Assembly: GCA_965249005.1 (NCBI GenBank)
Contig: CBDFLD010000022.1
Coordinates: 1,040,247-1,104,246 of the forward strand
Direction: 5' to 3'
Source: Acidobacteriota bacterium
Lineage (GTDB): Bacteria > Acidobacteriota > UBA6911
Length of the DNA stretch: 64,000 nt
Shown: piece after piece, positions 1-64,000 of the stretch
Layout of the letters: each line of letters begins with the position of its first letter
How positions within the stretch are numbered: the stretch's first letter is position 1
The notes under the pieces: model-generated
What the model saw: only the letters and a program-made list of their open reading frames with translations
Told to the model about the DNA's origin: nothing
The model's database searches: none
Made by a program: the position numbers and the translations under genes

Positions 1-2
1 AA

Positions 3-983
3 GAGCGCCAGCTATCATACTGGCGCGTCACCGATCGCGCTTTTGGAGACTACTTGCTCAACACGGACTTTGGCAATCGGACTCCGCGTACCCCCATCGA
101 CGGAGATGCTGTCGTCGAGCCCTTCTACATTTTTTCAGAGCAGCAAGCCGGTGGGTCAACCTATCGCGAGCGGTTTGCCAACAACCTGACCCAGGACCGC
201 CAGTTTGCCAGAGCGATCGTGAACTATCTGTGGAAGGAGATGTTCGGCCTCGGAATCGTCGAACCGGCGGACCAGTTTGATTTGGCGCGCCTCGATCCAG
301 CGAATCCACCCCCGGAAGGGTGGGCCCTGCAACCCACGCATCCGGCGCTGCTGGAAGCGCTCACGGACGATTTCATCGGCAGTGGATACGACCTTCGCTA
401 CTTTCTCGGACTCCTGGCCGACTCGAGCGCGTACCAGCTTTCGGCGCTTTTCCTGGATGAATGGAGTGTGGAGTACGAAGCCTACTTTGCGCGCAAGAAT
501 GTTCGTCGCCTCTGGGCGGAAGAGATCCACGACGCCATCACGATGAGCACCGGGATCAACAGCACTCTGCTGCCGTCGGGCTACACCGAGCCCGTCCAGT
601 GGGCCATGCAACTGCCCGACACAAGCGAGCCGCGTCGGAATCGCCTGGTAAGTGATTTGCTCAACGCGTTCTTGCGCGGGAATCGCGATCAAGACGTTCG
701 CAGCGGAGACGCGACCATCCTGCAAGCGCTCAACATGATGAACAGCACCTTTATTACTTCGCGGATCCGCGGGAACAATCCGAACTCGACCGTGTCGGGG
801 TTAATCGCGTCCGATCTGACGGATGCGCAAGTTGTCGAGGAGCTGTTTTTGACCACGCTGAGCCGATTTCCGACGGAGGCTGAGCTGGAAATGGGGCTGG
901 AATTTTTGTCCCAGGATCGGCGCCAAGGAGCAGAGGATCTGCAGTGGGTGATGTTGAACAAGATAGATTTTCTTTACAATTAG
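3..983 (+). CDS. DUF1553/PSD1-domain protein, C-terminal part (5' partial)
   Basis: Frame is open from base 3. Has FARAIVNYLWKEMFGLGIVEP, PTHPALLEALT and RRLWAEEIHDAI motifs typical of DUF1553; followed by a DUF1501 gene. Confidence 0.85.
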   Translation, partial: ERQLSYWRVTDRAFGDYLLNTDFGNRTPRTPIDGDAVVEPFYIFSEQQAGGSTYRERFANNLTQDRQFARAIVNYLWKEMFGLGIVEPADQFDLARLDPANPPPEGWALQPTHPALLEALTDDFIGSGYDLRYFLGLLADSSAYQLSALFLDEWSVEYEAYFARKNVRRLWAEEIHDAITMSTGINSTLLPSGYTEPVQWAMQLPDTSEPRRNRLVSDLLNAFLRGNRDQDVRSGDATILQALNMMNSTFITSRIRGNNPNSTVSGLIASDLTDAQVVEELFLTTLSRFPTEAELEMGLEFLSQDRRQGAEDLQWVMLNKIDFLYN

Positions 984-999
984 AAGAGGGAGTCACTAA

Positions 1000-2397
1000 A
1001 TGGCCATCAGGAATAGATCGGAATGTTGTCGCCAACCTCGAGCCGCCAGCGGGCTCTTCGGCGGCCCGGGATTCAGCCGGCGCCAGTTCTTCAAGCTTGC
1101 CGGAACCGGGGTGTCGGGTTACTACCTGGCGCGAGTCGCCCGTCCGCTCGAGTTGATGGCTGCCGACGAGGTGACCACTCAGAACACGGCGAGAAACTGT
1201 ATCTTCGTTTTCCTGTTGGGCGCGGCCAGCCACGTCGACACCTTCGATCTGAAGGAAGGACCTTGGACCCCGTCCGACTTCGCCCCGACGTCCTATGGCG
1301 ACGTCCGCTTCCCTCAAGGACTCATGCCGAACTTGGCGAATCAGCTGGACCGGCTGACGATCGTGCGATCGGTGCAGGCCTGGGCGGCTGTGCACGGACT
1401 GGCCCAAAGCTGGACCCAGATTGCGCGCAATCCGACATCAGGCCTTGGCAAGATCGCTCCGAATGTTGGCGCCGTGGTTGCGTTGGAAAAGGATAATCCC
1501 GAGGGCAAGCTCCCTGGTTTCGTCGCGCTGAATACGAATCGTGTCGTTGGCCCCGGGTACCTGGATAGCAAGTTCTCGCCTTTTACATTGAACCCCAATC
1601 CGGAGGGTTTGACACAAAGCACCCATCCGGACGGCCAGGAGCGATTCGATACGAGGATCGAGAGACTGAACCTGATGGACGGCGATTTGCGGATCGATTC
1701 TCCTTTGGGGAAGCCGGCGGAGTCGATGGGGTCATTCTACGAGGCAGCCCAGAATCTGATGTACGACGATGAAGTCGATGGGGTCTTCAAATTCGAAGCC
1801 GAGGAGAGTGACCGCTACGGCGGCTCCTCCTTCGGCGATTCCTGCATCGTCGCCCGGAATATCGTAGATTCGAACCTGGGAACTCGGTTTGTTCAGATCA
1901 ACCTGGGCGGGTGGGATCACCATTCGGCGATCTACGATCCCAACACCGGTATTTACCCGAGAGCCAGGGATTTGGATTCTGGCCTGTCGTCCCTGCTGGA
2001 AGATCTTTCCGCGCTCCCAGGAGTCGAGGAGGGAAAGTCGTTGCTGGACGAGACCATGATCGTGACGCTCGGTGAATTTGGGCGCACGGTCGCGGAACTC
2101 AACAGTCAGGCGGGCCGGGACCACTACCTGCAACAATTCGCGGTGTTTGCGGGCGGAGGCGCCGCGGGCGGCCGCGTCATCGGTGCAACCAACGACACCG
2201 GAGCTTATACGACGGATCCGGGATGGACACAAAACCGTCCTGTTCGTCCCGAGGATATTTCGGCCACGCTTTACTCCGCGCTCGGAATCGATTGGACCAC
2301 CGTCCGATACGATGATCCGCTTGGCCGAGGTTTCGAGTACATCCCGTTTGCGGCCGAGGACGACGCGTACGGCCCCGTCAACGAGATCTTCGCTTAA
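1000..2397 (+). CDS. DUF1501-domain protein with Tat signal
   Basis: SRRQFFK twin-arginine motif; SHVDTFD, GWDHH, GEFGRT and GRDH motifs. Confidence 0.9.
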   Translation: MAIRNRSECCRQPRAASGLFGGPGFSRRQFFKLAGTGVSGYYLARVARPLELMAADEVTTQNTARNCIFVFLLGAASHVDTFDLKEGPWTPSDFAPTSYGDVRFPQGLMPNLANQLDRLTIVRSVQAWAAVHGLAQSWTQIARNPTSGLGKIAPNVGAVVALEKDNPEGKLPGFVALNTNRVVGPGYLDSKFSPFTLNPNPEGLTQSTHPDGQERFDTRIERLNLMDGDLRIDSPLGKPAESMGSFYEAAQNLMYDDEVDGVFKFEAEESDRYGGSSFGDSCIVARNIVDSNLGTRFVQINLGGWDHHSAIYDPNTGIYPRARDLDSGLSSLLEDLSALPGVEEGKSLLDETMIVTLGEFGRTVAELNSQAGRDHYLQQFAVFAGGGAAGGRVIGATNDTGAYTTDPGWTQNRPVRPEDISATLYSALGIDWTTVRYDDPLGRGFEYIPFAAEDDAYGPVNEIFA

Positions 2398-2399
2398 AG

Positions 2400-2552
2400 G
2401 AGCTGTCAGCAGTCAGCTTTCAGCGCTGACTGGCGCAACGCGCCAGTCGCTTGGGAACGTAACTGCGCAGCGCACCGTGAAAAAACCGTGGTTTGTGACG
2501 ATTTGCTAAGTTACACGCATAGCAGCAGATCCGCGAGCAGTTACTTAAGAGC
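2400..2552 (+). repeat. ~153 bp dispersed repeat, copy 1 (MITE-like core 2459-2544)
   Basis: Near-identical reverse complement of 5163-5314; internal hairpin GACTGGCGC-aac-GCGCCAGTC; core bounded by GTAACTGC...GCAGTTAC. Confidence 0.9.
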
Positions 2553-2593
2553 CGTTCCAATACGTCGCGACGTCCCAAACAGGACGTCTGCGG

Positions 2594-2827
2594 CTACTCG
2601 GTTTTTCTGCGGAATGACTCGAGAGTCCAGTCGTCTGAATCTGTGGCATTGTGGTGACGCAGGATATACGTGTGGCCGTCGTCTGCCTGAACCCGGAAGA
2701 AGGTGGCCTCGGGACCGTACCAGGCGTCTTGCAGTTCGGTAACTTGATAGAGGGTTTCTCCGAGGAAGAAGCTCACCGGCCGCTCATCCCCTTTGTAGCC
2801 CGCATAACATTCGACTCGCAGCCGCAT
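2594..2827 (-). CDS. small hypothetical protein (77 aa, DUF6504-like)
   Basis: MRLRVECYAGYKGDERPVSF...WYGPEATFFRVQADDG; ATG at 2827 with purine-rich RBS. Confidence 0.7.
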   Translation of the reverse strand: MRLRVECYAGYKGDERPVSFFLGETLYQVTELQDAWYGPEATFFRVQADDGHTYILRHHNATDSDDWTLESFRRKTE

Positions 2828-3044
2828 CGCATATCTTCCCTGAGGCGGATGGATACGTTGGGTATCGTATCTACTGTGGTCGACCGCTGCAACTCGCCTT
2901 CGGCGAGCCGTTTGCAAGCAGACCGTATCCGTCCAGCCATTGAAATCAGCTTTGTTAATCCCGGGGATTGATCTCGCCGATAGGATTAGTGAAATCAAAA
3001 CTTTTTTGTCTTTTTAACTTTCGAATGTTACCCGAGGTGGAGCT

Positions 3045-3584
3045 TTGATTGCCGCCCTCAGTGAATCGCCCTTATCGAAGTTTGTCTTCCGTCAACTCTG
3101 GACGGGAATTGCCCTGGTTCTGGTCGCGCTCTTGATCTTCAGCAACGATGGAGATGATTTTCTCTGGCGATGGTTGCTACTGGGGGTCGGGGCCTTTCTA
3201 TGGATGCGTGGCTGGACGTCGGTCAGCCATCCGCTTCGCGCGGCTCAGTATGCGATGAATTCCAGAAACGTCGTGCTCAATATGATTCGCAAGTGGCAGC
3301 CTGCGCCGACGACGGTGGAGAGCGGTTACGAGAGATCTCTATACACGTACCTGCAGGAGCAACTCCCGTTCGTCCGACTTACTCCCGCCGCAGAGACTTC
3401 GGAAGCAGATTTCGACGCCGTGGGACATCGGGATCTGACCATCCAGTTGCAGCACGCGGCCCCGTTCCTCAGCCGCCGGATCGGACTCTACGAGGCCGGC
3501 TGGAAAAAGCCGATCGTGATCCTCCTGGTGGGCAGTACCAATCAAACTCAAATTGTCTATCCAATGAACGAATTGGTGCATTAG
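3045..3584 (+). CDS. hypothetical membrane protein
   Basis: Two N-terminal hydrophobic helices; GAGGTGGAG RBS before a TTG start. Confidence 0.55.
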   Translation: MIAALSESPLSKFVFRQLWTGIALVLVALLIFSNDGDDFLWRWLLLGVGAFLWMRGWTSVSHPLRAAQYAMNSRNVVLNMIRKWQPAPTTVESGYERSLYTYLQEQLPFVRLTPAAETSEADFDAVGHRDLTIQLQHAAPFLSRRIGLYEAGWKKPIVILLVGSTNQTQIVYPMNELVH

Positions 3585-3587
3585 TTT

Positions 3588-3780
3588 TCAGCTCTCAGCT
3601 CTCAGCTCTCAGCTCTCAGCCTACAACCTCCAGATCTCGGCTTGTAAATAGGACTCCGCAGCAAGACAATCCTCTATTGAAGAGTTCGCCAGTGCTTTGC
3701 GTTAGTAGGCCGCAGCCGCCGGCCGCGGAGGTGTCTTCCTCAATACCGCTGATTGCTGATCGCTGAGTGCTGATAGCTAA
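3588..3780. repeat. opposed heptamer tandem arrays (TCAGCTC)4 and (GCTGANN)4
   Basis: Arrays at 3588-3620 and 3748-3780 are mutually complementary. Confidence 0.85.
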
Positions 3781-3797
3781 TAACAGGAGGGAACGGA

Positions 3798-4190
3798 ATG
3801 AGCTCGCAAGCAAGCGATATTCGAGCTGCGATCGAACAGGCCAACAAGGAGTTTGCACATGTTTTTGCTCGTGGCGACGCAGCGGGTATGGCGCGGCTCT
3901 ACACTGAAACGGGAACCGTCATGTCAACGAACAGCGATTTCGTCGTTGGACGGAAGGCCCTTCAAGAATTCTGGCAGGGAGCAATCGACGGGGGCGTCAA
4001 AACGGTCCGATTGGAAACCGTGGAAGTGGAGCAATTCGGTGCCACGGCGAACGAGATGGGTCAGTACAGCCTTATTGGTCCGGACGATCAAATCCTCGAC
4101 CGAGGGAAGTACATAGTTATATGGAAGGAAAAGGTAGGCCGTTGGAAGATCCACCGAGATATCTGGAATACAAGCCTGCCGGCTGAATAG
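3798..4190 (+). CDS. NTF2-like / DUF4440 (SnoaL-like) protein
   Basis: AGGAGG RBS; ARGDAAGMARLYTE and GKYIVIWK...WKIHRDIWN pattern. Confidence 0.88.
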   Translation: MSSQASDIRAAIEQANKEFAHVFARGDAAGMARLYTETGTVMSTNSDFVVGRKALQEFWQGAIDGGVKTVRLETVEVEQFGATANEMGQYSLIGPDDQILDRGKYIVIWKEKVGRWKIHRDIWNTSLPAE

Positions 4191-4204
4191 CGAGCCCGTA
4201 TTCC

Positions 4205-5035
4205 TCACGGCAGCGTCACGTCCAGGTGATTCAGGTAGGCGGCGACGAGTTGAAAGGTCTGATAGAAATCTTCAAGCTGAACTGCGTCCAATCGGTCCCG
4301 TTCGCTGTGCAGTAGCGACAGGGTTTCGCGCGTGACGGAATGAAACATGATTGTGGGCATACCAGCCTTGCGAAAAGCTTCTGAGTCGCTAACCCCGAGT
4401 CCTTCCACGTTATAGACGGACATAGGTAGCCGGAGATCGAGATTCACTTCCTCGAGCAATCTATAAAGTTCGGGGTCTGCAGTCGACATCCACACCTTCG
4501 TGGGTCCAAGGCCTAGAGTATCGAGGTTTATCATGGCCCGGATGCTTTCTTTTTCCTCGACCGTCAGGTTCAGGACGTAGTGCTTGGATCCGACCAGTCC
4601 CTTTTCCTCGTCGGTGAACCCGATGAAAACGAACGAGTGCCGAGGCTGCTGGACGGCAATGCTTTGGTAGAGACTCGGGAGAAGGGAAGCGCCGCTCCAG
4701 TTGTCGACGACGCCATCTCCCCGATGCACCTTGTCGAAGTGGCCTCCGACCACGATGACCGCGTTGCTTGAACCCTTCAGGGTGCAAATCGTATTGGGGG
4801 CCGATGTCAGAGACACCTGCTGTTCGGAGATGTTTTCACATCCCGCTTCGACGAACAGCTGGCTGAGACTTTTCTGACGCTGTTGATTGTCCCCAGGAAA
4901 ATCATCGAGCCGGTCCTCGATGACACTTCTGTCGAGTATCGCGCTTTGAGCGGACTGACCGAACGACAACGAAGCCCAGCCCGAAAGGCAAAGCAGGAGG
5001 ACAGAGAATCGAACAAAAGATGAAGACCAGATCAT
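4205..5035 (-). CDS. M28-family metallopeptidase, secreted
   Basis: Signal peptide; GGHFD, DNWSG, DEEKGLVGS, NLD, SD and HSERD zinc-ligand motifs. Confidence 0.9.
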   Translation of the reverse strand: MIWSSSFVRFSVLLLCLSGWASLSFGQSAQSAILDRSVIEDRLDDFPGDNQQRQKSLSQLFVEAGCENISEQQVSLTSAPNTICTLKGSSNAVIVVGGHFDKVHRGDGVVDNWSGASLLPSLYQSIAVQQPRHSFVFIGFTDEEKGLVGSKHYVLNLTVEEKESIRAMINLDTLGLGPTKVWMSTADPELYRLLEEVNLDLRLPMSVYNVEGLGVSDSEAFRKAGMPTIMFHSVTRETLSLLHSERDRLDAVQLEDFYQTFQLVAAYLNHLDVTLP

Positions 5036-5162
5036 TTTGAGCTTTTGGATTTAGCTGTCAGCCAACAACTAAAACACAGCGGCTTTTCGCTACGCACGGG
5101 ACTTGGAAAGATAGTGCATGGTGCACATTCTAAAGATAGTGCCAAACGGCTGGTAGCTGAAC

Positions 5163-5314
5163 GCTCTTAAGTAACTGCTCGCGGATCTGCTGCTATGCGT
5201 GTAACTTAGCAAATCGTCAAAAACCACGTTTTTTCACGGTGCGCTGCGCAGTTACGTTCCCAAGCGACTGGCGCGTTGCGCCAGTCAGCGCTGAGAGCTG
5301 AATGCTGATAGCTC
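5163..5314 (-). repeat. ~152 bp dispersed repeat, copy 2 (inverted relative to 2400-2552)
   Basis: Direct alignment: the core differs by one substitution and one indel; three more mismatches lie in the heptamer tail. Confidence 0.9.
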
Positions 5315-5316
5315 TT

Positions 5317-6873
5317 CTACCTCTTCCCCGAAATGATTTCCACCAGGGGACGGTCGCCTTGTAGCGCAACCCGTTGCATGTAAAAGGTCAGGCCACGTGT
5401 CCCGCCGAGCTCCTCGCCACCGCCCGCGCGTCCGGGTCCACCATGCACGAGCTGAGGTAGCACGGTCCCCGGAGGTACGGTCTGGGTGGCTACCTTTGTG
5501 GAACTGATCGTCACGCGCCCATGAAATGGGGCAATGCCCCGCACCGTTTCTGTCACGAAGGTTCGGTCGTCGGAGTAAACGCTCGAGACCAGACCCCCTC
5601 CTCCGGCGGTTACCCACCGGACGGCTCCCGCAGCGGTCCCGTCATAGGGCATCACGGTCGCCACTGGACCGAACACCTCGAAGTTGTGAACCGGGTCGTC
5701 GGCCGAAGGTTCATTGCAGTGAAGGAGCACGGGCCCGACGAAGAATCCCTTGTCCGTCTCCACAGGACCGGCGACTTCCATTGCACTGCCCGCTACCGTC
5801 CGAGTGCACGATTGAAGTTTGGCGATACCGGAGCGCACGTCCTTCAATTGCTGCGCGGTCGCCAGCGGTCCCATCGTGACGTGATCGAGGGAGGGGTTCC
5901 CAACCTGGACCTCCTGCAGCAACTCCGTCATGTGTTCCAGAATCGCTTCTACCTTGTTCTGTGGAATGTATATTCGGCGCGTGGCGGTACACTTCTGCCC
6001 TGTTTTCTGGGTCATTTCCCGAACCATGTCTTTGACGAAGAGATGGATCAACTCGGATCCAACATCGACATCAGGTCCGAGAACCGCGGCGTTGAGACTG
6101 TCGGCTTCGACATTGATACGGGCAGCCTCGTGAACGATCCCCTTGCCTTGACGAAGCATGGCTCCAGTCTCGCCGGATCCCGTGAATGCGAGGACATCCT
6201 GGCCGTGCAGATGATCGAGCAGGTCCCCAGTGCTCCCGGCGATGAAGGAGAGGGTGCCTTCGGGAAGAAGATTATCCTCGAGGATGAGCTGGACAATCCG
6301 GTGCGCGAGAAGGGCGGTGCTCGTGCCAGGTTTGCTGATTACCGGCATTCCTGCCAACAGTGCCGTAGCCGCCTTTTCGGCCAGGCCCCAAGCCGGGAAG
6401 TTGAAGGCGTTGATATGGACCGCAACGCCTTCTCGAGGCAGGTACACGTGCTGGCCGAAGAGCCGCTTGCTGCGCCCGAGCAAGGTTCCTTCTCCGTCGG
6501 CCAAAATGTGAGTGTCCCCGAGCTCACGCGACAGGTCTGCATAGGCGGCCAGCGTCGCCGACGCCCCGTCGATATCGAATTTCGCGTCGGACCTGGTCGT
6601 TCCGGCGTTGGCAATCGAGAGCTCGATCAGCTCGTCGCGGTGCGCGTGCATGGTACGAGCTACCGATTGCAGGATCTCGCCCCGGGCACTGAACGTCAGC
6701 GTCCGAAGCGCAGGACCACCTACCGAGCGCGCGAATTCCAGAGCTGCGCGAAAATCCAAGCCTTCCGTGGACGCCGTGGCCAGGGGCTCTTCCGTCGCGG
6801 GATTGACCAGCGTTGCCGTGGTCCCGGCTCCCCGGACCCACTTTCCTTGAAGATAACTTTGCAGTTCGATCAT
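5317..6873 (-). CDS. aldehyde dehydrogenase of the 3,4-dehydroadipyl-CoA semialdehyde dehydrogenase / PaaZ-N type
   Basis: [35 protein letters not shown] and [15 protein letters not shown] motifs; no MaoC domain; ATG at 6873. Confidence 0.85.
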
Positions 6874-6884
6874 GCTTCCTCTGA

Positions 6885-8273
6885 CTATTTCAGACCTGAA
6901 GGGAGGCGCGGGGACGAGAGTAGTTTCTTGAACTCCTCCCATCGAACCTCGGGTTCGTCCTCTGTACCTCCGCGGGCCTCGATATAGCTACGAACAAGAT
7001 CCTGGCCCAGGTTGTAGTTGATGACATAACTTCGATACTGGTCTATGAAGCGGACACGCTGGCGCGAACGTTCCAGTGACATCAGAGAGTAGCGCTGGAG
7101 CCATCGCGACGCCTCTTCACGGTCGATCTCTCCATCGAGGTAGCGACGTGCCGCCTCGTTGCCGGCGTAGTTCAGCTTTGCTGCCAACTCCGCCACTCGG
7201 TAATACGTTTCGGCGTGCGCGGGGTCGAGTCCCGCCAGAGGAAACAGCACGTCACGCTCGAAGCGAACGCGGTCTTCACCAGGAAAGGCGACGTCGATTC
7301 CGAAATTGGCGGAGCCTTCCGCGATCAGCGATTGTGGGCTGAAGAGAGGGTAGACAGTGAACTCGACCCAATCGCGACGGCGTACCAGGGCATCCTCGAT
7401 CAGGAGATGGTAGACGTGGTGTCCAGGATAACCTTCATGACAGGCCAGATCGATGGCCCGGTCGATGTAGATGGGAAAGTCGGTGTTTACTTGAATCAGA
7501 CTGTGACCGTTGCCCTTGTACCAGTTGTAGCCACTCCAGGATTTATCGGTGACGTATTCGACGACGAAGCTCTCGTTTTCGGGAAGCTTGATGTGCTGCG
7601 TGGTCCGGCGCCGCGCTTCCTTGATGGCGGCACGAAAAACTGAATCCAGCTTTTCCGGAGGAACAACAAAAGCCTTTTTGAAATCGAGGTAACGTTGAGG
7701 GACGGGATTGTCCCCAGGCAAGAGAGATTCCAGCTCGTCGAGGAGGTTCTGAAAATGGCTTTCCGGATAGCTGGGTGGAATGACGTCATAGACGAGAGCG
7801 GCCTCCTCGTCGAAGGTCATCTTCTTTCCGGAGAGAAAGTCGACCCGCGCCGCCATCGACTGCAGCTGTTTCAAAAGATATTGGTGACGGAGCTGCGTCA
7901 GGCCCTCTTCGGATGAGACGTCCAGCACACTCAACCGCTCGATATGGCGCGTCGCTTGCTGGTGCACGCTCTCGAGTGAGGGCTTGTCTCTTCGAACCGC
8001 CTCCCGCCACTCCTGTGGCCCGTAGTAAGCGTCTACATAGTCTTGGTCGTACTCACCTACCGAGAGGGCGAGCTTGACATAGGATTCAGCGGATTCAGAG
8101 ATCAAATCGTGCATGATTGTGGCGGCTGGGACCGTACCAGGCTGCTGCGATGAAGGGTTAGGTTGACAGGCGACGATCCAGAATGCAAGTACCGAGACCG
8201 GCAAGAGGCGCAAGGATCGTGATCCGGAATCGAGTAAACGCGGCGGCGACAACATCTGTAATGCCCACTGCAT
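6885..8273 (-). CDS. putative lipoprotein zinc metalloprotein (DUF885-like)
   Basis: Lipobox-like IVAC; HEGYPGHH motif with downstream AEG; start uncertain. Confidence 0.7.
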   Translation of the reverse strand: MQWALQMLSPPRLLDSGSRSLRLLPVSVLAFWIVACQPNPSSQQPGTVPAATIMHDLISESAESYVKLALSVGEYDQDYVDAYYGPQEWREAVRRDKPSLESVHQQATRHIERLSVLDVSSEEGLTQLRHQYLLKQLQSMAARVDFLSGKKMTFDEEAALVYDVIPPSYPESHFQNLLDELESLLPGDNPVPQRYLDFKKAFVVPPEKLDSVFRAAIKEARRRTTQHIKLPENESFVVEYVTDKSWSGYNWYKGNGHSLIQVNTDFPIYIDRAIDLACHEGYPGHHVYHLLIEDALVRRRDWVEFTVYPLFSPQSLIAEGSANFGIDVAFPGEDRVRFERDVLFPLAGLDPAHAETYYRVAELAAKLNYAGNEAARRYLDGEIDREEASRWLQRYSLMSLERSRQRVRFIDQYRSYVINYNLGQDLVRSYIEARGGTEDEPEVRWEEFKKLLSSPRLPSGLK

Positions 8274-8460
8274 CGTAAAAGACCTAAACGATGTTCCAAA
8301 TGAAGCCCAATCTCAAGTGCAAACTGCTCCTGTTCAAGGTTTCGGCGTCCTTCTTACGCCCGCGCTCTTGCTGATGAAAGGTTGCGGGTTCGCAGTCTAA
8401 CGGTGGTGCCCTACCGGTCCGATAAGAGAGGAAAGCAAAGCTGATTGGAAGTCAAAGTTC

Positions 8461-8910
8461 ATGAATGATTGGTCGAGCTGGCCTCATTGTCGTCGCAAAA
8501 CTTTCCTCGCCGGTGCTTTCCTGGTGTTCTGTTCCGCCCCGGGCCTGCTGCTTTACGCCGGAGACGATATGAGCTCGGTGCCGCGAATCAGTGTCGAGGA
8601 GCTCAGCAAGCTCATGACCACCGGTGGAGTCCTGCTGGTCGATGTTCGTGACGAGCCTTATTATGATCGCGGTCACATTCCTGGAGCTGTTTCGCTCCCC
8701 ATTGGGGTCTTTGCAGAGCGAGCGCTCGAGTTGCGGGATACCAAAAAACCTATCGTAACCTACTGCAGTTGACCCACCGAGAACTCGAGTGCCCGTGCGG
8801 CACTGGTACTGAATGCCCTCGGCGTTACCGATGTCCGGGCCCTGAAGGGTGGCTTGAAGCAGTGGCAGCGGCAGGGCCGCCCCGTGGTCGGAAAGACAAG
8901 AGACGAGTAA
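8461..8910 (+). CDS. rhodanese-like domain protein, probable selenoprotein (UGA at 8770-8772 read as Sec)
   Basis: Reading through the TGA gives YCS-U-PTENSSARAALVLNALGVTDVRALKGGLKQW, which completes the rhodanese fold; a SECIS-like hairpin follows the UGA. Confidence 0.82.
8776..8807 (+). promoter_or_regulatory. putative bacterial SECIS element
   Basis: Stem AGTGCC/GGCACT (8788-8804) with loop CGTGC starting 21 nt after the UGA; G in the second loop position; possible ACC/GGT lower stem. Confidence 0.72.
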
Positions 8911-9092
8911 ACCGTACGCGTCTCTCGCCGAGAGAGACGTCTAAAAGCGGATCGTCAGTGATGTTGTAGCCCAGTTCGTCGGTCTGTCCCAGCGTCAACC
9001 TAGGCTTATCCGTCAACCATATGGTGAAGCTCGGGGGTGGTGATCACGGCCCGATTAGGGCTGTCTTTTCACAAACCTGTCCACGGCGCTGT

Positions 9093-11489
9093 TCACTGCC
9101 CGTTTGCGTTGCCTATGCGCAAGTCTGCACGCCACTGTTCGTAGTGTGGCATCAGTTCATTGGCACGCGAGAACGGGAGTATTTTTATGCGGGCAGACAG
9201 TTTGTATATCTTGTCTTTCTTGGCGTCCGCGATGTGCCAGACGAAGCCCCGATGGCCCCCGGGGTTGCCCGGCGACGGTCCCGAGGCAAGGAGATCTATC
9301 GGGGCGCCGGGTTGGAACATGAAAACCAGGATTGCATCTTCAATACGGCTGTAGAAAAGGGGGTGCCGGTATCTGTGCCGCCTCTCGGCCGCGCTGGCTT
9401 GGGAGTGCACAAGGATCTCCTCGTTATCCGGAAGCTCCAGGCCGGTGAAACCAACTGGGCTGAAAAAGGTGAACTGAGGCGAGGCCTTCTCATTGAGATA
9501 CGCTTTGGCGCTCAGGGATAGGTCTCCGTAGCCCTCTTCGAGCGGTGTGATTTCCAGGGTCCAGTCCAGAGAGTCCTCCGCGGCGACGCTGTAATTCATC
9601 GTGATGCCGAGATAGGGTCCCTTGACCGAACCTCTCTGGAACTGCCAGTGCTCGATGCGGGCCTCACGGTCGCTCAGTTTTCTCACACCATACGGCAAAA
9701 CCCTCCAGAGCGGCTCGAATACCATTCCCTTGGTGCTGTCCAGCACATTTCCGGAGAAATGCGGCGAGCTAAGACGCCACACGCCCGGATGGTTGGAGAG
9801 ACCGTCCGACGCCTTGCCATGAGGGACGGAATCGCCCACGCGAGCCGATAGGTTCCCGGCCCCGATATCGACATGGTGTTTGGCCCACATGAACCGATAG
9901 GGGCCGGAGTACATGGATATGTCATTAGGGTTGCTTGCCGACATGCCGTATCCGCCGATATCTTGCGGTAGGGCAACCCCACTCTTGTTCAAGACTGCGT
10001 AAAGCCTGAGCATGGCCAGCGGCAGGCTCTGATTCACACGACTCGACGGAAACTCATTTGGCCAGTCCACGAAGAATTCGCCCGTAAAGAAATGGCTCAG
10101 CGCGTCATCAGCAACACCTCGCGCTGCCTCCAGGTACCACCCGTCACCCTCCGCTTCGTAAAGATCGAGTAATCCTTGAATCAGACAAGCGGCCATGTCG
10201 GATTTCAGAAATTCACTGGCGAGCCCGGACAGGGTCGCCGGCTTGTCCCTTTCAAGCTCGAGGATGTCCAGGCACTTTTCCGCAGTTTCCTTCAGTCGCT
10301 CGTCGCTCGTCAGCTTGTAGCCTCGGGCGTAGGCAAGAAACAGCAGAGGAAGCCCTTTGTTCCCGTGGAATCTCATCGGGTAAGAAAGATAGTCCTTGGT
10401 TGGTACAACACGCACCTGAGAAAACTTGATTCTCTCACCCGTATCGGTGCGGCGCATTTCGTAGAAGGCCCTGCTCTTCTCCTCGTAGCAATACTTGGCG
10501 TAGGCGACCAGATCCTGCAAAGCCCACTGGCGGAATCTGGCGGCTGAATCCCCTGAAAGCGTCTCAGCCAAATACAACTGACCCAGAGCATAGGAATCGC
10601 TTCGTCGGCCATAGTTTATGAGCAAGTTTCGGACGGTTACGCCAAGATGTCCAAGACTGAGCCGATGGGCCTCCCGGTTGAATGCGGGGTCATGAGCGTC
10701 GAGAATCGCAGGTGCAAGTCCGGTCTTCGGGTCTTTGAGCCTGACGAACCGTTCCGCCAGCCCGACGGCCCTATCCCGCCACACGGGGTCATTTGTCTTG
10801 GAGTATAGGAATCCCGCAGCATAGAACAGGTCCGCGGCGGCAAGGGTAAACGCCAACTCCCCCGGCTTTACCTTACCGCGTGGGCCCGGCCGCTCCATGT
10901 GCGCGTGACGGCCAAACATCATCCACGGGTCGTCCAGGTCCACGTGTGCGTTCCAGTAGCTCTCGATGAATCGCTTGGTGGCCTGGGGATTGACCTCGTA
11001 CAGGAACTCGTAATAGGGAAAATCTTGTTTCAGCTCATGACTGTTGTGAGGGGCAAAACGCGGGGCGTCCGTATTCAGATCCCAATACACGTGGTTACCC
11101 CAGTAGATCAGTCCGGACTTTGCATTCACCATGTTCTTCAAGACGTAGTCGGTGGCTTGGTAAGCCGCCCGGCGGTATTTCTGTTCCCCGGTGAGGGAAG
11201 ACAAACCTACCAATCCTCGCAGCAGGTATTGTTGGAAAGCAAAGTTGCAGATCACATCGCCATTTGCAGCAACAACGGGCGTCTTTGTCTCCACAGCAAT
11301 GCCGTCCACGAAGAGCGGCGTCTTCTTCCCGTAGCCGTCGCGGCCGTATTCCAAAATGTTGTCATAGAACGTCACTACAGAATCTCGGTACTCGCTCGGT
11401 GATGCTGCCCACAAAACATCTTGGCAGCAAACCGGGCTACAGAATACAACGAGACTCCAATACAACAGTCTGCGGTTGGCACGTACCAT
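9093..11489 (-). CDS. secreted PL2-like (periplasmic pectate lyase) protein with C-terminal extension
   Basis: YWGNH, HELKQDFPYYE and RFIESYWNAHV match PL2 conserved blocks; AGGAGG RBS before ATG 11489; signal-like N-terminus. Confidence 0.7.
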   Translation of the reverse strand: MVRANRRLLYWSLVVFCSPVCCQDVLWAASPSEYRDSVVTFYDNILEYGRDGYGKKTPLFVDGIAVETKTPVVAANGDVICNFAFQQYLLRGLVGLSSLTGEQKYRRAAYQATDYVLKNMVNAKSGLIYWGNHVYWDLNTDAPRFAPHNSHELKQDFPYYEFLYEVNPQATKRFIESYWNAHVDLDDPWMMFGRHAHMERPGPRGKVKPGELAFTLAAADLFYAAGFLYSKTNDPVWRDRAVGLAERFVRLKDPKTGLAPAILDAHDPAFNREAHRLSLGHLGVTVRNLLINYGRRSDSYALGQLYLAETLSGDSAARFRQWALQDLVAYAKYCYEEKSRAFYEMRRTDTGERIKFSQVRVVPTKDYLSYPMRFHGNKGLPLLFLAYARGYKLTSDERLKETAEKCLDILELERDKPATLSGLASEFLKSDMAACLIQGLLDLYEAEGDGWYLEAARGVADDALSHFFTGEFFVDWPNEFPSSRVNQSLPLAMLRLYAVLNKSGVALPQDIGGYGMSASNPNDISMYSGPYRFMWAKHHVDIGAGNLSARVGDSVPHGKASDGLSNHPGVWRLSSPHFSGNVLDSTKGMVFEPLWRVLPYGVRKLSDREARIEHWQFQRGSVKGPYLGITMNYSVAAEDSLDWTLEITPLEEGYGDLSLSAKAYLNEKASPQFTFFSPVGFTGLELPDNEEILVHSQASAAERRHRYRHPLFYSRIEDAILVFMFQPGAPIDLLASGPSPGNPGGHRGFVWHIADAKKDKIYKLSARIKILPFSRANELMPHYEQWRADLRIGNANGQ

Positions 11490-11602
11490 CCTTGCGTCCT
11501 CCTGTCTTTCCCGGGCCAATAGGAAGTATAAAGCAACCATCCCGACTTTGCGGTCCCTCTAGGAGACGTGAAAGCCGGATTGAATTCTAGCATCTGTGTA
11601 AA

Positions 11603-11980
11603 CTAAAAGCGCGACTCTTCCTCAACAAAGAACATCGTTGCCAGCAGTGCGACAATGCTTATCAGGATCCCTCCCCAGAAGGCGGAGCCGAAGCTATCGA
11701 CGTAAAACGGAATCCCGATGGTACGGCCGAGGGTGCCGACCAGTTGCAGCAGCAGCGCGTTGAGGACCAACATGAACAGGCCCAGAGTGAGCAGAACCAA
11801 CGGGCAGGTCAGAATGGTCAGCAGCGGCTTGAGCAAGGCGTTGAGCAGACCAGAAATCAGTGCCAGGACCAGAAATCCGAGGACCGCTCCCTCGTAACGA
11901 ATTCCGGGAACCAGAGCCGTGGCCACGAGTAACCCCAACCCCCCAACGATCCACCGATAAAAAAAAGAGTGCTTTGCCAT
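11603..11980 (-). CDS. YvlD-like 4-TM membrane protein (phage holin superfamily IV)
   Basis: GLLNALLKPLLTILTCPLVLLTLGLF...VDSFGSAFWG pattern. Confidence 0.88.
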   Translation of the reverse strand: MAKHSFFYRWIVGGLGLLVATALVPGIRYEGAVLGFLVLALISGLLNALLKPLLTILTCPLVLLTLGLFMLVLNALLLQLVGTLGRTIGIPFYVDSFGSAFWGGILISIVALLATMFFVEEESRF

Positions 11981-12041
11981 AGATCCCAATAGTGTAGCAC
12001 GTCTACCTCTCTCTCGGAGGCGCCGCAGAGATCACGTAGGC

Positions 12042-12066
12042 ATAGGCAGCTCACGCCGTGAGCTGC
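12042..12066 (+). repeat. REP-like palindrome
   Basis: ATAGG-CAGCTCACG-C-CGTGAGCTG; same design as 16733-16757. Confidence 0.7.
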
Positions 12067-12170
12067 GTTGCGGAAGTGTAGCCTGCCTTGCCTCACGGCG
12101 GACAGACGGTGTAGGATAAAGGCACGGGAGTACAGGGCTGTTCCCAGTAATCTCTTGTTGGAATCCACAC

Positions 12171-15100
12171 ATGAAAGATGCAGCCATGATTCGAGATCGT
12201 GGACTGAATCCCGCAGTCGCGCTTCGGTCTCATCGGCTTGCCGTTATCGTGCTTGTCCTTTCTTGCTTCCCACGGTTCGATGTCTCGTTACTTGGGGCGC
12301 AGTCAGAGTCCCCACCGGATTTCGAGTCGCACATTCTTCCGTTGTTCCGCAAGAACTGTCTGGCCTGTCACGATTCGGAGACCCGGACCGGGGGTCTATC
12401 GCTGGAGACTCGCGAAGCTGTGCTGGAGGGCGGAGAGTCCGGGCCGGTCGTCGTCATGGGAAAACCGGTCGAGAGCTTGCTCCTGAGTCTGGTTTCGTCG
12501 GGCAAGATGCCGGCTGCCGGATCCAAGCTTTCCGAGGACGAGATTGGCCTCATCCAACGTTGGATCGAAACCGGGGCGGGAAGTGAAGACGTGGCTACCG
12601 TGACCGAGCACGAGATCATGGATACGATCATCGGGCCGAAATGCTTCGTCTGCCACGGACGTCGCGTGCAGCAAGCCGGCCTCGACCTGCGCACGCGGGC
12701 GAATCTTCTGGCGGGGGGAAAGTCCGGACCCGCGATCGTGCCGGGCAAGCCGGACGAGAGTCTGATGGTGCGGCGAATCGTTGCGCAAGAAATGCCACCG
12801 CCAAAGCTGCAAGAGCAGTTTTCCGTGCGAGGGTTGACTTCGGATGAGCTGGCCAAGTTGCGTCGCTGGATCGAAACTGGAGCCCCGGCAAACAATGAGG
12901 CTCCCGCGTCCGAAGTGATTCCAGAGACTGATCCGATCGTGACGGCTGCGGACCGCGAGCACTGGTCGTTCCAACCCCCCCGCCGCCCGGTTGTGCCCAG
13001 AGTCGACAACGACGAGCAGTCCGAAAACGCGATCGATGCGTTCTTGCTCGAGAAACTCGAGCAGAAGGGGCTGCGCTTCTCCGTGGAAGCGGAGCGGTCG
13101 ACCCTGATGCGGCGGCTTTACTTCGATCTCGTCGGGTTGCCGCCGTCGCCGGAGGAGATCGACGGCTATCTCTCGGATGATCGGCCCCGGGCATACGAGC
13201 GGCTGGTTGATCGGTTGCTCGAATCGCGGCATCACGGAGAACGCTGGGCGCGTTACTGGCTCGATGCCGCGGGGTATTCGGACTCCGAAGGCGGGGTCTC
13301 CGCCGACAATACGCGGCCCTACACCTACCAGTATCGCGACTATGTGATTCGCTCCCTGAACGCGGACAAGCCGTACGATCGGTTTCTGGTAGAGCAGATC
13401 GCGGGGGACGAGCTTTCGGACTACAGGGCAGCCGAGGAATTCACCACCGAGCAAATCGACCAGCTGGTGGCGACCGGATTCCTTCGTCTGGGACCGGACT
13501 CGACCTATAGTACCGAGCAAAACTTGGTGCCAGAGCGCTTCGATGTGGTGGCCACCGAGATCGAGATTCTCAGTTCGGCCGTCCTGGGTTTGACGATGGG
13601 CTGCGCGCGTTGCCACGACCACAAGTACGATCCATTGCCCCAGCGCGACTATTATCGAATGAGTGCCATTCTGCAAACTGCATTTGACCCGTACGATTGG
13701 CTGTCGCCGAATCTTCGATGCATCGGGGTCGGCGCCAACTGTGACGATGACAACACTCGATACCTCCCGTTCCGGTCCACGGTGGCTCAACGGCGAGTGG
13801 AGGAACACAACGCCCCGATCCAGCAAAAAATCGACGAGCTCAAACAGCTGATGGACGATCTCGCGGCGCCATATCGGGACAACCTCACGGCGCGAAAGCT
13901 CGAGGAGCTACCCGAGGACGTCCGAGAGGACATGCGGGTGGCGCTGGCGACGCCCGCCCAGGAGCGCTCGGAGCTTCAGCGATATCTGGCGAAAAATTTT
14001 GGACCACGGTTGGAGGTGACGCTCAAGGAAATATCCCGGACCTTCGAGGAATTCAGAAAACCGGCGACGGAGCTCGACAAGCAGATTGAAGCCGAAAAGC
14101 AAAGGCTCGAGCCTGAGCCGAGAATTCGTGCCCTCTTTGATATGGGAGGAACGCCGACGTCCAACCGGTTGTTGCGCCGGGGGGAACCCGACAACCCCGG
14201 TCCGCTCGTCAGCCCAGGCGTACCTTCCGTGCTTGCAACCGGACTGTCTCCATACCGGATTGAGAAGCCGCCCTACAGTACGGAAACAAGTGGACGTCGG
14301 CTGGCGCTGGCGCGCTGGCTGACTCAGGCCAACCATCCGCTGACGGCGAGAGTGATGGTCAACCGGATCTGGCAGCATCATTTTGGAACCGCATTGGTCA
14401 GCACGCCGGGAAACTTCGGCCGTCTCGGCACGCCGCCCACGCACCCTCGACTGCTGGACTGGCTGGCAACCGAGTTCGTGCGCGGGGGTTGGAGCATCAA
14501 GGCGATGCACCAGCTCATGGTCACTTCCGCCGCATATCGGCAGAGCTCCAGGGCGACGGCGCAGGCGCAAGCAATGGACCCGGGCAACATTCTGTTCTCC
14601 CGTTTTCCTTTGCGCCGGCTGGACGCCGACGCGCTGCGCGACGCCTTGTTGAAAGTTGCCGGCCGACTCGATACCACGCCCTTTGGCCCGGCGGATGAGT
14701 TGGAGGTGAGCCCCGAAGGAGAAGTCGTCGGCAAGGTTGCGACGAATGGCTACCGCCGAAGCATCTATTTGCTTCAGAGGCGTTCCAAGCCGGTGACCAT
14801 GCTCGAGACGTTCGATGCGCCTTTTCTGATTCCGAACTGTGTCAAACGATCATACTCGACCGTCTCTTCGCAGGCCCTGGTGCTCATGAACGCGGAGCTC
14901 GTCCGGGAGAACGCGCATCATATGGCCGGTCGTATCATCGAGGTGGCCGGAGGAGACCACGAAAAGCAGATCAATCGGCTCTATCGTACGACGTTTGGTC
15001 GCAAGCCGTCGAGGCAAGAGCTTCGAGACGCAGAGGAAACCTTGCGAGCCATGACCAATGAATGGAGAATGCGTCTCGAACAGCAGCGGCCTCCCGAACC

Positions 15101-15185
15101 GGTTCCCATGAAGGCCGTATGGCTCGCACTCGCGTCCCTGTCACACACGTTTCTCAACGCGGCTGAGTTTCTTTATCTTGATTGA
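12171..15185 (+). CDS. planctomycete-type cytochrome c / DUF1549 / DUF1553 protein
   Basis: Signal peptide; three CxxCH motifs (CLACH, CFVCH, CARCHDHKYDP); HWSFQP, GERWARYWLD and TARVMVNRIWQHHFG. Confidence 0.92.
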   Translation: MKDAAMIRDRGLNPAVALRSHRLAVIVLVLSCFPRFDVSLLGAQSESPPDFESHILPLFRKNCLACHDSETRTGGLSLETREAVLEGGESGPVVVMGKPVESLLLSLVSSGKMPAAGSKLSEDEIGLIQRWIETGAGSEDVATVTEHEIMDTIIGPKCFVCHGRRVQQAGLDLRTRANLLAGGKSGPAIVPGKPDESLMVRRIVAQEMPPPKLQEQFSVRGLTSDELAKLRRWIETGAPANNEAPASEVIPETDPIVTAADREHWSFQPPRRPVVPRVDNDEQSENAIDAFLLEKLEQKGLRFSVEAERSTLMRRLYFDLVGLPPSPEEIDGYLSDDRPRAYERLVDRLLESRHHGERWARYWLDAAGYSDSEGGVSADNTRPYTYQYRDYVIRSLNADKPYDRFLVEQIAGDELSDYRAAEEFTTEQIDQLVATGFLRLGPDSTYSTEQNLVPERFDVVATEIEILSSAVLGLTMGCARCHDHKYDPLPQRDYYRMSAILQTAFDPYDWLSPNLRCIGVGANCDDDNTRYLPFRSTVAQRRVEEHNAPIQQKIDELKQLMDDLAAPYRDNLTARKLEELPEDVREDMRVALATPAQERSELQRYLAKNFGPRLEVTLKEISRTFEEFRKPATELDKQIEAEKQRLEPEPRIRALFDMGGTPTSNRLLRRGEPDNPGPLVSPGVPSVLATGLSPYRIEKPPYSTETSGRRLALARWLTQANHPLTARVMVNRIWQHHFGTALVSTPGNFGRLGTPPTHPRLLDWLATEFVRGGWSIKAMHQLMVTSAAYRQSSRATAQAQAMDPGNILFSRFPLRRLDADALRDALLKVAGRLDTTPFGPADELEVSPEGEVVGKVATNGYRRSIYLLQRRSKPVTMLETFDAPFLIPNCVKRSYSTVSSQALVLMNAELVRENAHHMAGRIIEVAGGDHEKQINRLYRTTFGRKPSRQELRDAEETLRAMTNEWRMRLEQQRPPEPVPMKAVWLALASLSHTFLNAAEFLYLD

Positions 15186-15200
15186 GGGAGCGACATTTTC

Positions 15201-16655
15201 ATGAAACGCCACAATCCGGCAGGTGATATCGAGCGAACCCTGAGCCGTAGAAGTTTTTTCTCGAGCGTGTCGCACGGCCTGAAGGGCGCCGCAATCGCAT
15301 CCCTGCTGGGAAACGATTATCCCGCGCTGGCGAGTCCGTCCCGCCGCGTCTACGACCTGGGTGAGCGGGCAGCACATTTCGAGCCCAGGGCGAAATCGGT
15401 CATCCAGTTGTTCATGAATGGCGGGCCGAGCCAGGTTGACCTGTTCGATCCCAAGCCGGCACTCGAGAAATACGCTGGGCAGCCTCCGGGCCGGGATATG
15501 GCCAGCGAGGTGCGCACCGTTCGTGAAGCCGGCGGACTCATGCCTTCGCCCTTCAAGTTCGCCAAGCATGGGGAATCGGGCATCGAGCTCTCGGAGATCC
15601 TGCCGCACCTGGCCCAGCGCGTCGACGACATCGCACTCATTCGCTCGATGTGGTCTCCCCACATGGCCCACGAGGCGTCGCTGTTTTTGATGCACACTGG
15701 AAGGATTTTCCCCGGCCGGCCGACGTTGGGTGCCTGGGTTGTCTACGGTCTCGGTAGCGAGAATCAAAACCTGCCGGCCTTTGTCGTTCTGGACGATCCC
15801 AAGGGATTACCGATCAACCATATTCAGAATTGGCAAGCGGGCTACCTGCCGGCGCTGTACCAGGGGACGCGGGTCCGTTCGGAGGGATCTCCGCTACTCA
15901 ACCTCAAACCGAACGAAGAATGGCCCGAACCGATCGTCGAGCTTTCACGCTCGCTGCTCCGCCGAATGGACCAAAGGCACCTCGACGAGCGTCCCGGGCA
16001 CGACGACCTCGAAGCGCGCATCAGCGGCTATGAGCTGGCGGCCCGAATGCAGTTGGCCGCCTCGGATGCGATGGACCTTTCGAAGGAAGATGCGGCAACC
16101 AGAGCGATGTACGGGCTCAACGACGAGCTCACGGCCTCCTATGGTCGTCGTTGTTTACTTGCGCGCCGGTTGGTCGAACGTGGGGTCCGTATGGTGCAGA
16201 TCTACATCGAGACGCAGATCTGGGACAACCACCGTGAAATCGACAAGGGCCTGCGTTATTGCTGCGGAAAGACGGATCCACCCATCGGGGCGCTGCTCAC
16301 CGACCTGAAGCGCACGGGGCTGCTCGACAGCACGCTCGTGGTCTGGGGCGGCGAGTTCGGCCGTCTACCCATCGCACAGAAACCCGGTGGCGTCGACGTG
16401 GGACGGGATCATGGCCCTTCGGGTTTCAGTGTCTGGATGGCAGGAGGCGGCATCAAGGGTGGAACGGTTTACGGAGCCACCGACGAGATTGGCTACAAAG
16501 CAGTGGAGAATCCGGTCAGCGTTCACGATTTCCACGCCACGATCCTGCACCAGCTCGGTCTGGACCACCGCAAGCTGGTATTTGGCCGCGAAGGCCGCAG
16601 CGAACGCATCACCGACGAATTCCCCGCCCGCGTCATCAAAGAAATCCTTGCCTAA
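15201..16655 (+). CDS. DUF1501-domain protein
   Basis: SRRSFF; GGPSQVDLFDPKP, WDNH, GGEFGRLP, GRDH. Confidence 0.92.
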   Translation: MKRHNPAGDIERTLSRRSFFSSVSHGLKGAAIASLLGNDYPALASPSRRVYDLGERAAHFEPRAKSVIQLFMNGGPSQVDLFDPKPALEKYAGQPPGRDMASEVRTVREAGGLMPSPFKFAKHGESGIELSEILPHLAQRVDDIALIRSMWSPHMAHEASLFLMHTGRIFPGRPTLGAWVVYGLGSENQNLPAFVVLDDPKGLPINHIQNWQAGYLPALYQGTRVRSEGSPLLNLKPNEEWPEPIVELSRSLLRRMDQRHLDERPGHDDLEARISGYELAARMQLAASDAMDLSKEDAATRAMYGLNDELTASYGRRCLLARRLVERGVRMVQIYIETQIWDNHREIDKGLRYCCGKTDPPIGALLTDLKRTGLLDSTLVVWGGEFGRLPIAQKPGGVDVGRDHGPSGFSVWMAGGGIKGGTVYGATDEIGYKAVENPVSVHDFHATILHQLGLDHRKLVFGREGRSERITDEFPARVIKEILA

Positions 16656-16676
16656 ATTAGTATCGCTCAAACTGGG

Positions 16677-18443
16677 TCATGTGCGGTTAAGTAGGCATCT
16701 CGCGCCGCGAGATGTAGCAGGAAGCGTGCGGAGCCGCTCACGGCGTGAGCGGCCTATCGGCTGACTGGCCTCTGCGGAGCGTAACAACTGTCCGTGACAG
16801 CCGCCCGTCATCTCGCCGTTTTCCAGCGCCAACTCGCCGTTGAGGAGGACGTGAACGATTCCTTCCGAAAAGAGCCCAGGCTCGCTCCAGGTGGAACGAT
16901 CGATGACCGTGTCCGGATCGAAGACGGTCACGTCGGCCCTGTATCCCTCTCGAATGAAGCCGCGATCCGCCAGCCGGTAGTACGCGGCGGGCAGGGAAGT
17001 CATCTTTCTCACTGCGTCTTCCAGTGTCAGAATCTTCCACTCGCGAACGTAGCGTCCCAACACCCGGGGAAAGGTCCCTCTGGAACGCGGGTGGCCTTGC
17101 CCATGGTCCAGACCGGTGATGCTTCCGTCGCTGGCGATCATGGTCCAAGAGCGCCGCATGATATGGCGCACGTCTTCCTCGGAGCAGGCTGCCAGAGTGA
17201 TTTTGGTCATGGCACCCCCCGCCGCGACCAGATCGACCAGAAGCTGAAAAGGGCTGACTTCGCGTTCGTCCGCGATATCGACGATCATCTTTCCCATCAG
17301 CTCGGGATGTTTCTCACTGGCCACGATGCGGAACGAGTCGTACTTCCCGCCGGCGGCCACGACCCAGCTGAATACTCCCGGTAGCCCCTTTTCGGTGGCG
17401 TGTTGAATCGCCTCCCGCCGTTTTGGATCACCCAGCGCGTCCAACAGCGCCTGTGTTCCCTCTTCGATCAACGTCCTTCTCTGCTCGGGGCTCAATCGGG
17501 CATTGCGGAGCCTCCGGTCGATCTTGTCCAGTCCCAGGGAGGGTGGCGTGGCGAAGACCTCGATCAGCTGGGCGGTCGCGGCGCCGTCGTAAGGATACTG
17601 ATCAATCGTGATGTCGACACCGCTGTCGATTCTCGCCTGGAAATAATTACACAGGGCTTCGGCTTGACCCCAGTTTCGCTTGCCGACCGCCTTGAAGTGG
17701 GCGGGGTGGGGCCTCGCGCCGGACCGTTCCCCGATTTCAATGCACTCCTGGTAGGACCCCTTGAAATCTGAAGCTGCCTGCCGCACGTGGGAATCGTAGA
17801 TCCCGTCGTACTCCGCCGCGACCTTCGCCAGCTCGATCACCTCTTCGGTCGAGGCGTAGCGGCCGGGCAGGTACATCAAACCAGTCGAGAAGCCGAGGGC
17901 ACCCATTGCCATGGCCTCCCGCACCAGAGACTGCATCGTCTCCAGCTCTTGCGCCGTGGGAGCTCGGTCTTCCATTCGCATGACCTGGCGCCGGATGGCG
18001 TTGTGGCCAGCCAGGAATGCGTAGTGCGTACCGACTCCCTGTTTCTCGAAGGTCTCGATGATACTCTGGATCGATTGAGGCGATAGAATCCCATCCGCGC
18101 CAAAGACACAGGTCGTTACACCCTGGGTGATGAATCCCTCGTTTTCTTTGAGTTCCGGGTCTACCAGGCCCCGCTCTGCATGATTGTGAACGTCGATGAA
18201 CCCCGGCGCTACAACCATTCCAGTCGCGTCGATGCGCTTTGGGGCCTCTGCGTTTGATAGCTTGCCGATGCTTGCAATCTTGCCGTCCACGATGCCGACA
18301 TCGCCAAGATGACCGGGATTTCCTGAGCCATCCACCACGGTGCCATTGACAATCAAAACGTCGAAGGACTCCGTAGTTGCACAGCCGCTGAGGGCCACGC
18401 TGCAAAAGCAAAGAATGTAGATTGCCGACCAGTTCCGAAACAT
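16677..18443 (-). CDS. N-acyl-D-amino-acid deacylase family amidohydrolase (lipoprotein)
   Basis: Lipobox LSGC; VAPGFIDVHNH, GFSTGLMY, SDG and HPRSRGTFPRVLG. Confidence 0.9.
   Translation of the reverse strand: MFRNWSAIYILCFCSVALSGCATTESFDVLIVNGTVVDGSGNPGHLGDVGIVDGKIASIGKLSNAEAPKRIDATGMVVAPGFIDVHNHAERGLVDPELKENEGFITQGVTTCVFGADGILSPQSIQSIIETFEKQGVGTHYAFLAGHNAIRRQVMRMEDRAPTAQELETMQSLVREAMAMGALGFSTGLMYLPGRYASTEEVIELAKVAAEYDGIYDSHVRQAASDFKGSYQECIEIGERSGARPHPAHFKAVGKRNWGQAEALCNYFQARIDSGVDITIDQYPYDGAATAQLIEVFATPPSLGLDKIDRRLRNARLSPEQRRTLIEEGTQALLDALGDPKRREAIQHATEKGLPGVFSWVVAAGGKYDSFRIVASEKHPELMGKMIVDIADEREVSPFQLLVDLVAAGGAMTKITLAACSEEDVRHIMRRSWTMIASDGSITGLDHGQGHPRSRGTFPRVLGRYVREWKILTLEDAVRKMTSLPAAYYRLADRGFIREGYRADVTVFDPDTVIDRSTWSEPGLFSEGIVHVLLNGELALENGEMTGGCHGQLLRSAEASQPIGRSRRERLRTLPATSRGARCLLNRT
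16691..16757. repeat. pair of GTAG-type REP palindromes
   Basis: GTAGG-CATCTCGCG-C-CGCGAGATG on + and ATAGG-CCGCTCACG-C-CGTGAGCGG on -. Confidence 0.8.
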
Positions 18444-18540
18444 TTCCAGAGGTGACTCGAATGTGGTTCTGAAGGTCAAATGATTATACGAGATGCGTCC
18501 CGAATGGCAAAGAAGGTGGGCGTCTGGACATTTGTCAGAA

Positions 18541-18590
18541 GCCGCTCACGGCGCGAGCGGCCTACGTAGGCATCTCGCGTGGCGAGATGC
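18541..18590. repeat. pair of GTAG-type REP palindromes
   Basis: The same two units as 16691-16757, here back to back around CTAC/GTAG. Confidence 0.8.
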
Positions 18591-18635
18591 GACCTATGTT
18601 TGACTTGAACTGCACCCGGAGTGTACGGTCTACAC

Positions 18636-19622
18636 ATGATGCAACAGACAGCTCACGAACCTATTCCTATCGACCAGATCCGGGCGGCACGGGAGCGCAT
18701 CGCGGGTGCGGCCATTCACACACCTCTGGTTCGTCTCAACGTGGATGACGCTCCGGCCGAAATCTATCTCAAGCTGGAAAACTTGCAGCCGATTGGTTCC
18801 TTCAAGATTCGGGGTGCCATCAACGCAATGCGGCTCGCTGATCCGGATCAACTCGCACAGGGTGTGTGGACCGCGAGCACCGGCAACATGGCCCAGGGTG
18901 TCGCATTCGGTGCACGCCAGCTCGGCATTCCGTGTACGGTGGTTCTTCCGGACAACGCCGCCACCGCCAAGATCGAATCGATCCGCAAGCTGGGCGCGGA
19001 GATCCGCATCTTTCCGAGGAAAGATTGGTTCGAGCTCATCTTCTATAAAAAACCCATAGAGGGGCTCGAGCTCAGCGGCGTGTTCATCCATCCGGTTGAC
19101 GATCGAAACGTGATGGCCGGCCACGGCACGATGGGTCTGGAGATCCTCGAAGACTTGCCCGATGTGGATGCTGTGTTGGCTCCCTACGGGGGGGGCGGTT
19201 TGACATGTGGAGTGGCGTCCGCCGTCCGTGCGCTGCGCCCGGCCACCCGATTCTACGCCTGCGAGCTGGAGGTCGGCGCTCCGCTCGCCGCTGCCCTGGC
19301 CGCAGGAAAGCCAGTTGTGACCGAACGCGAAGCCACTCCGCCCTTCGCCGGCGGTTTCAGTGGATCGACGACCGTCATCGAGAACGTGTTTGCTCTCGTT
19401 CGCCAGCTCGTCGAGGGTTCGTTGACGATGTCGTTGCCGGATCTCGTTTCTGCGATCCGGATCCTAGCCGAACGCAACCGCATCATTGCGGAAGGCGCAG
19501 GGGCGGCACCCGTAGCAGCGGCACTTCAGGGGAAGGCCGGCACCGGAAAAGTCGTTTGTGTTGTTTCCGGAGGACACATTGCGCTCGGAGAGCTCGCGGC
19601 CATGCTGGGTGAAGAGAGGTAA
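18636..19622 (+). CDS. PLP-dependent threonine/serine dehydratase family protein
   Basis: KLENLQPIGSFKIRGA (PLP lysine), GGGGL, EGAGA, VSGG. Confidence 0.9.
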   Translation: MMQQTAHEPIPIDQIRAARERIAGAAIHTPLVRLNVDDAPAEIYLKLENLQPIGSFKIRGAINAMRLADPDQLAQGVWTASTGNMAQGVAFGARQLGIPCTVVLPDNAATAKIESIRKLGAEIRIFPRKDWFELIFYKKPIEGLELSGVFIHPVDDRNVMAGHGTMGLEILEDLPDVDAVLAPYGGGGLTCGVASAVRALRPATRFYACELEVGAPLAAALAAGKPVVTEREATPPFAGGFSGSTTVIENVFALVRQLVEGSLTMSLPDLVSAIRILAERNRIIAEGAGAAPVAAALQGKAGTGKVVCVVSGGHIALGELAAMLGEER

Positions 19623-19637
19623 ACTCAGGCCTCGCTT

Positions 19638-21245
19638 CTAGCTTTCCTGCGGTCCAGCCGCGCGGATCTCGGCCGATACGTCGCCGGCGAACTGCTCGAA
19701 GTTTTCGATGAACATCTTGGCCAACTTCTGGGCCTGCGAGTCGTAGGCCCCGGGATCTTTCCAGGTGTTGCGTGGTTTCAGTATCTCGGGGGGAACGTCC
19801 GGACAGGTGTCCGGCACTTGCACCCCGAAGAAGGGATCGCGTGTCGTCGGTACCGTATCGAGTACTCCATCCAGGACCCCGTGAACCATCGATCGCGTGT
19901 ATCCAAGATTCATCCGCTCGCCGATTCCATAGGGCCCTCCGCTCCATCCGGTATTGATGAGCCACACCGAAACGTCGTGCTTTGCAATCTTCTCGCCCAG
20001 CAGATTTGCATAAACGACCGGGTTCAACGCCATGAACGGTGATCCGAAACAAGCGCTGAAGGTCGCCTGCGGCTCGGTGATTCCGCGCTCGGTGCCGGCC
20101 ACCTTGGCGGTGTAGCCCGAAAGAAAGTGGTACATTGCCTGAGCCGGATTCAGACAAGCGACGGGTGGCAGCACCCCGAAGGCATCGGCCGTGAGCATGA
20201 TGATGGCTTTCGGGTGCCCGGCCCGGCCTGTCCGGGTCGCGTTGGGAATGTGTGATATCGGATAAGAAGCGCGAGTATTTTCGGTAAAGGCATCGCTGTC
20301 CAGATCGAGCCGTCGATCCACTGCGTTGATGGCCACGTTCTCGAGAATGGTTCCGAAACGCCGTGTGGTTTCGTAGATCTCGGGCTCGCCCGTGGGCGAG
20401 AGCCGAATCACCTTGGCGTAGCAGCCTCCCTCGAAGTTGAATACACCCTCGTCACTCCAGCCGTGTTCATCATCCCCGATCAGGGTGCGTTTCGGGTCGG
20501 CCGAAAGCGTGGTCTTTCCGGTTCCTGAAAGACCGAAGAAAATCGCCACATCGTCCTCGTCCTTCCCGTAGTTCGCCGAGCAATGCATGGACAGAACGCC
20601 CTGAGGAGGGAGCAGGTAATTCATGACGGTAAACATCGACTTTTTCATCTCGCCCGCGTAGTGCGTCCCTCCGATGATGACTTCTCGCCGTCCAAGATGA
20701 AGCATGATGAAAGCTTCCGAACGGATTCCATCGCTCTCCGGATTGGCGTGGAAACCCGGGGCATCGATGACCGTGAACTGTGGCTTGTGCGCCGCGATCG
20801 TTTCAGGATCCACGTCGATAAACATGTTGCGCGCGAAAAGATTGTGCCAGGCCAGCTCGGTGATGACCCTTATTGGTACGCGGTAGGTCGGATCAGCCCC
20901 GGCGTAACAGTCGTGGACGAAGATGTCCTTCCCCTGTAGATACGCCGTCAGCCGGGATCGCAGGGCCTCGTAGCGCCGGACCTCGATCGGTTGATTCACC
21001 TTGCCCCACCATACGTTGTCCTCGCTCGATGGCTCCCGGACCATGTAGCGGTCGTTGGGAGAGCGCCCGGTGTACTGCCCGGTCCTTACGACCAGCGGGC
21101 CAAGATGAGCCAGCAGCCCCTCGCGGCGCTGAATCGCATGCTCGCACAACGCCGGCGTCGAGAGGTTCCACCAGACCGTGTTTGCATTGTTGATGCCTAG
21201 GCCTCGGAGGCTCTGCGAGTTATGCACTTGTTCCTGATGCTCCAT
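19638..21245 (-). CDS. pckA: phosphoenolpyruvate carboxykinase (ATP)
   Basis: TGRSP, YAGEMKK, FFGLSGTGKTTLSAD, LIGDDEHGW, NFEGGCYAK, TENTR. Confidence 0.97.
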   Translation of the reverse strand: MEHQEQVHNSQSLRGLGINNANTVWWNLSTPALCEHAIQRREGLLAHLGPLVVRTGQYTGRSPNDRYMVREPSSEDNVWWGKVNQPIEVRRYEALRSRLTAYLQGKDIFVHDCYAGADPTYRVPIRVITELAWHNLFARNMFIDVDPETIAAHKPQFTVIDAPGFHANPESDGIRSEAFIMLHLGRREVIIGGTHYAGEMKKSMFTVMNYLLPPQGVLSMHCSANYGKDEDDVAIFFGLSGTGKTTLSADPKRTLIGDDEHGWSDEGVFNFEGGCYAKVIRLSPTGEPEIYETTRRFGTILENVAINAVDRRLDLDSDAFTENTRASYPISHIPNATRTGRAGHPKAIIMLTADAFGVLPPVACLNPAQAMYHFLSGYTAKVAGTERGITEPQATFSACFGSPFMALNPVVYANLLGEKIAKHDVSVWLINTGWSGGPYGIGERMNLGYTRSMVHGVLDGVLDTVPTTRDPFFGVQVPDTCPDVPPEILKPRNTWKDPGAYDSQAQKLAKMFIENFEQFAGDVSAEIRAAGPQES

Positions 21246-21394
21246 GCGGTGCTCCTTTGCTGATTCTTCCTTGTTTCAGCTTGCCTTTCCTGTACCCTTC
21301 CGTCAAGGCGGGGCGCCGAGCCCCGCCATCTTGTACTATCGGCCGCGACTGCATCAAACTTTTCTCGCGTTACCTGTAACGCGTTTACAACCAA

Positions 21395-22729
21395 TCACCC
21401 GGTTCCGACCATCGAGGCCGGCTGCCCGGTCATTTGAAGCAGGTATTGCCATTCGTGCCCGGTGGGATCGAGCGTCTTCCGTGACTCGGTGGCTAGCGGA
21501 ATCGGCATATGAGTAAAGTGCTGGTTCCAGTAACCCACGACCATGTCGGTACGGCCGGCCATCCCGGCATGGACCGCGTGCTGGCCCAGGATCAAGCAGT
21601 AAGCCGAGTCGTTGGAGTTTGCCGGCTGGCTACGGATCGTGTAGCTCGGATCAATGTACTTGACGTTGACCTTCACCTTCTGCTCGTTGCAGTACTTCTG
21701 GATCTCGTCGCACAGAAAGATGCCGATGTCCTTCAACTTGAGATTGCCCGAGGCGTCTTTTTCCTGGCTTGCGGCGTTACCGGGACCTGGAAGCATCTCC
21801 TGTCCGGCCCCCTCAGCTACGACGATCACGGCATGTTTTCGTTGAGTGAGTCGCTCGACGAGTGTGGGTAGAAACGCCCCTTCACCGCGCAGCGTGAAGG
21901 GAACCTCTGGAATGAGACAGAAATTGACGTCCGGGTTGGCCAGGCTGGCGTACGTGGCGATGAAGCCCGAATGCCGGCCCATTAGTTTTACCAGTCCAAT
22001 GCCGTTTCTCGCGCCGCGGGCCTCGGCGTGCGCCGCCAGGATGGCGGGCCGCGCCTCCGTGACCGCGGTGACGAAGCCAAAACTGCGGTGGACCCACTGG
22101 ATGTCATTGTCGATCGTCTTCGGAACACCCACGACACTCATGGCGAGCTTGTGGCGTGCGATCTCGGTAGCGATCGCCGACGCCCCCCGGAGCGTTCCAT
22201 CGCCTCCGATCGCGAATAGTATGCTCACGTCCCAGTTGACAAGCGTGTTGACCATTTCCTTGACGTCTTGAGCGCCGCGGGAGGAGCCGAGTAGCGATCC
22301 GCCATTCTCGTGAATAGAATCGACATCGTCCGGTTTCAGCAGGCGCGGCCTCTTCTCACAAGTCGGCGAGAGTCCCAGGTACCCGTATGGAAAGCCGACG
22401 ATTCTCTTGACTCCGTAAACGTAGTGCAGGGTCATCACGATGGAGCGGATCACGTCGTTCAGGCCGGGACAGAGTCCTCCACAAGTCACCAGGCCGCACG
22501 TGATGGCTCCGGGATCAAAGAAGATCTTTTCCCGCGGTCCGGCTTTTTCCATATGGGGAGGCGCTTCGGACCGGGCGCGGTAAGGGGCCACCGATCGCAG
22601 CTGCGAGCTCAGCAGCACACGTTCCGAGTCTTGGATGAACGCAACGCCGCGGCTGATCAGAGGGGAGGGGAAGTTACTCTCCCCCAGGCGCTGGGTCTCG
22701 AGTTCTTTCTGAGACGGCAACTCCACCAT
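21395..22729 (-). CDS. pfkA: ATP-dependent 6-phosphofructokinase (group X type)
   Basis: TCGGLCPGLN, GGDGTLRG (Gly indicates ATP type), PKTIDND, KLMGRHSGFIA, YIDPSYTIRS. Confidence 0.92.
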   Translation of the reverse strand: MVELPSQKELETQRLGESNFPSPLISRGVAFIQDSERVLLSSQLRSVAPYRARSEAPPHMEKAGPREKIFFDPGAITCGLVTCGGLCPGLNDVIRSIVMTLHYVYGVKRIVGFPYGYLGLSPTCEKRPRLLKPDDVDSIHENGGSLLGSSRGAQDVKEMVNTLVNWDVSILFAIGGDGTLRGASAIATEIARHKLAMSVVGVPKTIDNDIQWVHRSFGFVTAVTEARPAILAAHAEARGARNGIGLVKLMGRHSGFIATYASLANPDVNFCLIPEVPFTLRGEGAFLPTLVERLTQRKHAVIVVAEGAGQEMLPGPGNAASQEKDASGNLKLKDIGIFLCDEIQKYCNEQKVKVNVKYIDPSYTIRSQPANSNDSAYCLILGQHAVHAGMAGRTDMVVGYWNQHFTHMPIPLATESRKTLDPTGHEWQYLLQMTGQPASMVGTG

Positions 22730-22734
22730 GTGGA

Positions 22735-22944
22735 TTATGACTCCTTCGCCGCCCCGAAGCGGAAGCGACGCAAGGGGAACTCGAACGGGTGCCCTGGGAG
22801 GCGGACGGCAGTGTTGGTCGCCAGGCCACGGCGGCCGGTAAAGATTTGAAGGGTGACACTGAGTGCGGCGCCTTCCGAGCGAACCCGGATCATATCGCCG
22901 ACGGTTTCCAGTATGCGGGTATGGCGAACCAAATCTGCGGTCAT
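22735..22944 (-). pseudogene. fragment resembling the N-terminus of V/A-type ATP synthase subunit B
   Basis: RILETVGDMIRVRSEGAAL joined to SVTLQIFTGRRGLATNTAVRLPGHPFE, similar to two separated blocks of subunit B; only 69 codons. Confidence 0.55.
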
Positions 22945-23150
22945 GCTACCGATCGTCCATCCTGCTCGAACACCGACTCGTCCCCCGGGTTGGGGGCCTA
23001 CTCCCGACCACCGTTCGCCCGAACAGTCGAACCTTATTCCGTTCACCCCCTGCTGTCAAGATAGCGACACCGGGTCTGCGACCCGGTCCTCTTTCCGCAT
23101 GAACGCTCAGAGAGAACCACCTGCATTACCAACCCACGGGTTGACCGCAT

Positions 23151-23175
23151 GTAGGCCGCCTACTCCGTGGGCGGC
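23151..23175 (+). repeat. GTAG-type REP-like palindrome
   Basis: GTAGG-CCGCCTAC-TCC-GTGGGCGG. Confidence 0.6.
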
Positions 23176-23278
23176 ACGTTCCCGGCCTGCGGGCTGAGGT
23201 TTGAGACAGTGTCACACGGTGATTGTGGCTTGTTCTGATTGGCTCTGTTTCACCCGTGTCAAATGGCGTGTGGCGCCA

Positions 23279-24100
23279 CTAATCCACCACACGGCGTTCG
23301 AATTGGCGGAAGCCCAGAATGGTGAAAAGGATTGAAAAACCGATCAATCCCGTGAAGATGAGCCACAGAGGCATGTGGGGCAGATCCGACATCAGCGCGG
23401 CTCGGAAGCCCTCGCTGGCATATACCATCGGGTTCAACAAGACCAAACCTTGAAACCAGGGAAGTACGTCCAGCGAAGCCCAGGGATAGTAGGCGCAGCC
23501 GAAAAAGATCATGGGACCGATCAATACATTGAACATGAGACCGATTTGCTGTGGCTCCACAATTGTTCCAATGACCAGGCCGAAGGCGGCAAAGAGCCAC
23601 CCCACCAGCAAGCACATCACGATCAGAAGTGCGGGCTTTCCGTCCCTCAGGCTCAGCTCGCTTCCCATCAGCAACCAGGCGATGGGAAACACCAGGATGC
23701 CGGCGACCCAAGACTGAAGACCCCCGACCACAATCTTTTCAAAGGCCACTCCGGCAATGCTGATGGGTGAGAGCAACCGATCCTCGATTTCCTGGGTCCA
23801 GCCGAATTCAATGACCAGCGGCAAGGCGACAGCCTGCATCCCGGAGAGTGTCATGCTCAACGCGAGAATCCCCGGAAGAAGCAGGTCGGTGTAGCCGCTC
23901 TGGATGATTCCCTGCCGCGGCATGACGTAGCCGAAGATGAAGGTGAACAGCAGTGGCTGCAGCACAACCCGGATGACAAAGAACTTCAGTTCCCTCCGAG
24001 CCACCCGAAGGTCCCGGTGCAACAGCGCCAACGATGTCGCGTTGATGAAGTTCGAACGTCTTGCCGGAGCCGGCCGAACGGCTGTTGTTTCAGCTCCCAA
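23279..24100 (-). CDS. ABC-2 type exporter permease
   Basis: About six TM helices; LLPGILA, EIEDRLLSP, LLNPMVYASEGFRAAL. Confidence 0.92.
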   Translation of the reverse strand: MGAETTAVRPAPARRSNFINATSLALLHRDLRVARRELKFFVIRVVLQPLLFTFIFGYVMPRQGIIQSGYTDLLLPGILALSMTLSGMQAVALPLVIEFGWTQEIEDRLLSPISIAGVAFEKIVVGGLQSWVAGILVFPIAWLLMGSELSLRDGKPALLIVMCLLVGWLFAAFGLVIGTIVEPQQIGLMFNVLIGPMIFFGCAYYPWASLDVLPWFQGLVLLNPMVYASEGFRAALMSDLPHMPLWLIFTGLIGFSILFTILGFRQFERRVVD

Positions 24101-24127
24101 GTGGACTCCCTCCCGTCACGGACATTC

Positions 24128-25105
24128 CTATTCTCTGAGGCTGCGTCCCGTCAAATGTAGAAATAGATTCTCCAGACTCGGCTCGGCCACGTGCGTATCC
24201 ATGATCATGACTCCCGAATCTGTGGCCAACCGCATCGCGCCTGCCAGGATGCCTTCTGCTTTGTCGGCGTAGAGGCGGATCATGCCGGACTTGATGTCGA
24301 CGTCGACGACTCCTTCGAGAGCACTCAGATCCGACTGGAAGCCTGGTTCAATGCGGTCTCCGGGCCGAGTCGTGAGCTGCACCAGGTACCCCCCGGGCAC
24401 TCGGGCCTTGAGCCGCTCTGGAGCGTCCATTGCGAGAAGCCTTCCCTGGTCCATGATCGCAATCCGCTGGCACAGCTGATCGGCCTCTTCCATGTAGTGC
24501 GTGGTCAAAAACAGGGTGTGGCCTCTGCTGTTGAGCTGCCGGAGCAACTCCCACATCAATTGGCGGGCCTGAGGATCAAGTCCCGTGGTCGGCTCATCGA
24601 GAAAGAGAATCGCCGGATCGTGCATCAGGGATCGGGCGATCTTCAACCGTTGGGCCAGACCTCCCGAATATTGGGTGACCCTGGCGTCGGCCCTTTCGGT
24701 CAAATGAAAAGTTTCGAGTAACTCTGAGCAGCGCTTTTCCCTGACTGGACGAGGGATTCCAAAGTACTCGGCGTGAAACAGCAGGTTCTCTCGTGCCGTG
24801 AGACTACGATCCAGGTTGTTGGATTGGGAAACGACACCGATTCGCCTTTTCACGGCGACAGGGTCTTGCGCGACATTGGTTCCCTCGATGAGCGCTTTGC
24901 CTCCGTCCGGGCGCACCCGCGTGGTCAGGATGCCGATGGTGGTAGTCTTGCCGGCGCCGTTGGGACCGAGCAAGCCGAAGAACTCGCCGGAAGCGACTTC
25001 GAAGGAGATTCCATCGACCGCTCGAACATCCGGAAGGTTCTGCCGGCGCCGCCCGTTTTGCTTGAAGGTCTTGTGCAGATCTTGGACCGTAATGGCAGCA
25101 TTCAT
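24128..25105 (-). CDS. ABC exporter ATP-binding protein (DrrA/NodI-like)
   Basis: GPNGAGKTT, YSGG, LFLDEPTTGLDP, TTHYMEEA, EPSLENLF. Confidence 0.95.
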   Translation of the reverse strand: MNAAITVQDLHKTFKQNGRRRQNLPDVRAVDGISFEVASGEFFGLLGPNGAGKTTTIGILTTRVRPDGGKALIEGTNVAQDPVAVKRRIGVVSQSNNLDRSLTARENLLFHAEYFGIPRPVREKRCSELLETFHLTERADARVTQYSGGLAQRLKIARSLMHDPAILFLDEPTTGLDPQARQLMWELLRQLNSRGHTLFLTTHYMEEADQLCQRIAIMDQGRLLAMDAPERLKARVPGGYLVQLTTRPGDRIEPGFQSDLSALEGVVDVDIKSGMIRLYADKAEGILAGAMRLATDSGVMIMDTHVAEPSLENLFLHLTGRSLRE

Positions 25106-25419
25106 TCTGACTGGATCCGGACCGTTTGCGATGAGCCCTTCGTCATCCGCGCACTATCCTTGTCGGATATGGCAGACCGTCAGGGCTCGTTGCGGTGGCC
25201 TCCGCCGGCTCATTCGGGAAATCGTGAGATTCATCGGGATTTCATCACAAACTCAACGGGGACTCATCCTGGGATACGAGAATGGTGAAGGATATCGGAT
25301 CGAGAGGGATCACACAACCCGCGGCGCCACATCTGTACTGTGTCGAGTGCCTGCTCGGTATTTTGTTTTTCTTTGAGATATGGTCACGATATTCATGAAA
25401 GACATATTATTGGCATTAT

Positions 25420-25449
25420 TTGCTTGAATTTCATCCGGCGGTGTATAAT
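25420..25449 (+). promoter_or_regulatory. sigma70-like promoter for the GT20 gene
   Basis: TTGCTT-N18-TATAAT in an AT-rich intergenic region. Confidence 0.5.
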
Positions 25450-25641
25450 CATAAAGCTACATTTGGCCTGATCCGGAGGGAAGGTGCTCTCTGGAAGTGC
25501 CACTTCAAACTGCGTTGTAACGAGCCTCCTGCGTTTTGCTCGGTCGCCTGTCGATCTTGAAGTCACTACTGAAGGCTTAATGGATCCGGAATAACTCTGC
25601 TAGTGCCTTACCCCCCTCGCAGGGGTGTTTGGAGACTCTCA

Positions 25642-27135
25642 ATGACGGAAGGATCCGAAGTACCCACAGACCCCTTGGTGGTTGTTTCGAACCGACTCCC
25701 TTATGACCTTCGCGTCAGCCGAAACGATCCGCCCTACAAGCGAAACGTAGGCGGACTGGTCAATGCCGTCGAACCCGTCCTCAGCCAGGTGGGAGGCCGG
25801 TGGGTGGGCTGGGACGGCTCGTTGGGCCGGTCGGCTGCCGATGTTTCTTCCCGGCTTTTCAATCAAGAATCGTACAAGGCACCAAGCGGCATCGAGATGT
25901 ACGGAGTGCCGCTGAGTGAGCGGGACGTGCAGCACTACTATCACGGCTTCTCGAACCGCGCGCTCTGGCCCCTGTTTCATAGCTTTCCGGAAAAGTCGAT
26001 CTTCGACGCTCAGGACTGGAATGTCTACACGAAGGTGAACCGGCGTTTTGCCGAGGCGTCCCAGCCGCTGGCCTGGCCGCGCGGCCGAATCTGGGTGCAC
26101 GATTTTCACCTCATGCGCGTGCCCTTTTTTCTGCGCGAGCTCGGTTACCGCGGACGAATCGATTTTTTTCTCCACATTCCGTTTCCACCACCCGAGATTT
26201 TTTGTACCTTGCCCTGGCGCAACGAGTTGATCCAGGGGATGCTCTCGGCCGACTCGATAGCGTTCCACGTCAAGGGCTATCACGACAACTTCCTCCGCAC
26301 CGTGACCCACTTGTCCCGGAGTCAAGTGGAGCTGAATACCTCCGTGGACTCGACGACGATCGTCTCGGACCGAGGGAAATCTTCGACCAAGGTGGTGCCC
26401 GTCGGCATCGACGTCGAAGAATTCGAGAAGATTTCCGAGAGGAAATCCGTCGTCGAACACGCCGTTCGGCTCAGAGAGTCCAATCCGGGGCGCCGCATCC
26501 TGATTGGAATCGATCGCCTCGACTACACGAAGGGGATCAAGGAACGCCTGGACGCCGTCGAGCATTTCCTGACGAAAAACCGCGAGGCCCGCGGAAAGAT
26601 CGTGCTGTTTCAGATCGTTGTGCCGAGCCGCCACCAGATCACCGAGTACCGAGAGCTCAAGAAGGAAATCGATCGTCAGGTCGGCCGCATCAATGGCGAT
26701 TTCGGAAGCGAAGGTTGGGTCCCGATTCACTACTGGTATACGGCGCTGGAGCGAGAACAGCTGGTGGCTTACTACCGGGCGGCCGACGTGGCGATCGTGA
26801 CTCCGCTTCGTGACGGGATGAATCTGATCGGAGCGGAATTCGCGGCCTCGAGAGTGGACAACGATGGAGTGCTCCTGATCAGCGAGTTTGCCGGGATCGC
26901 GGAGCATACGCCCGGCGCGATCCGGGTCAATCCTCACGACATTCATGGCTTCTCGAATGCGATTCTCTATGCGCTGCGGATGTCGCGCGAAGAGCGCAGA
27001 GCGCGAATGATACGGCTGCGCGAAAGAGTCCGCGAGAATCCGGTTTCAAAGTGGGGCGAGCGCTGCCTGGAGCACACTCCGGCCCGGGTCGCGGTTCTCG
27101 CCGGACGCACGTACCCGCAGCCCGCGGCGTTCTGA
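25642..27135 (+). CDS. otsA: trehalose-6-phosphate synthase family glycosyltransferase (GT20)
   Basis: [54 protein letters not shown]. Confidence 0.85.
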
Positions 27136-27172
27136 ACTCGAAACGTGACCTAGACGTGACCTAAGGGGAAGA

Positions 27173-28060
27173 CTATTCGGTGATGTCGGCTGACGGCGGA
27201 GGCTTGTGAATCAGATCGTCGAGCTTGACGATCAAGTCGGCCAGCAAGGCGGAGTCTTTTCCTTCCATCAAAGCAACCGCGACATACTTCTTTCCATTTC
27301 GTTCTACGAGCGCCGCGTCCGCGTGCCACTGTTTCCAGGTCCCGGACTTTCGATAAATCTTTGATCCGGGCCGTCGCGCCAGTCCCTTGACGAACTTGTG
27401 CTCGATAGCTGGATGCGACATGATCGTTTTCATCTCCCGACTGATCCAGGAATCGACCAGCACGCCCCGATCCATCATGACGAGGAAGCGGGCGACCTGC
27501 CTCGCCGTGGCACCGTGGGAGATCTGATGCAGCGGGTCGCGCCTCCAGTAACCCAAACCGCCGTAGCCCTTACCGACCCACAGCCCACCGTTTCGCCGAA
27601 CATCATAGAATGCACGCTCGGGATGTGTCAGTCCCTTGGCGATGGTTTCGAAACCGATCAATCCGATGAGATTCGACGCCTCCCGGTTGCTGGAGCTTCG
27701 AATCATGCCGATCAGGGATTGCTTCAACTGGGGTGTGTAGGCGAGGCGTCCCTTGTGGATCTGGTCGAAAACGCCAAGCATGACCGCGATCTTGGGAAGA
27801 CTGGCCGCATAGAGCATCGTGTCGGGATTGGCGGCCGCGAAGCGGGTTTGTCTCTCGCCGATATCGACCAGCGCGACCGACAGCCTTTCCCGGGCGATGA
27901 GAGGCCGGAAACGCTTGTGATCGAGGGCTTTATCCAGAGCTTGCTGCAACTGGAGATTCGACTTGTTCAGCAACAGCGGCTCGGCACGTACCTCACCGCA
28001 AATCAATGAAAAACATGGGGATAGAGCCAAAAGCCCAATGAGCGAGCCAAAGTGTCGCAC
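27173..28060 (-). CDS. secreted serine hydrolase, class A beta-lactamase/PBP fold
   Basis: Signal peptide; SLPK (SxxK), SSN (SxN), KSG. Confidence 0.85.
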   Translation of the reverse strand: MRHFGSLIGLLALSPCFSLICGEVRAEPLLLNKSNLQLQQALDKALDHKRFRPLIARERLSVALVDIGERQTRFAAANPDTMLYAASLPKIAVMLGVFDQIHKGRLAYTPQLKQSLIGMIRSSSNREASNLIGLIGFETIAKGLTHPERAFYDVRRNGGLWVGKGYGGLGYWRRDPLHQISHGATARQVARFLVMMDRGVLVDSWISREMKTIMSHPAIEHKFVKGLARRPGSKIYRKSGTWKQWHADAALVERNGKKYVAVALMEGKDSALLADLIVKLDDLIHKPPPSADITE

Positions 28061-28186
28061 CCTTCCATTATATGGATAACCCTATTTTTACAAAGAAGAA
28101 AATAATGGAGCCGGTGTGCAGGCACGGCGCCGGGCAGAAGCGTAACCCGCACACGCCATGGGCGGCTCGAATGCAGTGCTACCCGT

Positions 28187-29536
28187 CTATTTGGAGATGC
28201 TCTCCTGCCGTCGCTGCACCAGGTGCTCGATCTCCGTCCCGATCTGCATGTGCTCGGCGGCCGAGTTGATCCTCAGCACGTTCGACATCATAGAGAGCAA
28301 ATAGACTCGCATTGGCTCCCCCGGGGTCGCGTTGGGTGATTCCACAATGGCGACAGAGTGCATCAGGTTCTGCGCATTCCCCTTGTATTGCCCGCACTTG
28401 TAGCCCGGCTCCGGCTTGCAGCGATAGAGAGACCCTGATTTGAAGTAGACAGCCGACTTGTTCAGTGCGCCCGCGGCCGCGTAACGATAGCGCCGCCTGG
28501 TGAAGTAGAGCATCTTTTTCATCTCCAGACTGCTCCAGCGGTCGACGAGTTTCCCCTGCTCGAGCCGGACCAACCAGCGAAGTAGTTCCCGGGGAGTCGA
28601 GTAGCTGGATCGGCCCGGAACGATCCGGCTGGCCGTTCGGGTAAAAAAGGTCCGGATGCGCAGTAGTTCCGGGTCGAGCCCTCTGGCGACGAGAGGCTGC
28701 TCGATGACCGCAATGGCGTCGTCCGTCAAGTTCGTCTTCGGAGTTTTGTTGAAGAACTCGTCCTCCTGCTCCTGTGTCACCGGGTAGGCGTCTCCGAACT
28801 GAGCCATCAGCAGGGCGTGCTTCCAAACCACCGAAGCAGCGGCGTTAGAGCTGGGAGATGCCATGTGATCGATCCACTCCCAGAGCGAAAACGTATCCCC
28901 GATGCGAACGGAACGGTGACTCACCGCAGTCATGTCTGAGTTGACCACCGGTACCGAGTGGTGATTCGGCTGGACAAACCGGTCGGCCCTTACCATTGTG
29001 TTTCTCAAGAACTCGGCTCGCGCTTCCGTGCTGTGGGGGAACCGCCGCCGCAACTGCTCAAACACCGCGGTCATGACCAGAAGCTTACCCACTGATCCGG
29101 GAATGTAGCCTTGCTCCGGATTGATGGCAGCATAGCGCGGCGCCTTCGGGTCGGTAATGTCGAGCAGGGCAATCTTGTAGGATGGGTCCAGGCGAGCAAA
29201 AATTCTTTCCAGCCCTCGTTGCAGTGCCGCATCGTGGGCCGTGTCGTTCGTGATGTCGTAATCCGGGTTGCCCTCGGCAAGGCGCAGCTGGATATCTTTG
29301 ATCGAAAGCAAAGCGCCGGGCTGAAGCCGAAAAGTGCCCGCAACACGACCGTCCTGAATCCCCTGGTAAGCCAGGAGCCTGCGAATCTGCGTATAGGTAT
29401 ACCCATCCAACGGATAAGCGAGCAGTGAAGCCACCCCAAGAAAAAGAAACGCCGAGACTAGAAACACGCCGGTGAGACTCGGCGCAGGCTGCCCACGCCG
29501 TGGGCAGCACGCAAACACCCACCGAAGCCAAGTCAT
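28187..29536 (-). CDS. secreted serine hydrolase, beta-lactamase/PBP fold
   Basis: ATGA overlap with the upstream gene at 29533-29536; signal peptide; SVGK, SSN and KSG motifs. Confidence 0.82.
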   Translation of the reverse strand: MTWLRWVFACCPRRGQPAPSLTGVFLVSAFLFLGVASLLAYPLDGYTYTQIRRLLAYQGIQDGRVAGTFRLQPGALLSIKDIQLRLAEGNPDYDITNDTAHDAALQRGLERIFARLDPSYKIALLDITDPKAPRYAAINPEQGYIPGSVGKLLVMTAVFEQLRRRFPHSTEARAEFLRNTMVRADRFVQPNHHSVPVVNSDMTAVSHRSVRIGDTFSLWEWIDHMASPSSNAAASVVWKHALLMAQFGDAYPVTQEQEDEFFNKTPKTNLTDDAIAVIEQPLVARGLDPELLRIRTFFTRTASRIVPGRSSYSTPRELLRWLVRLEQGKLVDRWSSLEMKKMLYFTRRRYRYAAAGALNKSAVYFKSGSLYRCKPEPGYKCGQYKGNAQNLMHSVAIVESPNATPGEPMRVYLLSMMSNVLRINSAAEHMQIGTEIEHLVQRRQESISK

Positions 29537-32484
29537 AAAGGCTCCCGCATATTCACAGCTTCTTCTCCTTTGTCCAATAACTCCTGATCCAAACTCTTGA
29601 GCCGATTCCACGCCGGCCCTTCCCGTTCTGCCACGAAAGGCCGAATCTGAAACAACCAAAGTTTCCCCTCGGCAAAGCCAAACTCGATATCCCAGGTGTG
29701 CTGGGCTTGTTCCTTGCCTTTGCTCCTCCAATCCTTGACCATCTGCCGAAGTTGTTTGATCTCTCCTGTGGTCAAAAGGTAGTCGCTGCGCCGGGTCGTG
29801 GTCCACTTCACGCCGCCACCGTCATCCAGATACCGGCGATAGGGGGCCTTGGCCTGGGCAAGCAACCGAATGCCTCCTGCCGAGTCGAGAAGCAGTGTCT
29901 CCGCGCTCTCTCCTTCGACGCCACCTCCGACGCCTTCGGCGGTCACGATCGTGAGGCGGTCCTTCGATTTCGGCGATCCCGGGGAGTCCATGGAATCCAG
30001 ATCCGCGGTGATCATGACGCCCGATTTTTCCGAGTGGACACTCTGGAGCAGTAACACCGACGTATAGACGTCCCCCGGGTTTTCGATGAACTGCTTTCTC
30101 CAAGCATAGGCTCGGTCGCTCAGGGGCGACGCCCAGACTTTCTTGATTGCCTCCAAAATGCTCTCCTCGGTGACCCGATGGGCAACCGTAAGATTCAAAC
30201 CCGCTCCCGAGAACTCCTCTAGATCCTCGGCATTGGTATCGCTGCGGATGAAAACCCCTTTGGCCACATTCGCGCCCAAGACGTTCCGAATAGACCGCAG
30301 GACGCCGGCTTTCATTTCAGGAATCCACTCCAGTTTCACGACGGCCCGGCGAAAGCTCTCGAGTCGAGGCAGCATGTAATCGTCTATTTCCGATTCGCTC
30401 TGTCGGGCCAGGCGCATGTCCTCCGCCGTGCGACATGCCTGCTGGATCTGTTCATGCAGTGTTTGCCCAGAAGAATACGGTCTGTCGATATGGGCCCGGT
30501 ACATGCCGAAGGGAAGCGCGAGCCCCGGCGCTACCTTGTCGGGAAAGGATGTGTAGAGCTCCCCGAGATTGGCTGCCTTCGGGCCGACCAGCACCCCCGA
30601 ATCCGATGCCCGCAGATCATACAAGGATACGGGAGTTACCGCCGCGTGCTGCAAGCGCTCGGTGTCGAGCCGGATTCTTTTGCCTCGAAGCTCCTTTTCC
30701 TGCTCGATGAGCATAGCATCGGGTTCAGTCATACGAGAGGCGGCCTTGAGGGTCACCAGGCCCATGGGCGACACCGCAAAGAGGATCTCCTTGCCCTCGT
30801 GTTTTTTCAACGAAGGGAGCAGGGAAGTGGACAGGGCGGCGTTTGGAATGGAAAGATTTCGAGCGAGGAGCTGAGCGTGCGACAGCAGGTTTCCCAGGTC
30901 CAGCGTCAAGATTCCCGCCATGGGCTTCAGATCGGAGATCGTGCCCGGAATGACGTAGATCGTGCCCGGATCAGGCTTCCAGTGGTGTTGTTGCCCGGAC
31001 ACGATTTCCAGCTTGGCCTTGACCGCGCCTGAGTTGAGGCCTCGGATTCCCTGGGCTACCCGGCGGCCAAAGACGGAGTGAGATTGCGCCAATTGCCGGT
31101 CGGCATCCTGGGAGAGCTTCCCCAGTTCCGTGGAAAGTAGCAACAAGGTCGAGCTCCGCAAGAGCTCGTCAAAAAAGCCCAAGGCTTTGGGCTCGACGCG
31201 AGCGTATCGCTCTTGGGAGCTGCCAAAGATCGCCCTGGCCGAAGTCGAGGCCCACTCGACACTCCGGCCGAGGTAATCGAGAGCGTTTCTATACTCGAGA
31301 GCCGGAATGCTCACCCGCTTGGCCAGTTTGCCGCTTTCGATCCCGAGCGCTTCGCGCTCGCGCTCCGATAGAAACCCGGTCGAGAACGCGAAGTCGAAAT
31401 AATCTTCGAGGCCGCGCAATCGCTCCGACCGGCTCCACTGAACCCGCGATTGCTCCAGATCTTCGCGCATTGTCTGCGCTTTCTCGCTGAGCAGGGCAAT
31501 CAGATCCATGGCGAGGAGATTTGTTGCGCCATCCGATCCCTCCGCTACCGACCGCCTCAATTTCGCAGCCAGTCGTGCCATGCGCGAAAAAAGTATGGAG
31601 GATTCGGCATCGAGCGAGTCTGCAAGGCCGGCGATTTCGATTGCAAACCGCGGCAACTTCTTCTCGAACGATCCCAACGCTACCTGGATTCGTCGTGGAT
31701 CATATTGGCGCTCCAGTTCTGCGTAAAGATCCGCCACCTTTGCCAAGGCATCCTCGGCCAGATTCGCGCGCTCCCGATAAACGGCGACCGCGTCGATGTC
31801 GGCCGGCGCGGGATAGGAGTGAATCTTGCTGCGCAGCGGTTGAAAGCCTTCCTCCAGTTCCGCAATCTCGGTTGCCAGTGTGCGGATCTTTGTTGTTGTC
31901 GGTCGATCCAGCCGGTCGTGAGACAAGGTGCGGGTCAGATGAATCGCCAGCAGAAAATTCTTACGCGTCCAGACACGGTCGCCGAGCAACTCCGCGAGAA
32001 ATGCCTGGCCCTGCCGCTCCTCGTCTTCTATTTGCCGCGAGCCGCGATAGAACTTTGCCCTCCGGAAGATCCATCCATCGTCGACCGCGTAAAGATAGTG
32101 GGCGACAACCCACGATTTCGCCCGATGGTAGTTCTTTCCTGAATCCAGGAACACGTCCAGGGAGATATTGGTCAGAACCGAGTTCAAGTACAGATACATC
32201 GACTCCATCCGCTGTGCCACTTCAGTGAGCTCTGCATGCTGCACGCCCCCTCCTCGCTCCTTGCACGGCGTCCCGGCCGGCGGATGGACGGTTCCGTCCT
32301 CGCAGTACCAGCGCAACCGCTGGTAGGGCCCTTTGGGGTTCTTTTTCATCCCGGCAATGGCGTTTCGAGCCTCTTCGATTTGAGCATCTGTTAGAGGCTC
32401 CGGTGGCCCCTGAGCAAGAGCGGAATCGAACAGAAACGAAAAGAGCAGAAAAAATGCGACCGGTGTGATCGGGGGAACTTTCAT
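29533..32484 (-). CDS. secreted PEP-synthase/PPDK-like dikinase (phospho-His domain plus C-terminal ATP-grasp)
   Basis: Signal peptide ending ALA; GNLLSHAQLLARN; VGPKAANLGEL, RSDTNAEDLEEFSGAG, DIEFGF and LFQIRP. Confidence 0.85.
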   Translation of the reverse strand: MKVPPITPVAFFLLFSFLFDSALAQGPPEPLTDAQIEEARNAIAGMKKNPKGPYQRLRWYCEDGTVHPPAGTPCKERGGGVQHAELTEVAQRMESMYLYLNSVLTNISLDVFLDSGKNYHRAKSWVVAHYLYAVDDGWIFRRAKFYRGSRQIEDEERQGQAFLAELLGDRVWTRKNFLLAIHLTRTLSHDRLDRPTTTKIRTLATEIAELEEGFQPLRSKIHSYPAPADIDAVAVYRERANLAEDALAKVADLYAELERQYDPRRIQVALGSFEKKLPRFAIEIAGLADSLDAESSILFSRMARLAAKLRRSVAEGSDGATNLLAMDLIALLSEKAQTMREDLEQSRVQWSRSERLRGLEDYFDFAFSTGFLSEREREALGIESGKLAKRVSIPALEYRNALDYLGRSVEWASTSARAIFGSSQERYARVEPKALGFFDELLRSSTLLLLSTELGKLSQDADRQLAQSHSVFGRRVAQGIRGLNSGAVKAKLEIVSGQQHHWKPDPGTIYVIPGTISDLKPMAGILTLDLGNLLSHAQLLARNLSIPNAALSTSLLPSLKKHEGKEILFAVSPMGLVTLKAASRMTEPDAMLIEQEKELRGKRIRLDTERLQHAAVTPVSLYDLRASDSGVLVGPKAANLGELYTSFPDKVAPGLALPFGMYRAHIDRPYSSGQTLHEQIQQACRTAEDMRLARQSESEIDDYMLPRLESFRRAVVKLEWIPEMKAGVLRSIRNVLGANVAKGVFIRSDTNAEDLEEFSGAGLNLTVAHRVTEESILEAIKKVWASPLSDRAYAWRKQFIENPGDVYTSVLLLQSVHSEKSGVMITADLDSMDSPGSPKSKDRLTIVTAEGVGGGVEGESAETLLLDSAGGIRLLAQAKAPYRRYLDDGGGVKWTTTRRSDYLLTTGEIKQLRQMVKDWRSKGKEQAQHTWDIEFGFAEGKLWLFQIRPFVAEREGPAWNRLKSLDQELLDKGEEAVNMREPL

Positions 32485-32536
32485 CTCGAGCGAAACTACT
32501 CCCTTCTCTAATAGGAACCTCTGAAAAAGGTTTCAG

Positions 32537-34197
32537 CCCGGATTTCCAATTTGAATGAAATATAGCAACCTTTCAGGCGCCTTCGGCATCCCTATTTATA
32601 AGCGTCGGAGAATGATAAGGACACATTGGAGGGCAACACCCGATGGGTGAAAAAGAACGAAAGGCGTTTCAACTCAGCTTTAACGGATTACTCAAAGTTG
32701 ATTTTCAGGGATCGCGAGTCACCTCCGAGGGTGGCCTGATTCTGGTCCGCGAGTTGGACGAACGGCTGGGGATGGGACGACTCATAGACGAGCATCTCAA
32801 CGACACGCGGCAAGGCTTGAACAAACAGTTCCCGCTCGTCGATCTGCTGCGGCAATCGGTCTATAGTCGCCTGGCAGGCTACGAAGACCTTAACGATGCC
32901 GCGCGGGTCTCAGTTGATCCGACCTTTCGCTTGATCGGCTCGAAGAAAAACTGGGATCGCGGTGCGGCGCTGACCTCGACGTTACACTGGTTCGAGACGG
33001 AGCTGCTGACGCGAGAAGAGAATCTGATCGGGCTGATGGCTCTGAACCGAGAGACACTCGCACAGGCCGAGGCTCTGGACAAGTCTGATCGCGTAGTGTT
33101 GGATATGGACTCAAGCGAGAGTCCGGTGCATGGTCAGCAGGAAGGCAGCGCCTACAATGGCCACTTCGAGTCCGTGTGTTACCATCCGCTGTTTCTGTTC
33201 AATAGTCACGGGGACTGTCTGGCGGCCAAGCTGCGGCCGGGTAACGTGCATAGCGCCGAGGACTGGGACGAGCTTCTGTTGCCGGAGATCGATTTTCAAC
33301 AGGAGCAAGGCAAAGAGATCGTCTTTCGAGCAGACGCCGCCTTCGCCAAGCCAGAGGTTTACGAGACCCTGGAAGAGCGCGGCGTTCAGTATGCCATACG
33401 CATCCCGTCCAACAAGAGCCTGGAGTGGGAGATTGCCGACATCCTGTTTCGTCCTCCAGGTCGGCCCAGCCGCAAGCCACTGGTGCGCTACAAGAGCTTC
33501 CGCTATCAGGCCGAAAGCTGGTCGAGGCCGCGACGGATCGTCGCCAAGGTCGAGCATCACCAGGGCGAGTTGTTCCCGCGGGTCGGGTTCATTGTCACGA
33601 ACATGAGCTTGCCGAGCCGCTCGGTGGTGAGGTTCTACAACAAGCGCGGCACGGCGGAGCAATGGATCAAAGAAGGCAAGCAGGCGACGCATTGGACGCG
33701 GCTGTCCTGCCATCGCTTCCGTGCGAATGAAGTGCGCCTGCAGTTGAGCGTGCTCGCCTACAACCTAGGCAACCTATGGCGGCGACTCGGGCTACCACCC
33801 CGGATCAAGAGCTGGTCGCTCACGAGCTTGCAGCACCGGTTGATGAAGACTGGCGGAAGGCTGGTCAAGCACGCGCGGTACTACTGGTTGCTCTTGGCCG
33901 AGGGGCATCTGGACCGTCGGTTGTTTGGTGAAATGCTCAGGCGGATCTGGGCCTTGCCGCTGCCAAGCGGTTAGCCGCCCGGCTTGCAAGTCCGGAATTG
34001 GAATGCCATGGAAGGAGTGTGGCGATGTGTCTGGAAAATCGCCCACGCAGGAGTGAGAAGGTCTACTACCACGGCGACAACGGGTCATTGGGATGCGTTG
34101 ACTGGATCCATGGTTGGTCTGAGGCCGGGATTTTCTTGCTCCCATGGTGGCTCGAGACTATTATGTTGGGAACCGAGATCCAAATTGGAAATTCCGG
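32537..34197 (+). mobile_element. IS1380-family insertion sequence (1661 bp)
   Basis: 17 bp terminal inverted repeats CCCGGATTTCCAATTTG / CAAATTGGAAATTCCGG (2 mismatches) around the transposase; no flanking direct repeat seen. Confidence 0.9.
32643..33974 (+). CDS. IS1380-family DDE transposase
   Basis: VTSEGGL, GYEDLND, LDMDSS, LRPGNVHSA, RADAAF, YNKRGTAEQWIKEGK, FRANEVRL. Confidence 0.95.
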   Translation: MGEKERKAFQLSFNGLLKVDFQGSRVTSEGGLILVRELDERLGMGRLIDEHLNDTRQGLNKQFPLVDLLRQSVYSRLAGYEDLNDAARVSVDPTFRLIGSKKNWDRGAALTSTLHWFETELLTREENLIGLMALNRETLAQAEALDKSDRVVLDMDSSESPVHGQQEGSAYNGHFESVCYHPLFLFNSHGDCLAAKLRPGNVHSAEDWDELLLPEIDFQQEQGKEIVFRADAAFAKPEVYETLEERGVQYAIRIPSNKSLEWEIADILFRPPGRPSRKPLVRYKSFRYQAESWSRPRRIVAKVEHHQGELFPRVGFIVTNMSLPSRSVVRFYNKRGTAEQWIKEGKQATHWTRLSCHRFRANEVRLQLSVLAYNLGNLWRRLGLPPRIKSWSLTSLQHRLMKTGGRLVKHARYYWLLLAEGHLDRRLFGEMLRRIWALPLPSG

Positions 34198-34310
34198 TTT
34201 ACAGAGTCCCTTGCATGCAGCGGTGTGGCGAACGAAAGAACACACAGCCCGGCGCCAGGGCGAGCTTATCTCAACTCGGATCACATCAATACGCGAGAAC
34301 TTCCGTTGGT

Positions 34311-34338
34311 TACCTACCGGGAAGCGCCGGGATGTGTC
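34311..34338 (-). promoter_or_regulatory. putative element-specific ECF sigma promoter, copy 4
   Basis: GACAC-ATCCCGGCGCTTC-CCGGTAGGTA. Confidence 0.65.
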
Positions 34339-34584
34339 AGCTGAGATGCACTACCGGCCTTCGCCAGGATCTGACGTACCCGGCGCGGGGTGACGCCAGC
34401 CAGTTTGCCGATCTCGCGGGTGGAGACGCCTTCACTGATCCGTCAGGGCCAGCACGAGCTTGCGACGCGTCTCATAGAAGTGCGTATTGGCCGGGACCCA
34501 CAGCAGGCCCGTGAAGTGTTGCTGGACCTCGCTGAACAGATCCGGCGGCAGCACATCCTTGGCGTTGGCATATCGACGGTTCAC
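34314..34584 (-). pseudogene. small Mor/CD3324-like HTH regulator, interrupted
   Basis: GTG start overlaps the upstream stop; MNRRYANAKDVLPPDLFSEVQQHFTGLLWVP...LTDQ, then TGAA and a frame change to GVSTREIGKLAGVTPRRVRQIL. Confidence 0.7.
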
Positions 34585-35378
34585 GGTTTGCTGGTCTTTT
34601 TCTTGATCCATGGTTGATCCACGTCGGGGTTGTAAAAGCGCAGACGGTTTTCATTAGGCGGCGGACCGACGATCTCGATGGACTGCCGGGTCACCTCGCC
34701 GATGCGCTTTCTCTCGTCCAGGAAACACACAAGGCCATAGTCCTCGCCACAGGGAAAACGGAATCGTCCCCGGTTCTGGTAAAGCCGAGCCTCACTCCAT
34801 CCTAGGGATAGCGCCTGGTCTCGGATGGCATCGACCTGGGGCACGGCTGAGGACCGAACTCGCTGGATAAACCGCCAGTCGCCGTCTTCGGGGAAAAGAT
34901 ACGGTGGGACGGCCGGCGTCTCCTTCACTGGAGGGCGCACACGATCAGATCGGCCATCAAACGCATCGATCCGAGGCGGTGCATAGGTCTTGGGGTCGAG
35001 CGACTGGACGGCCGCACAGAGCGCCTCGTCTCCCAAGTGCTCGATGGCCCAGGCGTGAATCTCGTTGAACCGGGTGCGTAGCATATCGAAGGCCTGGGCC
35101 GAGAGACGTCCTGAGCCCACTCTCTTCTTGGCCAGGTCCATCCGGTGCCGCAGCCAGGCGTAGTAGTCCGGATCGAGCCGGCGAAAACAGGTCCCGTCGA
35201 TCCCGACGTCCCGAGCGAAGTGATGGGGCTTGTCCGTTTCCCAGGATTTCAGGTTGGTGGCTGCATAGAGCACGGTTTCCCGCTTGCTCGATTCCTTGGC
35301 GGGGGCGTCGTCCTTCCTGATCGGGATCGGGTCATCGTCCCCCGCTTTTTGTCTCTCGAGTATTGTTAGAAGGCTCAC
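34581..35378 (-). CDS. hypothetical element protein
   Basis: GGAGA RBS and GTG at 35378 downstream of promoter copy 3; coding-like composition (RRLDPDYYAW, LGWSEARLYQ). Confidence 0.7.
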   Translation of the reverse strand: MSLLTILERQKAGDDDPIPIRKDDAPAKESSKRETVLYAATNLKSWETDKPHHFARDVGIDGTCFRRLDPDYYAWLRHRMDLAKKRVGSGRLSAQAFDMLRTRFNEIHAWAIEHLGDEALCAAVQSLDPKTYAPPRIDAFDGRSDRVRPPVKETPAVPPYLFPEDGDWRFIQRVRSSAVPQVDAIRDQALSLGWSEARLYQNRGRFRFPCGEDYGLVCFLDERKRIGEVTRQSIEIVGPPPNENRLRFYNPDVDQPWIKKKTSKP

Positions 35379-35413
35379 GTGCGGCTCTCCGGTTGACAGT
35401 CTTCCCAAGGAGA

Positions 35414-35441
35414 TACTTACCGGAGCGAACCGCAAAGTGCC
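35414..35441 (-). promoter_or_regulatory. putative element-specific ECF sigma promoter, copy 3
   Basis: GGCAC-TTTGCGGTTCGCT-CCGGTAAGTA. Confidence 0.7.
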
Positions 35442-35945
35442 GGATGGTGAACGGGTAAATGATCCCGTTGGACCCTCTGGAACCTCCAATCATCCCCTCT
35501 CACGAGCGGAACTGATTGAATTCATTGAGGGTTGGTTATGATTGCCGAGGCGTAGTAGAAAAACGACCTCTGCAGCAGCAGGCCTCTCTTGGCGCCGACA
35601 GAAATCCCTCAAATGCCTGCTGTGGATCGCACTAGAGGAGGAAACTTTCTGAAGCCCCTTCACCACAACCACCTAAGCCCTTGATTTCACTTAGGTAAAT
35701 GTGGTATACAGTACGCCATCCAAGGATCTGGTGACAGGGTCTGCCAGCAGGCTCACGGGGCTGTTGAGCGGGACCACCCAAGGGCGTCGTGATGGGATGG
35801 TGTCCTTTTGCGCGTCTGCAGCTGATCGTCTCTTCCTGACCATTACGGGGTAGCGAACCTCGCGCAAGCGTAGGTTGGAAGGATCGATAGCTGAGCCAGA
35901 TTCGGACCGCCGACTGTACTGACAGATCGCCTGAAGGAGTAGCTG

Positions 35946-36773
35946 ATGCGTGTCGGGCTACAGAAATTCTTCGGCAGAGCTCTGTATCGGGCCGTCAAGC
36001 GCTGCTCGAGCCGACCGAGAACGTCGCCCGGTCCCTCTTTGTCACTGCTCCGAGACCTGTTGATCATCAAGATCTGCCTCTGGGCCGGCGCGGACCCGAA
36101 CGTGAAAGTTAACCAGAAGATCGGCATTTTCGGCAATACGACCGATAAAGGGAGAACAGCGTTGCATGAGGCGGCCTGCAACGTCTATGTCACTCATGAG
36201 ATCATCCAGCCGTTGCTGGCCGTCGGTGCGAATCCAAACGATAGGGATTCGGTCGGAGACTCGCCTCTCCATCTCCTGATCAAGAATGCCGCCCCGAGTT
36301 GGTTCCAAGGATACACCAACAGCCTCAGAGAATTGTTGGCGGCGGGCGCCGATCCCAACGCCCGCAATGCTTCCGGGGAGACTCCCTTACACCGGGTGCG
36401 AAACGGTTACGATGTCGAGTTGTTGGCAAGGGCCGGCGCCGACCCGAACGTGGCCAGTCCGTCCGGGGACACCCCGCTGCATCACGCGGCGCGCCGTGGA
36501 AAATCGATGGTTGTCCGGGCGCTGATGGTCGCCCGTGCAGATCCCACGGCCGAGAACAACGACGGGGCCACGCCGGCGGACTTGGCTGCCCAAGCAAAAT
36601 TGAAAGAGAGGGTACTTGAAAACCTCCTCGCGCAACTGCACCCGTCCGGCGGTCCTCGAAGTCAAAAAGAGAGGGCACGAGAGTCCGCACTCCGATCCGG
36701 AAAGGTTGTCCCCATCAAGCCGAGTCTATCCGCCCGGCTGCAGAGCCGGACCAAAAGCGTGAAAGAAAGCTGA
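35946..36773 (+). CDS. ankyrin-repeat protein
   Basis: GRTALHEAA, GDSPLHL, GETPLH, GDTPLHHAA and GA(N/D)PN repeats; start uncertain. Confidence 0.88.
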   Translation: MRVGLQKFFGRALYRAVKRCSSRPRTSPGPSLSLLRDLLIIKICLWAGADPNVKVNQKIGIFGNTTDKGRTALHEAACNVYVTHEIIQPLLAVGANPNDRDSVGDSPLHLLIKNAAPSWFQGYTNSLRELLAAGADPNARNASGETPLHRVRNGYDVELLARAGADPNVASPSGDTPLHHAARRGKSMVVRALMVARADPTAENNDGATPADLAAQAKLKERVLENLLAQLHPSGGPRSQKERARESALRSGKVVPIKPSLSARLQSRTKSVKES

Positions 36774-36879
36774 GACGCGATTGATCTGAGGCCGTCTCGG
36801 AAGACGCGGCTCGCTCCCGTTGCCGCTACGCCAATTCCTGACAGGAAGTCCGTCTGGGAGCCTGGGCTTGTGTCGGGCT

Positions 36880-37183
36880 GCCGAAAGCGCCGAAGGTACC
36901 TTCGGCGCTTGGTTCTTCTCTTATATCTTATTATTTATCAATAATTTAGAGATAGATAGAGATAAGAAACGCCGAAGGCGCCGAAGGGTTTTGGAAAATA
37001 TTACTCCTCGTGTGAGCCGAAAAAAAGGGTGGTCCGGTCCTACCCCAGGAAGATCTCTTCCAGTACCTTTTTTATTTTTTTACTCTAAGGGGGGGGTGGA
37101 CTCTCAAAACCTTCGGCACCTTCGGCGCTTTGGGTTTAACACTATTATTTTCAGCCAGTTGTAGCGTCGAAGGTACCTTCGGC
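36880..37183. repeat. origin-like cluster of GCCGAAGG repeats with AT-rich spacers
   Basis: 26 bp perfect palindrome at 36885-36910; direct pair at 36971-36987; inverted pair at 37110-37126; palindrome at 37168-37183; AT-rich tract at 36913-36969. Confidence 0.75.
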
Positions 37184-37258
37184 AAAAGCACCCCAGAGCA
37201 CAAAAAAGACCGCCTGCCGTTGGCAAACGGGCCATCGGGGAGGTTGGGGAGGTTCTAG

Positions 37259-39948
37259 CTAGGTCACTCGGTTTGGTGGATCGAATAGAGCTTCGTGCCG
37301 TGGCGGTTCTGAGGACTCGCCGAAGCAGTCGCTGCCCTGGTTGGCGATATCGAAGTTGATCACAAAGGTCCGCGACTGGATCTCGGAAAGCTCTCCCATC
37401 AGCGGCTCGATGCCGGTGGTGTTGAGCAAACACTTGGTGCGCTCGATGACGGTCTCGGTATCGGTGCCGCTCTTGCGCTTCTCCTTGGCGATCCCGGTGA
37501 GGCTGGTCAGCATGAAGGTGGTGAGGTCTTCGGTCATCTGGCGGGCTTCGATGTTGTCGAGCACGATGAGCGGGTTCTGTGAGCCGTCGGTGTAGTTTGG
37601 CGGCGTCGGTGGCCTTCTTGTGCTGGGGCTCGCCGTAAATGAGCGCCGAGATGAGTTTGCTGGCGATTGTCTTACCCGAGCCGGCGAGACCTTCGAAACG
37701 GGTCATGGGCCGGGTGCCGGTGAAATCGATCAGTAGGAAGCAGGACAGCCAGGAAATAATGAGAGCACGGTCCTGCTGGGAACAAGCGATGTTGTCGACC
37801 AGTATTTCCTCCAGCTTGCGGTCGGCTTCTTCCAGATCGGCATCGGCGAGGAACTGAAGGGGTTTCATCTTCCGGGAGCCTTCGAGGATGATCTTGTTGG
37901 CATTGCCGCCGTTTTTAAGAACCTCGATGCCATCGGGCGTGATCTTGACGATCTCTTGTGCGTCGTTGTTGAGGTTGAAGTAGACCGTTTGGTTGGGAAC
38001 GTCGGTGTGTAGCCACGAGAAGTGGTCCTGCATCTCCCCGTGGATCAGGGCCAAGCTGGACAGCACTTCGAAGAAGATGCGCCCGCTGCCCGTGGGCGGC
38101 ACCAGACCGGTCTGTTTGTAGAGCATGGCCGAGTACTGGCGTTTGCGCCCCCGGTCGGCCGAATCCATCCAGTAGATGGTGTTGTCGAAGTAAACAAACG
38201 GTTCGCCGTGGCGGGTGTAGAAGAACTGCGCGGCGCCGTGATCCGTGAACCACTGGTAGGCAGCCTCGGCGACCAGGGTGTAGTCGGGGGCCTGCCCGTC
38301 CGGGGTCTCCAACAACACCTCATTGATCCGGGCTCGGCAGGAGCCGGCTGGCGCATTGGTGAGATGTTTCTTGCGGATATTCTGGCTATGTTTTTCTTGC
38401 CGGGCTTGTTCCTTGAGCTCCTTTTTCACGGCCCGCACCTGCTGGCGCAGCGTGGTGAGCGACAGGCTCGACTTCCCGAAACGCTCCTGGATGCGCTTCA
38501 GGTGACGGTTTTGCTCCAGCGGCGACAGCAACGCCACCTCATTCAGGATCGGCTCGAGCTGCTGGTTGCGGGCTGATTCGGCGACATCGGTGGGCAGCCG
38601 GTCGATGCCGAATTCAAGCGGTGTCGTGGCCTCGCCGAGTAGCGTTTCGAACTCCGTGGCCGTGTGGCCGGAGGCAAAGTAGTCGTTGACATCGATCTTG
38701 GCCGCAGCGAGCAGACCTTCGGCTTCCTCCATGTCTTCGGAGCCCCGACCGTTGAGGTGATCGGGGAGATCTCCCGCTCCGACAGCCGCATCCAGATCGA
38801 AGCGTTCCCGTAACTCGCGCCGGGCTTGTTGCTGGGTCTCATCCAGAGGCAGAACGACCAGTTTCGTTTCGATCTTGTGCCCGGTGAGGACGCTTGCAGT
38901 CTTGAGCGCGCCGTTCAAGCCCACCTGAGAGACTTCGTTGTCCTGGCAGATGTAAACCGTCTTTATGCCCTGGAGCTTGGGCAACAGGCGACTCCAGTCT
39001 GATTCTCGGATGTGCACCGTGACCGGGGAGACGACGGGGAAGCCGCGCTCCATCAGAGCGATGCAGTCGGTGACGCCCTCGGTGATGATGACGCGATCGG
39101 GCCGGGTGAGCAGGCAGTCTTCGTTATAGAGGTGGCTGTTGTTGATCGAGGGCGCGATGTAGTGGTTCTTGCGGTCGTTGTGGACCCGAAGCTTCTTGTA
39201 TTTGCCCCGCTCATACTCGTTGTCGGGCGTCCAGGGCGTCTGGCGTCCGATCATGAATACGACGCGGCCACGGCTCCAGTAGGGGAAGATGATGCGCCGA
39301 TGAGATATTGTCAAATGTTGTGGATGGGTCCTTTCGTTTGGTCAGGGCGGAGAGGACGCCACGGTATTCTGTTCCGTTGTCTTGGCAGGCGCCGTTGGTG
39401 GCAAAGCCGATTTGGAGGGAATCGATGGTCTCGTCTGAGATCCCGTAGTGGGCATGCAGCCACTCCAAGACTTTGGGCGACTCCTTTAGCCGCCGGTGGT
39501 AGAACGCCGCCAGTTCCGTCAGCGCTTCCTGGACCCGCACCTCCAGCTTCCGCTCCGCCTCGATCTTCTGCAGTTGCTCGGGGGAAAGTCCGTACTGACC
39601 GAGCGGCGGCAAAGAGACCTTGGCGGCCAGATAGTCGCGGGCCCGCTTGTGGGTCTCGGGCATGGGACCGGATCGCCCGGCGGTGACGGTCCTGGATTGG
39701 ATGAACTCGACCAGCTGTAGCACGTCGCCCCCCTTGCGGCAGGCATGGCAAAAGAAGCCTTGCTTGTCGAGCCAGACGTGAAGCGAGAGGCGGCTCGTGC
39801 TCTTGTGGTGGGGGCAATCGCATTGCAGGAGGCCGTTGGTTTCGGCCGTGATGCGGGGACCGAGGAGCTCGCGAGCCACCTGACCGATGTCGACCTCGGT
39901 GATCTGCCGGTAGTATTCCTGGACGTTGCCCGGTGGTGTATTGCTCAT
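37259..39948 (-). pseudogene. DNA primase-helicase (zinc finger, TOPRIM, P-loop), multiply frameshifted and truncated
   Basis: CPHH...CHAC zinc finger; IITEGVTD and QDNE TOPRIM; GLAGSGKT; frame breaks at ~39310 and 37596-37598. Confidence 0.85.
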
Positions 39949-42149
39949 ATCGGGTCCTCGTAATCTGCGAGAAGGAAAGACAGAAATGTTCTCCTCGCGT
40001 CGAGATGGCGCTTCCTGGCGCAGTTGGCGATGCCCCAGTGATCCCCGACGATGACGACCGCTTCCTTGGCCCGGGTCACGCCGGTGTAGAAGAGATTGCG
40101 GTGGTGCATGAAGGAGTGAGACTTGTGCACGACGACGACGGCGCCGGGGAACTCCGAGCCTTGTGCCTTGTGGATGGTGAGCGCGTAGGCCAGCTCGATA
40201 TCGGACCGGTTCGGCGAGCCGGATTTGATATTGACCGGCATGCCGTCAAACGTGATCCGCAGTGAGCCATCGTTGGCGACCTCGGTGATGGTGCCCACCG
40301 CGCCGTTCATCACCCCGAGGGCGTAGTTGTTGCGGGTCTGGATGACCTTGTCGTGAACCAACAACTGGGGTCGGCGTCCCGGCTTGGGCTCTGGCGCCTC
40401 GACGCCCCAGAGCTTGGCCTGGATCAGCCGTTGCAGCGCCAGGTTGAGCGCCCGGGTGCCAAGCGGACCCTTGTGAGTCGGGGTCAGCACCTGGATGTCG
40501 TCCCGCAGGTCGAACCCGAGGCGCTCCGAGAGCACGGTCTCGAACAGCTTGAGCAGGAAGTGCTGCGCGTCGTCTGGATCGGTGAACTGATCTACCAGGT
40601 ACCAGGCGCGCCGGCCTGAGGCCTCCAGCTCACTGGTCTTGCGAACCTGGCCGGCCAGCACGGCAATGCTGTTCTCCTTAAGCACCCCGGCTTGGCGGAC
40701 CACCTGGTCGAGCACAACGGTGGGTACGGCCCGGGTCTCGACCAGATCGCGCAGCAGGTTCCCTGGACCCACGGGCGGCAGCTGATTGTGATCGCCCACC
40801 AGCACCACGGCGGTCCGCTTGAGATGGATGGACCGGAACAGGTGCCAGGCCAGGGGAACATCGACCATCGACACTTCGTCGACGATGACGACGTCGGCCA
40901 TGATGGGGTCCTCGGGTCCGCGGGCGAACGACTTGCCGTCGAACCCGAGCAGCCGGTGGAGGGTGCTGGCCCGGCGTCCGGAGAGCTCCTCGAGACGCTG
41001 GGCCGCCTTGCCAGTGGGTGCGGCCAGGATCACCCGCAAGCCCTGCTCGTCGTAAATTCGGGTGAGCGCGGCAACGGTGTAGGACTTGCCGCTCCCGGCG
41101 CCGCCGCTGATCAACGTGATGGTGTGCGAGAGCGCCGTCAGGACGGCCTCGTGTTGGCCCGGAAGGAGCGTCGGCGCCAGCTCGTCGATAAGATCGGGCA
41201 GTTCCTCCGCCTCGGGAAAATGTGGGTTGGGCGCCTCGCCTTTGCCGAGCGTCTTGGCCAGGTCCTCTTCCATCCGGCGGATGTCCGGTCGCGCGACGAG
41301 AAATAGGCCGCCGTGGGACGCGCAGGTGAACGCACCGCCGTCGATGAGGGATTTGAGCGACTGCTCGATAAGGGCCCGGCTGTCGAGCGCGTCCATGACG
41401 AGCAGCGCGTTGGCCCGCTCGATCAATTCCTCGAACTCGATCCAGCAATCACCTTGGTCCAATGCCGACGTGACGCAGTCGAGAATGCCGGCCCGGATGC
41501 GGGCCGGGTTGTCCTTGGCGGTCCCCATCCGGCGGGCGATCCTGTCGACCCGCTTGAAGCCGAAGCCGCGGATCTCCCGAACAATGAGATAGGGATCGTC
41601 TTGGAGCAGGCCCAGGGCATCGTTGCCGAGCCTGTCGACCAGACTCGTGACTTGGTGGTGGGTGAGGCCGTAGGCCGCCAGCTGAGTCAGCGCCCGGTTG
41701 ACCTCTCGGGTCTTCTGCCACACCTCCCGCAGCCGCTCGACCGTCGCCAGGGGCAACTTCGCAGCCTCGGCGACGGCCTCCGGCTCTTCGACAATGACCC
41801 GGTCGAAATCCTTGCTGAAGCGTTCGGCGATCCGTTTCGCCTTGACCGGTCCGATCCCCTTGATGTCCGGGTGGTGAGCCAGGTAGTGCGCCAGTCCCTC
41901 CCCGTCCAGTTCGAGGTCATAGACGGCGGTCTCGACCTCGAGCTGCTGTCCGTACTGGGGATGCGTGACCCAATGGCCTTCCAGGATCACCTGATCCTGC
42001 TCGCGGGCGTAGAGCTTGCCGGCGAAGGAAACTTCATCGCCGTCGGAGGTGATCAGCCGCCCTGCGGAGAAACGAGCGCCGGCGTAATAGACGGCCTCGA
42101 TCCGTCCGCGAATCTTGGTGACTGTTGACGTTAAGGTTGTGGTTGCCAT
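39945..42149 (-). CDS. RecD2-like SF1B DNA helicase
   Basis: HhH motifs IKGIGPVKA and GFGFKRVD; GGAGSGKS, APTGKAA, DEVSMVD, GDHNQLPPVG, AYALTIHKAQGSEF, YTGVTRA. Confidence 0.93.
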   Translation of the reverse strand: MATTTLTSTVTKIRGRIEAVYYAGARFSAGRLITSDGDEVSFAGKLYAREQDQVILEGHWVTHPQYGQQLEVETAVYDLELDGEGLAHYLAHHPDIKGIGPVKAKRIAERFSKDFDRVIVEEPEAVAEAAKLPLATVERLREVWQKTREVNRALTQLAAYGLTHHQVTSLVDRLGNDALGLLQDDPYLIVREIRGFGFKRVDRIARRMGTAKDNPARIRAGILDCVTSALDQGDCWIEFEELIERANALLVMDALDSRALIEQSLKSLIDGGAFTCASHGGLFLVARPDIRRMEEDLAKTLGKGEAPNPHFPEAEELPDLIDELAPTLLPGQHEAVLTALSHTITLISGGAGSGKSYTVAALTRIYDEQGLRVILAAPTGKAAQRLEELSGRRASTLHRLLGFDGKSFARGPEDPIMADVVIVDEVSMVDVPLAWHLFRSIHLKRTAVVLVGDHNQLPPVGPGNLLRDLVETRAVPTVVLDQVVRQAGVLKENSIAVLAGQVRKTSELEASGRRAWYLVDQFTDPDDAQHFLLKLFETVLSERLGFDLRDDIQVLTPTHKGPLGTRALNLALQRLIQAKLWGVEAPEPKPGRRPQLLVHDKVIQTRNNYALGVMNGAVGTITEVANDGSLRITFDGMPVNIKSGSPNRSDIELAYALTIHKAQGSEFPGAVVVVHKSHSFMHHRNLFYTGVTRAKEAVVIVGDHWGIANCARKRHLDARRTFLSFLLADYEDPI

Positions 42150-42637
42150 TGGGTCGATGCGATTCGATGTGTTCTTCGCAAATAGCCTTCGACAAACGTC
42201 CGGGCCCCCTGGCGGTCGGAGCAAAAAAAGACCGGGGTACGGAAGTCGACGACGATGGACAAAACGGCTCCAAGCACGGCGTTGGGATGGGCTCCGGAGC
42301 GATACCGCTCAGCCAGGATGTCGGCGAGGTTGGCCTCGACCACGATGCAGGCGGCCTTGAAATCTGCGAGCCGCTTGAGCTCCCTTCGGAACCGTTTCCG
42401 GGAACGAATGACAGTCGAGACCAGGTCCTCGAGGGTCTTGCGTTCCACCGCCACCTGGTGCTCCCATCCATCGAGGGAGTAGTCCCCGGCGGGCAGGGCC
42501 CGGCGCGTGGCCGTCACGCCTTCCGAATCGAAGGTGTAGGGCTCCTGTTCCCGCGTGTCGACAACGACCGTGATCCGATCTGTTCCTGCCTGCCGCTCAG
42601 GACCCGGCGCAAGCCGGTTAGAACGGGGCGAGCGCAT
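42131..42637 (-). CDS. ERCC4-domain nuclease
   Basis: VDTREQ, GDYS and VERKTLEDL motifs; start uncertain. Confidence 0.88.
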   Translation of the reverse strand: MRSPRSNRLAPGPERQAGTDRITVVVDTREQEPYTFDSEGVTATRRALPAGDYSLDGWEHQVAVERKTLEDLVSTVIRSRKRFRRELKRLADFKAACIVVEANLADILAERYRSGAHPNAVLGAVLSIVVDFRTPVFFCSDRQGARTFVEGYLRRTHRIASTQWQPQP

Positions 42638-43103
42638 CCTGGGCCCCAGCCTCGGAGTTCTCGTCGTCCTCAATCACCAGGCGCCGGTTGAGGTAGACGT
42701 TTTCAAAATCCCCATTCGTCCGCTTGGTCACTTCGAGCTTCACGCCTGTGAGCTGGCCGAGGTGCTTGTACAGATCGGAGAGCTTTTCGAGATCCAATCC
42801 GCAGGTGTGCAGATCCGTCTTGAGCCACTTGATGTTTTCGCGGCTGGCAATGATGTTGTTGCGCCACAGCAGGCGTCCCCGGAACCGGGGCGCGAGGATG
42901 CGCAGGGTCCACTTGAGCATCGGATTACCCGAGCTCTTCGCCCGGACCAGCTCCACCTGGTCGACGTTGACCTGGTACTTGCCGTCCGGGACCGGCTCGA
43001 ACTCCCTCTCTTCAACTTCGGCTTCGGTATAGTCGTCCGCGAAGTCGGTCAGATCGATGTCTGAGCCGGGTGAGTGATGTTGTCCGTAGTTTTCGTTTGG
43101 CAT
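42618..43103 (-). CDS. DUF669-family protein (phage SSB-like)
   Basis: FEPVPDGKYQV, SSGNPML, acidic tail ending APF; located downstream of the AAA ATPase. Confidence 0.8.
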   Translation of the reverse strand: MPNENYGQHHSPGSDIDLTDFADDYTEAEVEEREFEPVPDGKYQVNVDQVELVRAKSSGNPMLKWTLRILAPRFRGRLLWRNNIIASRENIKWLKTDLHTCGLDLEKLSDLYKHLGQLTGVKLEVTKRTNGDFENVYLNRRLVIEDDENSEAGAQDALAPF

Positions 43104-43108
43104 GGTCC

Positions 43109-44944
43109 TTATCCTCCATTTCGGGGTGTGTTGGGCTGGGGCTTCGGATCGCCAGCCTTGGCCGCGGCCGCCGGCTTGGTGGCCTGAGCGGCGGGCCGGT
43201 GGAACGCTTCGGTGAAGGTGGCGAAGTCGAGATCGATGGTCTCGGGCAGACGGCCCGTCCGGTCTCCGGCTTCGTAGTGCGGGCTGGGCTTGGTGCGCAT
43301 GACCCGGCGGTAGGTGGTCTTGCCCTCCTCGTCGGTCACCGCTTCCAGATCGCAGTAGAGGATGAGATCGACCATCCCCAGCACGATCTTGCGGGCCTTA
43401 TCCGGCAGGGTCGGAACGATCCGGGTGTACTTGCCCGTCCGCGTCTCGATCTCCCGCTCCACAGAATGGGAAACCAGGAACAGGCCGTAGGGCAGGAAGG
43501 CCAGCTTGGTGAGGACGCGGTGGAACTCGTTGTTGATCAGCGCCCAACCCTTGCCGTAGCCGAGATCGGACTCGTGCTCGATCTTGAACTTGGCGCAGAC
43601 GTGCTCGGCGCACATCCGGTAGGCGTTGTCGATGGTGTCGATGATGATGGTTTTAAACGAGTGCTTGCCTTCGGCGATCTCGCTGCAGGCAGCCAGCAGC
43701 TGATCCCAGGACTGGATCGGCGCCTGGTAGACATCCAGCGCGTTCAGCCCCGGCTCGGTGGCCAGGAAGAGCGCGTTCTCGGCCTGGCTGCACTAGCTTG
43801 AGTTGTGGACGATGAAATCGTTCGCCACGAAGTTGCGGCTCTCGTCGATCGTCAGGTCGTAGACCGGCTCGACGACGGTCGGTTCGATGCGCACGACGCG
43901 GTCGAAGAGGATGGGGCCGACGCGGTCGAGCTGCGTCTCGGCGCCACGCACCTGGTAAAGCGCCTGGCGCACCGCCTCGGCCCGCACCGCTTTCTCGCCG
44001 ATGAACCCGATCTGGTCGAGGTAGGCGAGCACATGGGCCTTACTCGCGATGAGGATCTCGGCACCGTAGGGCTCGCCGTGGAGCGAGCGCTCCCGCATCA
44101 CCGACACGATCCCGAAGCGCAGCAGAAGGTGCTGGATCTCGCGCACCATGCGTACCGACGTCGAGCTGTAACTCACGCGTCCGCTCGCCTCGACCGATCC
44201 GTCGCACGTGAAGAGCCGGTTGAGGAAGAGCCGCAGTTTGTGCTTCTTCAGCCCGAAGACGAAGTCCGGGATGAACTTCTCGGCAGAGCGCAGACCGTGC
44301 AGCCCGACCTTCTTGAGGTGCGCGATCACGTTGTTGCGGCTGCCCGACTGACCGCGCACCCGCACGTGCGTGACGCCGGCCTCGTTGGTGAACTCCACGC
44401 ACTCGTCGCCCTTGGCCTCGACCGCCGCCTCGAAATCCATGCGCACTTCGGGATCGACCTTCGTGAAGACCGGCGACGAGCCCTTCGCGAGCGAGCCGTC
44501 GGCCAAAAGGTAGGCGAGAATCTTGACCAGTTCGTCGTCCGTACCGCCGTGGCCAAAGAGGTTCGGGTACTCGGCCACGACGGCCACGCGGTCGCTCACG
44601 GTCAGTTCCTCAAGCGGCTTCCATCCCTCGCGCGTGAGAAACGGATGGCTCGCCGTCGCCTCGATCGTGCGACCGGTCTGCGTCGTGAGCCGGCAGAGCT
44701 GCTCGGGCTCGTTGGTGACGTAGGCGCGGGGTCGCTCGGCGACGAGGAGGCCCGCCTCCCTCATGGTCAGGACGTCGCCCGCACCCTTGGCGACCAGATC
44801 CCGCAGTGAGACGGGGCGGCCGCTGTGCGCGTCGATGAGCTGCGTGTCGCCCCTGAGGCACTTGCCTATCTTGCTGCGCCCGTAGGCGAGCACCGTCAGG
44901 TCGGCCAGGTTCTGTTTTTGGGGTGTGGTCTTGTTGGGTAGCAC
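43109..44944 (-). pseudogene. AAA_24/Sak4-like ATPase containing an intein, with an in-frame TAG at 43793-43795
   Basis: Exteins join as YGRSKIGK|SS*CSQAENALFLATEPGL...IIIDTID in one frame; AGGAGA RBS before GTG 44944. Confidence 0.85.
43802..44860 (-). mobile_element. intein with LAGLIDADG homing endonuclease (353 aa)
   Basis: Starts CLRGDT; block B ATASHPF; LAYLLADGS and FLNRLFTCDGS; ends VYDLT...NFVANDFIVHN followed by Ser; inserted in the Walker A GK|S. Confidence 0.95.
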
Positions 44945-44970
44945 GATGTGTTCTCCTTTCATCTGGGTTC

Positions 44971-46005
44971 TCAAAATGGGAGGTCGTCGATGGATGAGGA
45001 TTCGTCTCCGCCGCCGGCCTCCCGTAGCTCTTCATGCGGGGGGACCTTCTGGTAGAGGTTCTCCGCAACGACTGGACTGCCGCCCGCCTGACACAACGGC
45101 AGGTAGGCGCAAGGGCGGCGGTAGTGAAAACAAAAGGCCGTGTTCTGGTAGAAGACGCCGCGCCGGCGCGCTTCGAGATACGCCTGGGTCAGCTCCCAAA
45201 GCTCGGCCTGCAACTCCTTGAAGCGGTCGCGGGAGACGTAGAGCCGCTCCCGGTGGAACATCGCAGGCTCGGCGTACTTGGCCGACAGCCGCTCCTGGAA
45301 GGCTTCGTCACTTTCCGGCAGCTTGCGCTTGGCCGAGGTTTTTCCGGTCTTCGACTTGGCAATCAGCGCCGCCCGGCGGGCCTCATACTCGACTTCGGTC
45401 TCACCAAGGCTCTGCACCAGCCGTGCCTTGACGAGCACGTTGTAGAGGACGCCGGCGAGCCGGATGCCCAGGGTCTGCTCGACGTAGCGGGAGTAGAGGA
45501 CGATCTGAAAGTCGGTCCACAGACGCTCGAGATAGTCGCCGCCCAGCTGGGAGGCGGTCTTGTGTTCCAGCAGGTAGTGCTCCTCATTGATCCGGACGAC
45601 GCCGTCGATCTTCCCGGCCAAGGTAAAGCTGCGCGAAGAGGCGCCTGTTGCGGGATTGACGATCTTTCCTTCGAACGTTTTCTCGAGCGCGACGACCTCG
45701 AACTCCTCGTCGGTGTAACGGGTGGCGTAGCCTCGCATCATCGCGGTAGCCAAGTGCCAGTCGCGCTTCTCGTCGGCTTCTTGGTCTCGGTTCGGATAAG
45801 AGCGGTCGATGGTGTCGAGGACCGCGTCCAGTTGCCGGGTGGAGTGCCAGACTTCGAGGCACTGGTGGATCACGGTCCCCAAGGCCAAGTTGCGATCCCG
45901 CTCCAGTGGGACGAGCTCCTCGAGGTAACGCCACTCGAAAGCCTTGCGGCAGTTGCGGAACAGGCTCCACATCGAATAGGTCGAGATCGCCGGCTTGCCC
46001 ATCAC
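44971..46005 (-). CDS. PD-(D/E)XK nuclease (RecB-like exonuclease with probable Fe-S cysteines)
   Basis: N-terminal Cys, GTVIH, E...GKIDG...EHKT, Q..LY, and C-terminal CFHYRRPCAYLPLC. Confidence 0.88.
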   Translation of the reverse strand: MMGKPAISTYSMWSLFRNCRKAFEWRYLEELVPLERDRNLALGTVIHQCLEVWHSTRQLDAVLDTIDRSYPNRDQEADEKRDWHLATAMMRGYATRYTDEEFEVVALEKTFEGKIVNPATGASSRSFTLAGKIDGVVRINEEHYLLEHKTASQLGGDYLERLWTDFQIVLYSRYVEQTLGIRLAGVLYNVLVKARLVQSLGETEVEYEARRAALIAKSKTGKTSAKRKLPESDEAFQERLSAKYAEPAMFHRERLYVSRDRFKELQAELWELTQAYLEARRRGVFYQNTAFCFHYRRPCAYLPLCQAGGSPVVAENLYQKVPPHEELREAGGGDESSSIDDLPF

Positions 46006-46316
46006 GCGGCTCCCTTGGCATTCATGGCCCTAGTGATCGGTGGAGGACCCGCGATCCGTTCGACCTTGAAGGCCTTCTCGCCGAACTCGCGGGTGATAAA
46101 GCCGGTGAAAATACGGGCGATGGCCCGGCCGACCTCGGTCGCCGCATCCACCACGCAGGAACGCTTGTCGTTGTCGAGACAAAAGGATGCGTCCAGGCGC
46201 ACCAGGGACCGGCCGTGCAGGCATTCGGTGGCGAGCACGGCCAGGAGCAACGACTGCTCGACTGCCCCGAGCGGCACCGTCGCGGCGAAGTGGTAGCGAT
46301 ACAGTTCTCGTTTCAT
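46002..46316 (-). CDS. hypothetical element protein
   Basis: AGGAGG RBS; first gene after promoter copy 2; GTGA overlap with the nuclease gene. Confidence 0.78.
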   Translation of the reverse strand: MKRELYRYHFAATVPLGAVEQSLLLAVLATECLHGRSLVRLDASFCLDNDKRSCVVDAATEVGRAIARIFTGFITREFGEKAFKVERIAGPPPITRAMNAKGAA

Positions 46317-46366
46317 TGCTTTGCCTCCTTCAGGTCTTGATCCGTTAGGAGGGCGCCCTCAAGTGA

Positions 46367-46394
46367 TACCTACCGGCGGCGAACGAAAAGTGTC
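46367..46394 (-). promoter_or_regulatory. putative element-specific ECF sigma promoter, copy 2
   Basis: GACAC-TTTTCGTTCGCCG-CCGGTAGGTA, immediately after the sigma gene. Confidence 0.72.
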
Positions 46395-46402
46395 GGCAGC
46401 CG

Positions 46403-46990
46403 TCACAAATAATCTTTCAAGCCGGCGTCCTCGAAGATCTCGCGCAGCTTCTTGACCGACTGGTAGAGCGTTGCGCGCGGAACGCCCGTGTCGCGGGAGA
46501 TCTCCGTGACCGATTCGGCCTTGAGGCGGCGGCATAGCTCGCCGAGCTCGGACGGCAGCGTTTCCAGCACCACGGCTACGTCGAGGGCCAGCGCGCGCAG
46601 CTCCTCCGGCGCTCTCGGCTCGACACCGATTCGCAGCAGGTAGTCCTCTTGGTCGAGGGTCTCTGCCCGCTCGACCGAGCGGCCCTCCTCCTCTTCCTCG
46701 AAGCGCTCGTTCAGCGAACACGGGCAGCGCCGGTAATCCCGTTTGTGGGCCGTCTGCTTCTCGATGAGAGTGGCGATCTTGTGCTCGACGACGCGGGCGA
46801 TGAAGGTGTTCCGCTTCGCGCGGCTGGGGTCGTACTTCGGCAGCCGGCGCAGCAGATCGAGGATCAATTCCTGCTCCAGATCGTCACGATCCGCGACCGT
46901 AAAACCCGCCTGTCCCACTAATTGCCGTGCTTTGAATCGGATAATCTCGACGGCATATGCATCGACGTCGTCGTACTTGTTGCGCCCCAT
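46403..46990 (-). CDS. ECF-like sigma-70 family sigma factor
   Basis: Region 2 (DRDDLEQEL, YDPSRAKRNTFIARV) and region 4 HTH (SVTEISRDTGVPRATLY); GAGGAGG RBS. Confidence 0.87.
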   Translation of the reverse strand: MGRNKYDDVDAYAVEIIRFKARQLVGQAGFTVADRDDLEQELILDLLRRLPKYDPSRAKRNTFIARVVEHKIATLIEKQTAHKRDYRRCPCSLNERFEEEEEGRSVERAETLDQEDYLLRIGVEPRAPEELRALALDVAVVLETLPSELGELCRRLKAESVTEISRDTGVPRATLYQSVKKLREIFEDAGLKDYL

Positions 46991-47055
46991 CGAGCCTCCT
47001 CGGGGCCGAGGAGGGGATCGCGTGGGTGTCGACCGGTACCGGGTCGGCCGCTCTC

Positions 47056-47125
47056 AAACGAAAAGAGCGGAAAGTGCGCTATGGAGGACGCCGGTTTCGG
47101 CGACACCCACAACGACCTCCGCTCT
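47056..47125 (-). terminator. long hairpin plus U-rich tail upstream of the sigma gene (terminator/attenuator or structured RNA)
   Basis: ~26 bp imperfect stem AGAGCGGAGGT-CGTTGTGG-GTCGCCG / CGGCGTC-CCATAGCG-ACTTTCCGCTCT followed by TTTCGTTT. Confidence 0.6.
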
Positions 47126-47182
47126 GCGGCCAGCCAGCTGTCTGGTGTAGGGACCGTGTTTTGTTACTTGTCAGGCTCGGGC

Positions 47183-47512
47183 TCAGACCCGAATCCCGTC
47201 CGCCACGGCCATGCGGACGGGAAGCCCGTTGTCAATCACGAGTTCCAGGATCTGCAGCGACCGCTCCCGGTCGAAGACCTCGAACAGTTCCGCCACCTTT
47301 TTCTTCAGGGCGAAGCCGTCAGTGGCGTGGCGGGCGTTCGGTCTGTTGTCCTTCCCGAACACGATGTGCCGCGCCACCCGGGGCGGTGGCTTGAACACGG
47401 GCTCCCGCTCCCGCACTTCGAGTTGTTCGATCCGCCCGTAATTCACCTCCTGCATCAGCTCGACGAGGCGTCGCCTGGCAGGAGTCAGGGCCGCCTTGGT
47501 CACATCCGTCAT
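47183..47512 (-). CDS. hypothetical element protein (109 aa)
   Basis: AAGGAGG RBS; MTDVTKAALTPARRRLVELMQEVNYGRIE. Confidence 0.78.
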   Translation of the reverse strand: MTDVTKAALTPARRRLVELMQEVNYGRIEQLEVREREPVFKPPPRVARHIVFGKDNRPNARHATDGFALKKKVAELFEVFDRERSLQILELVIDNGLPVRMAVADGIRV

Positions 47513-47862
47513 TTCCGGACCTCCTTTCGCGCTTTGGCGCATCAACGAAATCGCCCCCTGGGAGGCGGGTCCGGCGAGGGTTCCTCCCAGGGGGCGATGC
47601 CCGGATTTCCGGGCGGGGCCGTCGGGGGAAGAGCTCTCGTCGGAGCCTTCACCCCTCAATGGCGAAATTTCGTTGAAAGGCGGCGAGCGCCCGCAGAGGT
47701 TCGGGCGACAGAACAAGTAAACCGCTGGGATTCAGTCAGATAGGAGACTTAAGGAGGGGAACCTTTTTTGATTTTGTTTCCGCAGGCCCAGCGAAATTTC
47801 GCTGAACAGCACGGACGAACGCCTGAGATTCCCTCAGATCAGTGTTTACCCCTGAGCCGTGA

Positions 47863-48954
47863 TCACAGGTATTCGGGGAGATCTGATAGGTGCGCGAGGA
47901 TGATCGTGTTTAGGCGCTTGTGCAGATTGTTCCGTTTCGCGTGATGCCACACCGATTTATCCGATACCACGACGTGGCAATACGGGAGCGTTCCCGCCAC
48001 CGCGTTGATGTCGAAGATGTCGTTCTTTGTCCATCGGTGATTCGGGTTGCGATGGTAAGACGTCTTCAATGTCACTGCGACGTCAAAACTAGGCATAGAA
48101 TAGAATGCGGAGCGAGGGTCTGAACTCGCCGTGACGAAGTCGTCAAATGACTCGATCCCACGAGCGGCGAGACCTCTGCGGAGTCTGACGATAGTAAAGA
48201 CGCTCCCGTCTACTAGTTCACTGACAGAAATCACACCGCGCAGATCGTCCGGTCGCTGTCTTGTCGTGCGACTGAGTTTCCGGGCTAGATTAGCTTCTGC
48301 TTTGGCCTCCCGTACATATGCCTTATGAATGGCGTCCGGATTCCATCCTTGCTCCTGAAGTTTGAGTTCCTCCTTGGGTGTGGGGCCCTCGATCTCTTTC
48401 CGATTCAAGTGCAATCCCACCTCTTGCAGAAGCGTATCCCACGCTTGTGGGTCATCGAGCAGTCGCCGTAATCCGGAGGTGACATCTTCACCACCTGCGG
48501 TTTCTAGTTTGATGCCGCCGACTATGCCCAACCCCTGATAGCCACCGGAGTTGAGGAAGTCCATCGTGCTGATTGGTTGGGGGCTGGGGCCAACGATTTG
48601 ATCTAAGAGGGTTTCGACCTCGTGCTCTGCGACGACGTGTTGTGGCGTTACTACCATGAAACGGGAAATTTCTTCGACAACTTCGCGGAGGTCACGGCGT
48701 TGGCGGTGTTTTATTCTTGAGATCTCCATGTAGGTATGCAGAGAGAGGGGGAACACAGCAGTTCCATCCATCACTGCCTTGCGGCAAGCAGCGAGGATCT
48801 CATTGCAATTGTTGCCGTCGCGATGGCCGGCGTGTGCCTTGGATAGCTGAATCCAGTGGTTGAGATCCAGGTAGATGAGTTTCGGCGGAGGCGTTGGTAC
48901 GCTGAGAGTCTTTGGCCAAAGTGGTTTGATCGACTGCCTGGGCACGGAAATCAC
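47863..48954 (-). CDS. hypothetical protein with PIN-like acidic motifs
   Basis: IYLDLNHW, YMEI and NDIFD...PYCHVVVSDK; more A/T-ending codons than its neighbours. Confidence 0.65.
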   Translation of the reverse strand: MISVPRQSIKPLWPKTLSVPTPPPKLIYLDLNHWIQLSKAHAGHRDGNNCNEILAACRKAVMDGTAVFPLSLHTYMEISRIKHRQRRDLREVVEEISRFMVVTPQHVVAEHEVETLLDQIVGPSPQPISTMDFLNSGGYQGLGIVGGIKLETAGGEDVTSGLRRLLDDPQAWDTLLQEVGLHLNRKEIEGPTPKEELKLQEQGWNPDAIHKAYVREAKAEANLARKLSRTTRQRPDDLRGVISVSELVDGSVFTIVRLRRGLAARGIESFDDFVTASSDPRSAFYSMPSFDVAVTLKTSYHRNPNHRWTKNDIFDINAVAGTLPYCHVVVSDKSVWHHAKRNNLHKRLNTIILAHLSDLPEYL

Positions 48955-50070
48955 CTAACAATCAATGCTTGACGAGGAGCTAAAGGCGATGTCGTAATCC
49001 GCAGCTCCTTCGGGAAATATCTCGAATTTGCACCTGTAGCTCTTTGTGTCCTTCACCCACTCGATGGGCTCCTCGTCGATCCGGAAGAATTCGCGCAGCC
49101 GCTTCGACAGTTCCTGCTTTTGCTTCTTCACGTTGAGGGCCGCATGCCTGCCCTGCCAGTCGATCTGACCACGGGAGTCGGCGAAGCTTTCCAGCAGCGT
49201 CCATTGCTTGGTCCGGTCGCCATTCTTGCGGTTGGACATGCCCATCTGTGTGTAGTTGAACACCCCCTGTTCCGAATTGACTTGAACCGAAACGGTGTGG
49301 CCGTCGACGAACCGGATCGCAACGTCCCCCCAGGTCGAGTCGGGCGGGGTTGGGAAGAAGACCATCGAACCGTCGGCCTCGGGAGCGGGCAAGTTGGCGG
49401 CTCGAAATGCGCACAGGATGTCGTCGACAGGCCGCAGGAGGCGTGGTCTTCGGCGCCCGACAAGCTCGGTGTTTTCCACCAGCGGAACGAATGCCGACTT
49501 CCGGTTTCGCAGCAGCCTTTCGGTCGCCGCCGCGCAGTGCTCGCGCGTGGGAGCCAGCAAAACAAACGGCTCGTCGGTCCGGCTTACGAGACCACTGACG
49601 ATGGAGTCGAAGTCGTCGGGTTCGAGCTGAATGGTCAGGTAGACCGGAAAGCGAAACCCGGCGTATGGGGAATAGGCGCCGATTCGCGTCGTTTGATGAA
49701 GCCCGGTTGTCGGGTCGGGCTCTTCCATCAGACTGAAGGCTCTGACCAGCGCCTGATCGAAGGCCGGGCGGTCCAGTTCGTGGAGGGCGATGTCCGAACG
49801 CTTGAGCGGGAAAGTCGGGCAACCACGCCCGCACCGGCAGACCGCCACGATGTCGTTCGGCCCATGCTCAACGACTTCATGCGCGCACCCGCAACCGGGA
49901 CGCGCCGTGCAGGGATGCGAAGTGGCCCGCTTGCCGTTGGGCCGAATAAACGATTTGGCCGCCGCGTACTCATCGCCGAACCGCGTGCGCCATTCCGCGT
50001 TCACGGCCGACAAGCCGGGAACCGTCTCCAGCGTCGGCCAGAAGCCTCTCGGACTATTCCTCATCTTCAT
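48955..50070 (-). CDS. hypothetical protein with Cys-rich N-terminus and possible C-terminal winged HTH
   Basis: C..GCGC..CRC..GC cluster; KKQKQELSKRLREFF; overlaps the upstream gene. Confidence 0.75.
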   Translation of the reverse strand: MKMRNSPRGFWPTLETVPGLSAVNAEWRTRFGDEYAAAKSFIRPNGKRATSHPCTARPGCGCAHEVVEHGPNDIVAVCRCGRGCPTFPLKRSDIALHELDRPAFDQALVRAFSLMEEPDPTTGLHQTTRIGAYSPYAGFRFPVYLTIQLEPDDFDSIVSGLVSRTDEPFVLLAPTREHCAAATERLLRNRKSAFVPLVENTELVGRRRPRLLRPVDDILCAFRAANLPAPEADGSMVFFPTPPDSTWGDVAIRFVDGHTVSVQVNSEQGVFNYTQMGMSNRKNGDRTKQWTLLESFADSRGQIDWQGRHAALNVKKQKQELSKRLREFFRIDEEPIEWVKDTKSYRCKFEIFPEGAADYDIAFSSSSSIDC

Positions 50071-51214
50071 CCTGTTCGACGAAGCCGCGCCTGGTGAGCC
50101 AGTCCTCCACGACGTCGGCGTCGCTGTCCCTGGTGTATTGGGCGATGTTCGAGGGGCGGATCGTCACCGTGCGGGGATTCTTCGCATCGGTGAACTTCAC
50201 GTGAAAGCTCGCTCGAATGATGCGTGCCCTGGACGGCATGCTGCGCCCAGCTGCCTCGAGCGCGGCGAAGATGTCGTTCGCCTTGCGGATTTCGATCTCC
50301 CGCTCGGCGCCGCCCCACAGGAACTGGACCTCCTTGAGCCGCACCCAGTCCATGCCATCGATGTCGGTGCAAACGATGGACGCCGGTCCCGCCGTCCGGA
50401 GCGGTTCGAGCGTGTACTTGCCGGTACCGGGAAAGAAGTCCTCGTCGCCGAAGAGATGGCGGCCGAACTCCCTGCGGTAGGTCTCCTTCTCTCCCTTGTT
50501 GCAGGCATTCATTCGGAGTTCACCGGGGGCCGGTTCGTAGACCAGCACGTCATGCTTCTCCGGGCGGTAGAAGACGCTCGACGTCCGGGCGCCGTCGAGG
50601 CTGCCTTCACGCCGGAACGGATCGCCGTGGCGCACGAGGAACCAGATCGAATCGTCCTTCGGATACACGAACACGCGCGATCCCCGGCCACGCTTCTTCC
50701 TCTCGAACCAGGCGTCCAGATCGCGTTCAAGAGCGGCCAGCGTTTCCCGTGAGGGTTGTCTGAACGTGGGGACCGGCCGCGTTTCGGTCTGGAAGTACTC
50801 GAAGGACCGCGGCCGGGTGAGATACTGCTCGGCATGCTTGCGTTCCAGGAGCCGCCGGTCCTGGAGGAAGACCTGAACCGCGACATCCGCCGCCGTGGGG
50901 TCGGGCTTTCCGTCCAATGAGAGGCCATTCGTCTCCGCCTCTTCCAACAGCAGGTCCATGGATTCGTCAGTGGACATCTCGTTGACGAAGTACAGGGCGT
51001 CGACCAGGTTTTTCGGCGTGTCCGAGTCCGGACTCATCAGCACCTCGACCAGCCGCTCGTGGTCCAGACCATTCGAGGCGGACGCCGGCAGCAACCTCAA
51101 CCCTCGGCCTTCGAAGTAGGACCGGTACGGCCCCAGGAATTCGTGGAGACGCTGCGGCGCGATGGCCTTGAGGACGGCGGGCTGGGCGAAACGCCGGAGG
51201 TTGTAGGTTGCCAT
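50054..51214 (-). CDS. hypothetical element protein (386 aa)
   Basis: AAGGAG RBS; long ORF directly after the LexA-like gene with element-typical codon use. Confidence 0.8.
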   Translation of the reverse strand: MATYNLRRFAQPAVLKAIAPQRLHEFLGPYRSYFEGRGLRLLPASASNGLDHERLVEVLMSPDSDTPKNLVDALYFVNEMSTDESMDLLLEEAETNGLSLDGKPDPTAADVAVQVFLQDRRLLERKHAEQYLTRPRSFEYFQTETRPVPTFRQPSRETLAALERDLDAWFERKKRGRGSRVFVYPKDDSIWFLVRHGDPFRREGSLDGARTSSVFYRPEKHDVLVYEPAPGELRMNACNKGEKETYRREFGRHLFGDEDFFPGTGKYTLEPLRTAGPASIVCTDIDGMDWVRLKEVQFLWGGAEREIEIRKANDIFAALEAAGRSMPSRARIIRASFHVKFTDAKNPRTVTIRPSNIAQYTRDSDADVVEDWLTRRGFVEQDEDEE

Positions 51215-51232
51215 GGGTCGGACGCTCCTTAT

Positions 51233-51931
51233 CTACTCTTGTTGGATTGCTCCTGTGCTTGGCCCGCTGACTCCGGACCGGCTGATGGCCACGACCTTGC
51301 CCAGGATGCGCAGTCCATCGTCCGGGCCGATCGGCAGGGGCCGGTGCGCCGGGTTCTCGGGCCGGAGCGCCGGGTTCTCGGGCCGGAGCTCGATTCGTTC
51401 TTCACGGATGAAGAGCCGCTTGACCGTGGCCTCTTGGTCCAGCAGCGCGACCACGATGTCGCCGCTTTCCGCCACGGGCTGTTCCCGAACCACAACGAGG
51501 TCCCCGTCGTGGATGCCGGCGCCGATCATGCTCTCGCCTTCAACCTCGAGCGCGAAGCAGCGGCCGGAGCGGACCGCCCGGCTGTCAACGAGAACCTCGC
51601 CGATGACGTTCTCCTCAGCCAGGACCGGCTGGCCCGCGGCGACCCTGCCGACGATGGGAACCGCCAACAACTCGAGCACTTCGTCCGTGGGTTCCCGAAG
51701 AACGGTGAGCCCGCGCGCCTTCCTCGACTCCCGCTTGACGTAGCCTTTGCGCACCAGCTGGCTGACTTGGTCGCGCACGCTCGGGGTCGATATCTCGAGG
51801 ATGTCCGCGAGTTCCTGGATGGTCGGGGGAAACCCCTGCTGGCGGCTGAAACGGCGCAGCTCGCCCAATGTGCGCCGCTGCGGGCCGGTGATTTCCTCAA
51901 CGCGTGGTCTGCCTCTCGACTGACTGCTCAT
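51233..51931 (-). CDS. LexA-like repressor (winged HTH plus S24 peptidase)
   Basis: PPTIQELA HTH; VAAG cleavage site; GESM (Ser) and TVKR (Lys). Confidence 0.92.
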   Translation of the reverse strand: MSSQSRGRPRVEEITGPQRRTLGELRRFSRQQGFPPTIQELADILEISTPSVRDQVSQLVRKGYVKRESRKARGLTVLREPTDEVLELLAVPIVGRVAAGQPVLAEENVIGEVLVDSRAVRSGRCFALEVEGESMIGAGIHDGDLVVVREQPVAESGDIVVALLDQEATVKRLFIREERIELRPENPALRPENPAHRPLPIGPDDGLRILGKVVAISRSGVSGPSTGAIQQE

Positions 51932-52061
51932 GGCAAATCCTCTCTCAGGGGAGATTACAGTGGCTATGCCCAGGGACCGGAGACCAGGACTGTCGAGCAG
52001 TCCGGCCTATCGGACAACGCGGCGCACCTGGGTCAACGGGTCGAAGAGAACAGTATATAAA

Positions 52062-52087
52062 CCTCTTATATTGACAAGAATAAGAGG
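52062..52087. promoter_or_regulatory. candidate operator upstream of the LexA-like gene
   Basis: CCTCTTAT-N10-ATAAGAGG perfect inverted repeat in an AT-rich tract next to a minus-strand TATACT. Confidence 0.5.
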
Positions 52088-52223
52088 ATGCTGGTGGCAG
52101 CTCACCGGACGGAGGCAGCCTGATGGTAGGAGTGTGTGGACAGCGCAAAAGCCTGCGGAGGTGAGACCGAACAAGAGCGCAAGGGCAAGGGCCGATAATC
52201 TGGCCCGACCCGAGGGTTGCTTG

Positions 52224-52656
52224 CTACTTCAGCCGCCGTGCGGCCAGCCGAGCCCACATTGTGCGCTGACGGTTCCAGTGTGGGACCGTGGCGATGGGGC
52301 GAAGGTCCTTCTCGCGGATGGGATCGCGGCCCTGGAGGGTGCGCGGCAGGAACAGCAGCGCCTCCTGAATGTCGGGCGCCAAGTGGAGCAGGCACATGAT
52401 CTGCGAAATTCGAGCCTGCGTCACATAGCCGAGTCGTGCCAGGTCCGCATAGTCACTAACCTCGCCACGCCGGACCAAATCGTCGAAGCGGATGGCCAAG
52501 GCCATAATCCTCGAGACACGGGGCACGTTCCCCGGTTCGACCGCTCGGTCCTTGCCTCCATGATTGCGATTCCGGCCGTTGGCGGTGCGGAAGGTAAAGG
52601 AGACCTCAACCGAACTCGGCCCCGGGTTCGGTTGAGCTGGATGGGGTTGTTCTCAT
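52224..52656 (-). pseudogene. small HTH-like recombinase accessory protein, probably frameshifted near the start
   Basis: ATGA overlap at 52653-52656 is one base out of frame with VPRVSRIMALAIRF...YADLARLGYVTQARISQIM; an alternative GTG start at 52526 is possible. Confidence 0.6.
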
Positions 52657-54267
52657 GTTGTCGCCTCCTTTCCGGCGATGGCCCCTTCGCTGCAGAGCGC
52701 CTTGATGCCCACCGAGCGAAAGGCCACTGTGACCCTGCCGTCCCGCCCGTCGTACCCGATCCGCTCAATGAGCAGCCGGATGATGCGCGCCTGCTCGCGA
52801 GGCGACAGCGACTCCCACACCGGATCGAAGTGCGCCAGGGCCTGGGTCAACTCGCTTTCGCCCACGGTTTCCCGCTCCAGCGCAATGACCTCTTCGCGGA
52901 TGGCAGTGATCCGCTGCTCGGAGGCTCGGATTCGATCCTGCAGGTCGGCCAGCTGATCGGTCGTGGATCGGCCGTTGGAGCTTTCCGAACCGGCCCCGTG
53001 AACCAGCTTCTCGACGCTGGAGTACAGCTGCTTAAGCTCGCTTTCCTGTCGGCGCCGTTCGACCTCCAGTTCCGTCATTCGCCGGTCGCTCTGCTCACGC
53101 ACCCCCTTGATCGTCGCCTGGACGATCTCCTCGTTGCGCCCGACCCCGCGAATGTGTTCCACCACGGCGGTTTCAATCTCGTGAGCGTTGAGCGCCTTGC
53201 TCGGGCACGACGACCAGCCCCGCTGCTGGGCGTTGCGGCAGACGTAGTAGCGGTAGCGCTTTTTTTGCTTGCAAGTGTAGGCGTGCGCCATGGCGGATTC
53301 GCAGGGCGTACAATACAACAGGCCCTTGAGCAGCGCCCCGTGCTTGTTGCGCACCTTCCGTCCTCCCGAGAGGCCGTTTCTGCGCAGCACCTCCTGGACC
53401 TGTTGCCACACATCGGCATCGACGATGGCGTCGTGTTCGCCCTCGTAGAGGGTTCCTTCGTACCGCACCTTGCCGGTGTAGAGCACGTAGGTGAGAAGCC
53501 GATACAACGCGTTCTTGGTGAAGGGCTTGCCGCCGCGCTCATGGCCCTTCTTGGTGATCCACTGTTTGGTGACCCAGCCGCGGCGGTTGAGTTCCTGGAC
53601 GACCGGGATCGCGGCCTGGTGTTCGAGATAACAGATTGTAGATCGCCCGCACCTGAGCCGCCTCCTCCGGGTTGACGATCAACCGGCCCCCTTCCGGTGC
53701 CACGTCGTAGCCCAGGGTCGGCTGGCCCCCCATCCACTTGCCCTTGCGACGGGCCGCCGACATCTTGTCCTTGACGCGTTCGGAGATGATCTCCCGCTCG
53801 AACTGGGCAAAGGAGAGCAGGATGTTCATGGTGAGCCGCCCCATGGAGCTGGTCGTGTTGAACTGCTGGGTGACCGAGACAAAGCTCACCTTGTGGCGGT
53901 CGAAGAGCTCCATGATGCGGGCGAAGTCCAGCAGCGACCGGCTGAGACGATCCACCTTGTAGACCACCACGCAGTCGATCCGGGAGGCCTCGATGTCGGC
54001 ACACAGGCGCTCAAGAGCAGGCCGCTGCATGTTGCCGCCGGTGAAGCCGCCATCGTCGTAGTAGTCGGGCAGGCAGCTCCAGCCCTCGTGCCGCTGACTG
54101 GCGATGTAGGCTTCTGCCGATTCCCGCTGCGCGTCGAGGCTGTTGAACTCCTGGTCGAGTCCTTCCTCCGTTGACTTGCGGGTGTAGATGGCGCAGCGGA
54201 CGGCGTCGTTTTGAGTTGGGGCAGAAGCCGGGGTCATCGACGGAGCGGAGTGGAGATTTCCGTTCAT
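52653..54267 (-). pseudogene. large serine recombinase, +1 frameshift at ~53630
   Basis: YTRKS (catalytic Ser), YKVDRLSRS, recombinase domain, zinc ribbon CTPC..YYVC..C; CTGTTATCTC restores to LYLEHQ if one T is removed. Confidence 0.92.
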
Positions 54268-54800
54268 TCGCTCACCCCCTGATGGTGACGCCCGCTCGCG
54301 GGTGCGTCACCACCGGTGAGGCCGAAGAACAGGAACCCGTTCCATTTGCTGCCCGTGATTTCCTTGGCGATGGCCGACAGGGACGGATAGCGCCGGTCCT
54401 CGAACTCGAAGCCCTCATCGAGCACCTTGACCACCACGTCGCGCCCCCGAAACTCCCGCACCAGCAGTGTGCCGGGCACGGGTAGTCGCGGATCTCGCGA
54501 GGGCGGGATGCGGCTCTTCGCCGTTCGAGCCCTCACCTCCGCTGAGCCGGGCCGGATCTGATCACGCGGGGCGCGCATTCTGAGATCGGTGTCGTTGGCC
54601 AGTTCCTCGGCACGCCGGCGGGCCCGCTCGGAGAGGCCGCCCTCGGCCAGGGCCTGCAGGCGCCAGGCGATGCGCTTTTGCAGGGCCGCCTTGTGGTGGC
54701 AGCGGCTCTCCTCGCCGAAGACCTCCAGGTACTTGTCCCGGAGCTGGCCCACGGTCAGTCGGGACAGCTCCTGGATCTGTTGATAGGTGCTTGCTTTCAT
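54264..54800 (-). CDS. DUF2924-domain protein
   Basis: IAWRLQALAEGGLS, PGTLLVREFRG, YPSLSAIAKEITGSKWNGFLFFGL; ATGA overlap with the recombinase. Confidence 0.9.
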   Translation of the reverse strand: MKASTYQQIQELSRLTVGQLRDKYLEVFGEESRCHHKAALQKRIAWRLQALAEGGLSERARRRAEELANDTDLRMRAPRDQIRPGSAEVRARTAKSRIPPSRDPRLPVPGTLLVREFRGRDVVVKVLDEGFEFEDRRYPSLSAIAKEITGSKWNGFLFFGLTGGDAPASGRHHQGVSE

Positions 54801-54876
54801 CCAATTTCCTCCTGTTCATGGACTCACCCTCTGGCGGGCGGTCCATCCGCCTCGCCGTCTCGGGGCGTTAACTCGT

Positions 54877-55080
54877 TCATTCATGAACGCTTCGGTGGCC
54901 CGAACGATCAAGTCTATTCTCCGTAAGCGGCTGAAAATGCTTATCTTTCCCGGCCTCGTTCCCGGATGTGGGCGAAATTCCTCGGCTCTTCCGGAGGCGC
55001 AGGCAGCCTTGGGCCAGGATCGAGGCGATCTCCGCGATCACCTCATCGCGGGTGGGTGGGATGTTTGCGTTGGTCGGCAT
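54877..55080 (-). CDS. small hypothetical element protein
   Basis: AAGGAGG RBS; EIASILAQGCLRL helix; first ORF after promoter copy 1. Confidence 0.6.
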   Translation of the reverse strand: MPTNANIPPTRDEVIAEIASILAQGCLRLRKSRGISPTSGNEAGKDKHFQPLTENRLDRSGHRSVHE

Positions 55081-55282
55081 CCGGTCCTCCTTGGCGGGAG
55101 GCCGCGGAAGAGGAGGTGCTGTGGATGCCGCGTGGGACGGAAACGGTCGTCAGGAGCCGTTGGAGTCCGCTCGACACCGCACGATGGCGATATCGCCGGC
55201 ACCCACAACGGGCTCCGTCCTTCACGGCCGCTGCCGCTGTCTGGTGATCCGCCGGACCCTCTTGGCCCGGCTTCTATATAGA

Positions 55283-55310
55283 TACTTACCGGAGCGAGTG
55301 AAAAAGTGTC
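55283..55310 (-). promoter_or_regulatory. putative element-specific ECF sigma promoter, copy 1
   Basis: GACAC-TTTTTCACTCGCT-CCGGTAAGTA. Confidence 0.72.
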
Positions 55311-55514
55311 ACTTTTTGGTGGTCCGCGTGCAACCGGGCCGTTAAATAAAGCGGGATGTTAAATGGAGAATGGGAGAATCCGTAAACGATATCTTGGGGA
55401 GGGCGTGCGCAACCCCCATGGTTGCACGCGCTACCCCGTGCGTCAGTTTACGAACCGGAGAATCGGAAAGAATGTGGAGGTCGGCGCAAGTGATTGGAAA
55501 AGCGCCAGATACGA

Positions 55515-55548
55515 CAAGACCCCGGCGGGGCCGTCCGTCGGGGTCTTG
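55515..55548. terminator. strong GC hairpin near the element boundary
   Basis: CAAGACCCCGGCGG...CCGTCGGGGTCTTG; no clear U-tract. Confidence 0.4.
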
Positions 55549-55900
55549 CGTTAACTAACAGACCGCAAAAGTTCGCGGTTATGATTTTGGCTCCCCTTGA
55601 GCAACCCTCTTCATAACCACTCACCGGTCGCCTCAGGAGAATAAACCATTAGATTTGAAGGAGTTACTGAATTCGGGTTGTGCCGAAAAAGCGGAAGCGC
55701 AGTTGACGCGGATTTCCTCTTTCCCGATCCAGCAAATTCGAGGCGGAAGCGTTGTCAAGCACATTTCCGTCCTTCCGGTCAAGCATGCCCCCTCTCCAAC
55801 GTCGGAGCCAGGATATCTGGGTCGTCGTTCACCCTGGTGCTGACGGCGGGCCGCTCGTAGGGACAGGCAGGGGGTTGACCCACTGCTCGGGGTCAGTTCC

Positions 55901-58900
55901 TCAGAAGGGGATCGACATTCGCACCAGCACCGCTAGATCAGCCGGACCCGTTCTGTTCTCCCGCCTCAAGGCTTCCAATTCCAGCATCAATGGCAGCGCC
56001 AGCTGCGAGCGTGGAGGCAGGCTCCAAGCGGTTCCCCAGACCAGCTCCCGGCCCTGTCCGGCCCATCGCAGCCGGCTATAGGGCGTCAGCAGACCCGGTA
56101 AGCCCAGCGCCTTCAGGCCGCCGTAGGCCACCTCGCTTTCCGTCCGGCCCTGGGAACCCATTCCCATTGCTCCCATCCCCGGCGGGCGCGTGACCATATT
56201 AGAGTTGTTCCATAGCGTCGTTCGGCCGCCTCCATCCTGGCCCCGCGCGGAGGTCACCGCCACCCGGAGCCCGCGCTGCTTCTCGCCCGGGTCCCAGCTC
56301 GCCTGTACCCCCAATCCCCAGTCCCGGTAGTCGCTTGCGTGCACCACCAGCACCCGGCTATACATGGCCACGTCCAGTCCACTGTTCGCATCCAGATACC
56401 CCAGACGGAATCCTGTTTCCGCGCCGCTGCCCCGTTCCGCATCGCCCCCGTCGAAACGCCCGCCAGCCTCCGCCTTCAGGCTCAGGGATCGCCCCACTGA
56501 CAGCTGCTTGGTGTGCACCCACTCCAGCATCAACCGCGCCCGGTGGGCCTCACCTCGCACCTTCGCGATGTCTTCGGAGGCTTCGGTCCTCAGTTGCGCC
56601 GAGAAGGCGTCCGCCCGCAGCCCCAACTCATTGCTGCCTCGCCGCGTCAGCACCGTCCTCAATCCCCCGGCGAACATCCGAAAGTCAGCCTCGAAGTCGT
56701 GACTCCTCCCCGGCTCGTTGACGTCCACTCGCCCTCGTCCCAAGCCTCCCATGCCCCACACGCTCACCCGTTCCGTCGGCTGCCAGTACAGATAGGGATG
56801 AAACGTGTTCATGCGACTCCTCAACACCCCATCGATCCCATCGTCGCTGTAATCCATGTTCCCCCAGCTGCGCATGAACGACAGCCCGGTCAGCACCTTG
56901 TCGTTGGCATAGAGGTCCAGCCCCACATGGGCGGCCTCGAGACCTCCTCGATAGCTCATCTCGTACCGCGCCAGGTTCCCGTTGAAGTGCTGCAGGTCCC
57001 CTTGCCCCCACAACGCCGGTACCCAGCTCCTGCTCGTCCCCTTCTGCTGTCCTGCCAAGGGCATCTCGAAGGACACTCCCGCAAGGTTGAGCTCTCGATT
57101 CCTCCTCCCCGAGTACTCACCCGATCCCGATCTCAGCGACGAGTTCCTGGTCCCCGCACCCTGGAATCGATTCTGACCGTAACCTGGCTGCCCTCCCAAC
57201 CCGACAGTCGGGCCGGTCCCACTCGGCCCCCTGCCGGAGCCGGTCGAGACGCCCGCATCGCCCTGGCCGTAGCCGAACAGGCCCGCCAATCCACCCAGCG
57301 AGACGTTCTGCAGCCACGCTCCCTGCACGCCACTTTCCCGGTCTCCCGACTCCCCACTCGATCCCATCACTGCTCGGGCCCCGGCCCCGCCCCCAGCGCT
57401 CGGCACTACCGGGCCTTCGGCTCTTCTCCTGCCGGCGCCCTCGAGGCTCTCGCTGCCTATCCGCTGCGATTCTCCCTCACCCAGACCCGTGGCGCTATTG
57501 TCGCTTCCCGGCTGCGCTGTCGACACCGCTCCTCCGGCTGCCCCCAGCCGACTCCACTGCCGATGCCGCTCGAAGCGACCCTCAATGGCCGTCTGCGCAC
57601 TCTCCCCCATCGTGCGCGCCATCACCGCCAGCGCCACCTCCAGCGTTTGCGAGAACTGCTCCGCCGTGCGCCGCTGGGTAAAGTTCACGGTGGTCTCCGG
57701 GATCTCTCCTGCACGGACCGCCTCTGGTAACTCGCCCAAGCTCAGCACGATCCCCTCCCCAGGATCATTCACTTCATCCGCCAGCACCGCGACGGAAATC
57801 GTCCCCTGACTCTCGCCTTCCTCAAACACCACCTTCGACGGCACTCCACTGTAGTCCTCGTCGGTGGCCCCTCCTTTAGGCGCCACCACCAGGGGCACTT
57901 CCACCCGCCGGTCCGCTGCCGGTGAGACGGTCACCTCGATGTCGGCCTGCTGGCCTTCCCTAATCTGGTACTCCGTCTGCCCAAAGCTCACCTTCAGCTC
58001 CACCAGTCCCTTGTCCTCCAGCGTCACCGTCGCCACCGCCAGTTCCCCGGCCATTACTATCTCCGGCAACTCCCCAAATCCCAACTCCACCGTCTCGTCG
58101 TCCCCGTCCCCATCATGGTTGGCTGCGATCCTCAATATCTGTTCCGTTTCCTCGGCCTGGAAGGTGAGCGTCCCGGTGCCCTCCTGGGCATCCCACTCCT
58201 CCAAACCATCGAGGGTATAGTCGGCGACTTCCGTCGTCTCCGGCCGCGTCACCCGGATCGGGATCACCAGCTCCTCGTCCCAGCCCTGGCTCAGCTTCAC
58301 CGTCACCGTCACCGTCTCCCCACCTTCCCTCGCCGTGTAGCTCTCCTCCTGGTAGCTCACTGCCAGCTTCGTCTCCACTTCGAAGGCCTCCGCCGCCCGG
58401 TTGCCGTTGCCGGCCCCGTCCTCGGCCACCTCCTCGGGGACCTCCACCCTCACTTCACCGATCCCTTCGGGCGTGATCGTCGCCGTGTACTCCTGCGGCG
58501 AGATTTCGATAAAGTTCGAAGCCGTTCCATTAGTGACTCGGATATCTTCAAGCTCAAAGCCCGTCACTGGTTCGGAGAAGGTGATCGTCACTTCGAACCC
58601 CGCCATTCCCACCGGCTCCGTCGGTCCTTCGATCGTTACCTCGGGCCGCTCCAGGTCCGCCTCGATGACGAAAGGCTCCGCCGCCCGGTTGCCGTTGCCG
58701 GCCTCGTCCTCGGCCACGTTCGATCCCACCTCCACCCGGACCTCACCGGTTGCTTCCGGCGTGATCGTCGCCGTGTACTCCTGCGGCGAGATTTCGATAA
58801 AGTTCGAAGCCGTTCCATTAGTGACTCGGATATCTTCAAGCTCAAAGCCCGTCACTGGTTCGGAGAAGGTGATCGTCACTTCGAACCCCGCCATTCCCAC

Positions 58901-61189
58901 CGGCTCCGTCGGTCCTTCGATCGTTACCTCGGGCCGCTCCAGGTCCGCCTCGATGACGAAAGGCTCCGCCGCCCGGTTGCCGTTGCCGGCCTCGTCCTCG
59001 GCCACGTTCGATCCCACCTCCACCCGGACCTCACCGGTTGCTTCCGGCGTGATCGTCGCCGTGTACTCCTGCGGCGAGATTTCGATAAAGTTCGAAGCCG
59101 TTCCATTAGTGACTCGGATATCTTCAAGCTCAAAGCCCGTCACTGGTTCGGAGAAGGTGATCGTCACTTCGAACCCCGCCATTCCCACCGGCTCCGTCGG
59201 TCCTTCGATCGTTACCTCGGGCCGCTCCAGGTCCGCCTCGATGACGAAAGGCTCCGCCGCCCGGTTGCCGTTGCCGGCCTCGTCCTCGGCCACGTTCGAT
59301 CCCACCTCCACCCGGACCTCACCGGTTGCTTCCGGCGTGATCGTCGCCGTGTAGGTCCGTGAGGACACTCTGTTGAAATTCGACGCCGTCCCGTTGCTGA
59401 CCTCGATATCTTCCAGTTCAAAGCCTGTCACCGACTCGGAGAAGCGGAGCGTCACCTCGAACGCTTCGGTAAGCGGGGCCGCCGCCTTACTCGTGATCGC
59501 CACCTCCGGCCGGTCCAGATCCGCCTCGATCACCAACGGCACGCCCGGCATATTGCCGTTGCCGACCCCGTACTCGGCCACACTCGCCCCAACCTCCACG
59601 ATCACTTCACCGCTCTTCGAGGGAGTGATCTCTGCCTTATAGGTCGGCGCCGACCCACTGAAGTCGGTCACCGAACCATTCGTCACCGCGATCTCGCTCC
59701 GCTCGAAACCCGTCACCGCCTCGCTAAAGATGATCGTCACCTCGAACACTCTGCCCACCGGAGCTGACAACTGCGTCTGAATCGCGACCGTCACTACCTT
59801 TTCGTTGTCGGCCTCGGTCGCCGTGACGCCATCGACAGCAATTGAGTCATAGAACTCGTCGAAGCTTGCCGTGGTGTGAGAGAAGATCGCGACGCCATCC
59901 ACCTCGTCGGCGTCTTCGGCCGCCGTGACCGTCACCGTCTGCTCCGTATTCCAGTTCGAGTTCGTGAAGGCCAACGTAACCGAATCTATATCTATATCCG
60001 TATCCGTATCCGAACTCACCGTCAGGTCGGCGTCATTCCCTTGGTCCTCGGTCGTCTGGACCGTGACATCGTTCGATGGCTTGGTGCCAAGCCTCACCGT
60101 GTAGGTCGCCGAGCCGCCTTCGGGCACCGACAGTGTCGTCGGCGAGATGATCACGCCGATCGTGTCGTTGTCCTTCTCTGTTGCATTGACGCCAGGGGTC
60201 GGAATGCCGTCATAGACGGTGCCGGGGCTGCTCACGTTATGGTGAAACTGGCCGGGGCTGGCCGCGCCGTCGTCATCTTCCGCCGCCAGGATCGTCACCG
60301 TCTGCTGCATACTCCAGTTCGAGTTCGTGAAGGTCAGCGTATCCGGGCTCGCCGTCAGATCCTCATCGCCGGTCACCCGCTCCACCGTGATCGTGACATC
60401 GGCCGTCGGCTGGGTGACGAGCACCACCGTGTAGCTCGCCGAGCCGCCTTCGGGCACCGTCAGTGCCGTCTCCGAAGTCATTATGCCGGGCGGATCGTTG
60501 TCGTTCTCGGTTGCTGTGACGCCGGGGGCCGTAAGCCCGTCATAGGGGGTGCCGGGACCGGCCACAGTATGCGTAAACTGGGCGGTGCCGTTCTCACTGT
60601 CGGCATCTTCGGCCGCCAGGACCGTCACCGTCTGCTGCATACTCCAATCCGAGTTCGTGAAGGTCAGCGTATCCGGGCTCGCCGTCAGATCCTTGTCGTC
60701 CCCGGACGACGGCGCCACCGTGATCGTGACATCATTCGTCGGCTGGGTGTCGAGCACCACCGTGTAGCTCGCCGAGCCGCCTTCGGACACCATCAGGTCC
60801 GTCTCCGAAACCGTCACCTGCGCGAAGGCCAAGTTCGGCCAGGCGAGCCAGGCCAGACAGGCGGCGCCGGCGAATATGCCTGCACGCCACCAGCCGCCAC
60901 GGCGGCGGGTGGGGGGATCGCTCTCGGTAACCAGCCCCGCCGATGGATTGGTAGCGAGAGAATCGTCTGTCTGCGCCGCCGAGCGGGACTGGCTCGCTTC
61001 GACATCAGGCTTAGGCGGGCTCGATTGAGCGTATGGAGGCGCCGAGATTGCGCCGATGATTTTCGCCCCTGAAATAGTTCTCATGGCAATCGCCTTTCCG
61101 CCTGCGCCGGCTCGACATGGCGCCGAGTATTTGGAGCTTTGGCTGTTATTGGCGCGGAACGCGCCGGCGTGGGATATGCCGTCAACCAT
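55901..61189 (-). CDS. large autotransporter-like surface protein with Ig-like and Calx-beta-like repeats
   Basis: Hydrophobic signal-like segment ending AFA; VPEGGSASYTV repeats; TITFSEPVTGF Ig-like repeats; C-terminal beta-barrel ending in Phe; true start probably downstream of 61189. Confidence 0.85.
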   Translation of the reverse strand: MVDGISHAGAFRANNSQSSKYSAPCRAGAGGKAIAMRTISGAKIIGAISAPPYAQSSPPKPDVEASQSRSAAQTDDSLATNPSAGLVTESDPPTRRRGGWWRAGIFAGAACLAWLAWPNLAFAQVTVSETDLMVSEGGSASYTVVLDTQPTNDVTITVAPSSGDDKDLTASPDTLTFTNSDWSMQQTVTVLAAEDADSENGTAQFTHTVAGPGTPYDGLTAPGVTATENDNDPPGIMTSETALTVPEGGSASYTVVLVTQPTADVTITVERVTGDEDLTASPDTLTFTNSNWSMQQTVTILAAEDDDGAASPGQFHHNVSSPGTVYDGIPTPGVNATEKDNDTIGVIISPTTLSVPEGGSATYTVRLGTKPSNDVTVQTTEDQGNDADLTVSSDTDTDIDIDSVTLAFTNSNWNTEQTVTVTAAEDADEVDGVAIFSHTTASFDEFYDSIAVDGVTATEADNEKVVTVAIQTQLSAPVGRVFEVTIIFSEAVTGFERSEIAVTNGSVTDFSGSAPTYKAEITPSKSGEVIVEVGASVAEYGVGNGNMPGVPLVIEADLDRPEVAITSKAAAPLTEAFEVTLRFSESVTGFELEDIEVSNGTASNFNRVSSRTYTATITPEATGEVRVEVGSNVAEDEAGNGNRAAEPFVIEADLERPEVTIEGPTEPVGMAGFEVTITFSEPVTGFELEDIRVTNGTASNFIEISPQEYTATITPEATGEVRVEVGSNVAEDEAGNGNRAAEPFVIEADLERPEVTIEGPTEPVGMAGFEVTITFSEPVTGFELEDIRVTNGTASNFIEISPQEYTATITPEATGEVRVEVGSNVAEDEAGNGNRAAEPFVIEADLERPEVTIEGPTEPVGMAGFEVTITFSEPVTGFELEDIRVTNGTASNFIEISPQEYTATITPEGIGEVRVEVPEEVAEDGAGNGNRAAEAFEVETKLAVSYQEESYTAREGGETVTVTVKLSQGWDEELVIPIRVTRPETTEVADYTLDGLEEWDAQEGTGTLTFQAEETEQILRIAANHDGDGDDETVELGFGELPEIVMAGELAVATVTLEDKGLVELKVSFGQTEYQIREGQQADIEVTVSPAADRRVEVPLVVAPKGGATDEDYSGVPSKVVFEEGESQGTISVAVLADEVNDPGEGIVLSLGELPEAVRAGEIPETTVNFTQRRTAEQFSQTLEVALAVMARTMGESAQTAIEGRFERHRQWSRLGAAGGAVSTAQPGSDNSATGLGEGESQRIGSESLEGAGRRRAEGPVVPSAGGGAGARAVMGSSGESGDRESGVQGAWLQNVSLGGLAGLFGYGQGDAGVSTGSGRGPSGTGPTVGLGGQPGYGQNRFQGAGTRNSSLRSGSGEYSGRRNRELNLAGVSFEMPLAGQQKGTSRSWVPALWGQGDLQHFNGNLARYEMSYRGGLEAAHVGLDLYANDKVLTGLSFMRSWGNMDYSDDGIDGVLRSRMNTFHPYLYWQPTERVSVWGMGGLGRGRVDVNEPGRSHDFEADFRMFAGGLRTVLTRRGSNELGLRADAFSAQLRTEASEDIAKVRGEAHRARLMLEWVHTKQLSVGRSLSLKAEAGGRFDGGDAERGSGAETGFRLGYLDANSGLDVAMYSRVLVVHASDYRDWGLGVQASWDPGEKQRGLRVAVTSARGQDGGGRTTLWNNSNMVTRPPGMGAMGMGSQGRTESEVAYGGLKALGLPGLLTPYSRLRWAGQGRELVWGTAWSLPPRSQLALPLMLELEALRRENRTGPADLAVLVRMSIPF
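58470..59353. repeat. 288 bp tandem repeat, ~3 apparently identical copies (96 aa Ig-like domain)
   Basis: Period of 288 seen directly and in the identical shadow ORFs at 58636 and 58924. Confidence 0.95.
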
Positions 61190-61432
61190 GTTCGCCTCTC
61201 GCCGAGTTTTAGACTCTGCTGCTCGCCAGCCGGGCTGTGCCAGCAGCCTTCGACTCGGGCCTGCCTAATATCTTACTGCAGTTGGCATCCTTTCGTCGCT
61301 CCACGTGCCGAAACCTGCTCGGTCCGGCGATAGGGAGATTTTCGTTGCGGGGGAGGCGTGACCAATCACTCTTCCCCCGCGAGACACCGATCTGACAGAC
61401 TCTCGGACCCTGATGACTCCATTAGCTGCCGG

Positions 61433-62392
61433 TCAGAAGTGATACTTCATGTTGAGGCTGATTCCCCAGAACTGAATGTCATCCGTCTTGACATAGTAGG
61501 TAACGGGGACCGGCGGGTTACCGGCCACCGACGCATGATCGCGGAGAGAATCATATGCCGACTCGTCATCGAATTCGCCGAAACTCGCCCATCGGAACTT
61601 GAGCCCGATGGTGACCGGATCGCTGACCTGATAATCCAGGCCCGCCACCGCCTGGTAGCCGAGCAGCAGATCCGACAATTTCGCTCTGTCCGCGGTGATC
61701 GTGCCGGCAATTTCCCGGTTTAACGCCTGGGCCTTCGCCAGCTCGTCACCAATCACCCCCTCAGTATCGAATACCGTGACGTTCTCGGGGTCATTCGTCC
61801 GGCGCCAGAAGGTCCGGTACGCAAGCGAGACTTTCGCAAAGCCGACTCCAATCCCCAGAGACGGCGTAAACTTCGAATCGGAGCGAAAGTCGTAGTGCAA
61901 GTTGGCAAAAACGTTGTGCGACAGCACGGCATCGACTCCATCCATGACGGTCTGGAATCCCGGATCCGCGCCGGGGTCATAATTTGCTGCGGAATCATAG
62001 GGGACATCCGTGCTGTCATGGGTTGCGCTGCGATAGAAATATTCGCCCTCGACCCTGAAGTTTCCCCTGCGATATCCCAAGGCCAACCCAGCCAGGATCC
62101 CCCTGCCGCCATCGAACGACTCGTCCATGGGCCCCCAAGCCGAAGGGGCATTGCCACACGCTCCTTCTTCTACCTGAAAACCGTCCGGGTTTATGGTCTT
62201 GTCGCATCGGATCGCTGAATGCGCCTCATCCGCACTCGATACCCAATCATCCAACCCCCCGGTCTTTACGTCCATTCCCGGCGCCACCGCAACCCCTAGT
62301 TCCATCCCCATGTACCAGCCGTCCTGGGCCAACACCGGGCCGGAGGAGATCACCAGAGCGCTCACCATGAGCACGAGCAAGAGTTTTTTCAT
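61433..62392 (-). CDS. outer-membrane beta-barrel protein (OmpA/opacity-like)
   Basis: Signal peptide MKKLL...VLA; FRVEGEYFYR, FTPSLGIGVG, GYQAVAGLDY; terminal YHF. Confidence 0.85.
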   Translation of the reverse strand: MKKLLLVLMVSALVISSGPVLAQDGWYMGMELGVAVAPGMDVKTGGLDDWVSSADEAHSAIRCDKTINPDGFQVEEGACGNAPSAWGPMDESFDGGRGILAGLALGYRRGNFRVEGEYFYRSATHDSTDVPYDSAANYDPGADPGFQTVMDGVDAVLSHNVFANLHYDFRSDSKFTPSLGIGVGFAKVSLAYRTFWRRTNDPENVTVFDTEGVIGDELAKAQALNREIAGTITADRAKLSDLLLGYQAVAGLDYQVSDPVTIGLKFRWASFGEFDDESAYDSLRDHASVAGNPPVPVTYYVKTDDIQFWGISLNMKYHF

Positions 62393-62417
62393 GATGCCAC
62401 CCCTCTTTACTGTTCTA

Positions 62418-62949
62418 TTATACGTCTTCAACAGGTAACGTTCTACCTAGGACGTCCAGTTCACCTCCGAATTGGCCTTCCCAAAATCGGTAGCTGATCA
62501 CTACAACGTTCTGTGGTGTTGGCAGCGTATCTGCAACCGTAATGGTGCGACCCCGGTAGGCAGAAACACCAAGCGTCGAAAAGTATTCGCCTGAGACGAG
62601 TTGAACTGGTGATGGCTCCGATCGCTCCCGAAGCCCGATATTGAGGAATTGATACGTCCACGCAAATAATCCGGTGAAAGCATCTTGCCGAGCTGTTAAG
62701 GCTTCAAGCATCGGATATGAAAAAGGGCGCCCCCCCCCTTTCTTCGACAGCCTCAAGGGTTACCAAGGCTTTTGGGTCTCGAACCGGAAGAGTTTTCAAT
62801 AGTATCGCATCCACCAAACTGAAGATTGCCGTAGTCGCTCCAATCGCGAGACCCAGCGTAATGCTGGCAACTATTAAGAACAAAGGACTTTTTCTCAGAC
62901 GGCGAATGGCATAGCGAACATCGCTGAATACTAGATAGATTGACGTCAA
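62418..62949 (-). pseudogene. 5' fragment of a MacB/ADOP-type ABC permease
   Basis: DVRYAIRRLRKSP...LAIGATTAIFSLVDAILLKTLPV, frameshift in the C9 tract, then FSYP...VSGEYFSTLGV...VVISYRFW...VLGRTL and abrupt truncation. Confidence 0.85.
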
Positions 62950-63164
62950 GAAATAGACCTCAGAAATCGTGAGTCATGGATTCACAAGAGACCGAACTCC
63001 GCCATGACTAGGGATGTCCTTGGCGACTCGCGCCACCAGCGAACATAGAAGACCAGGACGACTGGCCTCGGCTTCCTCACAAACCACGGTCGAACGTTGT
63101 TGAAGGATGGCCCCTAGACATAGAGACAGGCTCTGTCTGTTTCGGTTCAACTGTCAAGCGGGAT

Positions 63165-63219
63165 CCAGCCATTGCAGCGGACCGGCGGGGACGCCGGCCG
63201 CTGATTGCCGACGTTAGAC
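63165..63219 (+). other. attC-like integron cassette recombination site relic
   Basis: Imperfect hairpin CATTGCAGCGGACCGGC / GCCGGCCGCTGATTG with two extrahelical bases, ending in GTTAGAC (GTTRRRY); inverse core RYYYAAC missing. Confidence 0.5.
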
Positions 63220-63845
63220 GGCTTCAATCCAGCTCGTCCGCCCACCTTCTTCTTTCTCAGTCGAGCGGGAGATCGCCCCAGCAAGCCGACGGATGATTCT
63301 GGAAAAAACAGCCTAGGAACAGCCTAAACAGACATGGCTGACTTAAAGACAAGGGAGCCAATTCTTCTGAGAAGTCCCAACCTTCCAAGAACGCCTCCGA
63401 CCCCATCGAGAAATGCCCTTTTTACTACAAAAACCCCTGTAGCTATCGAGAAATCTGCAACGAAAACCGAAAACGAATAGTAAGGGTAGGGGTCGGAGAT
63501 TCTAGTTTCAAGAAACGGGAACTTAGTGGGCTCTCTGGCCGTCCCTCGAGGGCCTTGTGAGTGGGCTTAATAATTGTGTTTCTTGGACTTACCCTAATCT
63601 TACACGGAACAGAACCCTGTTAATGCCTGTTTTTATTGGGTTCCGGCGGTGCTCTTCTGGTCCTTACTTGTTGTCTCAATAGGACTTCCAAGATTCACCT
63701 GGAACACAGTATGCTGTTATGGTGCTGTTTTACAGCATCGAGAAGCTTTCTTGATTCAGGTGGAGGTGTCCGAGAAGGCGGGTTCCCTGAGAGGCAAAAG
63801 TCAGCTGTGGTTGAAACTGCGACAAGCTAATATTGCCATCAGGTG

Positions 63846-64000
63846 TTAGCGATCGCGTGAAACCGCGCTTTTTTGAACGGGCGCCGGTAGGAGGTTTGTC
63901 AGGCGCAGTTTGGTTCGAAGGTACCTCACGTAGTCTGGTGAGATAGGATTCTGAAGTAATTCCTCAATGACAGGGAGAAAATAATGCAGGGACCGGATGG
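63846..64000 (-). CDS. C-terminus of a hypothetical protein (5' partial), probably mobile-element associated
   Basis: Open frame IRSLHYFLPVIEELLQNPISPDYVRYLRTKL...VQKSAVSRDR*; not in the ORF track. Confidence 0.55.
   Translation of the reverse strand, partial: IRSLHYFLPVIEELLQNPISPDYVRYLRTKLRLTNLLPAPVQKSAVSRDR

Follow-up and report, generated by a model that had tools for sequence, protein, structure and literature searches.

A probable selenoprotein among single-domain rhodaneses of Acidobacteriota with predicted export

We found that positions 8461-8910 on the forward strand of a 64,000-nucleotide stretch of an Acidobacteriota genome (here called the window; GenBank assembly GCA_965249005.1, contig CBDFLD010000022.1, positions 1,040,247 to 1,104,246) very probably form an intact gene in which an in-frame UGA is decoded as selenocysteine (Sec); the product is a single-domain rhodanese of 149 residues, predicted to be exported. 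On this reading its annotation should be that of a 149-residue selenoprotein, not of a 103-residue ORF or a pseudogene, and the same correction is due for dozens of homologues in the phylum. The gene adds a clade with predicted export, often of the lipoprotein type, to the rhodanese selenoproteins with a Cys-x-Sec (CxU) loop; knowledge of Sec decoding itself is left unchanged.

The gene and its in-frame TGA

8461..8910, + strand: the whole probable selenoprotein gene, with ATG 8461, Sec codon 8770-8772 and TAA 8908-8910; 149 amino acids
8770..8772, + strand: UGA very probably read as selenocysteine, residue 104; the TGA column is shared with homologues
8590..8871, + strand: rhodanese domain, residues 44-137, from the Pfam match and the modelled secondary structure

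The TGA stands in the frame of ATG 8461 directly after ...KPIVTYCS, and is followed by 45 sense codons (PTENSSARAAL...KGGLKQWQRQGRPVVGKTRDE); this same-frame extension, from TGA 8770-8772 to TAA 8908-8910, reads PTENSSARAALVLNALGVTDVRALKGGLKQWQRQGRPVVGKTRDE. The product ending at the TGA has 103 residues and the read-through product 149. The original prediction had the ORF track ending at TGA 8770 in mid-loop and the frame going on for 45 codons, and both points were confirmed. The Pfam family PF00581 (Rhodanese) matches the read-through protein with 73.3 bits, against a gathering threshold of 22.2, over residues 44-137 and profile positions 1-101 of 102; the match crosses residue 104, so that the TGA splits the rhodanese domain.

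A sequencing or assembly error, with TGC or TGT as the true codon, would need only a single-base difference, and nothing else was found in its favor. Contigs from two public runs (X1 and X2) span 8300-9081 without a differing letter and read TGA, yet both runs come from one sample, possibly and indeed probably that of the assembly, so that they lend the TGA weak support. The TGA is also present in orthologues of other genomes (below), and we consider such an error extremely improbable.

Public RNA runs were looked up for this stretch, and none containing it was found. Over the whole window, Rfam at its gathering thresholds gave no match and a tRNA search found none. A signal scan of 8200-9150 detected no promoter of the sigma-70 type, and the two terminator-like sites that it reported, both within coding sequence, were disregarded.

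Homologues and the Sec/Cys column

With the window protein as query, a large protein collection gave 128 matching proteins at E<=0.001 (120 of them listed). We aligned 34 of them with the query, a biased sample made up of about the ten best, a few further full-length proteins and all the short ones. Within this sample 20 of the 34 database homologues end exactly at ...KPIVTYC[AS], just before the Sec column, and the other 14 go on with Cys (YC[SA]CP[SAH]E), the latter in agreement with the earlier statement that related rhodaneses have YCxCPxExSSA loops. Short ends at ..TYC[AS] set against Cys continuations are the pattern that gene callers make from Sec genes. No public names are on record for the truncated homologues.

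The single window protein found no relative in a genome contig collection. Six-frame searches that read through stops were run on the window's genome and on 60 relatives. The six best foreign matches, from these 60 relatives, each contain one in-frame TGA; all have the form (I/V)(I/V)TYC[SG]-U-xxE-x-[ST]SA.. and N-termini resembling signal peptides. Among the resulting seven Sec forms, window protein included, E107, S110, A111, L115, G121, G130, G131 and W135 are invariant, and protein conservation thus goes on 3′ of the UGA, as does the PF00581 match.

A profile of these seven (A3) was run against 401 genomes drawn from across the phylum, with E<=1e-22 as the limit. By hand count it matched 85 times, in 70 genomes; 60 of the matches contain one TGA, 22 contain no stop and 3 have TAG only. 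TGA-type rhodaneses occur in 54 of the 401 sampled genomes, in many families. Thirty loci were retrieved, 23 of them TGA-type (two duplicating earlier loci), and in 23 of 23 the TGA is at the same column (TYC-x-U-xxE). A pattern scan then covered 58 loci; 19 without a pattern match were left out, and 11 of these were re-examined with a looser pattern. The same-column totals are 30 distinct TGA-form and 16 Cys-form loci. The proposed check of Cys/TGA pairing at the residue-104 column thus came out in favor of Sec, the TGA forms sharing one column in which the others have Cys.

The Cys-type homologues (P0002-P0040; L061, L064, L069 and others) have the same length, predicted signal peptide and loop, with Cys replacing Sec, and among the matches listed reach up to 58% identity to the window protein. 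They differ in having TGC or TGT for TGA and in a downstream hairpin that is mostly degraded. Some genomes carry tandem copies: two loci (L077, L078) each have two TGA-type genes, another (L071) has a TGA-type beside a Cys-type gene, and tandem duplicates also occur in G367:C19, G400:C5 and G187:C5.

The gene could alternatively be a pseudogene, arisen by nonsense mutation of a Cys-type rhodanese gene and with its downstream frame decaying. Under table 11 the ORF does end at 8772, and close full-length homologues have TGC or TGT, from which TGA is one base away. However, decay does not fit a same-column TGA in 60 of the 85 matches, spread over 54 genomes and many families, nor the conservation of downstream residues such as E107, G130 and G131; hairpin covariation at synonymous sites and the Sec machinery of the genome, both described below, also stand against it. 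We regard a pseudogene as very improbable.

The SECIS-type hairpin

8788..8804, + strand: SECIS-type hairpin, 6 bp AGUGCC/GGCACU, loop CGUGC with G8795 and U8796

The arms AGTGCC (8788-8793) and GGCACT (8799-8804) enclose the loop CGTGC (8794-8798); the outer seventh pair of the relatives is a G-G mismatch here (8787/8805), leaving 6 bp. The 6 bp hairpin with loop CGTGC had been placed 21 nt downstream of the TGA. The hairpin stands, while its stem lies at 15 nt and the 21 nt applies to the loop. PMC1088965 describes bacterial elements of this type as stem-loops placed directly 3′ of the UGA, their small apical loop including a G; the 6-bp stem and 5-nt loop CGUGC of the window fit this description.

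Taken alone, the window hairpin does not exceed what chance can give: folding of the 61 nt that start at the TGA yields -19.2 kcal/mol (z = -1.64), a value matched by 11 of 200 shuffles. Its significance comes from recurrence in the same register in all 30 TGA-type homologues, with covariation. The spacing 3′ of the UGA is equal in all homologues, so that the hairpin can be scored in register, taken as nt +17 to +35 from the U of UGA with 7 pairs and a 5-nt loop:

28 TGA forms of the first scan: at least 6/7 pairs in 28, 7/7 in 19; mean 6.7 pairs; mean MFE -12.5 kcal/mol (30-nt window)
Two further TGA forms found with the looser pattern: at least 6/7 pairs in 2, 7/7 in 1
14 Cys forms: at least 6/7 pairs in 4, 7/7 in 1 (L069); mean 4.4 pairs; mean MFE -7.2 kcal/mol (30-nt window)

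All distinct TGA forms thus have at least 6/7 pairs (30/30), and 20 of the 30 have 7/7. In an alignment of 28 TGA forms (A5), the loops are CGUGC, GGUGC, CGGGC and similar, the second position being G in 28 of 28. In the same alignment the share of paired cells is 95.4%, compared with 84.3% in column shuffles, and none of 500 shuffles reaches 95.4%, although the sequences are related and not mutually independent; in slid registers at most 56% of cells pair. Both-sided changes occur in 4 of the 7 pairs (18 cells). The outer pair, at third codon positions, alternates between G-C (14) and C-G (10), and a Ser codon switch from AGC to UCC is accompanied by GCU to GGU on the opposite arm. One pair is C-G in 26 of the 28, and the window alone has U-A there.

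Since the proteins of the Cys forms have on average diverged further, the contrast between the TGA and Cys hairpins is inflated. Most of this caveat is removed by a within-genus pair with 75% protein identity, in which the G120 gene has TGA and 7/7 pairs whereas the G092 gene has TGC and 5/7, and four substitutions cluster in its 5′ arm and loop. This pair and the tandem pair in L071 are natural Sec/Cys pairs for studying Sec retention. The expectation that the hairpin would be conserved only in TGA forms was largely borne out: all TGA forms keep it and most Cys forms have lost it, 4 of these 14 reaching 6 pairs. One of the four, the TGC gene L069 (G185:C3), forms all seven pairs in register (CGCCGCC cgggt GGCGGTG), which may reflect a recent switch from Sec to Cys or chance in GC-rich coding sequence.

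Sec machinery and the genetic code

The genome was examined for selA, selB, selC and selD, as had been suggested, and all are present, each scoring over its curated cut-off:

C6:80963-82321: selA, 552.6 bits
C15:263142-265028: selB, 360.7 bits
C23:840751-841674: selD, 364.8 bits
C14:163340-163433: tRNA-Sec, anticodon UCA, 73.3 bits

The selD gene (locus L012, G000:C23:840751-841674) has its own in-frame TGA, at nt 1531 (..SCAG-U-ASKL..); SelD being itself of the Sec type, the organism already depends on Sec decoding. A strong hairpin begins at the UGA of selD.

Across the phylum SelB scores over cut-off in 296 of the 401 genomes. Of the 54 genomes that contain a TGA-type rhodanese, 52 have SelB and all 54 have SelB or SelA; the two SelB exceptions (one 84% complete, the other in 470 contigs) have SelA at 541 and 545 bits. 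The unpublished genomes G046, G083 and G201 enter only these 401-genome tallies.

An altered code with TGA as a sense codon was excluded, because TGA is the commonest stop of long frames: frames of at least 500 codons in this genome end in 951 TGA, 614 TAG and 306 TAA. In the window, TGA ends 4 of 11 checked ORFs (10 supported by Pfam, plus a 462-aa neighbor without a match). The central claim of the original prediction, that this UGA encodes Sec, is thus supported by the Cys/TGA column, the hairpin and the sel genes.

Protein fold and active-site loop

8764..8781, + strand: active-site loop Cys102-Ser-Sec104-Pro-Thr-Glu107, between strand 98-101 and helix 108-119, from a 41-sequence alignment and DSSP of the model

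An AlphaFold2 model from the 41-row alignment has a mean pLDDT of 87, and of 96-98 over residues 41-140, with a central strand at 98-101, a helix at 108-119, a strand at 125-128 and a helix at 131-137. By Foldseek the model falls with the single-domain rhodaneses, superposing on about 106 residues of 3tp9 (rmsd 1.5 A) and of 3nhv (1.8 A); a complete rhodanese fold is predicted only when the UGA is read through.

The model also bears on whether the UGA mostly terminates, the 103-residue product being the main or a regulated form and Sec insertion being minor or selenium-dependent. Sec insertion in bacteria competes with release factor 2, and the window hairpin is one pair shorter than that of 20 of the 30 TGA-type homologues. 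Against this, the 103-residue product would lack helix 108-119, strand 125-128 and helix 131-137, so that its stability appears unlikely from the model, and both the downstream part and the hairpin are under purifying selection, which indicates that the full-length form matters. Predominant termination is improbable, and we return to the full-length Sec protein.

Y101, C102 and C/U104 do not vary among the 41 aligned sequences, at least 90% of which have E107; the loop has this conserved Glu and no conserved basic residue. The evidence is divided on which residue corresponds to the canonical catalytic Cys. When aligned with HMMER to 6mxv domain 2 or to 3tp9, the protein has Sec104 opposite that Cys (C-x-x-G-x-R-S); the alignment to 3nhv (BH2092) instead favors Cys102, as does the model, in which Cys102 stands at the strand end, the place of the canonical Cys. 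Whichever is canonical, Cys102 and Sec104 are both within the active-site loop.

The closest folds are 3nhv/3o3w (BH2092 of Bacillus halodurans) and the 3tp9 domain, with 32-33% identity and an rmsd of 1.5-1.8 A across some 106 residues. The longer loop is also present in BH2092 (YCWGPACNG, compared with YCSUPTENS in the window protein), but these structures have neither Sec nor a CxC/CxU pair at these positions, and according to the entry titles their functions are not characterized. GlpE and PspE of Escherichia coli are thiosulfate sulfurtransferases with a six-residue catalytic loop containing basic residues. The window protein has their fold and size, yet scores far below their cut-offs (GlpE 41.9 bits vs. 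102; PspE 21.3 bits vs. 102); by the alignments its loop is two residues longer than in canonical rhodaneses, contains Glu107 and no conserved basic residue, and has Sec in addition.

N-terminus and export

8461..8559, + strand: predicted signal peptide, residues 1-33, with basic RRK at 11-13, a hydrophobic stretch at about 14-31 and possible cleavage after YAG

Export was judged by eye and from hydropathy, which rises to 2.29 over residues 14-24; YAG/DD follows the hydrophobic stretch. Orthologues have typical signal peptides (..AVYAQQ, ..PAFAQQ; A-x-A/Q sites) and many have a lipobox (..LVACNS, ..LTACNS), so that the hydrophobic N-terminus pointed out in the original prediction is common to the group. 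A lipoprotein-type signal, ..[AS]-[AGC]-C-N-[SAD].., is found in L063, L066, L067, L070, L073, L074, L084 and L064 and in the second copies of L077 and L078; the window copy has none. The window protein is likely exported by way of its predicted signal peptide. PspE of E. coli is an exported protein (PMC10215317).

Known CxU rhodanese selenoproteins

Rhodanese selenoproteins of the CxU kind have been known since 2005, so that a further one is no surprise to the specialist. In the parts available, a 2026 review lists a rhodanese-like form 3 (NF041203, CxU) (PMC13188914) and a 2022 review a "COG0607 form 2, CxU" (PMC9312934), both crediting the CxU form to Zhang and Gladyshev (2005, Bioinformatics 21:2580); a family of rhodanese-related sulfurtransferase selenoproteins from the Sargasso Sea also appears in the accessible text of PMC1088965. 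Like the window protein, form 3 consists of one rhodanese domain, with Cys-x-Sec where the central strand ends. The motif differs, being LYCAU in form 3 (from the model name) and TYC[SAT]U in the window's clade.

The best NCBIfam model for the window protein is NF041203 (rhodanese_LYCAU, "rhodanese-related (seleno)protein"), with 71.6 bits (64.6 bits when the genome was searched) and a match spanning positions 16-124 of the 126 in the profile. The cut-off is 115, which places the window protein outside the NF041203 equivalog as curated. The same model was best for 26 of the 27 relatives scanned, at 63-90 bits, and none reaches 115; the locus L081 gave no NF041203 match at E<=1e-15. The window protein is of the same kind as form 3, in a sister clade with TYC[SAT]U outside curated NF041203. 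That annotation pipelines miss the gene, as had been claimed, fits with this unreached cut-off and with the 20 of 34 aligned homologues that stop at ..TYC[AS].

The same CxU loop and TGA column occur in DedA/VTT-rhodanese fusions (L045, L048, L049, L051, L052, L054, L055), with (I/L)VLYCT-U-PNEA. These proteins, of about 330-380 residues, have an N-terminal membrane VTT domain (PF09335) and a C-terminal rhodanese; NF041203 is again the best match, at 75-79 bits, under cut-off. L050 is a Cys twin of the fusions. The window's genome has no such fusion at E<=1e-8.

The available parts of PMC13188914 and PMC9312934 contain no statement on export or lipoprotein signals for form 3 (CxU), and we found no literature on an exported CxU rhodanese selenoprotein. 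Geobacter ExtH, as described in the part available of PMC5877670, is another rhodanese-like protein and of no help on the exported CxU form.

Proposed mechanism and role

The hairpin-driven and SelB-dependent insertion of Sec at UGA has its paradigm in E. coli fdhF. By analogy, the hairpin at 8788-8804 would recruit SelB with Sec-tRNA(Sec) to a ribosome paused at the UGA. The full-length protein would then leave the cytoplasm by its N-terminal signal peptide, giving a mature domain of about 116 residues with the Cys102-x-Sec104 pair and Glu107 between the central strand and the next helix. Our best guess is that Sec104 would be the nucleophile, carrying sulfane sulfur or reacting with an oxidant, and that Cys102 may resolve it through a selenenylsulfide. 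The protein would be an extracytoplasmic redox or sulfur-relay protein, not a thiosulfate:cyanide sulfurtransferase of the GlpE/PspE type. We put forward this specific chemistry of Cys102 and Sec104 tentatively, giving it at most somewhat less than an even chance.

More broadly, the TYC-x-U proteins may be a distinct extracytoplasmic clade, soluble or lipid-anchored, missed by NF041203 and truncated by gene callers, with Cys-x-Sec as a periplasmic selenenylsulfide redox center or a sulfur/selenium-relay center; as a whole this proposal is possible but rather doubtful. If true, such a periplasmic center would be a function not described for any rhodanese selenoprotein.

Gene neighborhood

The gene stands alone between two genes of the opposite strand, encoding a 462-aa protein and a pectate-lyase-like protein. 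The 462-residue upstream neighbor (window 6885-8273, - strand) begins with a signal-like segment, and Pfam gave no match to it at E<=1e-5. No functional link was found with the window neighbors (the pectate-lyase-like protein, the 462-aa protein and an aldehyde dehydrogenase). When ORFs within about 1.5 kb were clustered over 39 loci, nothing recurred around the Sec forms but the gene itself and its antisense shadow.

In one genus (g63), all three sampled genomes have the rhodanese gene close to selB, 0.5-3 kb away and in the same orientation (G385:C6:15924-18605; G092:C40:8845-12168; G120:C23:1168907-1174099). This adjacency, which hints at a role in selenium handling, is absent from the window's genome and from the other genomes compared by eye. 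Elsewhere in the window, 54-2397 and 12171-16655 hold two pairs of DUF1553/PSCyt (planctomycete-type cytochrome c) and DUF1501 genes.

Follow-up and report, generated by a model that had tools for sequence, protein, structure and literature searches.

Gene content of the locus

The window, a stretch of 64,000 nucleotides from an Acidobacteriota genome, carries a gene for a dikinase-like protein followed on the same strand by two genes for putative serine enzymes, BL449 and BL295, with an insertion sequence (IS) on the opposite side of the dikinase gene (Table 1). The true ATG of BL449, at 29536, shares sequence with the stop codon of the dikinase gene (ATGA), so that an earlier, sequence-only reading was right in describing a SxxK/SxN/KSG protein coupled in this manner, with a second one after it.

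Table 1. Features of the dikinase locus, in window coordinates.
Feature	Position	Strand	Basis
Dikinase-like gene, 983 aa, ATG start	29533..32484	-	ORF list, translation, Pfam, full-length family
Predicted Sec signal peptide, residues 1-24 (MKVPPITPVAFFLLFSFLFDSALA, cleavage before QG)	32413..32484	-	Heuristic
N-domain, residues 25-495	31000..32412	-	Invariant columns, AF2 model
Swivel phospho-histidine domain, residues 496-620	30625..30999	-	8a8e alignment, PF00391 in homologues
Catalytic H536 codon	30877-30879	-	Translation and homologue alignment
ATP-grasp nucleotide-binding domain (PPDK_N), residues 632-955	29620..30591	-	Pfam E 1e-27
BL449, putatively exported PBP-A/class-A-beta-lactamase-fold serine enzyme, 449 aa	28187..29536	-	Pfam, alignment, AF2, Foldseek
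BL295, second putatively exported serine enzyme, 295 aa, GTG start	27173..28060	-	Pfam, alignment, hhalign
Insertion sequence, 52 bp upstream of dikinase start	32537..34197	+	Pfam, inverted repeats
IS inverted repeats, 20 nt, flanking the DDE transposase	32537-32556 and 34178-34197		
DDE transposase	32643-33974	+	Pfam DDE_Tnp_1_4, E 6.8e-117

Domain anatomy of the dikinase-like protein

The protein consists of a predicted Sec-type signal peptide, an N-domain of ~470 aa, a swivel phospho-His domain and a C-terminal ATP-grasp, beyond which only 28 residues remain. PPDK_N was the sole Pfam match (E 1e-27). The ATP-grasp (residues 631-956) is homologous to residues 18-365 of PEP synthase (PDB 8a8e, profile E 1.8e-37), and the His region (512-550) aligned with residues 419-456 of the same chain, placing GNLLSHAQLLARNLSI, which contains H536, against its TSHAAIVSRELGIP phospho-His motif; both share the SH(A/V)xxxAR pattern. 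In 26 diverse homologues (31-88 % identity), H536 was invariant without exception, whereas its absence would have refuted the earlier reading, and the surrounding GNLLSHxQLLARNLGIPN motif was entirely invariant or almost so. The PEP-utilizers mobile domain (PF00391) was detected in 21 of these 26 sequences, and the PEP-utilizers_C barrel in none of them. Across the same alignment, K636, R747, D932, E934, Q946 and R948 of the ATP-grasp were invariant and aligned to the GGKGANLG, VRSSATAEDL, DIEW and QSRP motifs of 8a8e, which we take to be ATP-binding in PPDK and PEP synthase. Thus, the described arrangement of a phospho-His motif followed by ATP-grasp, with no pyruvate-binding barrel, holds throughout.

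An ordinary PEP synthase was considered and rejected, in line with the initial assignment: NCBIfam PEP-synthase equivalogs scored at most 82 bits against cut-offs of 598-1063, and, in contrast to PEP synthase and PPDK, the protein has the reverse domain order, no PEP/pyruvate TIM barrel, and a predicted signal peptide. The order of substrate domain, His domain and ATP-grasp had been likened to that of plant dikinases, and it indeed corresponds to potato GWD1 minus its CBM45 modules. According to PMC13553574, StGWD1 comprises a central domain (483-926), a His domain (931-1050, with H992) and an ATP-binding domain (1069-1387), and the central domain is likewise described as having no clear PDB equivalent. 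The catalytic core of GWD1 and phosphoglucan water dikinase thus has the same order: a central domain of ~440 aa made entirely of helices is joined by a short link to the His domain, which precedes a C-terminal ATP-binding domain. By analogy we presume that the His-swivel mechanism is the same. Unlike plant GWD, however, the dikinase and its homologues lack CBM45 or CBM20 modules in Pfam searches, the protein is bacterial and has a Sec signal where the plant enzymes are targeted to plastids, its partner genes differ, and Pfam GWD1_pHisD was matched in just one of the 26 homologues (E 0.0078).

The N-domain begins with a small beta sub-domain containing the invariant C61 and C74, followed by ~20 helices, and its invariant residues include R147, E153, E155, R201, R218, H222 and D229. 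Its AF2 model (pLDDT 89.6, pTM 0.88) is mostly helical, agreeing with the helical domain of ~470 aa originally noticed, and had no convincing fold match in a PDB library reaching to April 2026, which the GWD central-domain entries 9HA9 and 9QVI, named in the August 2026 paper PMC13553574, perhaps postdate; the N-domain profile likewise had no sequence link to any PDB chain. We presume that it is the acceptor-binding domain. Matches to the profile were confined to proteins of ~960-1050 aa with the dikinase architecture, or shorter pieces thereof, such that the family displays one architecture throughout; it forms 809 N-domain clusters at 50 % identity, and 580 dikinase stretches were confirmed by tblastn in the species-genome collection. 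We found no published work on this family, which we judge to be a distinct, new kind of His-swivel dikinase in a setting, outside the cytoplasm, that is new for these enzymes; the gene set is widespread among bacteria yet unstudied.

Export signals

Signal peptides were called with our own heuristic on the N-terminal sequence. By this measure the N-termini of the dikinase and BL449 (hydrophobic stretch ending in LLA, then YP) are Sec-like, and that of BL295 is signal-like as well. A 10-aa window of hydrophobicity of at least 2.0 ahead of the conserved mature start was present in 85 of 95 full-length dikinase homologues, whereas an internal segment used as control contained one in 18 of 95, so that the signal peptide claimed for the dikinase recurs, heuristically, across its homologues. 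Moreover, the mature protein contains exactly two Cys, the invariant C61/C74, in 64 of the 95. The dikinase and both partners therefore appear to be exported.

It is very unlikely, in our estimate, that the dikinase is instead a cytoplasmic enzyme of an ordinary metabolite, with the hydrophobic stretch serving as a membrane anchor or stemming from a mis-called start. The cytoplasm is ATP-rich, export of the dikinase is itself deduced, and ten of the 95 homologues fell under the hydrophobicity threshold; however, in our reading the listed ones appear to stem from start calls that are truncated or shifted, and the N-domain constantly starts 30-65 residues into the protein. Further points against a cytoplasmic enzyme are that, in the window protein, Lys precedes the hydrophobic core and an acidic segment follows it; that few Cys occur besides the invariant pair; and that the co-inherited partners have signal peptides of their own and a beta-lactamase/PBP fold that, to our knowledge, is known solely from secreted or periplasmic enzymes.

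Two PBP-A-like serine enzymes

Both partners matched Beta-lactamase2 in Pfam (E 2.9e-8 for BL449 and 5.6e-14 for BL295) and are paralogues according to hhalign (probability 98.7 %, E 3.6e-16). SxxK, SxN and KSG correspond to S148/K151, S229/N231 and K366-G368 in BL449, and to S87/K90, S123/N125 and K238-G240 in BL295; these motifs were invariant in 68 aligned BL449 and 47 aligned BL295 homologues, as in PBP-A and class A beta-lactamases (SxxK, SxN, K(S/T)G), and BL449 possesses its own invariant Cys pair (C373/C381). While BL449 had no sequence-level PDB match, its AF2 model (pLDDT 92) gave PBP-A 2j7v as the best Foldseek hit (E 1.8e-9, TM about 0.72-0.76 on target), together with the beta-lactamases CTX-M, Toho-1 and LRA-5, and the BL295 profile matched the same PBP-A, Tll2115 from Thermosynechococcus (E 6.6e-4). 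In contrast to these relatives, with which they share 10-16 % identity, the BL proteins are always paired with the dikinase, and BL449 has a ~100-aa N-terminal extension, an inserted beta-hairpin region and a Cys-bridged loop.

Gene linkage and distribution

Of the 68 loci that have 1300 bp or more of sequence beyond the dikinase gene, 59 have BL449 immediately 3' of it on the same strand, eight have BL449 elsewhere in the locus, and one lacks it; where 3500 bp or more follow the gene, BL295 was found in 47 of 55 loci. The three-gene linkage extends over Acidobacteriota, Gemmatimonadota, Gamma- and Betaproteobacteria, Desulfobacterales, Myxococcaceae and Mariprofundus. In the cultured Agaribacterium haliotis, for instance, BL295, dikinase, BL449 and an NTT gene form a tight same-strand cluster with ends overlapping or near-touching. 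Among 41 relatives, the dikinase occurs in three (intact in G000 and G032, in pieces in G006), BL449 in precisely G000 and G032, and BL295 in these two, on a different contig in G032; G006 also has a weak BL295 fragment. The three genes co-occur strictly in this set, and the linkage on which the earlier reading had staked its case persists across several phyla. Since the module is patchy, with three carriers in 41 and one decayed copy, it is accessory.

Such coupling could also reflect a relay directed at proteins, in which BL449 and/or BL295 would dock onto the helical N-domain and have their activity switched through phosphorylation by H536. The ATGA coupling, the near-obligate adjacency and the strict co-occurrence fit a physical partnership, and the predicted mostly helical build is common for protein-docking domains; PTS Enzyme I, for example, docks HPr through a helical sub-domain. 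Nevertheless, we regard this as unlikely, given that homologue alignments of BL449 and BL295 revealed no phospho-acceptor motif beyond the hydrolase triads, that BL295 is unlinked in some genomes such as G032, and that BL449 sits several kb away on the opposite strand in some loci (L013, L014, L049 and L055).

Distinctly unlikely, in our view, is a resistance island for periplasmic inactivation of xenobiotics or antibiotics, in which the dikinase would phosphorylate a drug or phenolic and the BL enzymes would hydrolyse beta-lactam-like compounds. Rifampin phosphotransferase (RPH) and the Bacillus phenolic phosphate synthetase, which phosphorylate a hydroxyl, likewise combine ATP-grasp, swivel His and a separate, largely helical acceptor domain, and the dikinase ATP-grasp aligned with RPH chains 5hv1, 5hv2 and 5fbs (profile versus PDB, E ~1e-24). 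The beta-lactamases among the structural neighbours of BL449, the patchy distribution and the adjoining IS also suit this idea. However, those enzymes are cytoplasmic with the order ATP-grasp, acceptor domain, His; the structure matches listed for the N-domain model include none of their chains; and RPH equivalogs scored 45 bits (NF041857, cut-off 999) and 25 bits (cut-off 1700). Furthermore, both BL enzymes are structurally nearest to PBP-A, of DD-peptidase type, and the three genes are strictly inherited together by environmental bacteria from at least six phyla or classes, which argues for a single pathway with a common substrate and against two separate resistance genes.

Linked transporters and a proposed phosphotransfer module

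The periplasm is generally considered ATP-poor. ATP present there could, in addition, leak via porins, which speaks against an ATP-dependent periplasmic enzyme. A candidate answer to where such ATP could come from is provided by NTT/TLC homologues, found in 48 of 80 dikinase loci and in 23 of the 30 whose flanks both extend 6 kb or more, consistently within ~2.5 kb of the dikinase gene ends; the other seven long-flank loci had none within 8 kb. PF03219 (TLC) scored above cut-off in ten of 58 flanking proteins scanned, from eight of 14 loci. The linked transporters fall into three subtypes of just 19-25 % mutual identity and three arrangements (upstream on the same strand, downstream, divergent). 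Like the antiporters of Chlamydia, Rickettsia and plastids, they appear to be related to the solved ADP,ATP carriers, to which their profile aligned over the full length (9j3n, E 9.6e-32; 9j3j, E 2.1e-23); the similarity to characterised ATP/ADP exchangers is remote, with TIGR00769 scores of 31-67 bits where the cut-off is 387. Unlike those antiporters, they are very divergent, belong to free-living diderms, would carry ATP outward, and are unlinked in the window: tblastn detected no NTT gene at its dikinase locus. Another contig (C18) of the same genome encodes an NTT-HEAT with an adjacent cNMP-binding gene, the same pair that stands beside the dikinase in L003 and that resembles the NTT-HEAT(-cNBD) fusions of free-living bacteria; the arrangement is described by Major et al. 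2017 (PMC5381601). NTT-like genes occur in 29 of the 41 relatives regardless of the dikinase, with at most eight matches per genome, and the transporter family is therefore not module-specific. Within the module of L049 lies a gene of the e(P4) 5'-nucleotidase family (TIGR01533, 202 bits, cut-off 216), and the corresponding ORF cluster is present in seven of 80 dikinase loci.

These neighbours could alternatively serve a reverse salvage, in which NTT would import nucleotides and the dikinase would form ATP from AMP and a phosphorylated donor freed by the hydrolases. PPDK-type reactions are reversible, and genes for e(P4)-type nucleotidase and other phosphoesterases lie near some dikinase loci. 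Nonetheless, we consider this highly improbable, as we know of no plausible high-energy extracellular phosphate donor and Pfam searches, including the 26 homologues, gave the dikinase neither a barrel nor another donor-binding domain of known type. In its favour, all functionally characterised NTTs are importers according to PMC5381601.

We favour, with moderate confidence, a conserved, uncharacterised extracytoplasmic phosphotransfer module with an exported dikinase and two serine enzymes as its core and, in most species, an NTT-based ATP supply. The extracytoplasmic system first proposed for this locus is thus supported by export-like N-termini, conserved linkage and dissimilarity to PEP synthase, a reading that rests on sequence. 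After Sec export of the dikinase and formation of a C61-C74 disulfide, the C-terminal ATP-grasp would bind ATP, the beta-phosphate of which would go to H536 and the gamma-phosphate to water or phosphate, leaving AMP; the His domain would then swing to the family-specific N-domain and hand its phosphate to the bound acceptor. BL449 and BL295, as acyl-serine enzymes, would act on the substrate or product of the dikinase. In most species, the adjacent inner-membrane NTT/TLC exchanger would supply ATP (ATP out, AMP/ADP in), and in some an e(P4)-type periplasmic 5'-nucleotidase may clear AMP. The domain build, the invariant catalytic residues, the conserved export-type N-termini, the linkage and the co-occurrence are observed directly in the sequences, whereas export itself, periplasmic ATP as donor, what the transporter carries and in which direction, and a non-protein acceptor are all inferred; our leading guess for the acceptor is a cell-envelope (peptidoglycan-derived) peptide or glycan.

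The upstream insertion sequence

Given that the IS lies just 5' of the dikinase start codon, expression of the gene in the genome of the window is uncertain. Short-read contigs stop at 32561, and depth rises from ~3.5 to ~100 inside the IS. In the closest clade (L003, L006, L008 and L070), the position of the IS is held by a divergent NTT-HEAT gene.

Domain architecture of the dikinase

The only Pfam family matched in the dikinase was PPDK_N (PF01326; residues 632-955, 97.7 bits versus a cut-off of 27), which was present in all 26 aligned homologues. In sequence comparison with PDB chains, the ATP-grasp domain (631-956) pairs with residues 18-365 of the PEP synthase chain 8a8e, and a weaker second segment (512-550, GNLLSHAQLLARNLSIPNA) pairs with the phospho-His motif of the same chain, residues 419-456. 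Because these two segments align to 8a8e in inverted order, the His domain of the dikinase lies N-terminal of its ATP-grasp. Only 28 residues remain C-terminal of the ATP-grasp, without a barrel domain. PF00391 (PEP-utilizers) was seen in 21 of the 26 homologues, the window's own dikinase being without a match at E<=0.01, and GWD1_pHisD in one of them; Pfam returned no families beyond PF00391, PPDK_N and GWD1_pHisD in this set.

An ordinary PEP synthase was rejected as an identity for this protein. PpsA is arranged as ATP-grasp, His domain and a C-terminal PEP/pyruvate-binding TIM barrel, whereas the dikinase reverses the first two, the PEP-utilizers_C barrel is absent from 26/26 homologues in Pfam, and the best equivalog reaches only 82.5 bits versus a cut-off of 883. 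More generally, the NCBIfam equivalogs for PEP synthase, rifampin phosphotransferase and PigC/RedH match the ATP-grasp only, at 21-82.5 bits versus cut-offs of 501-1700. Rifampin phosphotransferase was rejected as well (NF041857, 45 bits versus 999; NF000283, 25 bits versus 1700), as its rifampin-binding domain sits between the ATP-grasp and the His domain, an order differing from that of the dikinase.

According to PMC13553574, potato GWD1 (StGWD1) carries two CBM45 modules, and a 4-residue loop precedes its His domain at 931-1050 (H992) and ATP-binding domain at 1069-1387. The succession of a helical central domain, a His domain and a C-terminal ATP-binding domain in that map is common to GWD and the dikinase, which thus matches the GWD catalytic core in the order and sizes of its domains. 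The sequence-only reading had proposed just this glucan-water-dikinase-like order of N-domain, phospho-His and ATP-grasp, without a pyruvate barrel and distinct from an ordinary PEP synthase, and on each of these points it was borne out. In contrast, the starch-binding modules CBM45 and CBM20 that characterize GWD and phosphoglucan water dikinase were found by Pfam neither in the dikinase nor in its 26 homologues.

In the His-swivel dikinase superfamily, the His is autophosphorylated from the beta-phosphate of ATP. Judged by its PPDK_N ATP-grasp and PEP-utilizers mobile domain, the protein belongs to this known mechanistic superfamily. In the alignment of 26 members (31-88% identity), H536 is invariant (26/26) within G-N-L-L-S-H-x-Q-L-L-A-R-N-L-G-I-P-N, so that the His is retained as had been anticipated, and K636, R747, D749-N751, E753-L755, G760-N764, D932, E934, Q946, R948 and P949 are likewise invariant in the ATP-grasp. 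To judge from these residues, the His-swivel catalytic apparatus is intact and strongly constrained.

Family size and the N-domain

A word-indexed search, in which 8000 candidates were scored, returned 101 proteins at E<=0.001, mostly of 955-1005 aa and with at least 90% query coverage. Their source names are "hypothetical protein" or "PEP/pyruvate-binding domain-containing protein", and one, from Guyparkeria hydrothermalis, is called "phosphoenolpyruvate synthase". Among one-genome-per-species contigs, at least 592 stretches carry two signature peptides, at least 580 of them confirmed by tblastn. Eighty loci were kept, from Acidobacteriota, Gemmatimonadota, Gamma- and Betaproteobacteria, Desulfobacterales, Myxococcaceae and Mariprofundus.

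Among 1.84 billion cluster representatives, the N-domain profile matched 809 proteins at E<=0.001, of which 387 reach E<=1e-30. Within the best 150 of the 809, the match begins at residue 23-88 of a protein of ~920-1050 aa, the remainder being shorter pieces of such a protein or starting inside the N-domain, and none of these 150 listed matches has an extra domain N-terminal of it. The listed matches thus show a single architecture. Residues 45-500 were modelled with AF2 from an alignment of 58 sequences (pLDDT 89.6, pTM 0.88); the model shows a small beta sub-domain followed by ~20 helices. Against PDB sequences, the profile found no chain below E 0.037. The fold libraries end in April 2026 and may lack 9HA9 and 9QVI, the entries for the GWD central domain named in PMC13553574 (August 2026).

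The invariant residues of the N-domain (n=26) are W59, C61, D63, C74, G137-W138, Y146-R147-G148, Q151, E153, E155, R201, R218, H222 and D229. The Arg/Glu/His/Asp set among them (R147, E153, E155, R201, R218, H222, D229) appears to resemble the acceptor-hydroxyl residues that PMC13553574 describes for GWD, rifampin phosphotransferase and phenolic phosphate synthetase. In the reading favoured here, the N-domain would bind the acceptor.

The two PBP-like proteins and their linkage to the dikinase

The dikinase gene is followed by genes for two proteins, BL449 and BL295 (table below), which hhalign relates with a probability of 98.7% (E 3.6e-16, 27% identity) and which, on this similarity, are paralogues. 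SxxK, SxN and KSG are invariant in 68 aligned BL449 and 47 aligned BL295 sequences, and both proteins are therefore probably active acyl-serine enzymes. The ATGA overlap and the two SxxK/SxN/KSG proteins that the sequence-only reading had placed after the dikinase were confirmed.

Features at the module and immediately upstream of it in the window
Feature	Position	Strand	Description
Dikinase	29533-32484	(-)	983 aa
BL449	28187-29536	(-)	449 aa; ATG overlaps dikinase stop as ATGA; Pfam Beta-lactamase2
BL295	27173-28060	(-)	295 aa; 126 bp past BL449; Pfam Beta-lactamase2 (PF13354)
IS element	32537-34197		20-nt inverted repeats 32537-32556 and 34178-34197; DDE_Tnp_1_4 transposase 32643-33974

No sequence-level PDB relative was found for BL449. 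Its AF2 model (pLDDT 92) best matches the Thermosynechococcus PBP-A 2j7v (E 1.8e-9, TM 0.72 on target), followed by the class A beta-lactamases CTX-M, Toho-1 and LRA-5, with identities of 10-16%. The BL295 profile matches PBP-A with E 6.6e-4, and the assignment of BL295 to the PBP-A/class A beta-lactamase fold is tied to BL449 by the hhalign probability and PF13354. What makes a true beta-lactamase is the Omega-loop general base Glu166. The beta-lactamase matches, ranking behind PBP-A, bear on the reading that the three proteins form a periplasmic drug-inactivation set, which we regard as quite unlikely. Phosphate might alternatively be passed in a protein-directed relay onto the BL proteins themselves, a reading that fits their pairing with the dikinase and that we hold to be unlikely; the predicted complex of the N-domain with mature BL449 (score 0.00, mark 0.32) counts neither for nor against binding.

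The predicted three-gene linkage was found to be conserved. In the 68 of 80 loci that extend 1300 bp or more past the dikinase, BL449 lies directly downstream on the same strand in 59, elsewhere in the locus in eight and is missing in one (L050). One of these eight (L006) is in effect adjacent, as its BL449 begins 51 bp before the end of the dikinase ORF. Among the 12 shorter loci, the beginning of BL449 is visible in nine, three being too short. Where the locus reaches 3500 bp or more beyond the dikinase (55 loci), BL295 occurs in 47 and is missing in the other eight; 29 copies directly follow BL449 (22 convergent, 7 co-directional), 4 directly follow the dikinase and 14 lie elsewhere.

The same picture emerged from 41 genomes of the window's family and class, a count that includes the unpublished G034, which lacks all three genes. 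The dikinase is present in three of them, namely the window's own genome (G000), G032 and, as three broken pieces, G006; BL449 in exactly G000 and G032; and BL295 in G000 and, on a different contig, in G032, with a weak fragment of it in G006. In the latter, a same-family relative, the dikinase lies in three out-of-frame pieces (G006:C35; L088:7002-9935), BL449 is missing and the BL295 fragment is located elsewhere, and the three genes seem to be decaying jointly. The module is an accessory one of patchy distribution, passed on and lost as one unit.

Other neighbours were set aside. The GT20 trehalose-6-phosphate synthase gene (25603-27135, +), convergent with BL295, was left out of the module because it is linked in 0/80 loci, and the other recurring ORF clusters in the 80 loci were rejected as antisense shadows of four real genes by coordinate comparison. 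Phosphoesterase-type neighbours occur in single loci, namely a BLH_phosphatase-like (L059:7507-7917), a calcineurin-like Metallophos (L013:4861-5865) and a NUDIX protein (L059:13906-14616). In one MAG assigned to Gemmatimonadales, BL295 is directly followed by genes for an ECF-type sigma factor (Sigma70_r2/r4) and a zf-HC2 anti-sigma factor (L003:13108-15140), which hints at envelope-stress control in that lineage; the pair was not recurrent in the ORF clustering of the loci. Rfam detected in eight loci (142 kb) only a tRNA and a distant c-di-GMP-I-GGC riboswitch (L027:18194-18268; 60.2 bits, cut-off 59), ~7 kb downstream of the module and non-adjacent to it.

Export signals

A variable hydrophobic segment opens all 26 aligned dikinases ahead of the conserved mature start. 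We applied a heuristic to 95 full-length homologues, requiring a 10-residue window with a mean Kyte-Doolittle value of at least 2.0 ahead of the conserved "RGPY/F" anchor. By this heuristic, the window was present in 85/95 homologues, compared with 18/95 for an internal control segment, which agrees with the signal peptides claimed by the sequence-only reading. Lys/Arg precedes the hydrophobic window in 85/95 and a small-x-small motif follows it in 90/95, all three features being combined in 76/95. Most of the 19 homologues missing some feature seem, in our reading, to have shifted start calls. In 64 of the 95 mature dikinases, the invariant C61/C74 are the sole cysteines, and BL449 has an invariant pair of its own (C373/C381). 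These features suggest that the dikinase would be exported, and BL449 and BL295 likewise carry predicted export signals. A cytoplasmic enzyme, for which the ten homologues without the hydrophobic window might be cited, is very unlikely.

Recurrent association with NTT-type transporters

Pfam searches of 58 flanking proteins identified 10 proteins above the cut-off for TLC (ATP/ADP transporter, PF03219; 28-77 bits versus 21) in 8 of 14 loci, some of them as fusions with HEAT repeats or with a STAS domain; three further linked homologues had no Pfam match at E<=1e-4. BLAST with the TLC proteins and these three homologues found NTT homologues in 49 of 80 loci (48 if the alignment must span at least 150 aa) and in 23 of the 30 loci whose flanks both extend 6 kb or more. 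Linked copies always lie within ~2.5 kb of the ends of the dikinase gene; by our own arithmetic, chance placement within ±8 kb would amount to ~2% (1-4 NTT copies, genomes of 2.9-4.9 Mb). Seven long-flank loci lack an NTT, and in the genomes searched for five of these, homologues exist elsewhere (5/5); in L029 and L069, an NTT pair lies ~8-11 kb upstream, just outside the fetched stretch and presumably on the same contig.

The linked transporters fall into three subtypes, of ~430 aa, ~460-530 aa and, with HEAT repeats, 720-930 aa, with mutual identities of 19-25%. Their placement varies with lineage: Betaproteobacteria carry the NTT gene immediately ahead of the dikinase in the same orientation, Desulfobacterales and many Gammaproteobacteria have it past the BL genes, and in Gemmatimonadota and Acidobacteriota it lies upstream in divergent orientation. 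In Agaribacterium haliotis (L022), BL295 (6932-7915), dikinase (7947-10871), BL449 (10864-12360) and NTT (12357-13748) form a tight same-strand four-gene cluster. The transporter profile matches the ADP,ATP carrier 9j3n over its whole membrane domain (E 9.6e-32; positions 11-429 versus chain residues 18-507) and the chloroplast NTT1 9j3j (E 2.1e-23). The label of a canonical ATP/ADP exchanger was rejected, as the linked transporters score 31-67 bits versus a cut-off of 387 for the NCBIfam NTP/NDP exchanger TIGR00769.

NTT-like genes occur in 29 of the 41 genomes of the window's lineage (28/40 without the unpublished G034), with or without the dikinase. The relatives G001-G040 have up to 8 NTT/TLC-like matches per genome, many with HEAT repeats and far commoner than the dikinase, and some clustered in twos or threes (e.g. 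G019:C27:322883-333054). The family clearly has wider roles than the module. Major et al. 2017 (PMC5381601) describe NTTs as widespread in free-living bacteria, among them NTT-HEAT fusions with a cNMP-binding gene behind them, and state that every functionally characterised NTT is from a parasite or organelle; the words "export" and "periplasm" are absent from that text.

A possible energized periplasm

Three proteins with export signals are co-inherited, and a nucleotide-carrier homologue is repeatedly recruited beside them. The most economical reading of these sequence patterns would be an ATP-dependent phosphorylation in the periplasm, its ATP supplied through an NTT-type exchanger, a scheme in which we infer what kind of molecule is phosphorylated, which way the transporter runs and that the dikinase is exported. 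Tentatively, and as a possibility that we rate below even, we propose that free-living diderms energize the periplasm in this way, NTT/TLC-mediated ATP export driving a secreted dikinase, and an envelope substrate being handled by the two PBP-A-like enzymes, which would act on the same molecule as the dikinase. In its boldest version, the dikinase would form an acyl phosphate for PBP-like acyl transfer from a free peptide carboxylate, e.g. that of a trimmed peptidoglycan stem; if true, this would amount to ATP-powered cross-linking or repair outside the cytoplasm. An e(P4)-family 5'-nucleotidase gene lies within the module of one locus (L049; TIGR01533, 202 bits versus a cut-off of 216), and its ORF cluster occurs in 7 of 80 loci. 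The opposite direction of transport, serving nucleotide salvage, we deem highly improbable.

To our knowledge, the periplasm is regarded as ATP-free, and envelope enzymes are thought to be limited to pre-activated substrates or the proton-motive force. This view would be challenged directly by a conserved, putatively exported enzyme of the ATP-grasp/phospho-His type with a recurrent link to a homologue of ATP/ADP carriers. ATP export would also offer a testable function for the NTTs of free-living bacteria, uncharacterised according to Major et al. 2017 (PMC5381601). Furthermore, the GWD catalytic core gains a bacterial counterpart, and a new acceptor-binding domain (as proposed here) and two new PBP-like enzyme families are defined; Agaribacterium haliotis and Guyparkeria hydrothermalis are cultured hosts for experiments. 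PMC open-access and bioRxiv full text yielded no publication on the dikinase family, nor any on NTTs as suppliers of ATP to the periplasm. Relative to that literature, the predicted extracytoplasmic setting and candidate acceptor domain have no described counterpart, and the apparently obligate pairing with two PBP-like families and the recurrent NTT link seem likewise new.

The window's own locus and its surroundings

No NTT homologue was found within the 64-kb window. Instead, an IS element, 52 bp upstream of the dikinase ATG, occupies the site of the divergent NTT-HEAT gene of the nearest clade (L003, L006, L008, L070). In public short-read assemblies (contigs from four runs), the flanking contig breaks off at 32561, at the IS element, and the summed contig depth is ~100 or more inside it versus ~3.5 for the dikinase gene, so the element is multi-copy in that sample. 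The window's genome (8.18 Mb, 98.5% complete) contains, by protein search, a single NTT-HEAT gene on another contig (C18:87671-90280; L087:9669-12428), which matches the L003 protein with E 2e-66. After it come genes for a cNMP-binding protein, a PAS histidine kinase and a response regulator. Since NTT-like genes are common regardless of the dikinase, this copy is not specific evidence for the module. Topoisomerase VI A/B genes lie upstream of it, and a secreted-type nucleotide pyrophosphatase/phosphodiesterase (Phosphodiest) is encoded 3 kb downstream (L087 = G000:C18:78000-97000).

Rfam found no RNA family within the window, and a promoter and terminator scan gave nothing clearly above shuffles (4 versus 2.1±1.3 and 13 versus 7.2±3.0). 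Beyond the IS element lie genes for an ankyrin-repeat protein (275 aa; 35946-36773, +) and a RecD2-type helicase (39945-42224, -), as well as two ORFs without a clear Pfam family (34581-35489 and 37104-39314, the second with one weak Toprim_3 match), and the region upstream of the IS element may be mobile DNA. Farther away, a 1762-aa ORF (55901-61189, -) encodes five Big_12 Ig-like domains and a Calx-beta domain and coincides with a stretch of strongly negative GC skew (-0.22 to -0.27).

Follow-up and report, generated by a model that had tools for sequence, protein, structure and literature searches.

What reads a bipartite motif that recurs, always with the same spacing and on the same strand, in a piece of DNA that also encodes its own sigma factor? 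The locus lies in the window, a 64,000-nucleotide stretch from an Acidobacteriota genome. The first-pass annotation described it as a mobile element and inferred a private cascade, in which DNA damage releases a LexA-like repressor, the sigma is made, and excision, replication and a second-tier activator are switched on.

Four motif copies in the window

The reverse-complement pattern TACYTACCGG-N13-GTGYC has exactly four matches in the 64-kb window, all on the minus strand, where they read G(A/G)CAC-N13-CCGGTA(A/G)GTA with identical spacing, as had been claimed. None of 100 dinucleotide shuffles of the window contains any match. A weight matrix trained solely on 110 instances from other genomes scores the four sites at 27-37 bits and the rest of the window, on both strands, below 14 bits, which bears out the claim that its host part holds no copy. 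The four copies are confirmed at exactly the positions given, in a number far above that expected by chance.

All features given below are on the minus strand unless stated otherwise. P1 (55283..55310; GACAC-N13-CCGGTAAGTA; 27.3 bits) stands before a leader RNA, a small ORF and the DUF2924 and recombinase genes, and has an identical copy at C21:284535. P2 (46367..46394; 36.6 bits) is 9 nt past the stop codon of the sigma, with 50 nt left to the next ATG; this position is also kept in relatives. P3 (35414..35441; 30.9 bits), a GGCAC variant, is 36 nt before the GTG at 35378, and P4 (34311..34338; 31.5 bits) is separated by 112 nt from an IS1380-family element and, in intact relatives, leads to further genes. 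Genome-wide, the motif is not frequent regardless of the element: the strict pattern has 12 matches in 8.18 Mb (reversed control, 0), all in four patches of phage DNA, with the eight outside the window lying in three other phage-like patches on contigs C10, C17 and C21.

The early half of a prophage

The element looks like a degraded fragment of a very widespread prophage with its own sigma factor. What had been called simply a mobile element makes up the early/replication half of a prophage that is myovirus-like and about 60-70 kb long. It occupies 34.2-55.6 kb of the window and, in a family of temperate prophages with contractile tails, is the half devoted to integration, immunity and replication. 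Genes for packaging, head and tail are found on two other contigs (C21 and C10) behind the same motif, which precedes the corresponding operons of intact relatives too.

The genes behind P1 and P2 are those that the first-pass annotation had placed there. Behind P1 follow a 67-aa ORF (54877..55080), a DUF2924 protein (54264..54800; Pfam PF11149, 1.5e-45) and a large serine recombinase (52653..54267) in two frames, with the Resolvase domain at 53539-54267, Zn_ribbon_recom at 52653-53507 and the frame change near 53507-53539. A 100-aa protein (52224..52526) matches PHROG 14161 ('recombinase') at 5.5e-14. The first gene behind P2 is a conserved 104-aa ORF (46002..46316), detected by tblastn in 70 of 87 loci (alignment A4), followed by a replication module (37104..46005): a PD-(D/E)XK nuclease, an AAA_24 ATPase, an SSB-like protein, an ERCC4-type nuclease, a RecD2-like helicase and a CHC2 primase. 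The ATPase is interrupted by a LAGLIDADG intein and has a stop codon at 43793-43795, and the primase is read in several frames. An ankyrin-repeat gene on the plus strand (35946..36773; Pfam Ank, 3.1e-24), on the opposite strand to the module, is taken as cargo.

P3 does precede the gene starting at 35378, a 265-aa ORF (34581..35378) with a homolog behind an equivalent motif in G057. The 'Mor-like' label given to the regulator next to it finds no support, as its intact 97-aa homolog has no Pfam Mor match. This small helix-turn-helix (HTH) protein (34317..34611) is split over two frames (34435-34611 and 34317-34442) and its stop codon falls inside P4; the intact homolog matches HTH_23 at 9.5e-6 and Sigma70_r4 weakly. 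Beyond P4 the element is truncated, as had been noted, by an IS1380-family insertion sequence (32537..34199, plus strand; DDE_Tnp_1_4, 6.8e-117), present in ~45 copies of 99.6-99.9% identity in the genome.

The circuit in this genome may therefore be a relic, as the copy looks broken and its late genes are on other contigs. The chances are about even that it is dead, with no expression, excision, replication or particles, and this would be compatible with the circuit proposed below. Recombinase, primase and HTH genes change frame, the ATPase has a stop codon after its intein, a multi-copy insertion sequence cuts the element, and P1 and DUF2924 are duplicated with a truncated recombinase on C21. 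On the other hand, the sigma, repressor, leader RNA and four motif copies are intact and ~93% identical to the copies in other genomes, and the motif copies of C21 and C10 could still be served by the sigma in trans. The many indels relative to close relatives, and with them the interruptions, may also be long-read assembly errors, since a 10.8-kb alignment with L045 opens 52 gaps.

The motif in relatives and other genomes

No sigma homolog was found in 50 genomes of the same order, and the pattern GACR-N14-CCGGTANGTA has three matches over these genomes together (17 reversed), compared with 14 in G000 alone. In a sample of 401 genomes of the phylum, nine have the sigma and eight have at least three motif matches, seven of these eight being sigma-positive; the sigma-negative G363 has a cluster of four matches, which is probably a remnant. 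Independent hosts were scanned with a looser pattern, GACR-N16-GGTANGTA. It gave eight co-oriented matches within 55 kb and two elsewhere in Syntrophus, nine within 58 kb and none elsewhere in 5.7 Mb for an Ozemobacter contig, and ten within 60 kb in a Vicinamibacterales MAG. In G060, however, the reversed control (7) exceeded the clustered matches (5).

Across 87 sigma-bearing loci (1.34 Mb) a loose regex matches 112 times on the sigma strand and 24 times on the opposite strand, compared with 7 and 4 times in the reversed sequences of the same loci. The motif stands just past the sigma stop in 61 of 86 relatives, or 99 of 137 once more loci were added; in the other 38, mostly distant, the patterns used found none after the sigma. 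Lineages carry GACAC/GACGG..CCGGTAnGTA, GTCAT..CGGGTAAGTA or GTCAC..CGGGTAGGTC, and the box-to-box spacing is constant across all these variants. Positions left free by the regex are also conserved among 126 unique cores, namely CC before the -35 box (in 100 and 107), TT after it, and CC before GGTA (in 110 and 99). The extended consensus, in which the spacing is fixed, reads CC-GAC(A/G)-n-TT(T/C)-N9-(c)(t)CC-GGTA-n-GTA-(T/A)C.

From the end of the motif to the next same-strand ORF start the median distance is 77.5 nt, and 74 of 90 instances lie within 150 nt of one (28% of random positions). Intact relatives have 8-10 co-oriented copies marking operon starts (recombinase, replication, HTH, terminase, portal, methylase/head, sheath and baseplate), and host DNA is near-devoid of the motif. 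It is specific to this phage family and conserved in sequence, position and orientation. Literature searches found no description of this promoter sequence, in keeping with the first-pass annotation, which knew of none.

These properties also bear on whether the motif is a promoter at all. It could instead act on the transcript, in RNA processing or antitermination, or be bound on the DNA by proteins of replication, packaging or recombination, a reading that we hold to be very improbable. RNA-level sites would likewise be strictly co-oriented and intergenic, and some copies run into the 3' end of the preceding ORF, stop codon included. However, two short conserved boxes at a constant distance, with 13 unconserved bases between them, suggest a protein touching the duplex at two patches, and the boxes lack the mutual complementarity that a hairpin would need. 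The first copy sits right at the border of the element, where there is no upstream phage transcript to process, and if the motif were not a promoter, operons lacking a sigma-70-like one would be left without any.

The sigma factor

The sigma (46403..46990; 195 aa) is encoded by a single-copy gene and has a sigma-2 domain at residues 11-81 and a sigma-4 domain at 114-188. It is a two-domain protein and, as annotated, ECF-like. It matches Pfam Sigma70_r2 at 29.2 bits (cut-off 24) and TIGR02937 at 44.0 bits, only 1 bit above the cut-off of 42.9; Pfam does not report Sigma70_r4, and its region 4 models do not score. A PDB profile search matched the ECF factor SigE in both domains. AlphaFold predicts two helical domains with a disordered linker, and the ECF sigmas SigH, SigE, SigL and AlgU are the top Foldseek matches (probability ~1, E 4e-3). 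A tblastn search of 50,697 GenBank phage records gave no homolog of the sigma, and no anti-sigma partner was found for it. Membership of the type III-E CRISPR-associated RpoE-like family NF041236 was rejected, the score being 22.4 bits in the sigma-2 part against a cut-off of 100.

The repressor operon and the sigma leader

The sigma is encoded downstream of a LexA-family repressor (51233..51931), in agreement with the first-pass annotation. The repressor matches LexA_DNA_bind (7.5e-31) and Peptidase_S24 (4.4e-10) in Pfam, and TIGR00498 LexA at 159 bits (cut-off 111). Three ORFs between repressor and sigma (50054-51214, 48955-50070 and 47863-48954) have no Pfam or PHROG match and vary among relatives, being detected by tblastn in 32, 38 and 1 of 87 loci. 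A 109-aa ORF just upstream of the sigma leader (47183..47512) is conserved in 70 of the 87 by the same method; it has no family match, and its Atlas matches are 'hypothetical' only, mostly in viral clusters.

Judging from its sequence, this operon differs from the others in having a sigma-70-type promoter of the ordinary kind, accompanied by a palindrome. The candidate operator/promoter (52062..52087) is a perfect palindrome, CCTCTTAT-N10-ATAAGAGG, that is unique in the window and overlaps a -35-like TTGTCA; a conserved TATACT follows further downstream. The spacing of these two boxes in the window is odd (14 nt), and they were not called by a sigma-70 promoter scan, which gave 0 sites in 45900-55500. 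A 10-11/12 match to TTGACA-16/18-TATAAT precedes the repressor gene in 17 of 26 relatives, compared with 52 of 520 shuffles. A different type of promoter here fits the proposed order of repressor, sigma and the rest. A feedback loop and a plain linear cascade are equally likely, since P1 (55283) lies upstream of the repressor-sigma operon.

Immediately before the sigma ORF stands a leader RNA (46985..47161; R1 covariance model, 148.5 bits) with a terminal hairpin that covers the GGAGG ribosome-binding site. Its alignment, in which 94.1% of cells are paired and seven pairs have changed on both sides, shows a conserved and base-paired structure. A second copy (55078..55259) starts ~24 nt downstream of P1 and runs as far as the ATG of the 67-aa ORF, which begins at the leader's 3' end; it scores 30.6 bits with R1 (E 9e-7 in a 623-kb search, 1e-9 in a local search). 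The sigma leader has no Rfam match, and a conserved structured leader before the sigma gene is new. It went unnoticed in the first-pass annotation.

Proposed circuit

We consider it probable that the motif is a private promoter class read by the phage's own sigma and gated by the repressor, which would make the family transcriptionally self-contained. Host core RNA polymerase carrying the 195-aa sigma would read the motif and start a few bases downstream, and in intact relatives this would drive ~10 co-oriented operons (integrase, replication, the small HTH regulator, packaging, head and three tail operons). The sigma gene is last in an operon headed by a repressor of the self-cleaving type, which would hold its own operon down; on loss of the repressor, plausibly through DNA damage, the sigma would rise and everything else would be turned on. 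P1 may read back into the repressor-sigma operon, giving positive feedback, and translation of the sigma is probably also gated by the leader, whose last hairpin would hide the ribosome-binding site. A private promoter before each operon may let the phage family run its genes in hosts of many phyla.

As sigma and motif are on the same element, their co-occurrence shows linkage rather than recognition. Covariation between the sigma-4 recognition helix and the -35 box suggests that the sigma reads the motif. Residue 176 is Y with a GAC box at 74 loci and N, H or W with a GTC box at 18; the exceptions are Y/GTC (2 loci), H or R/GAC (2) and Y/GGC (3), and four loci, L087, L117, L149 and L167, are exceptions to the association. 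The changes number two per trait on an 86-row tree and five on a 137-row tree, with only two independent pairs on supported branches, and a sign test is unable to reach significance. The covariation is suggestive and comes from few independent events.

The motif could also be a phage promoter read by the host housekeeping holoenzyme with a phage activator, such as the 97-aa HTH protein or one of the conserved ORFs, the sigma serving a subset of promoters or host genes. The HTH protein is conserved beside two motif copies, two conserved ORFs flank the sigma in 70 of 87 loci, and the middle/late promoters of Mu and P2 are activator-dependent as a rule. We nevertheless regard this as unlikely. 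The 3' box, GGTA(n)GTA, is without the final T of the sigma-70 -10 hexamer, the motif is not a dyad, and copies of it (P1, P2) also precede the earliest operons, which lie upstream of the HTH gene. If near-identical motifs function at all, they do so in hosts of many phyla with differing housekeeping sigmas, and residue 176 of the sigma tracks the -35 variant.

Comparison with known systems

The best sequence and fold matches to the phage sigma are group 4 ECF sigmas (E. coli SigE, M. tuberculosis SigH/SigE/SigL, P. aeruginosa AlgU), which likewise consist of sigma-2 and sigma-4 only, in ~195 aa, and use bipartite promoters with rigid spacing, as proposed for the phage sigma. They differ in that the present sigma is phage-encoded, its gene follows a structured leader and the Pfam region 4 models are silent. 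ECF promoters typically carry AAC in the -35 box and CGT in the -10 box; the phage motif has neither signature and does not resemble them. With the type III-E CRISPR-associated sigma there is weak sigma-2 similarity only, and no CRISPR context here. Mu Mor/C and P2 Ogr offer a small phage HTH protein at the border of replication and late genes, whereas the repeated motif here is not a dyad and also precedes early operons.

UviA of Clostridium perfringens pIP404 and the TcdR family are SOS-controlled sigmas on mobile elements. As proposed here, a LexA-type repressor controls the element's alternative sigma, which acts on the element's own genes. UviA/TcdR are group 5 sigmas and so of a different group, and they have one or few targets and the host LexA, whereas the present circuit would span a whole virus genome with an element-encoded repressor.

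Phage sigma cascades are an already known kind of system, and phage-encoded sigmas redirecting host RNA polymerase are general background (PMC9429907). The likeness to SPO1 and T4 is that a phage product would replace the host sigma on core and read phage-only promoters, with a single consensus repeated before many phage operons. Such sigmas are gp28 and gp33/34 of Bacillus phage SPO1 and gp55 of T4, which redirect the host enzyme. Those phages are lytic, with temporal sigma cascades, whereas here a temperate prophage seemingly uses one sigma, of the two-domain ECF-like kind and with a different promoter sequence, for all its operons, including that of the integrase.

The element as part of a temperate phage

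The first-pass annotation described a mobile element with its own sigma factor and motif copies. These parts stand, but to judge from its genes the element is the early half of a contractile-tailed temperate phage and not a generic island, because packaging and head genes lie on C21, another contig of this genome, and a tail sheath and Baseplate_J are encoded by a collinear relative in the Vicinamibacterales MAG G057. Three stretches of this genome line up in order with the G057 phage, which has a 97% identical sigma: the window from 55578 to 37365, C21 at ~289.9-311.9 kb (90-95% nucleotide identity) and the contig C10 at 1-27 kb (83-92% nucleotide identity). C21 carries genes for the terminase (PHROGs large subunit), portal (3.1e-58), a 1298-aa methyltransferase and the major head protein (2.6e-84). 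Terminase, portal, head, sheath and baseplate genes are found collinear with integrase and repressor, as in a contractile-tailed temperate phage.

The minus strand carries every gene between 55.3 kb and 37.1 kb. The series opens with DUF2924 and a large serine recombinase, followed by a 100-aa PHROG 'recombinase' protein, the LexA-family repressor (51233-51931), three ORFs without a family, a conserved 109-aa ORF, the 195-aa sigma (46403-46990), a conserved 104-aa ORF and a PD-(D/E)XK nuclease. Next are an AAA_24 ATPase, which a LAGLIDADG intein splits, and genes for an SSB-like protein and an ERCC4-type nuclease; the last two are a RecD2-like helicase and a CHC2 primase. Between the primase and the third motif copy (35414-35441) an ankyrin-repeat gene (35946-36773, plus strand) lies inside the prophage; it is followed by a 265-aa ORF and the gene of a small HTH protein. 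Neither Pfam nor PHROG gave a match for the ORFs at 47183-47716, 47863-48954, 48955-50070, 50054-51214, 46002-46316 and 34581-35489. The small HTH protein had been called a Mor-like regulator, a label that the family searches do not support: its intact homolog of 97 aa hits HTH_23, HTH_28 and, weakly, Sigma70_r4 only, and no Mor model, including in NCBIfam.

The right border lies at ~55578-55596, where alignments to three relatives stop. At the other end, the prophage is terminated 112 nt past the last motif copy by an IS1380-family element (32537-34199), present in ~45 copies of 99.6-99.9% identity on at least 15 contigs, which indicates a recent transposition burst. The reading frame shifts within the genes for the recombinase, primase and HTH protein, and the intein is followed by a stop codon. 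Alignment of the window to a related locus (L045) opens 52 gaps in 10.8 kb, and some of the breaks in these genes may therefore be assembly errors. There is about an even chance that what this genome carries is a relic; such a state would be compatible with the other explanations considered below.

Several pieces of the same phage type are present in the genome. A 100% identical duplicate of the region from the first motif copy to DUF2924, with a truncated recombinase, is found at C21:284535-286018, and a third copy of the first motif region at C21:267812. C17:1-28300 holds a diverged second element (60-92% at the amino acid level over repressor-operon and replication genes), the contig beginning exactly at the expected position of that element's sigma. 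C10:1-27000 carries tail genes, and its first 1.9 kb repeats C21:~309.5-311.5 kb.

Individual genes have features of their own. The intein (within 43793-44974, minus strand) sits in the P-loop region of the ATPase (GK/C...HN/S), with the stop codon two codons past it (43793-43795); the ATPase copies of C17 and G057 are without an intein. The ankyrin-repeat gene, on the opposite strand, may be a moron (cargo gene); a greedy ORF map of G057 shows no gene of this size there. The 1298-aa DNA methyltransferase (L011:4536-8432, equal to C21:304536-308432; PHROG 27806, 1270 bits) is the gene next to a motif copy behind which the major head gene also lies. In G057, a 153-aa fragment behind the fourth motif copy (L127:9332-9793, minus strand; Meth_synt_2, 5.7e-12) resembles the C-terminal catalytic domain of cobalamin-independent methionine synthase. 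Adjoining the prophage border, a 1762-aa host protein (55901-61189, minus strand) has, as read from its translation only, several near-identical ~80-aa tandem repeats and a C-terminal part resembling an outer-membrane barrel; a strong GC skew at 56-60 kb coincides with its gene.

A promoter-like motif confined to phage DNA

Four minus-strand copies of G(A/G)CAC-N13-CCGGTA(A/G)GTA had been reported, at 55283-55310, 46367-46394, 35414-35441 and 34311-34338 (P1 to P4). These are exactly the matches in the window, all on the minus strand, and none of 100 dinucleotide-preserving shuffles contains one. A weight matrix built from 110 instances, all from other genomes, scores P1-P4 at 27-37 bits and the rest of the window below 14 bits on both strands, so that pattern and matrix scans agree with the reported absence of copies from the host part. 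The whole-genome scan that the first-pass annotation had proposed gave 12 strict matches in 8.18 Mb, with none for the reversed control. Besides the four in the window, eight lie on C21, C10 and C17, all within phage DNA, some of them being duplicates of one another; the looser GACR-N14-CCGGTANGTA gave 14 matches in the genome. A single promoter-type consensus recurs in front of phage operons and is missing from host DNA, as for a phage-private promoter class.

Across 50 other genomes of the same order there is no sigma homolog, and the looser pattern matches 3 times in total vs 17 times for the reversed pattern. Among 401 genomes sampled from the phylum, nine carry the sigma (G211 among them, a genome counted in this tally only) and eight have at least three motif matches. 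Seven of these eight are sigma-positive, and the eighth, G363, is sigma-negative with a cluster that is probably a remnant. In other hosts with complete or long assemblies, the matches form a single co-oriented cluster: eight in 55 kb plus two elsewhere in Syntrophus, nine in 58 kb on an Ozemobacter contig with 0 elsewhere in 5.7 Mb, and ten in 60 kb in G057. The five clustered matches of G060, another genome, do not exceed its reversed control of seven. Co-occurrence of sigma and motif shows only that both belong to the phage.

Related elements retain the motif. Sigma-bearing loci were collected from IMG/VR (18 + 68) and from genomes (80). Over 87 loci (1.34 Mb), the loose expression G[AT]C[AG]-N16-GGTAnGTn matches 112 times on the sigma strand and 24 times on the other, vs 7 and 4 in reversed sequences. 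In 61 of 86 relatives, and in 99 of 137 once loci had been added, a copy is found at most a few bases from the sigma stop codon, so the absence from relatives that would have spoken against the first-pass reading is not what we find. Box sequences vary by lineage (GACAC or GACGG with CCGGTAnGTA; GTCAT with CGGGTAAGTA; GTCAC with CGGGTAGGTC; more distant forms also exist), and the distance between the boxes is invariant. Positions left free by the expression are conserved too in 126 unique cores: CC precedes the first box and TT(T/C) follows it, GGTA has (c)(t)CC ahead of it, and GTA is followed by (T/A)C, giving the consensus CCGAC(A/G)nTT ... CCGGTAnGTA.

From the end of the motif to the next ORF start on the same strand the median distance is 77.5 nt, and 74 of 90 instances have a start within 150 nt, vs 28% of random positions. 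Two intact relatives have copies in front of the recombinase, replication, HTH, packaging, portal, methylase/head and sheath operons as well as two baseplate/fibre operons. We consider it very improbable that the motif is a cis site other than a promoter. ECF target promoters typically show AAC in the -35 box and CGT in the -10 box, and the motif consensus shows neither. A scan of window 45900-55500, including operons behind the motif, found 0 sigma-70-like promoter sites. We regard a host promoter that depends on an activator as unlikely. Sigma-54, FliA and Bacteroidetes-type readings were dropped by eye because box sequences and spacing are unlike the consensuses of those classes. The preferred reading is a promoter read by the phage's own sigma. 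In the literature searched (main texts) we found no description of the motif, of the sigma family or of an element combining DUF2924 with the sigma; matches to motif 10-mers were primers in unrelated papers.

The sigma factor and the -35 box

The ECF-like sigma claimed for 46403-46990 is upheld by several lines of comparison. A sigma-2 domain is present (Pfam Sigma70_r2, 29.2 bits, cut-off 24), a PDB profile aligns residues 15-69 to RpoE, and TIGR02937 spans residues 15-184 at 44.0 bits, narrowly above its cut-off of 42.9. No Pfam r4 model was reported at E<=0.01; a second profile-aligned stretch (RpoE, SigE) covers the LPxxxR and HTH part, and the family profile matches ECF SigE structures in both halves of the protein. 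In the AlphaFold model (mean pLDDT 73) helical domains at 11-81 and 114-188 are joined by a disordered linker (83-112), and the 195-aa protein is modelled with neither region 1.1 nor a sigma-3 domain. The best Foldseek matches of the model are ECF sigmas, aligned over the full length. No other sigma-like gene was found in these elements and no phage RNA polymerase was seen. The sigma neighbours at 47183-47512 and 46002-46316 have no match in Pfam, PHROG or NCBIfam, and in the protein atlas fall only into 'hypothetical', mostly viral clusters; no family match marks either of them as a co-transcribed anti-sigma factor.

Residue 176, in the helix presumed to read the -35 box, varies together with that box. 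A GAC box goes with Y in 74 loci, a GTC box with N, H or W in 18, and a GGC box with Y in three; four loci (L087, L117, L149, L167) are exceptions. Both traits could be read in 96 of 137 rows. On trees built without the recognition helix, each trait changes twice (86 rows, 63 with both traits) or five times (137 rows), with only two independent change pairs on supported branches. The pattern fits co-evolution of sigma and -35 box, short of statistical proof because the independent changes are too few.

The repressor and a candidate operator

The LexA-like repressor proposed at first pass (51233-51931, minus strand) is matched by TIGR00498 LexA (159 bits, cut-off 111) and by Pfam models for an N-terminal LexA-type winged HTH (4.4e-10) and a C-terminal S24 peptidase (7.5e-31), the domains of LexA/CI-type proteins. 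Its translation contains VAAGQP, which we take to be the Ala-Gly cleavage site, and GESM and TVKR, presumably the Ser/Lys dyad of self-cleaving repressors.

Upstream of the repressor gene, Syntrophus has TTGACC-17-TATAAT, whose spacer holds a 7-bp inverted repeat, and C17 has TTGACC-18-TATACT. In the window the conserved TATACT is accompanied by a perfect 8+8 palindrome, CCTCTTAT-N10-ATAAGAGG (52062-52087), which is unique in the window and overlies a -35-like TTGTCA at an odd spacing of 14 nt. Different palindromes lie inside sigma-70-like promoters at the same place in C17 and in the genome G056; such differences among relatives are as would be expected for distinct immunity types. A promoter match at 10-11 of 12 positions occurs in 17 of 26 relatives with a repressor homolog vs 52 of 520 shuffles, these being related loci and not 17 independent cases. 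Terminator-like sites gave no signal in window 45900-55500 (six vs 8.9 expected).

A structured leader RNA

Between the 109-aa ORF and the sigma ATG, ~175 nt (46985-47161, minus strand) are conserved at the nucleotide level, even where sigma identity is 31-50%. No promoter for sigma was found inside the ORF at 47183-47512 or the leader, by eye or by hexamer score (20 relatives). The proposed structure comprises a small hairpin, a long-range helix (GUGGGUGU/ACACCCAC) around a second hairpin, and a terminal hairpin over GGAGG, the ribosome-binding site of sigma, which makes four helices in all. RNAalifold by itself gave only a local stem (19 pairs, four with compensatory changes); the long-range helix and the ribosome-binding-site hairpin were proposed by hand and then tested on the alignment. 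In that alignment 94.1% of cells are paired vs 36-57% with slid partners, and seven pairs are changed on both sides. The covariation score is 0.178 vs 0.096 in shuffles and was reached by none of 500.

A covariance model matches the sigma leader in relatives outside its training (L103, L091, L028 and L117, 39-93 bits). A second, weaker copy lies behind P1 and ends at the ATG of a 67-aa ORF (55078-55259, minus strand, 30.6 bits); this P1-linked copy is also found in C21, C17 (twice), G057, L106 and L107. Coordinates in other loci are L013:17936-18086, L014:8055-8200, L128:8932-9116, L106:3803-3909 and L107:4211-4354. Rfam gave no match at E<=1 over window 33000-57000. The RNA, which stands before sigma and again before the integrase operon, may represent a new cis-regulatory RNA of the phage family.

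Proposed regulation and host spread

The arrangement of promoter, palindrome and genes suggests that the repressor-to-sigma operon would be transcribed by the host holoenzyme from a sigma-70-type promoter, which the LexA-like protein would close at the palindrome. Loss of the repressor, presumably by RecA-stimulated self-cleavage, would allow the operon to be made, and the leader would allow or block translation of sigma. Sigma would then direct the core polymerase to the private promoters, and P1 may read through into the repressor-sigma operon, providing feedback. Host transcription of the operon, its closure at the palindrome and the use of the private promoters by sigma draw on comparative sequence evidence, whereas the loss of the repressor, the part played by the leader and the feedback are inferred.

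Word-indexed search found 429 sigma relatives and a full profile search 981 clusters at 50% identity (E<=1e-30); cultured phages and plasmids gave no tblastn match to sigma. About 16 kb of the Syntrophus buswellii prophage are 91-95% identical in nucleotide sequence to prophages in genomes labelled as other phyla. The loci compared (L071, L069, L056, L063, L060, L054, L059, L064, L070) are on long contigs or in complete genomes. Labels of the matches include Nitrospiraceae, Ozemobacter, Desulfobacterium, Pelobacter, Zixibacteria, Desulfosoma, Anaerolinea and Phycisphaerae, and at phylum level Desulfobacterota, Nitrospirota, Chloroflexota, Planctomycetota, Zixibacteria and others. Alignments of at least ~16 kb share a left border ~340 nt before P1. 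This identity points either to a very wide host range or to mislabelled bins, and some MAG labels may be wrong. To judge from record title or source name, hosts that are cultured isolates are Syntrophus buswellii DM-2, Desulfosarcina cetonica JCM 12296 and Pseudodesulfovibrio thermohalotolerans.

A bolder reading, to which we give rather less than even odds, is a temperate myovirus lineage that would be transcriptionally autonomous and hence cross phylum boundaries, because only the conserved core polymerase would be needed. One host-type promoter, held by the phage LexA-like repressor, would make the ECF-like sigma; an undescribed structured RNA would gate its translation, and a second RNA copy the integrase operon. 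Sigma alone would fire all ~10 phage operons from the private promoter, residue 176 of its sigma-4 helix (Y vs N/H/Q) setting the choice of A or T in the -35 box.

If the sigma-promoter pair is confirmed, it would offer a simple explanation for the unusually wide host range and an orthogonal pair tested by nature in very different bacteria, and the ~28-bp signature would delimit these prophages and their operons in metagenomes.

Comparison with known systems

Textbook accounts of phage sigma factors concern a few lytic phages that infect Bacillus and E. coli. In the present family, which is large and has no cultured phage representative, a different type of sigma seems to drive an entire temperate phage. 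We found the ECF-like class, temperate lifestyle, apparently single promoter class, motif and leader RNA undescribed in the main texts searched. The prophage sigma appears to follow the same logic as the sigma factors that phages SPO1 and T4 encode, and as the SOS-controlled sigmas on clostridial elements. It differs from them in its ECF-like protein class, in the temperate lifestyle of the phage, in the motif and leader RNA, and in what is apparently one promoter class across the whole phage genome.
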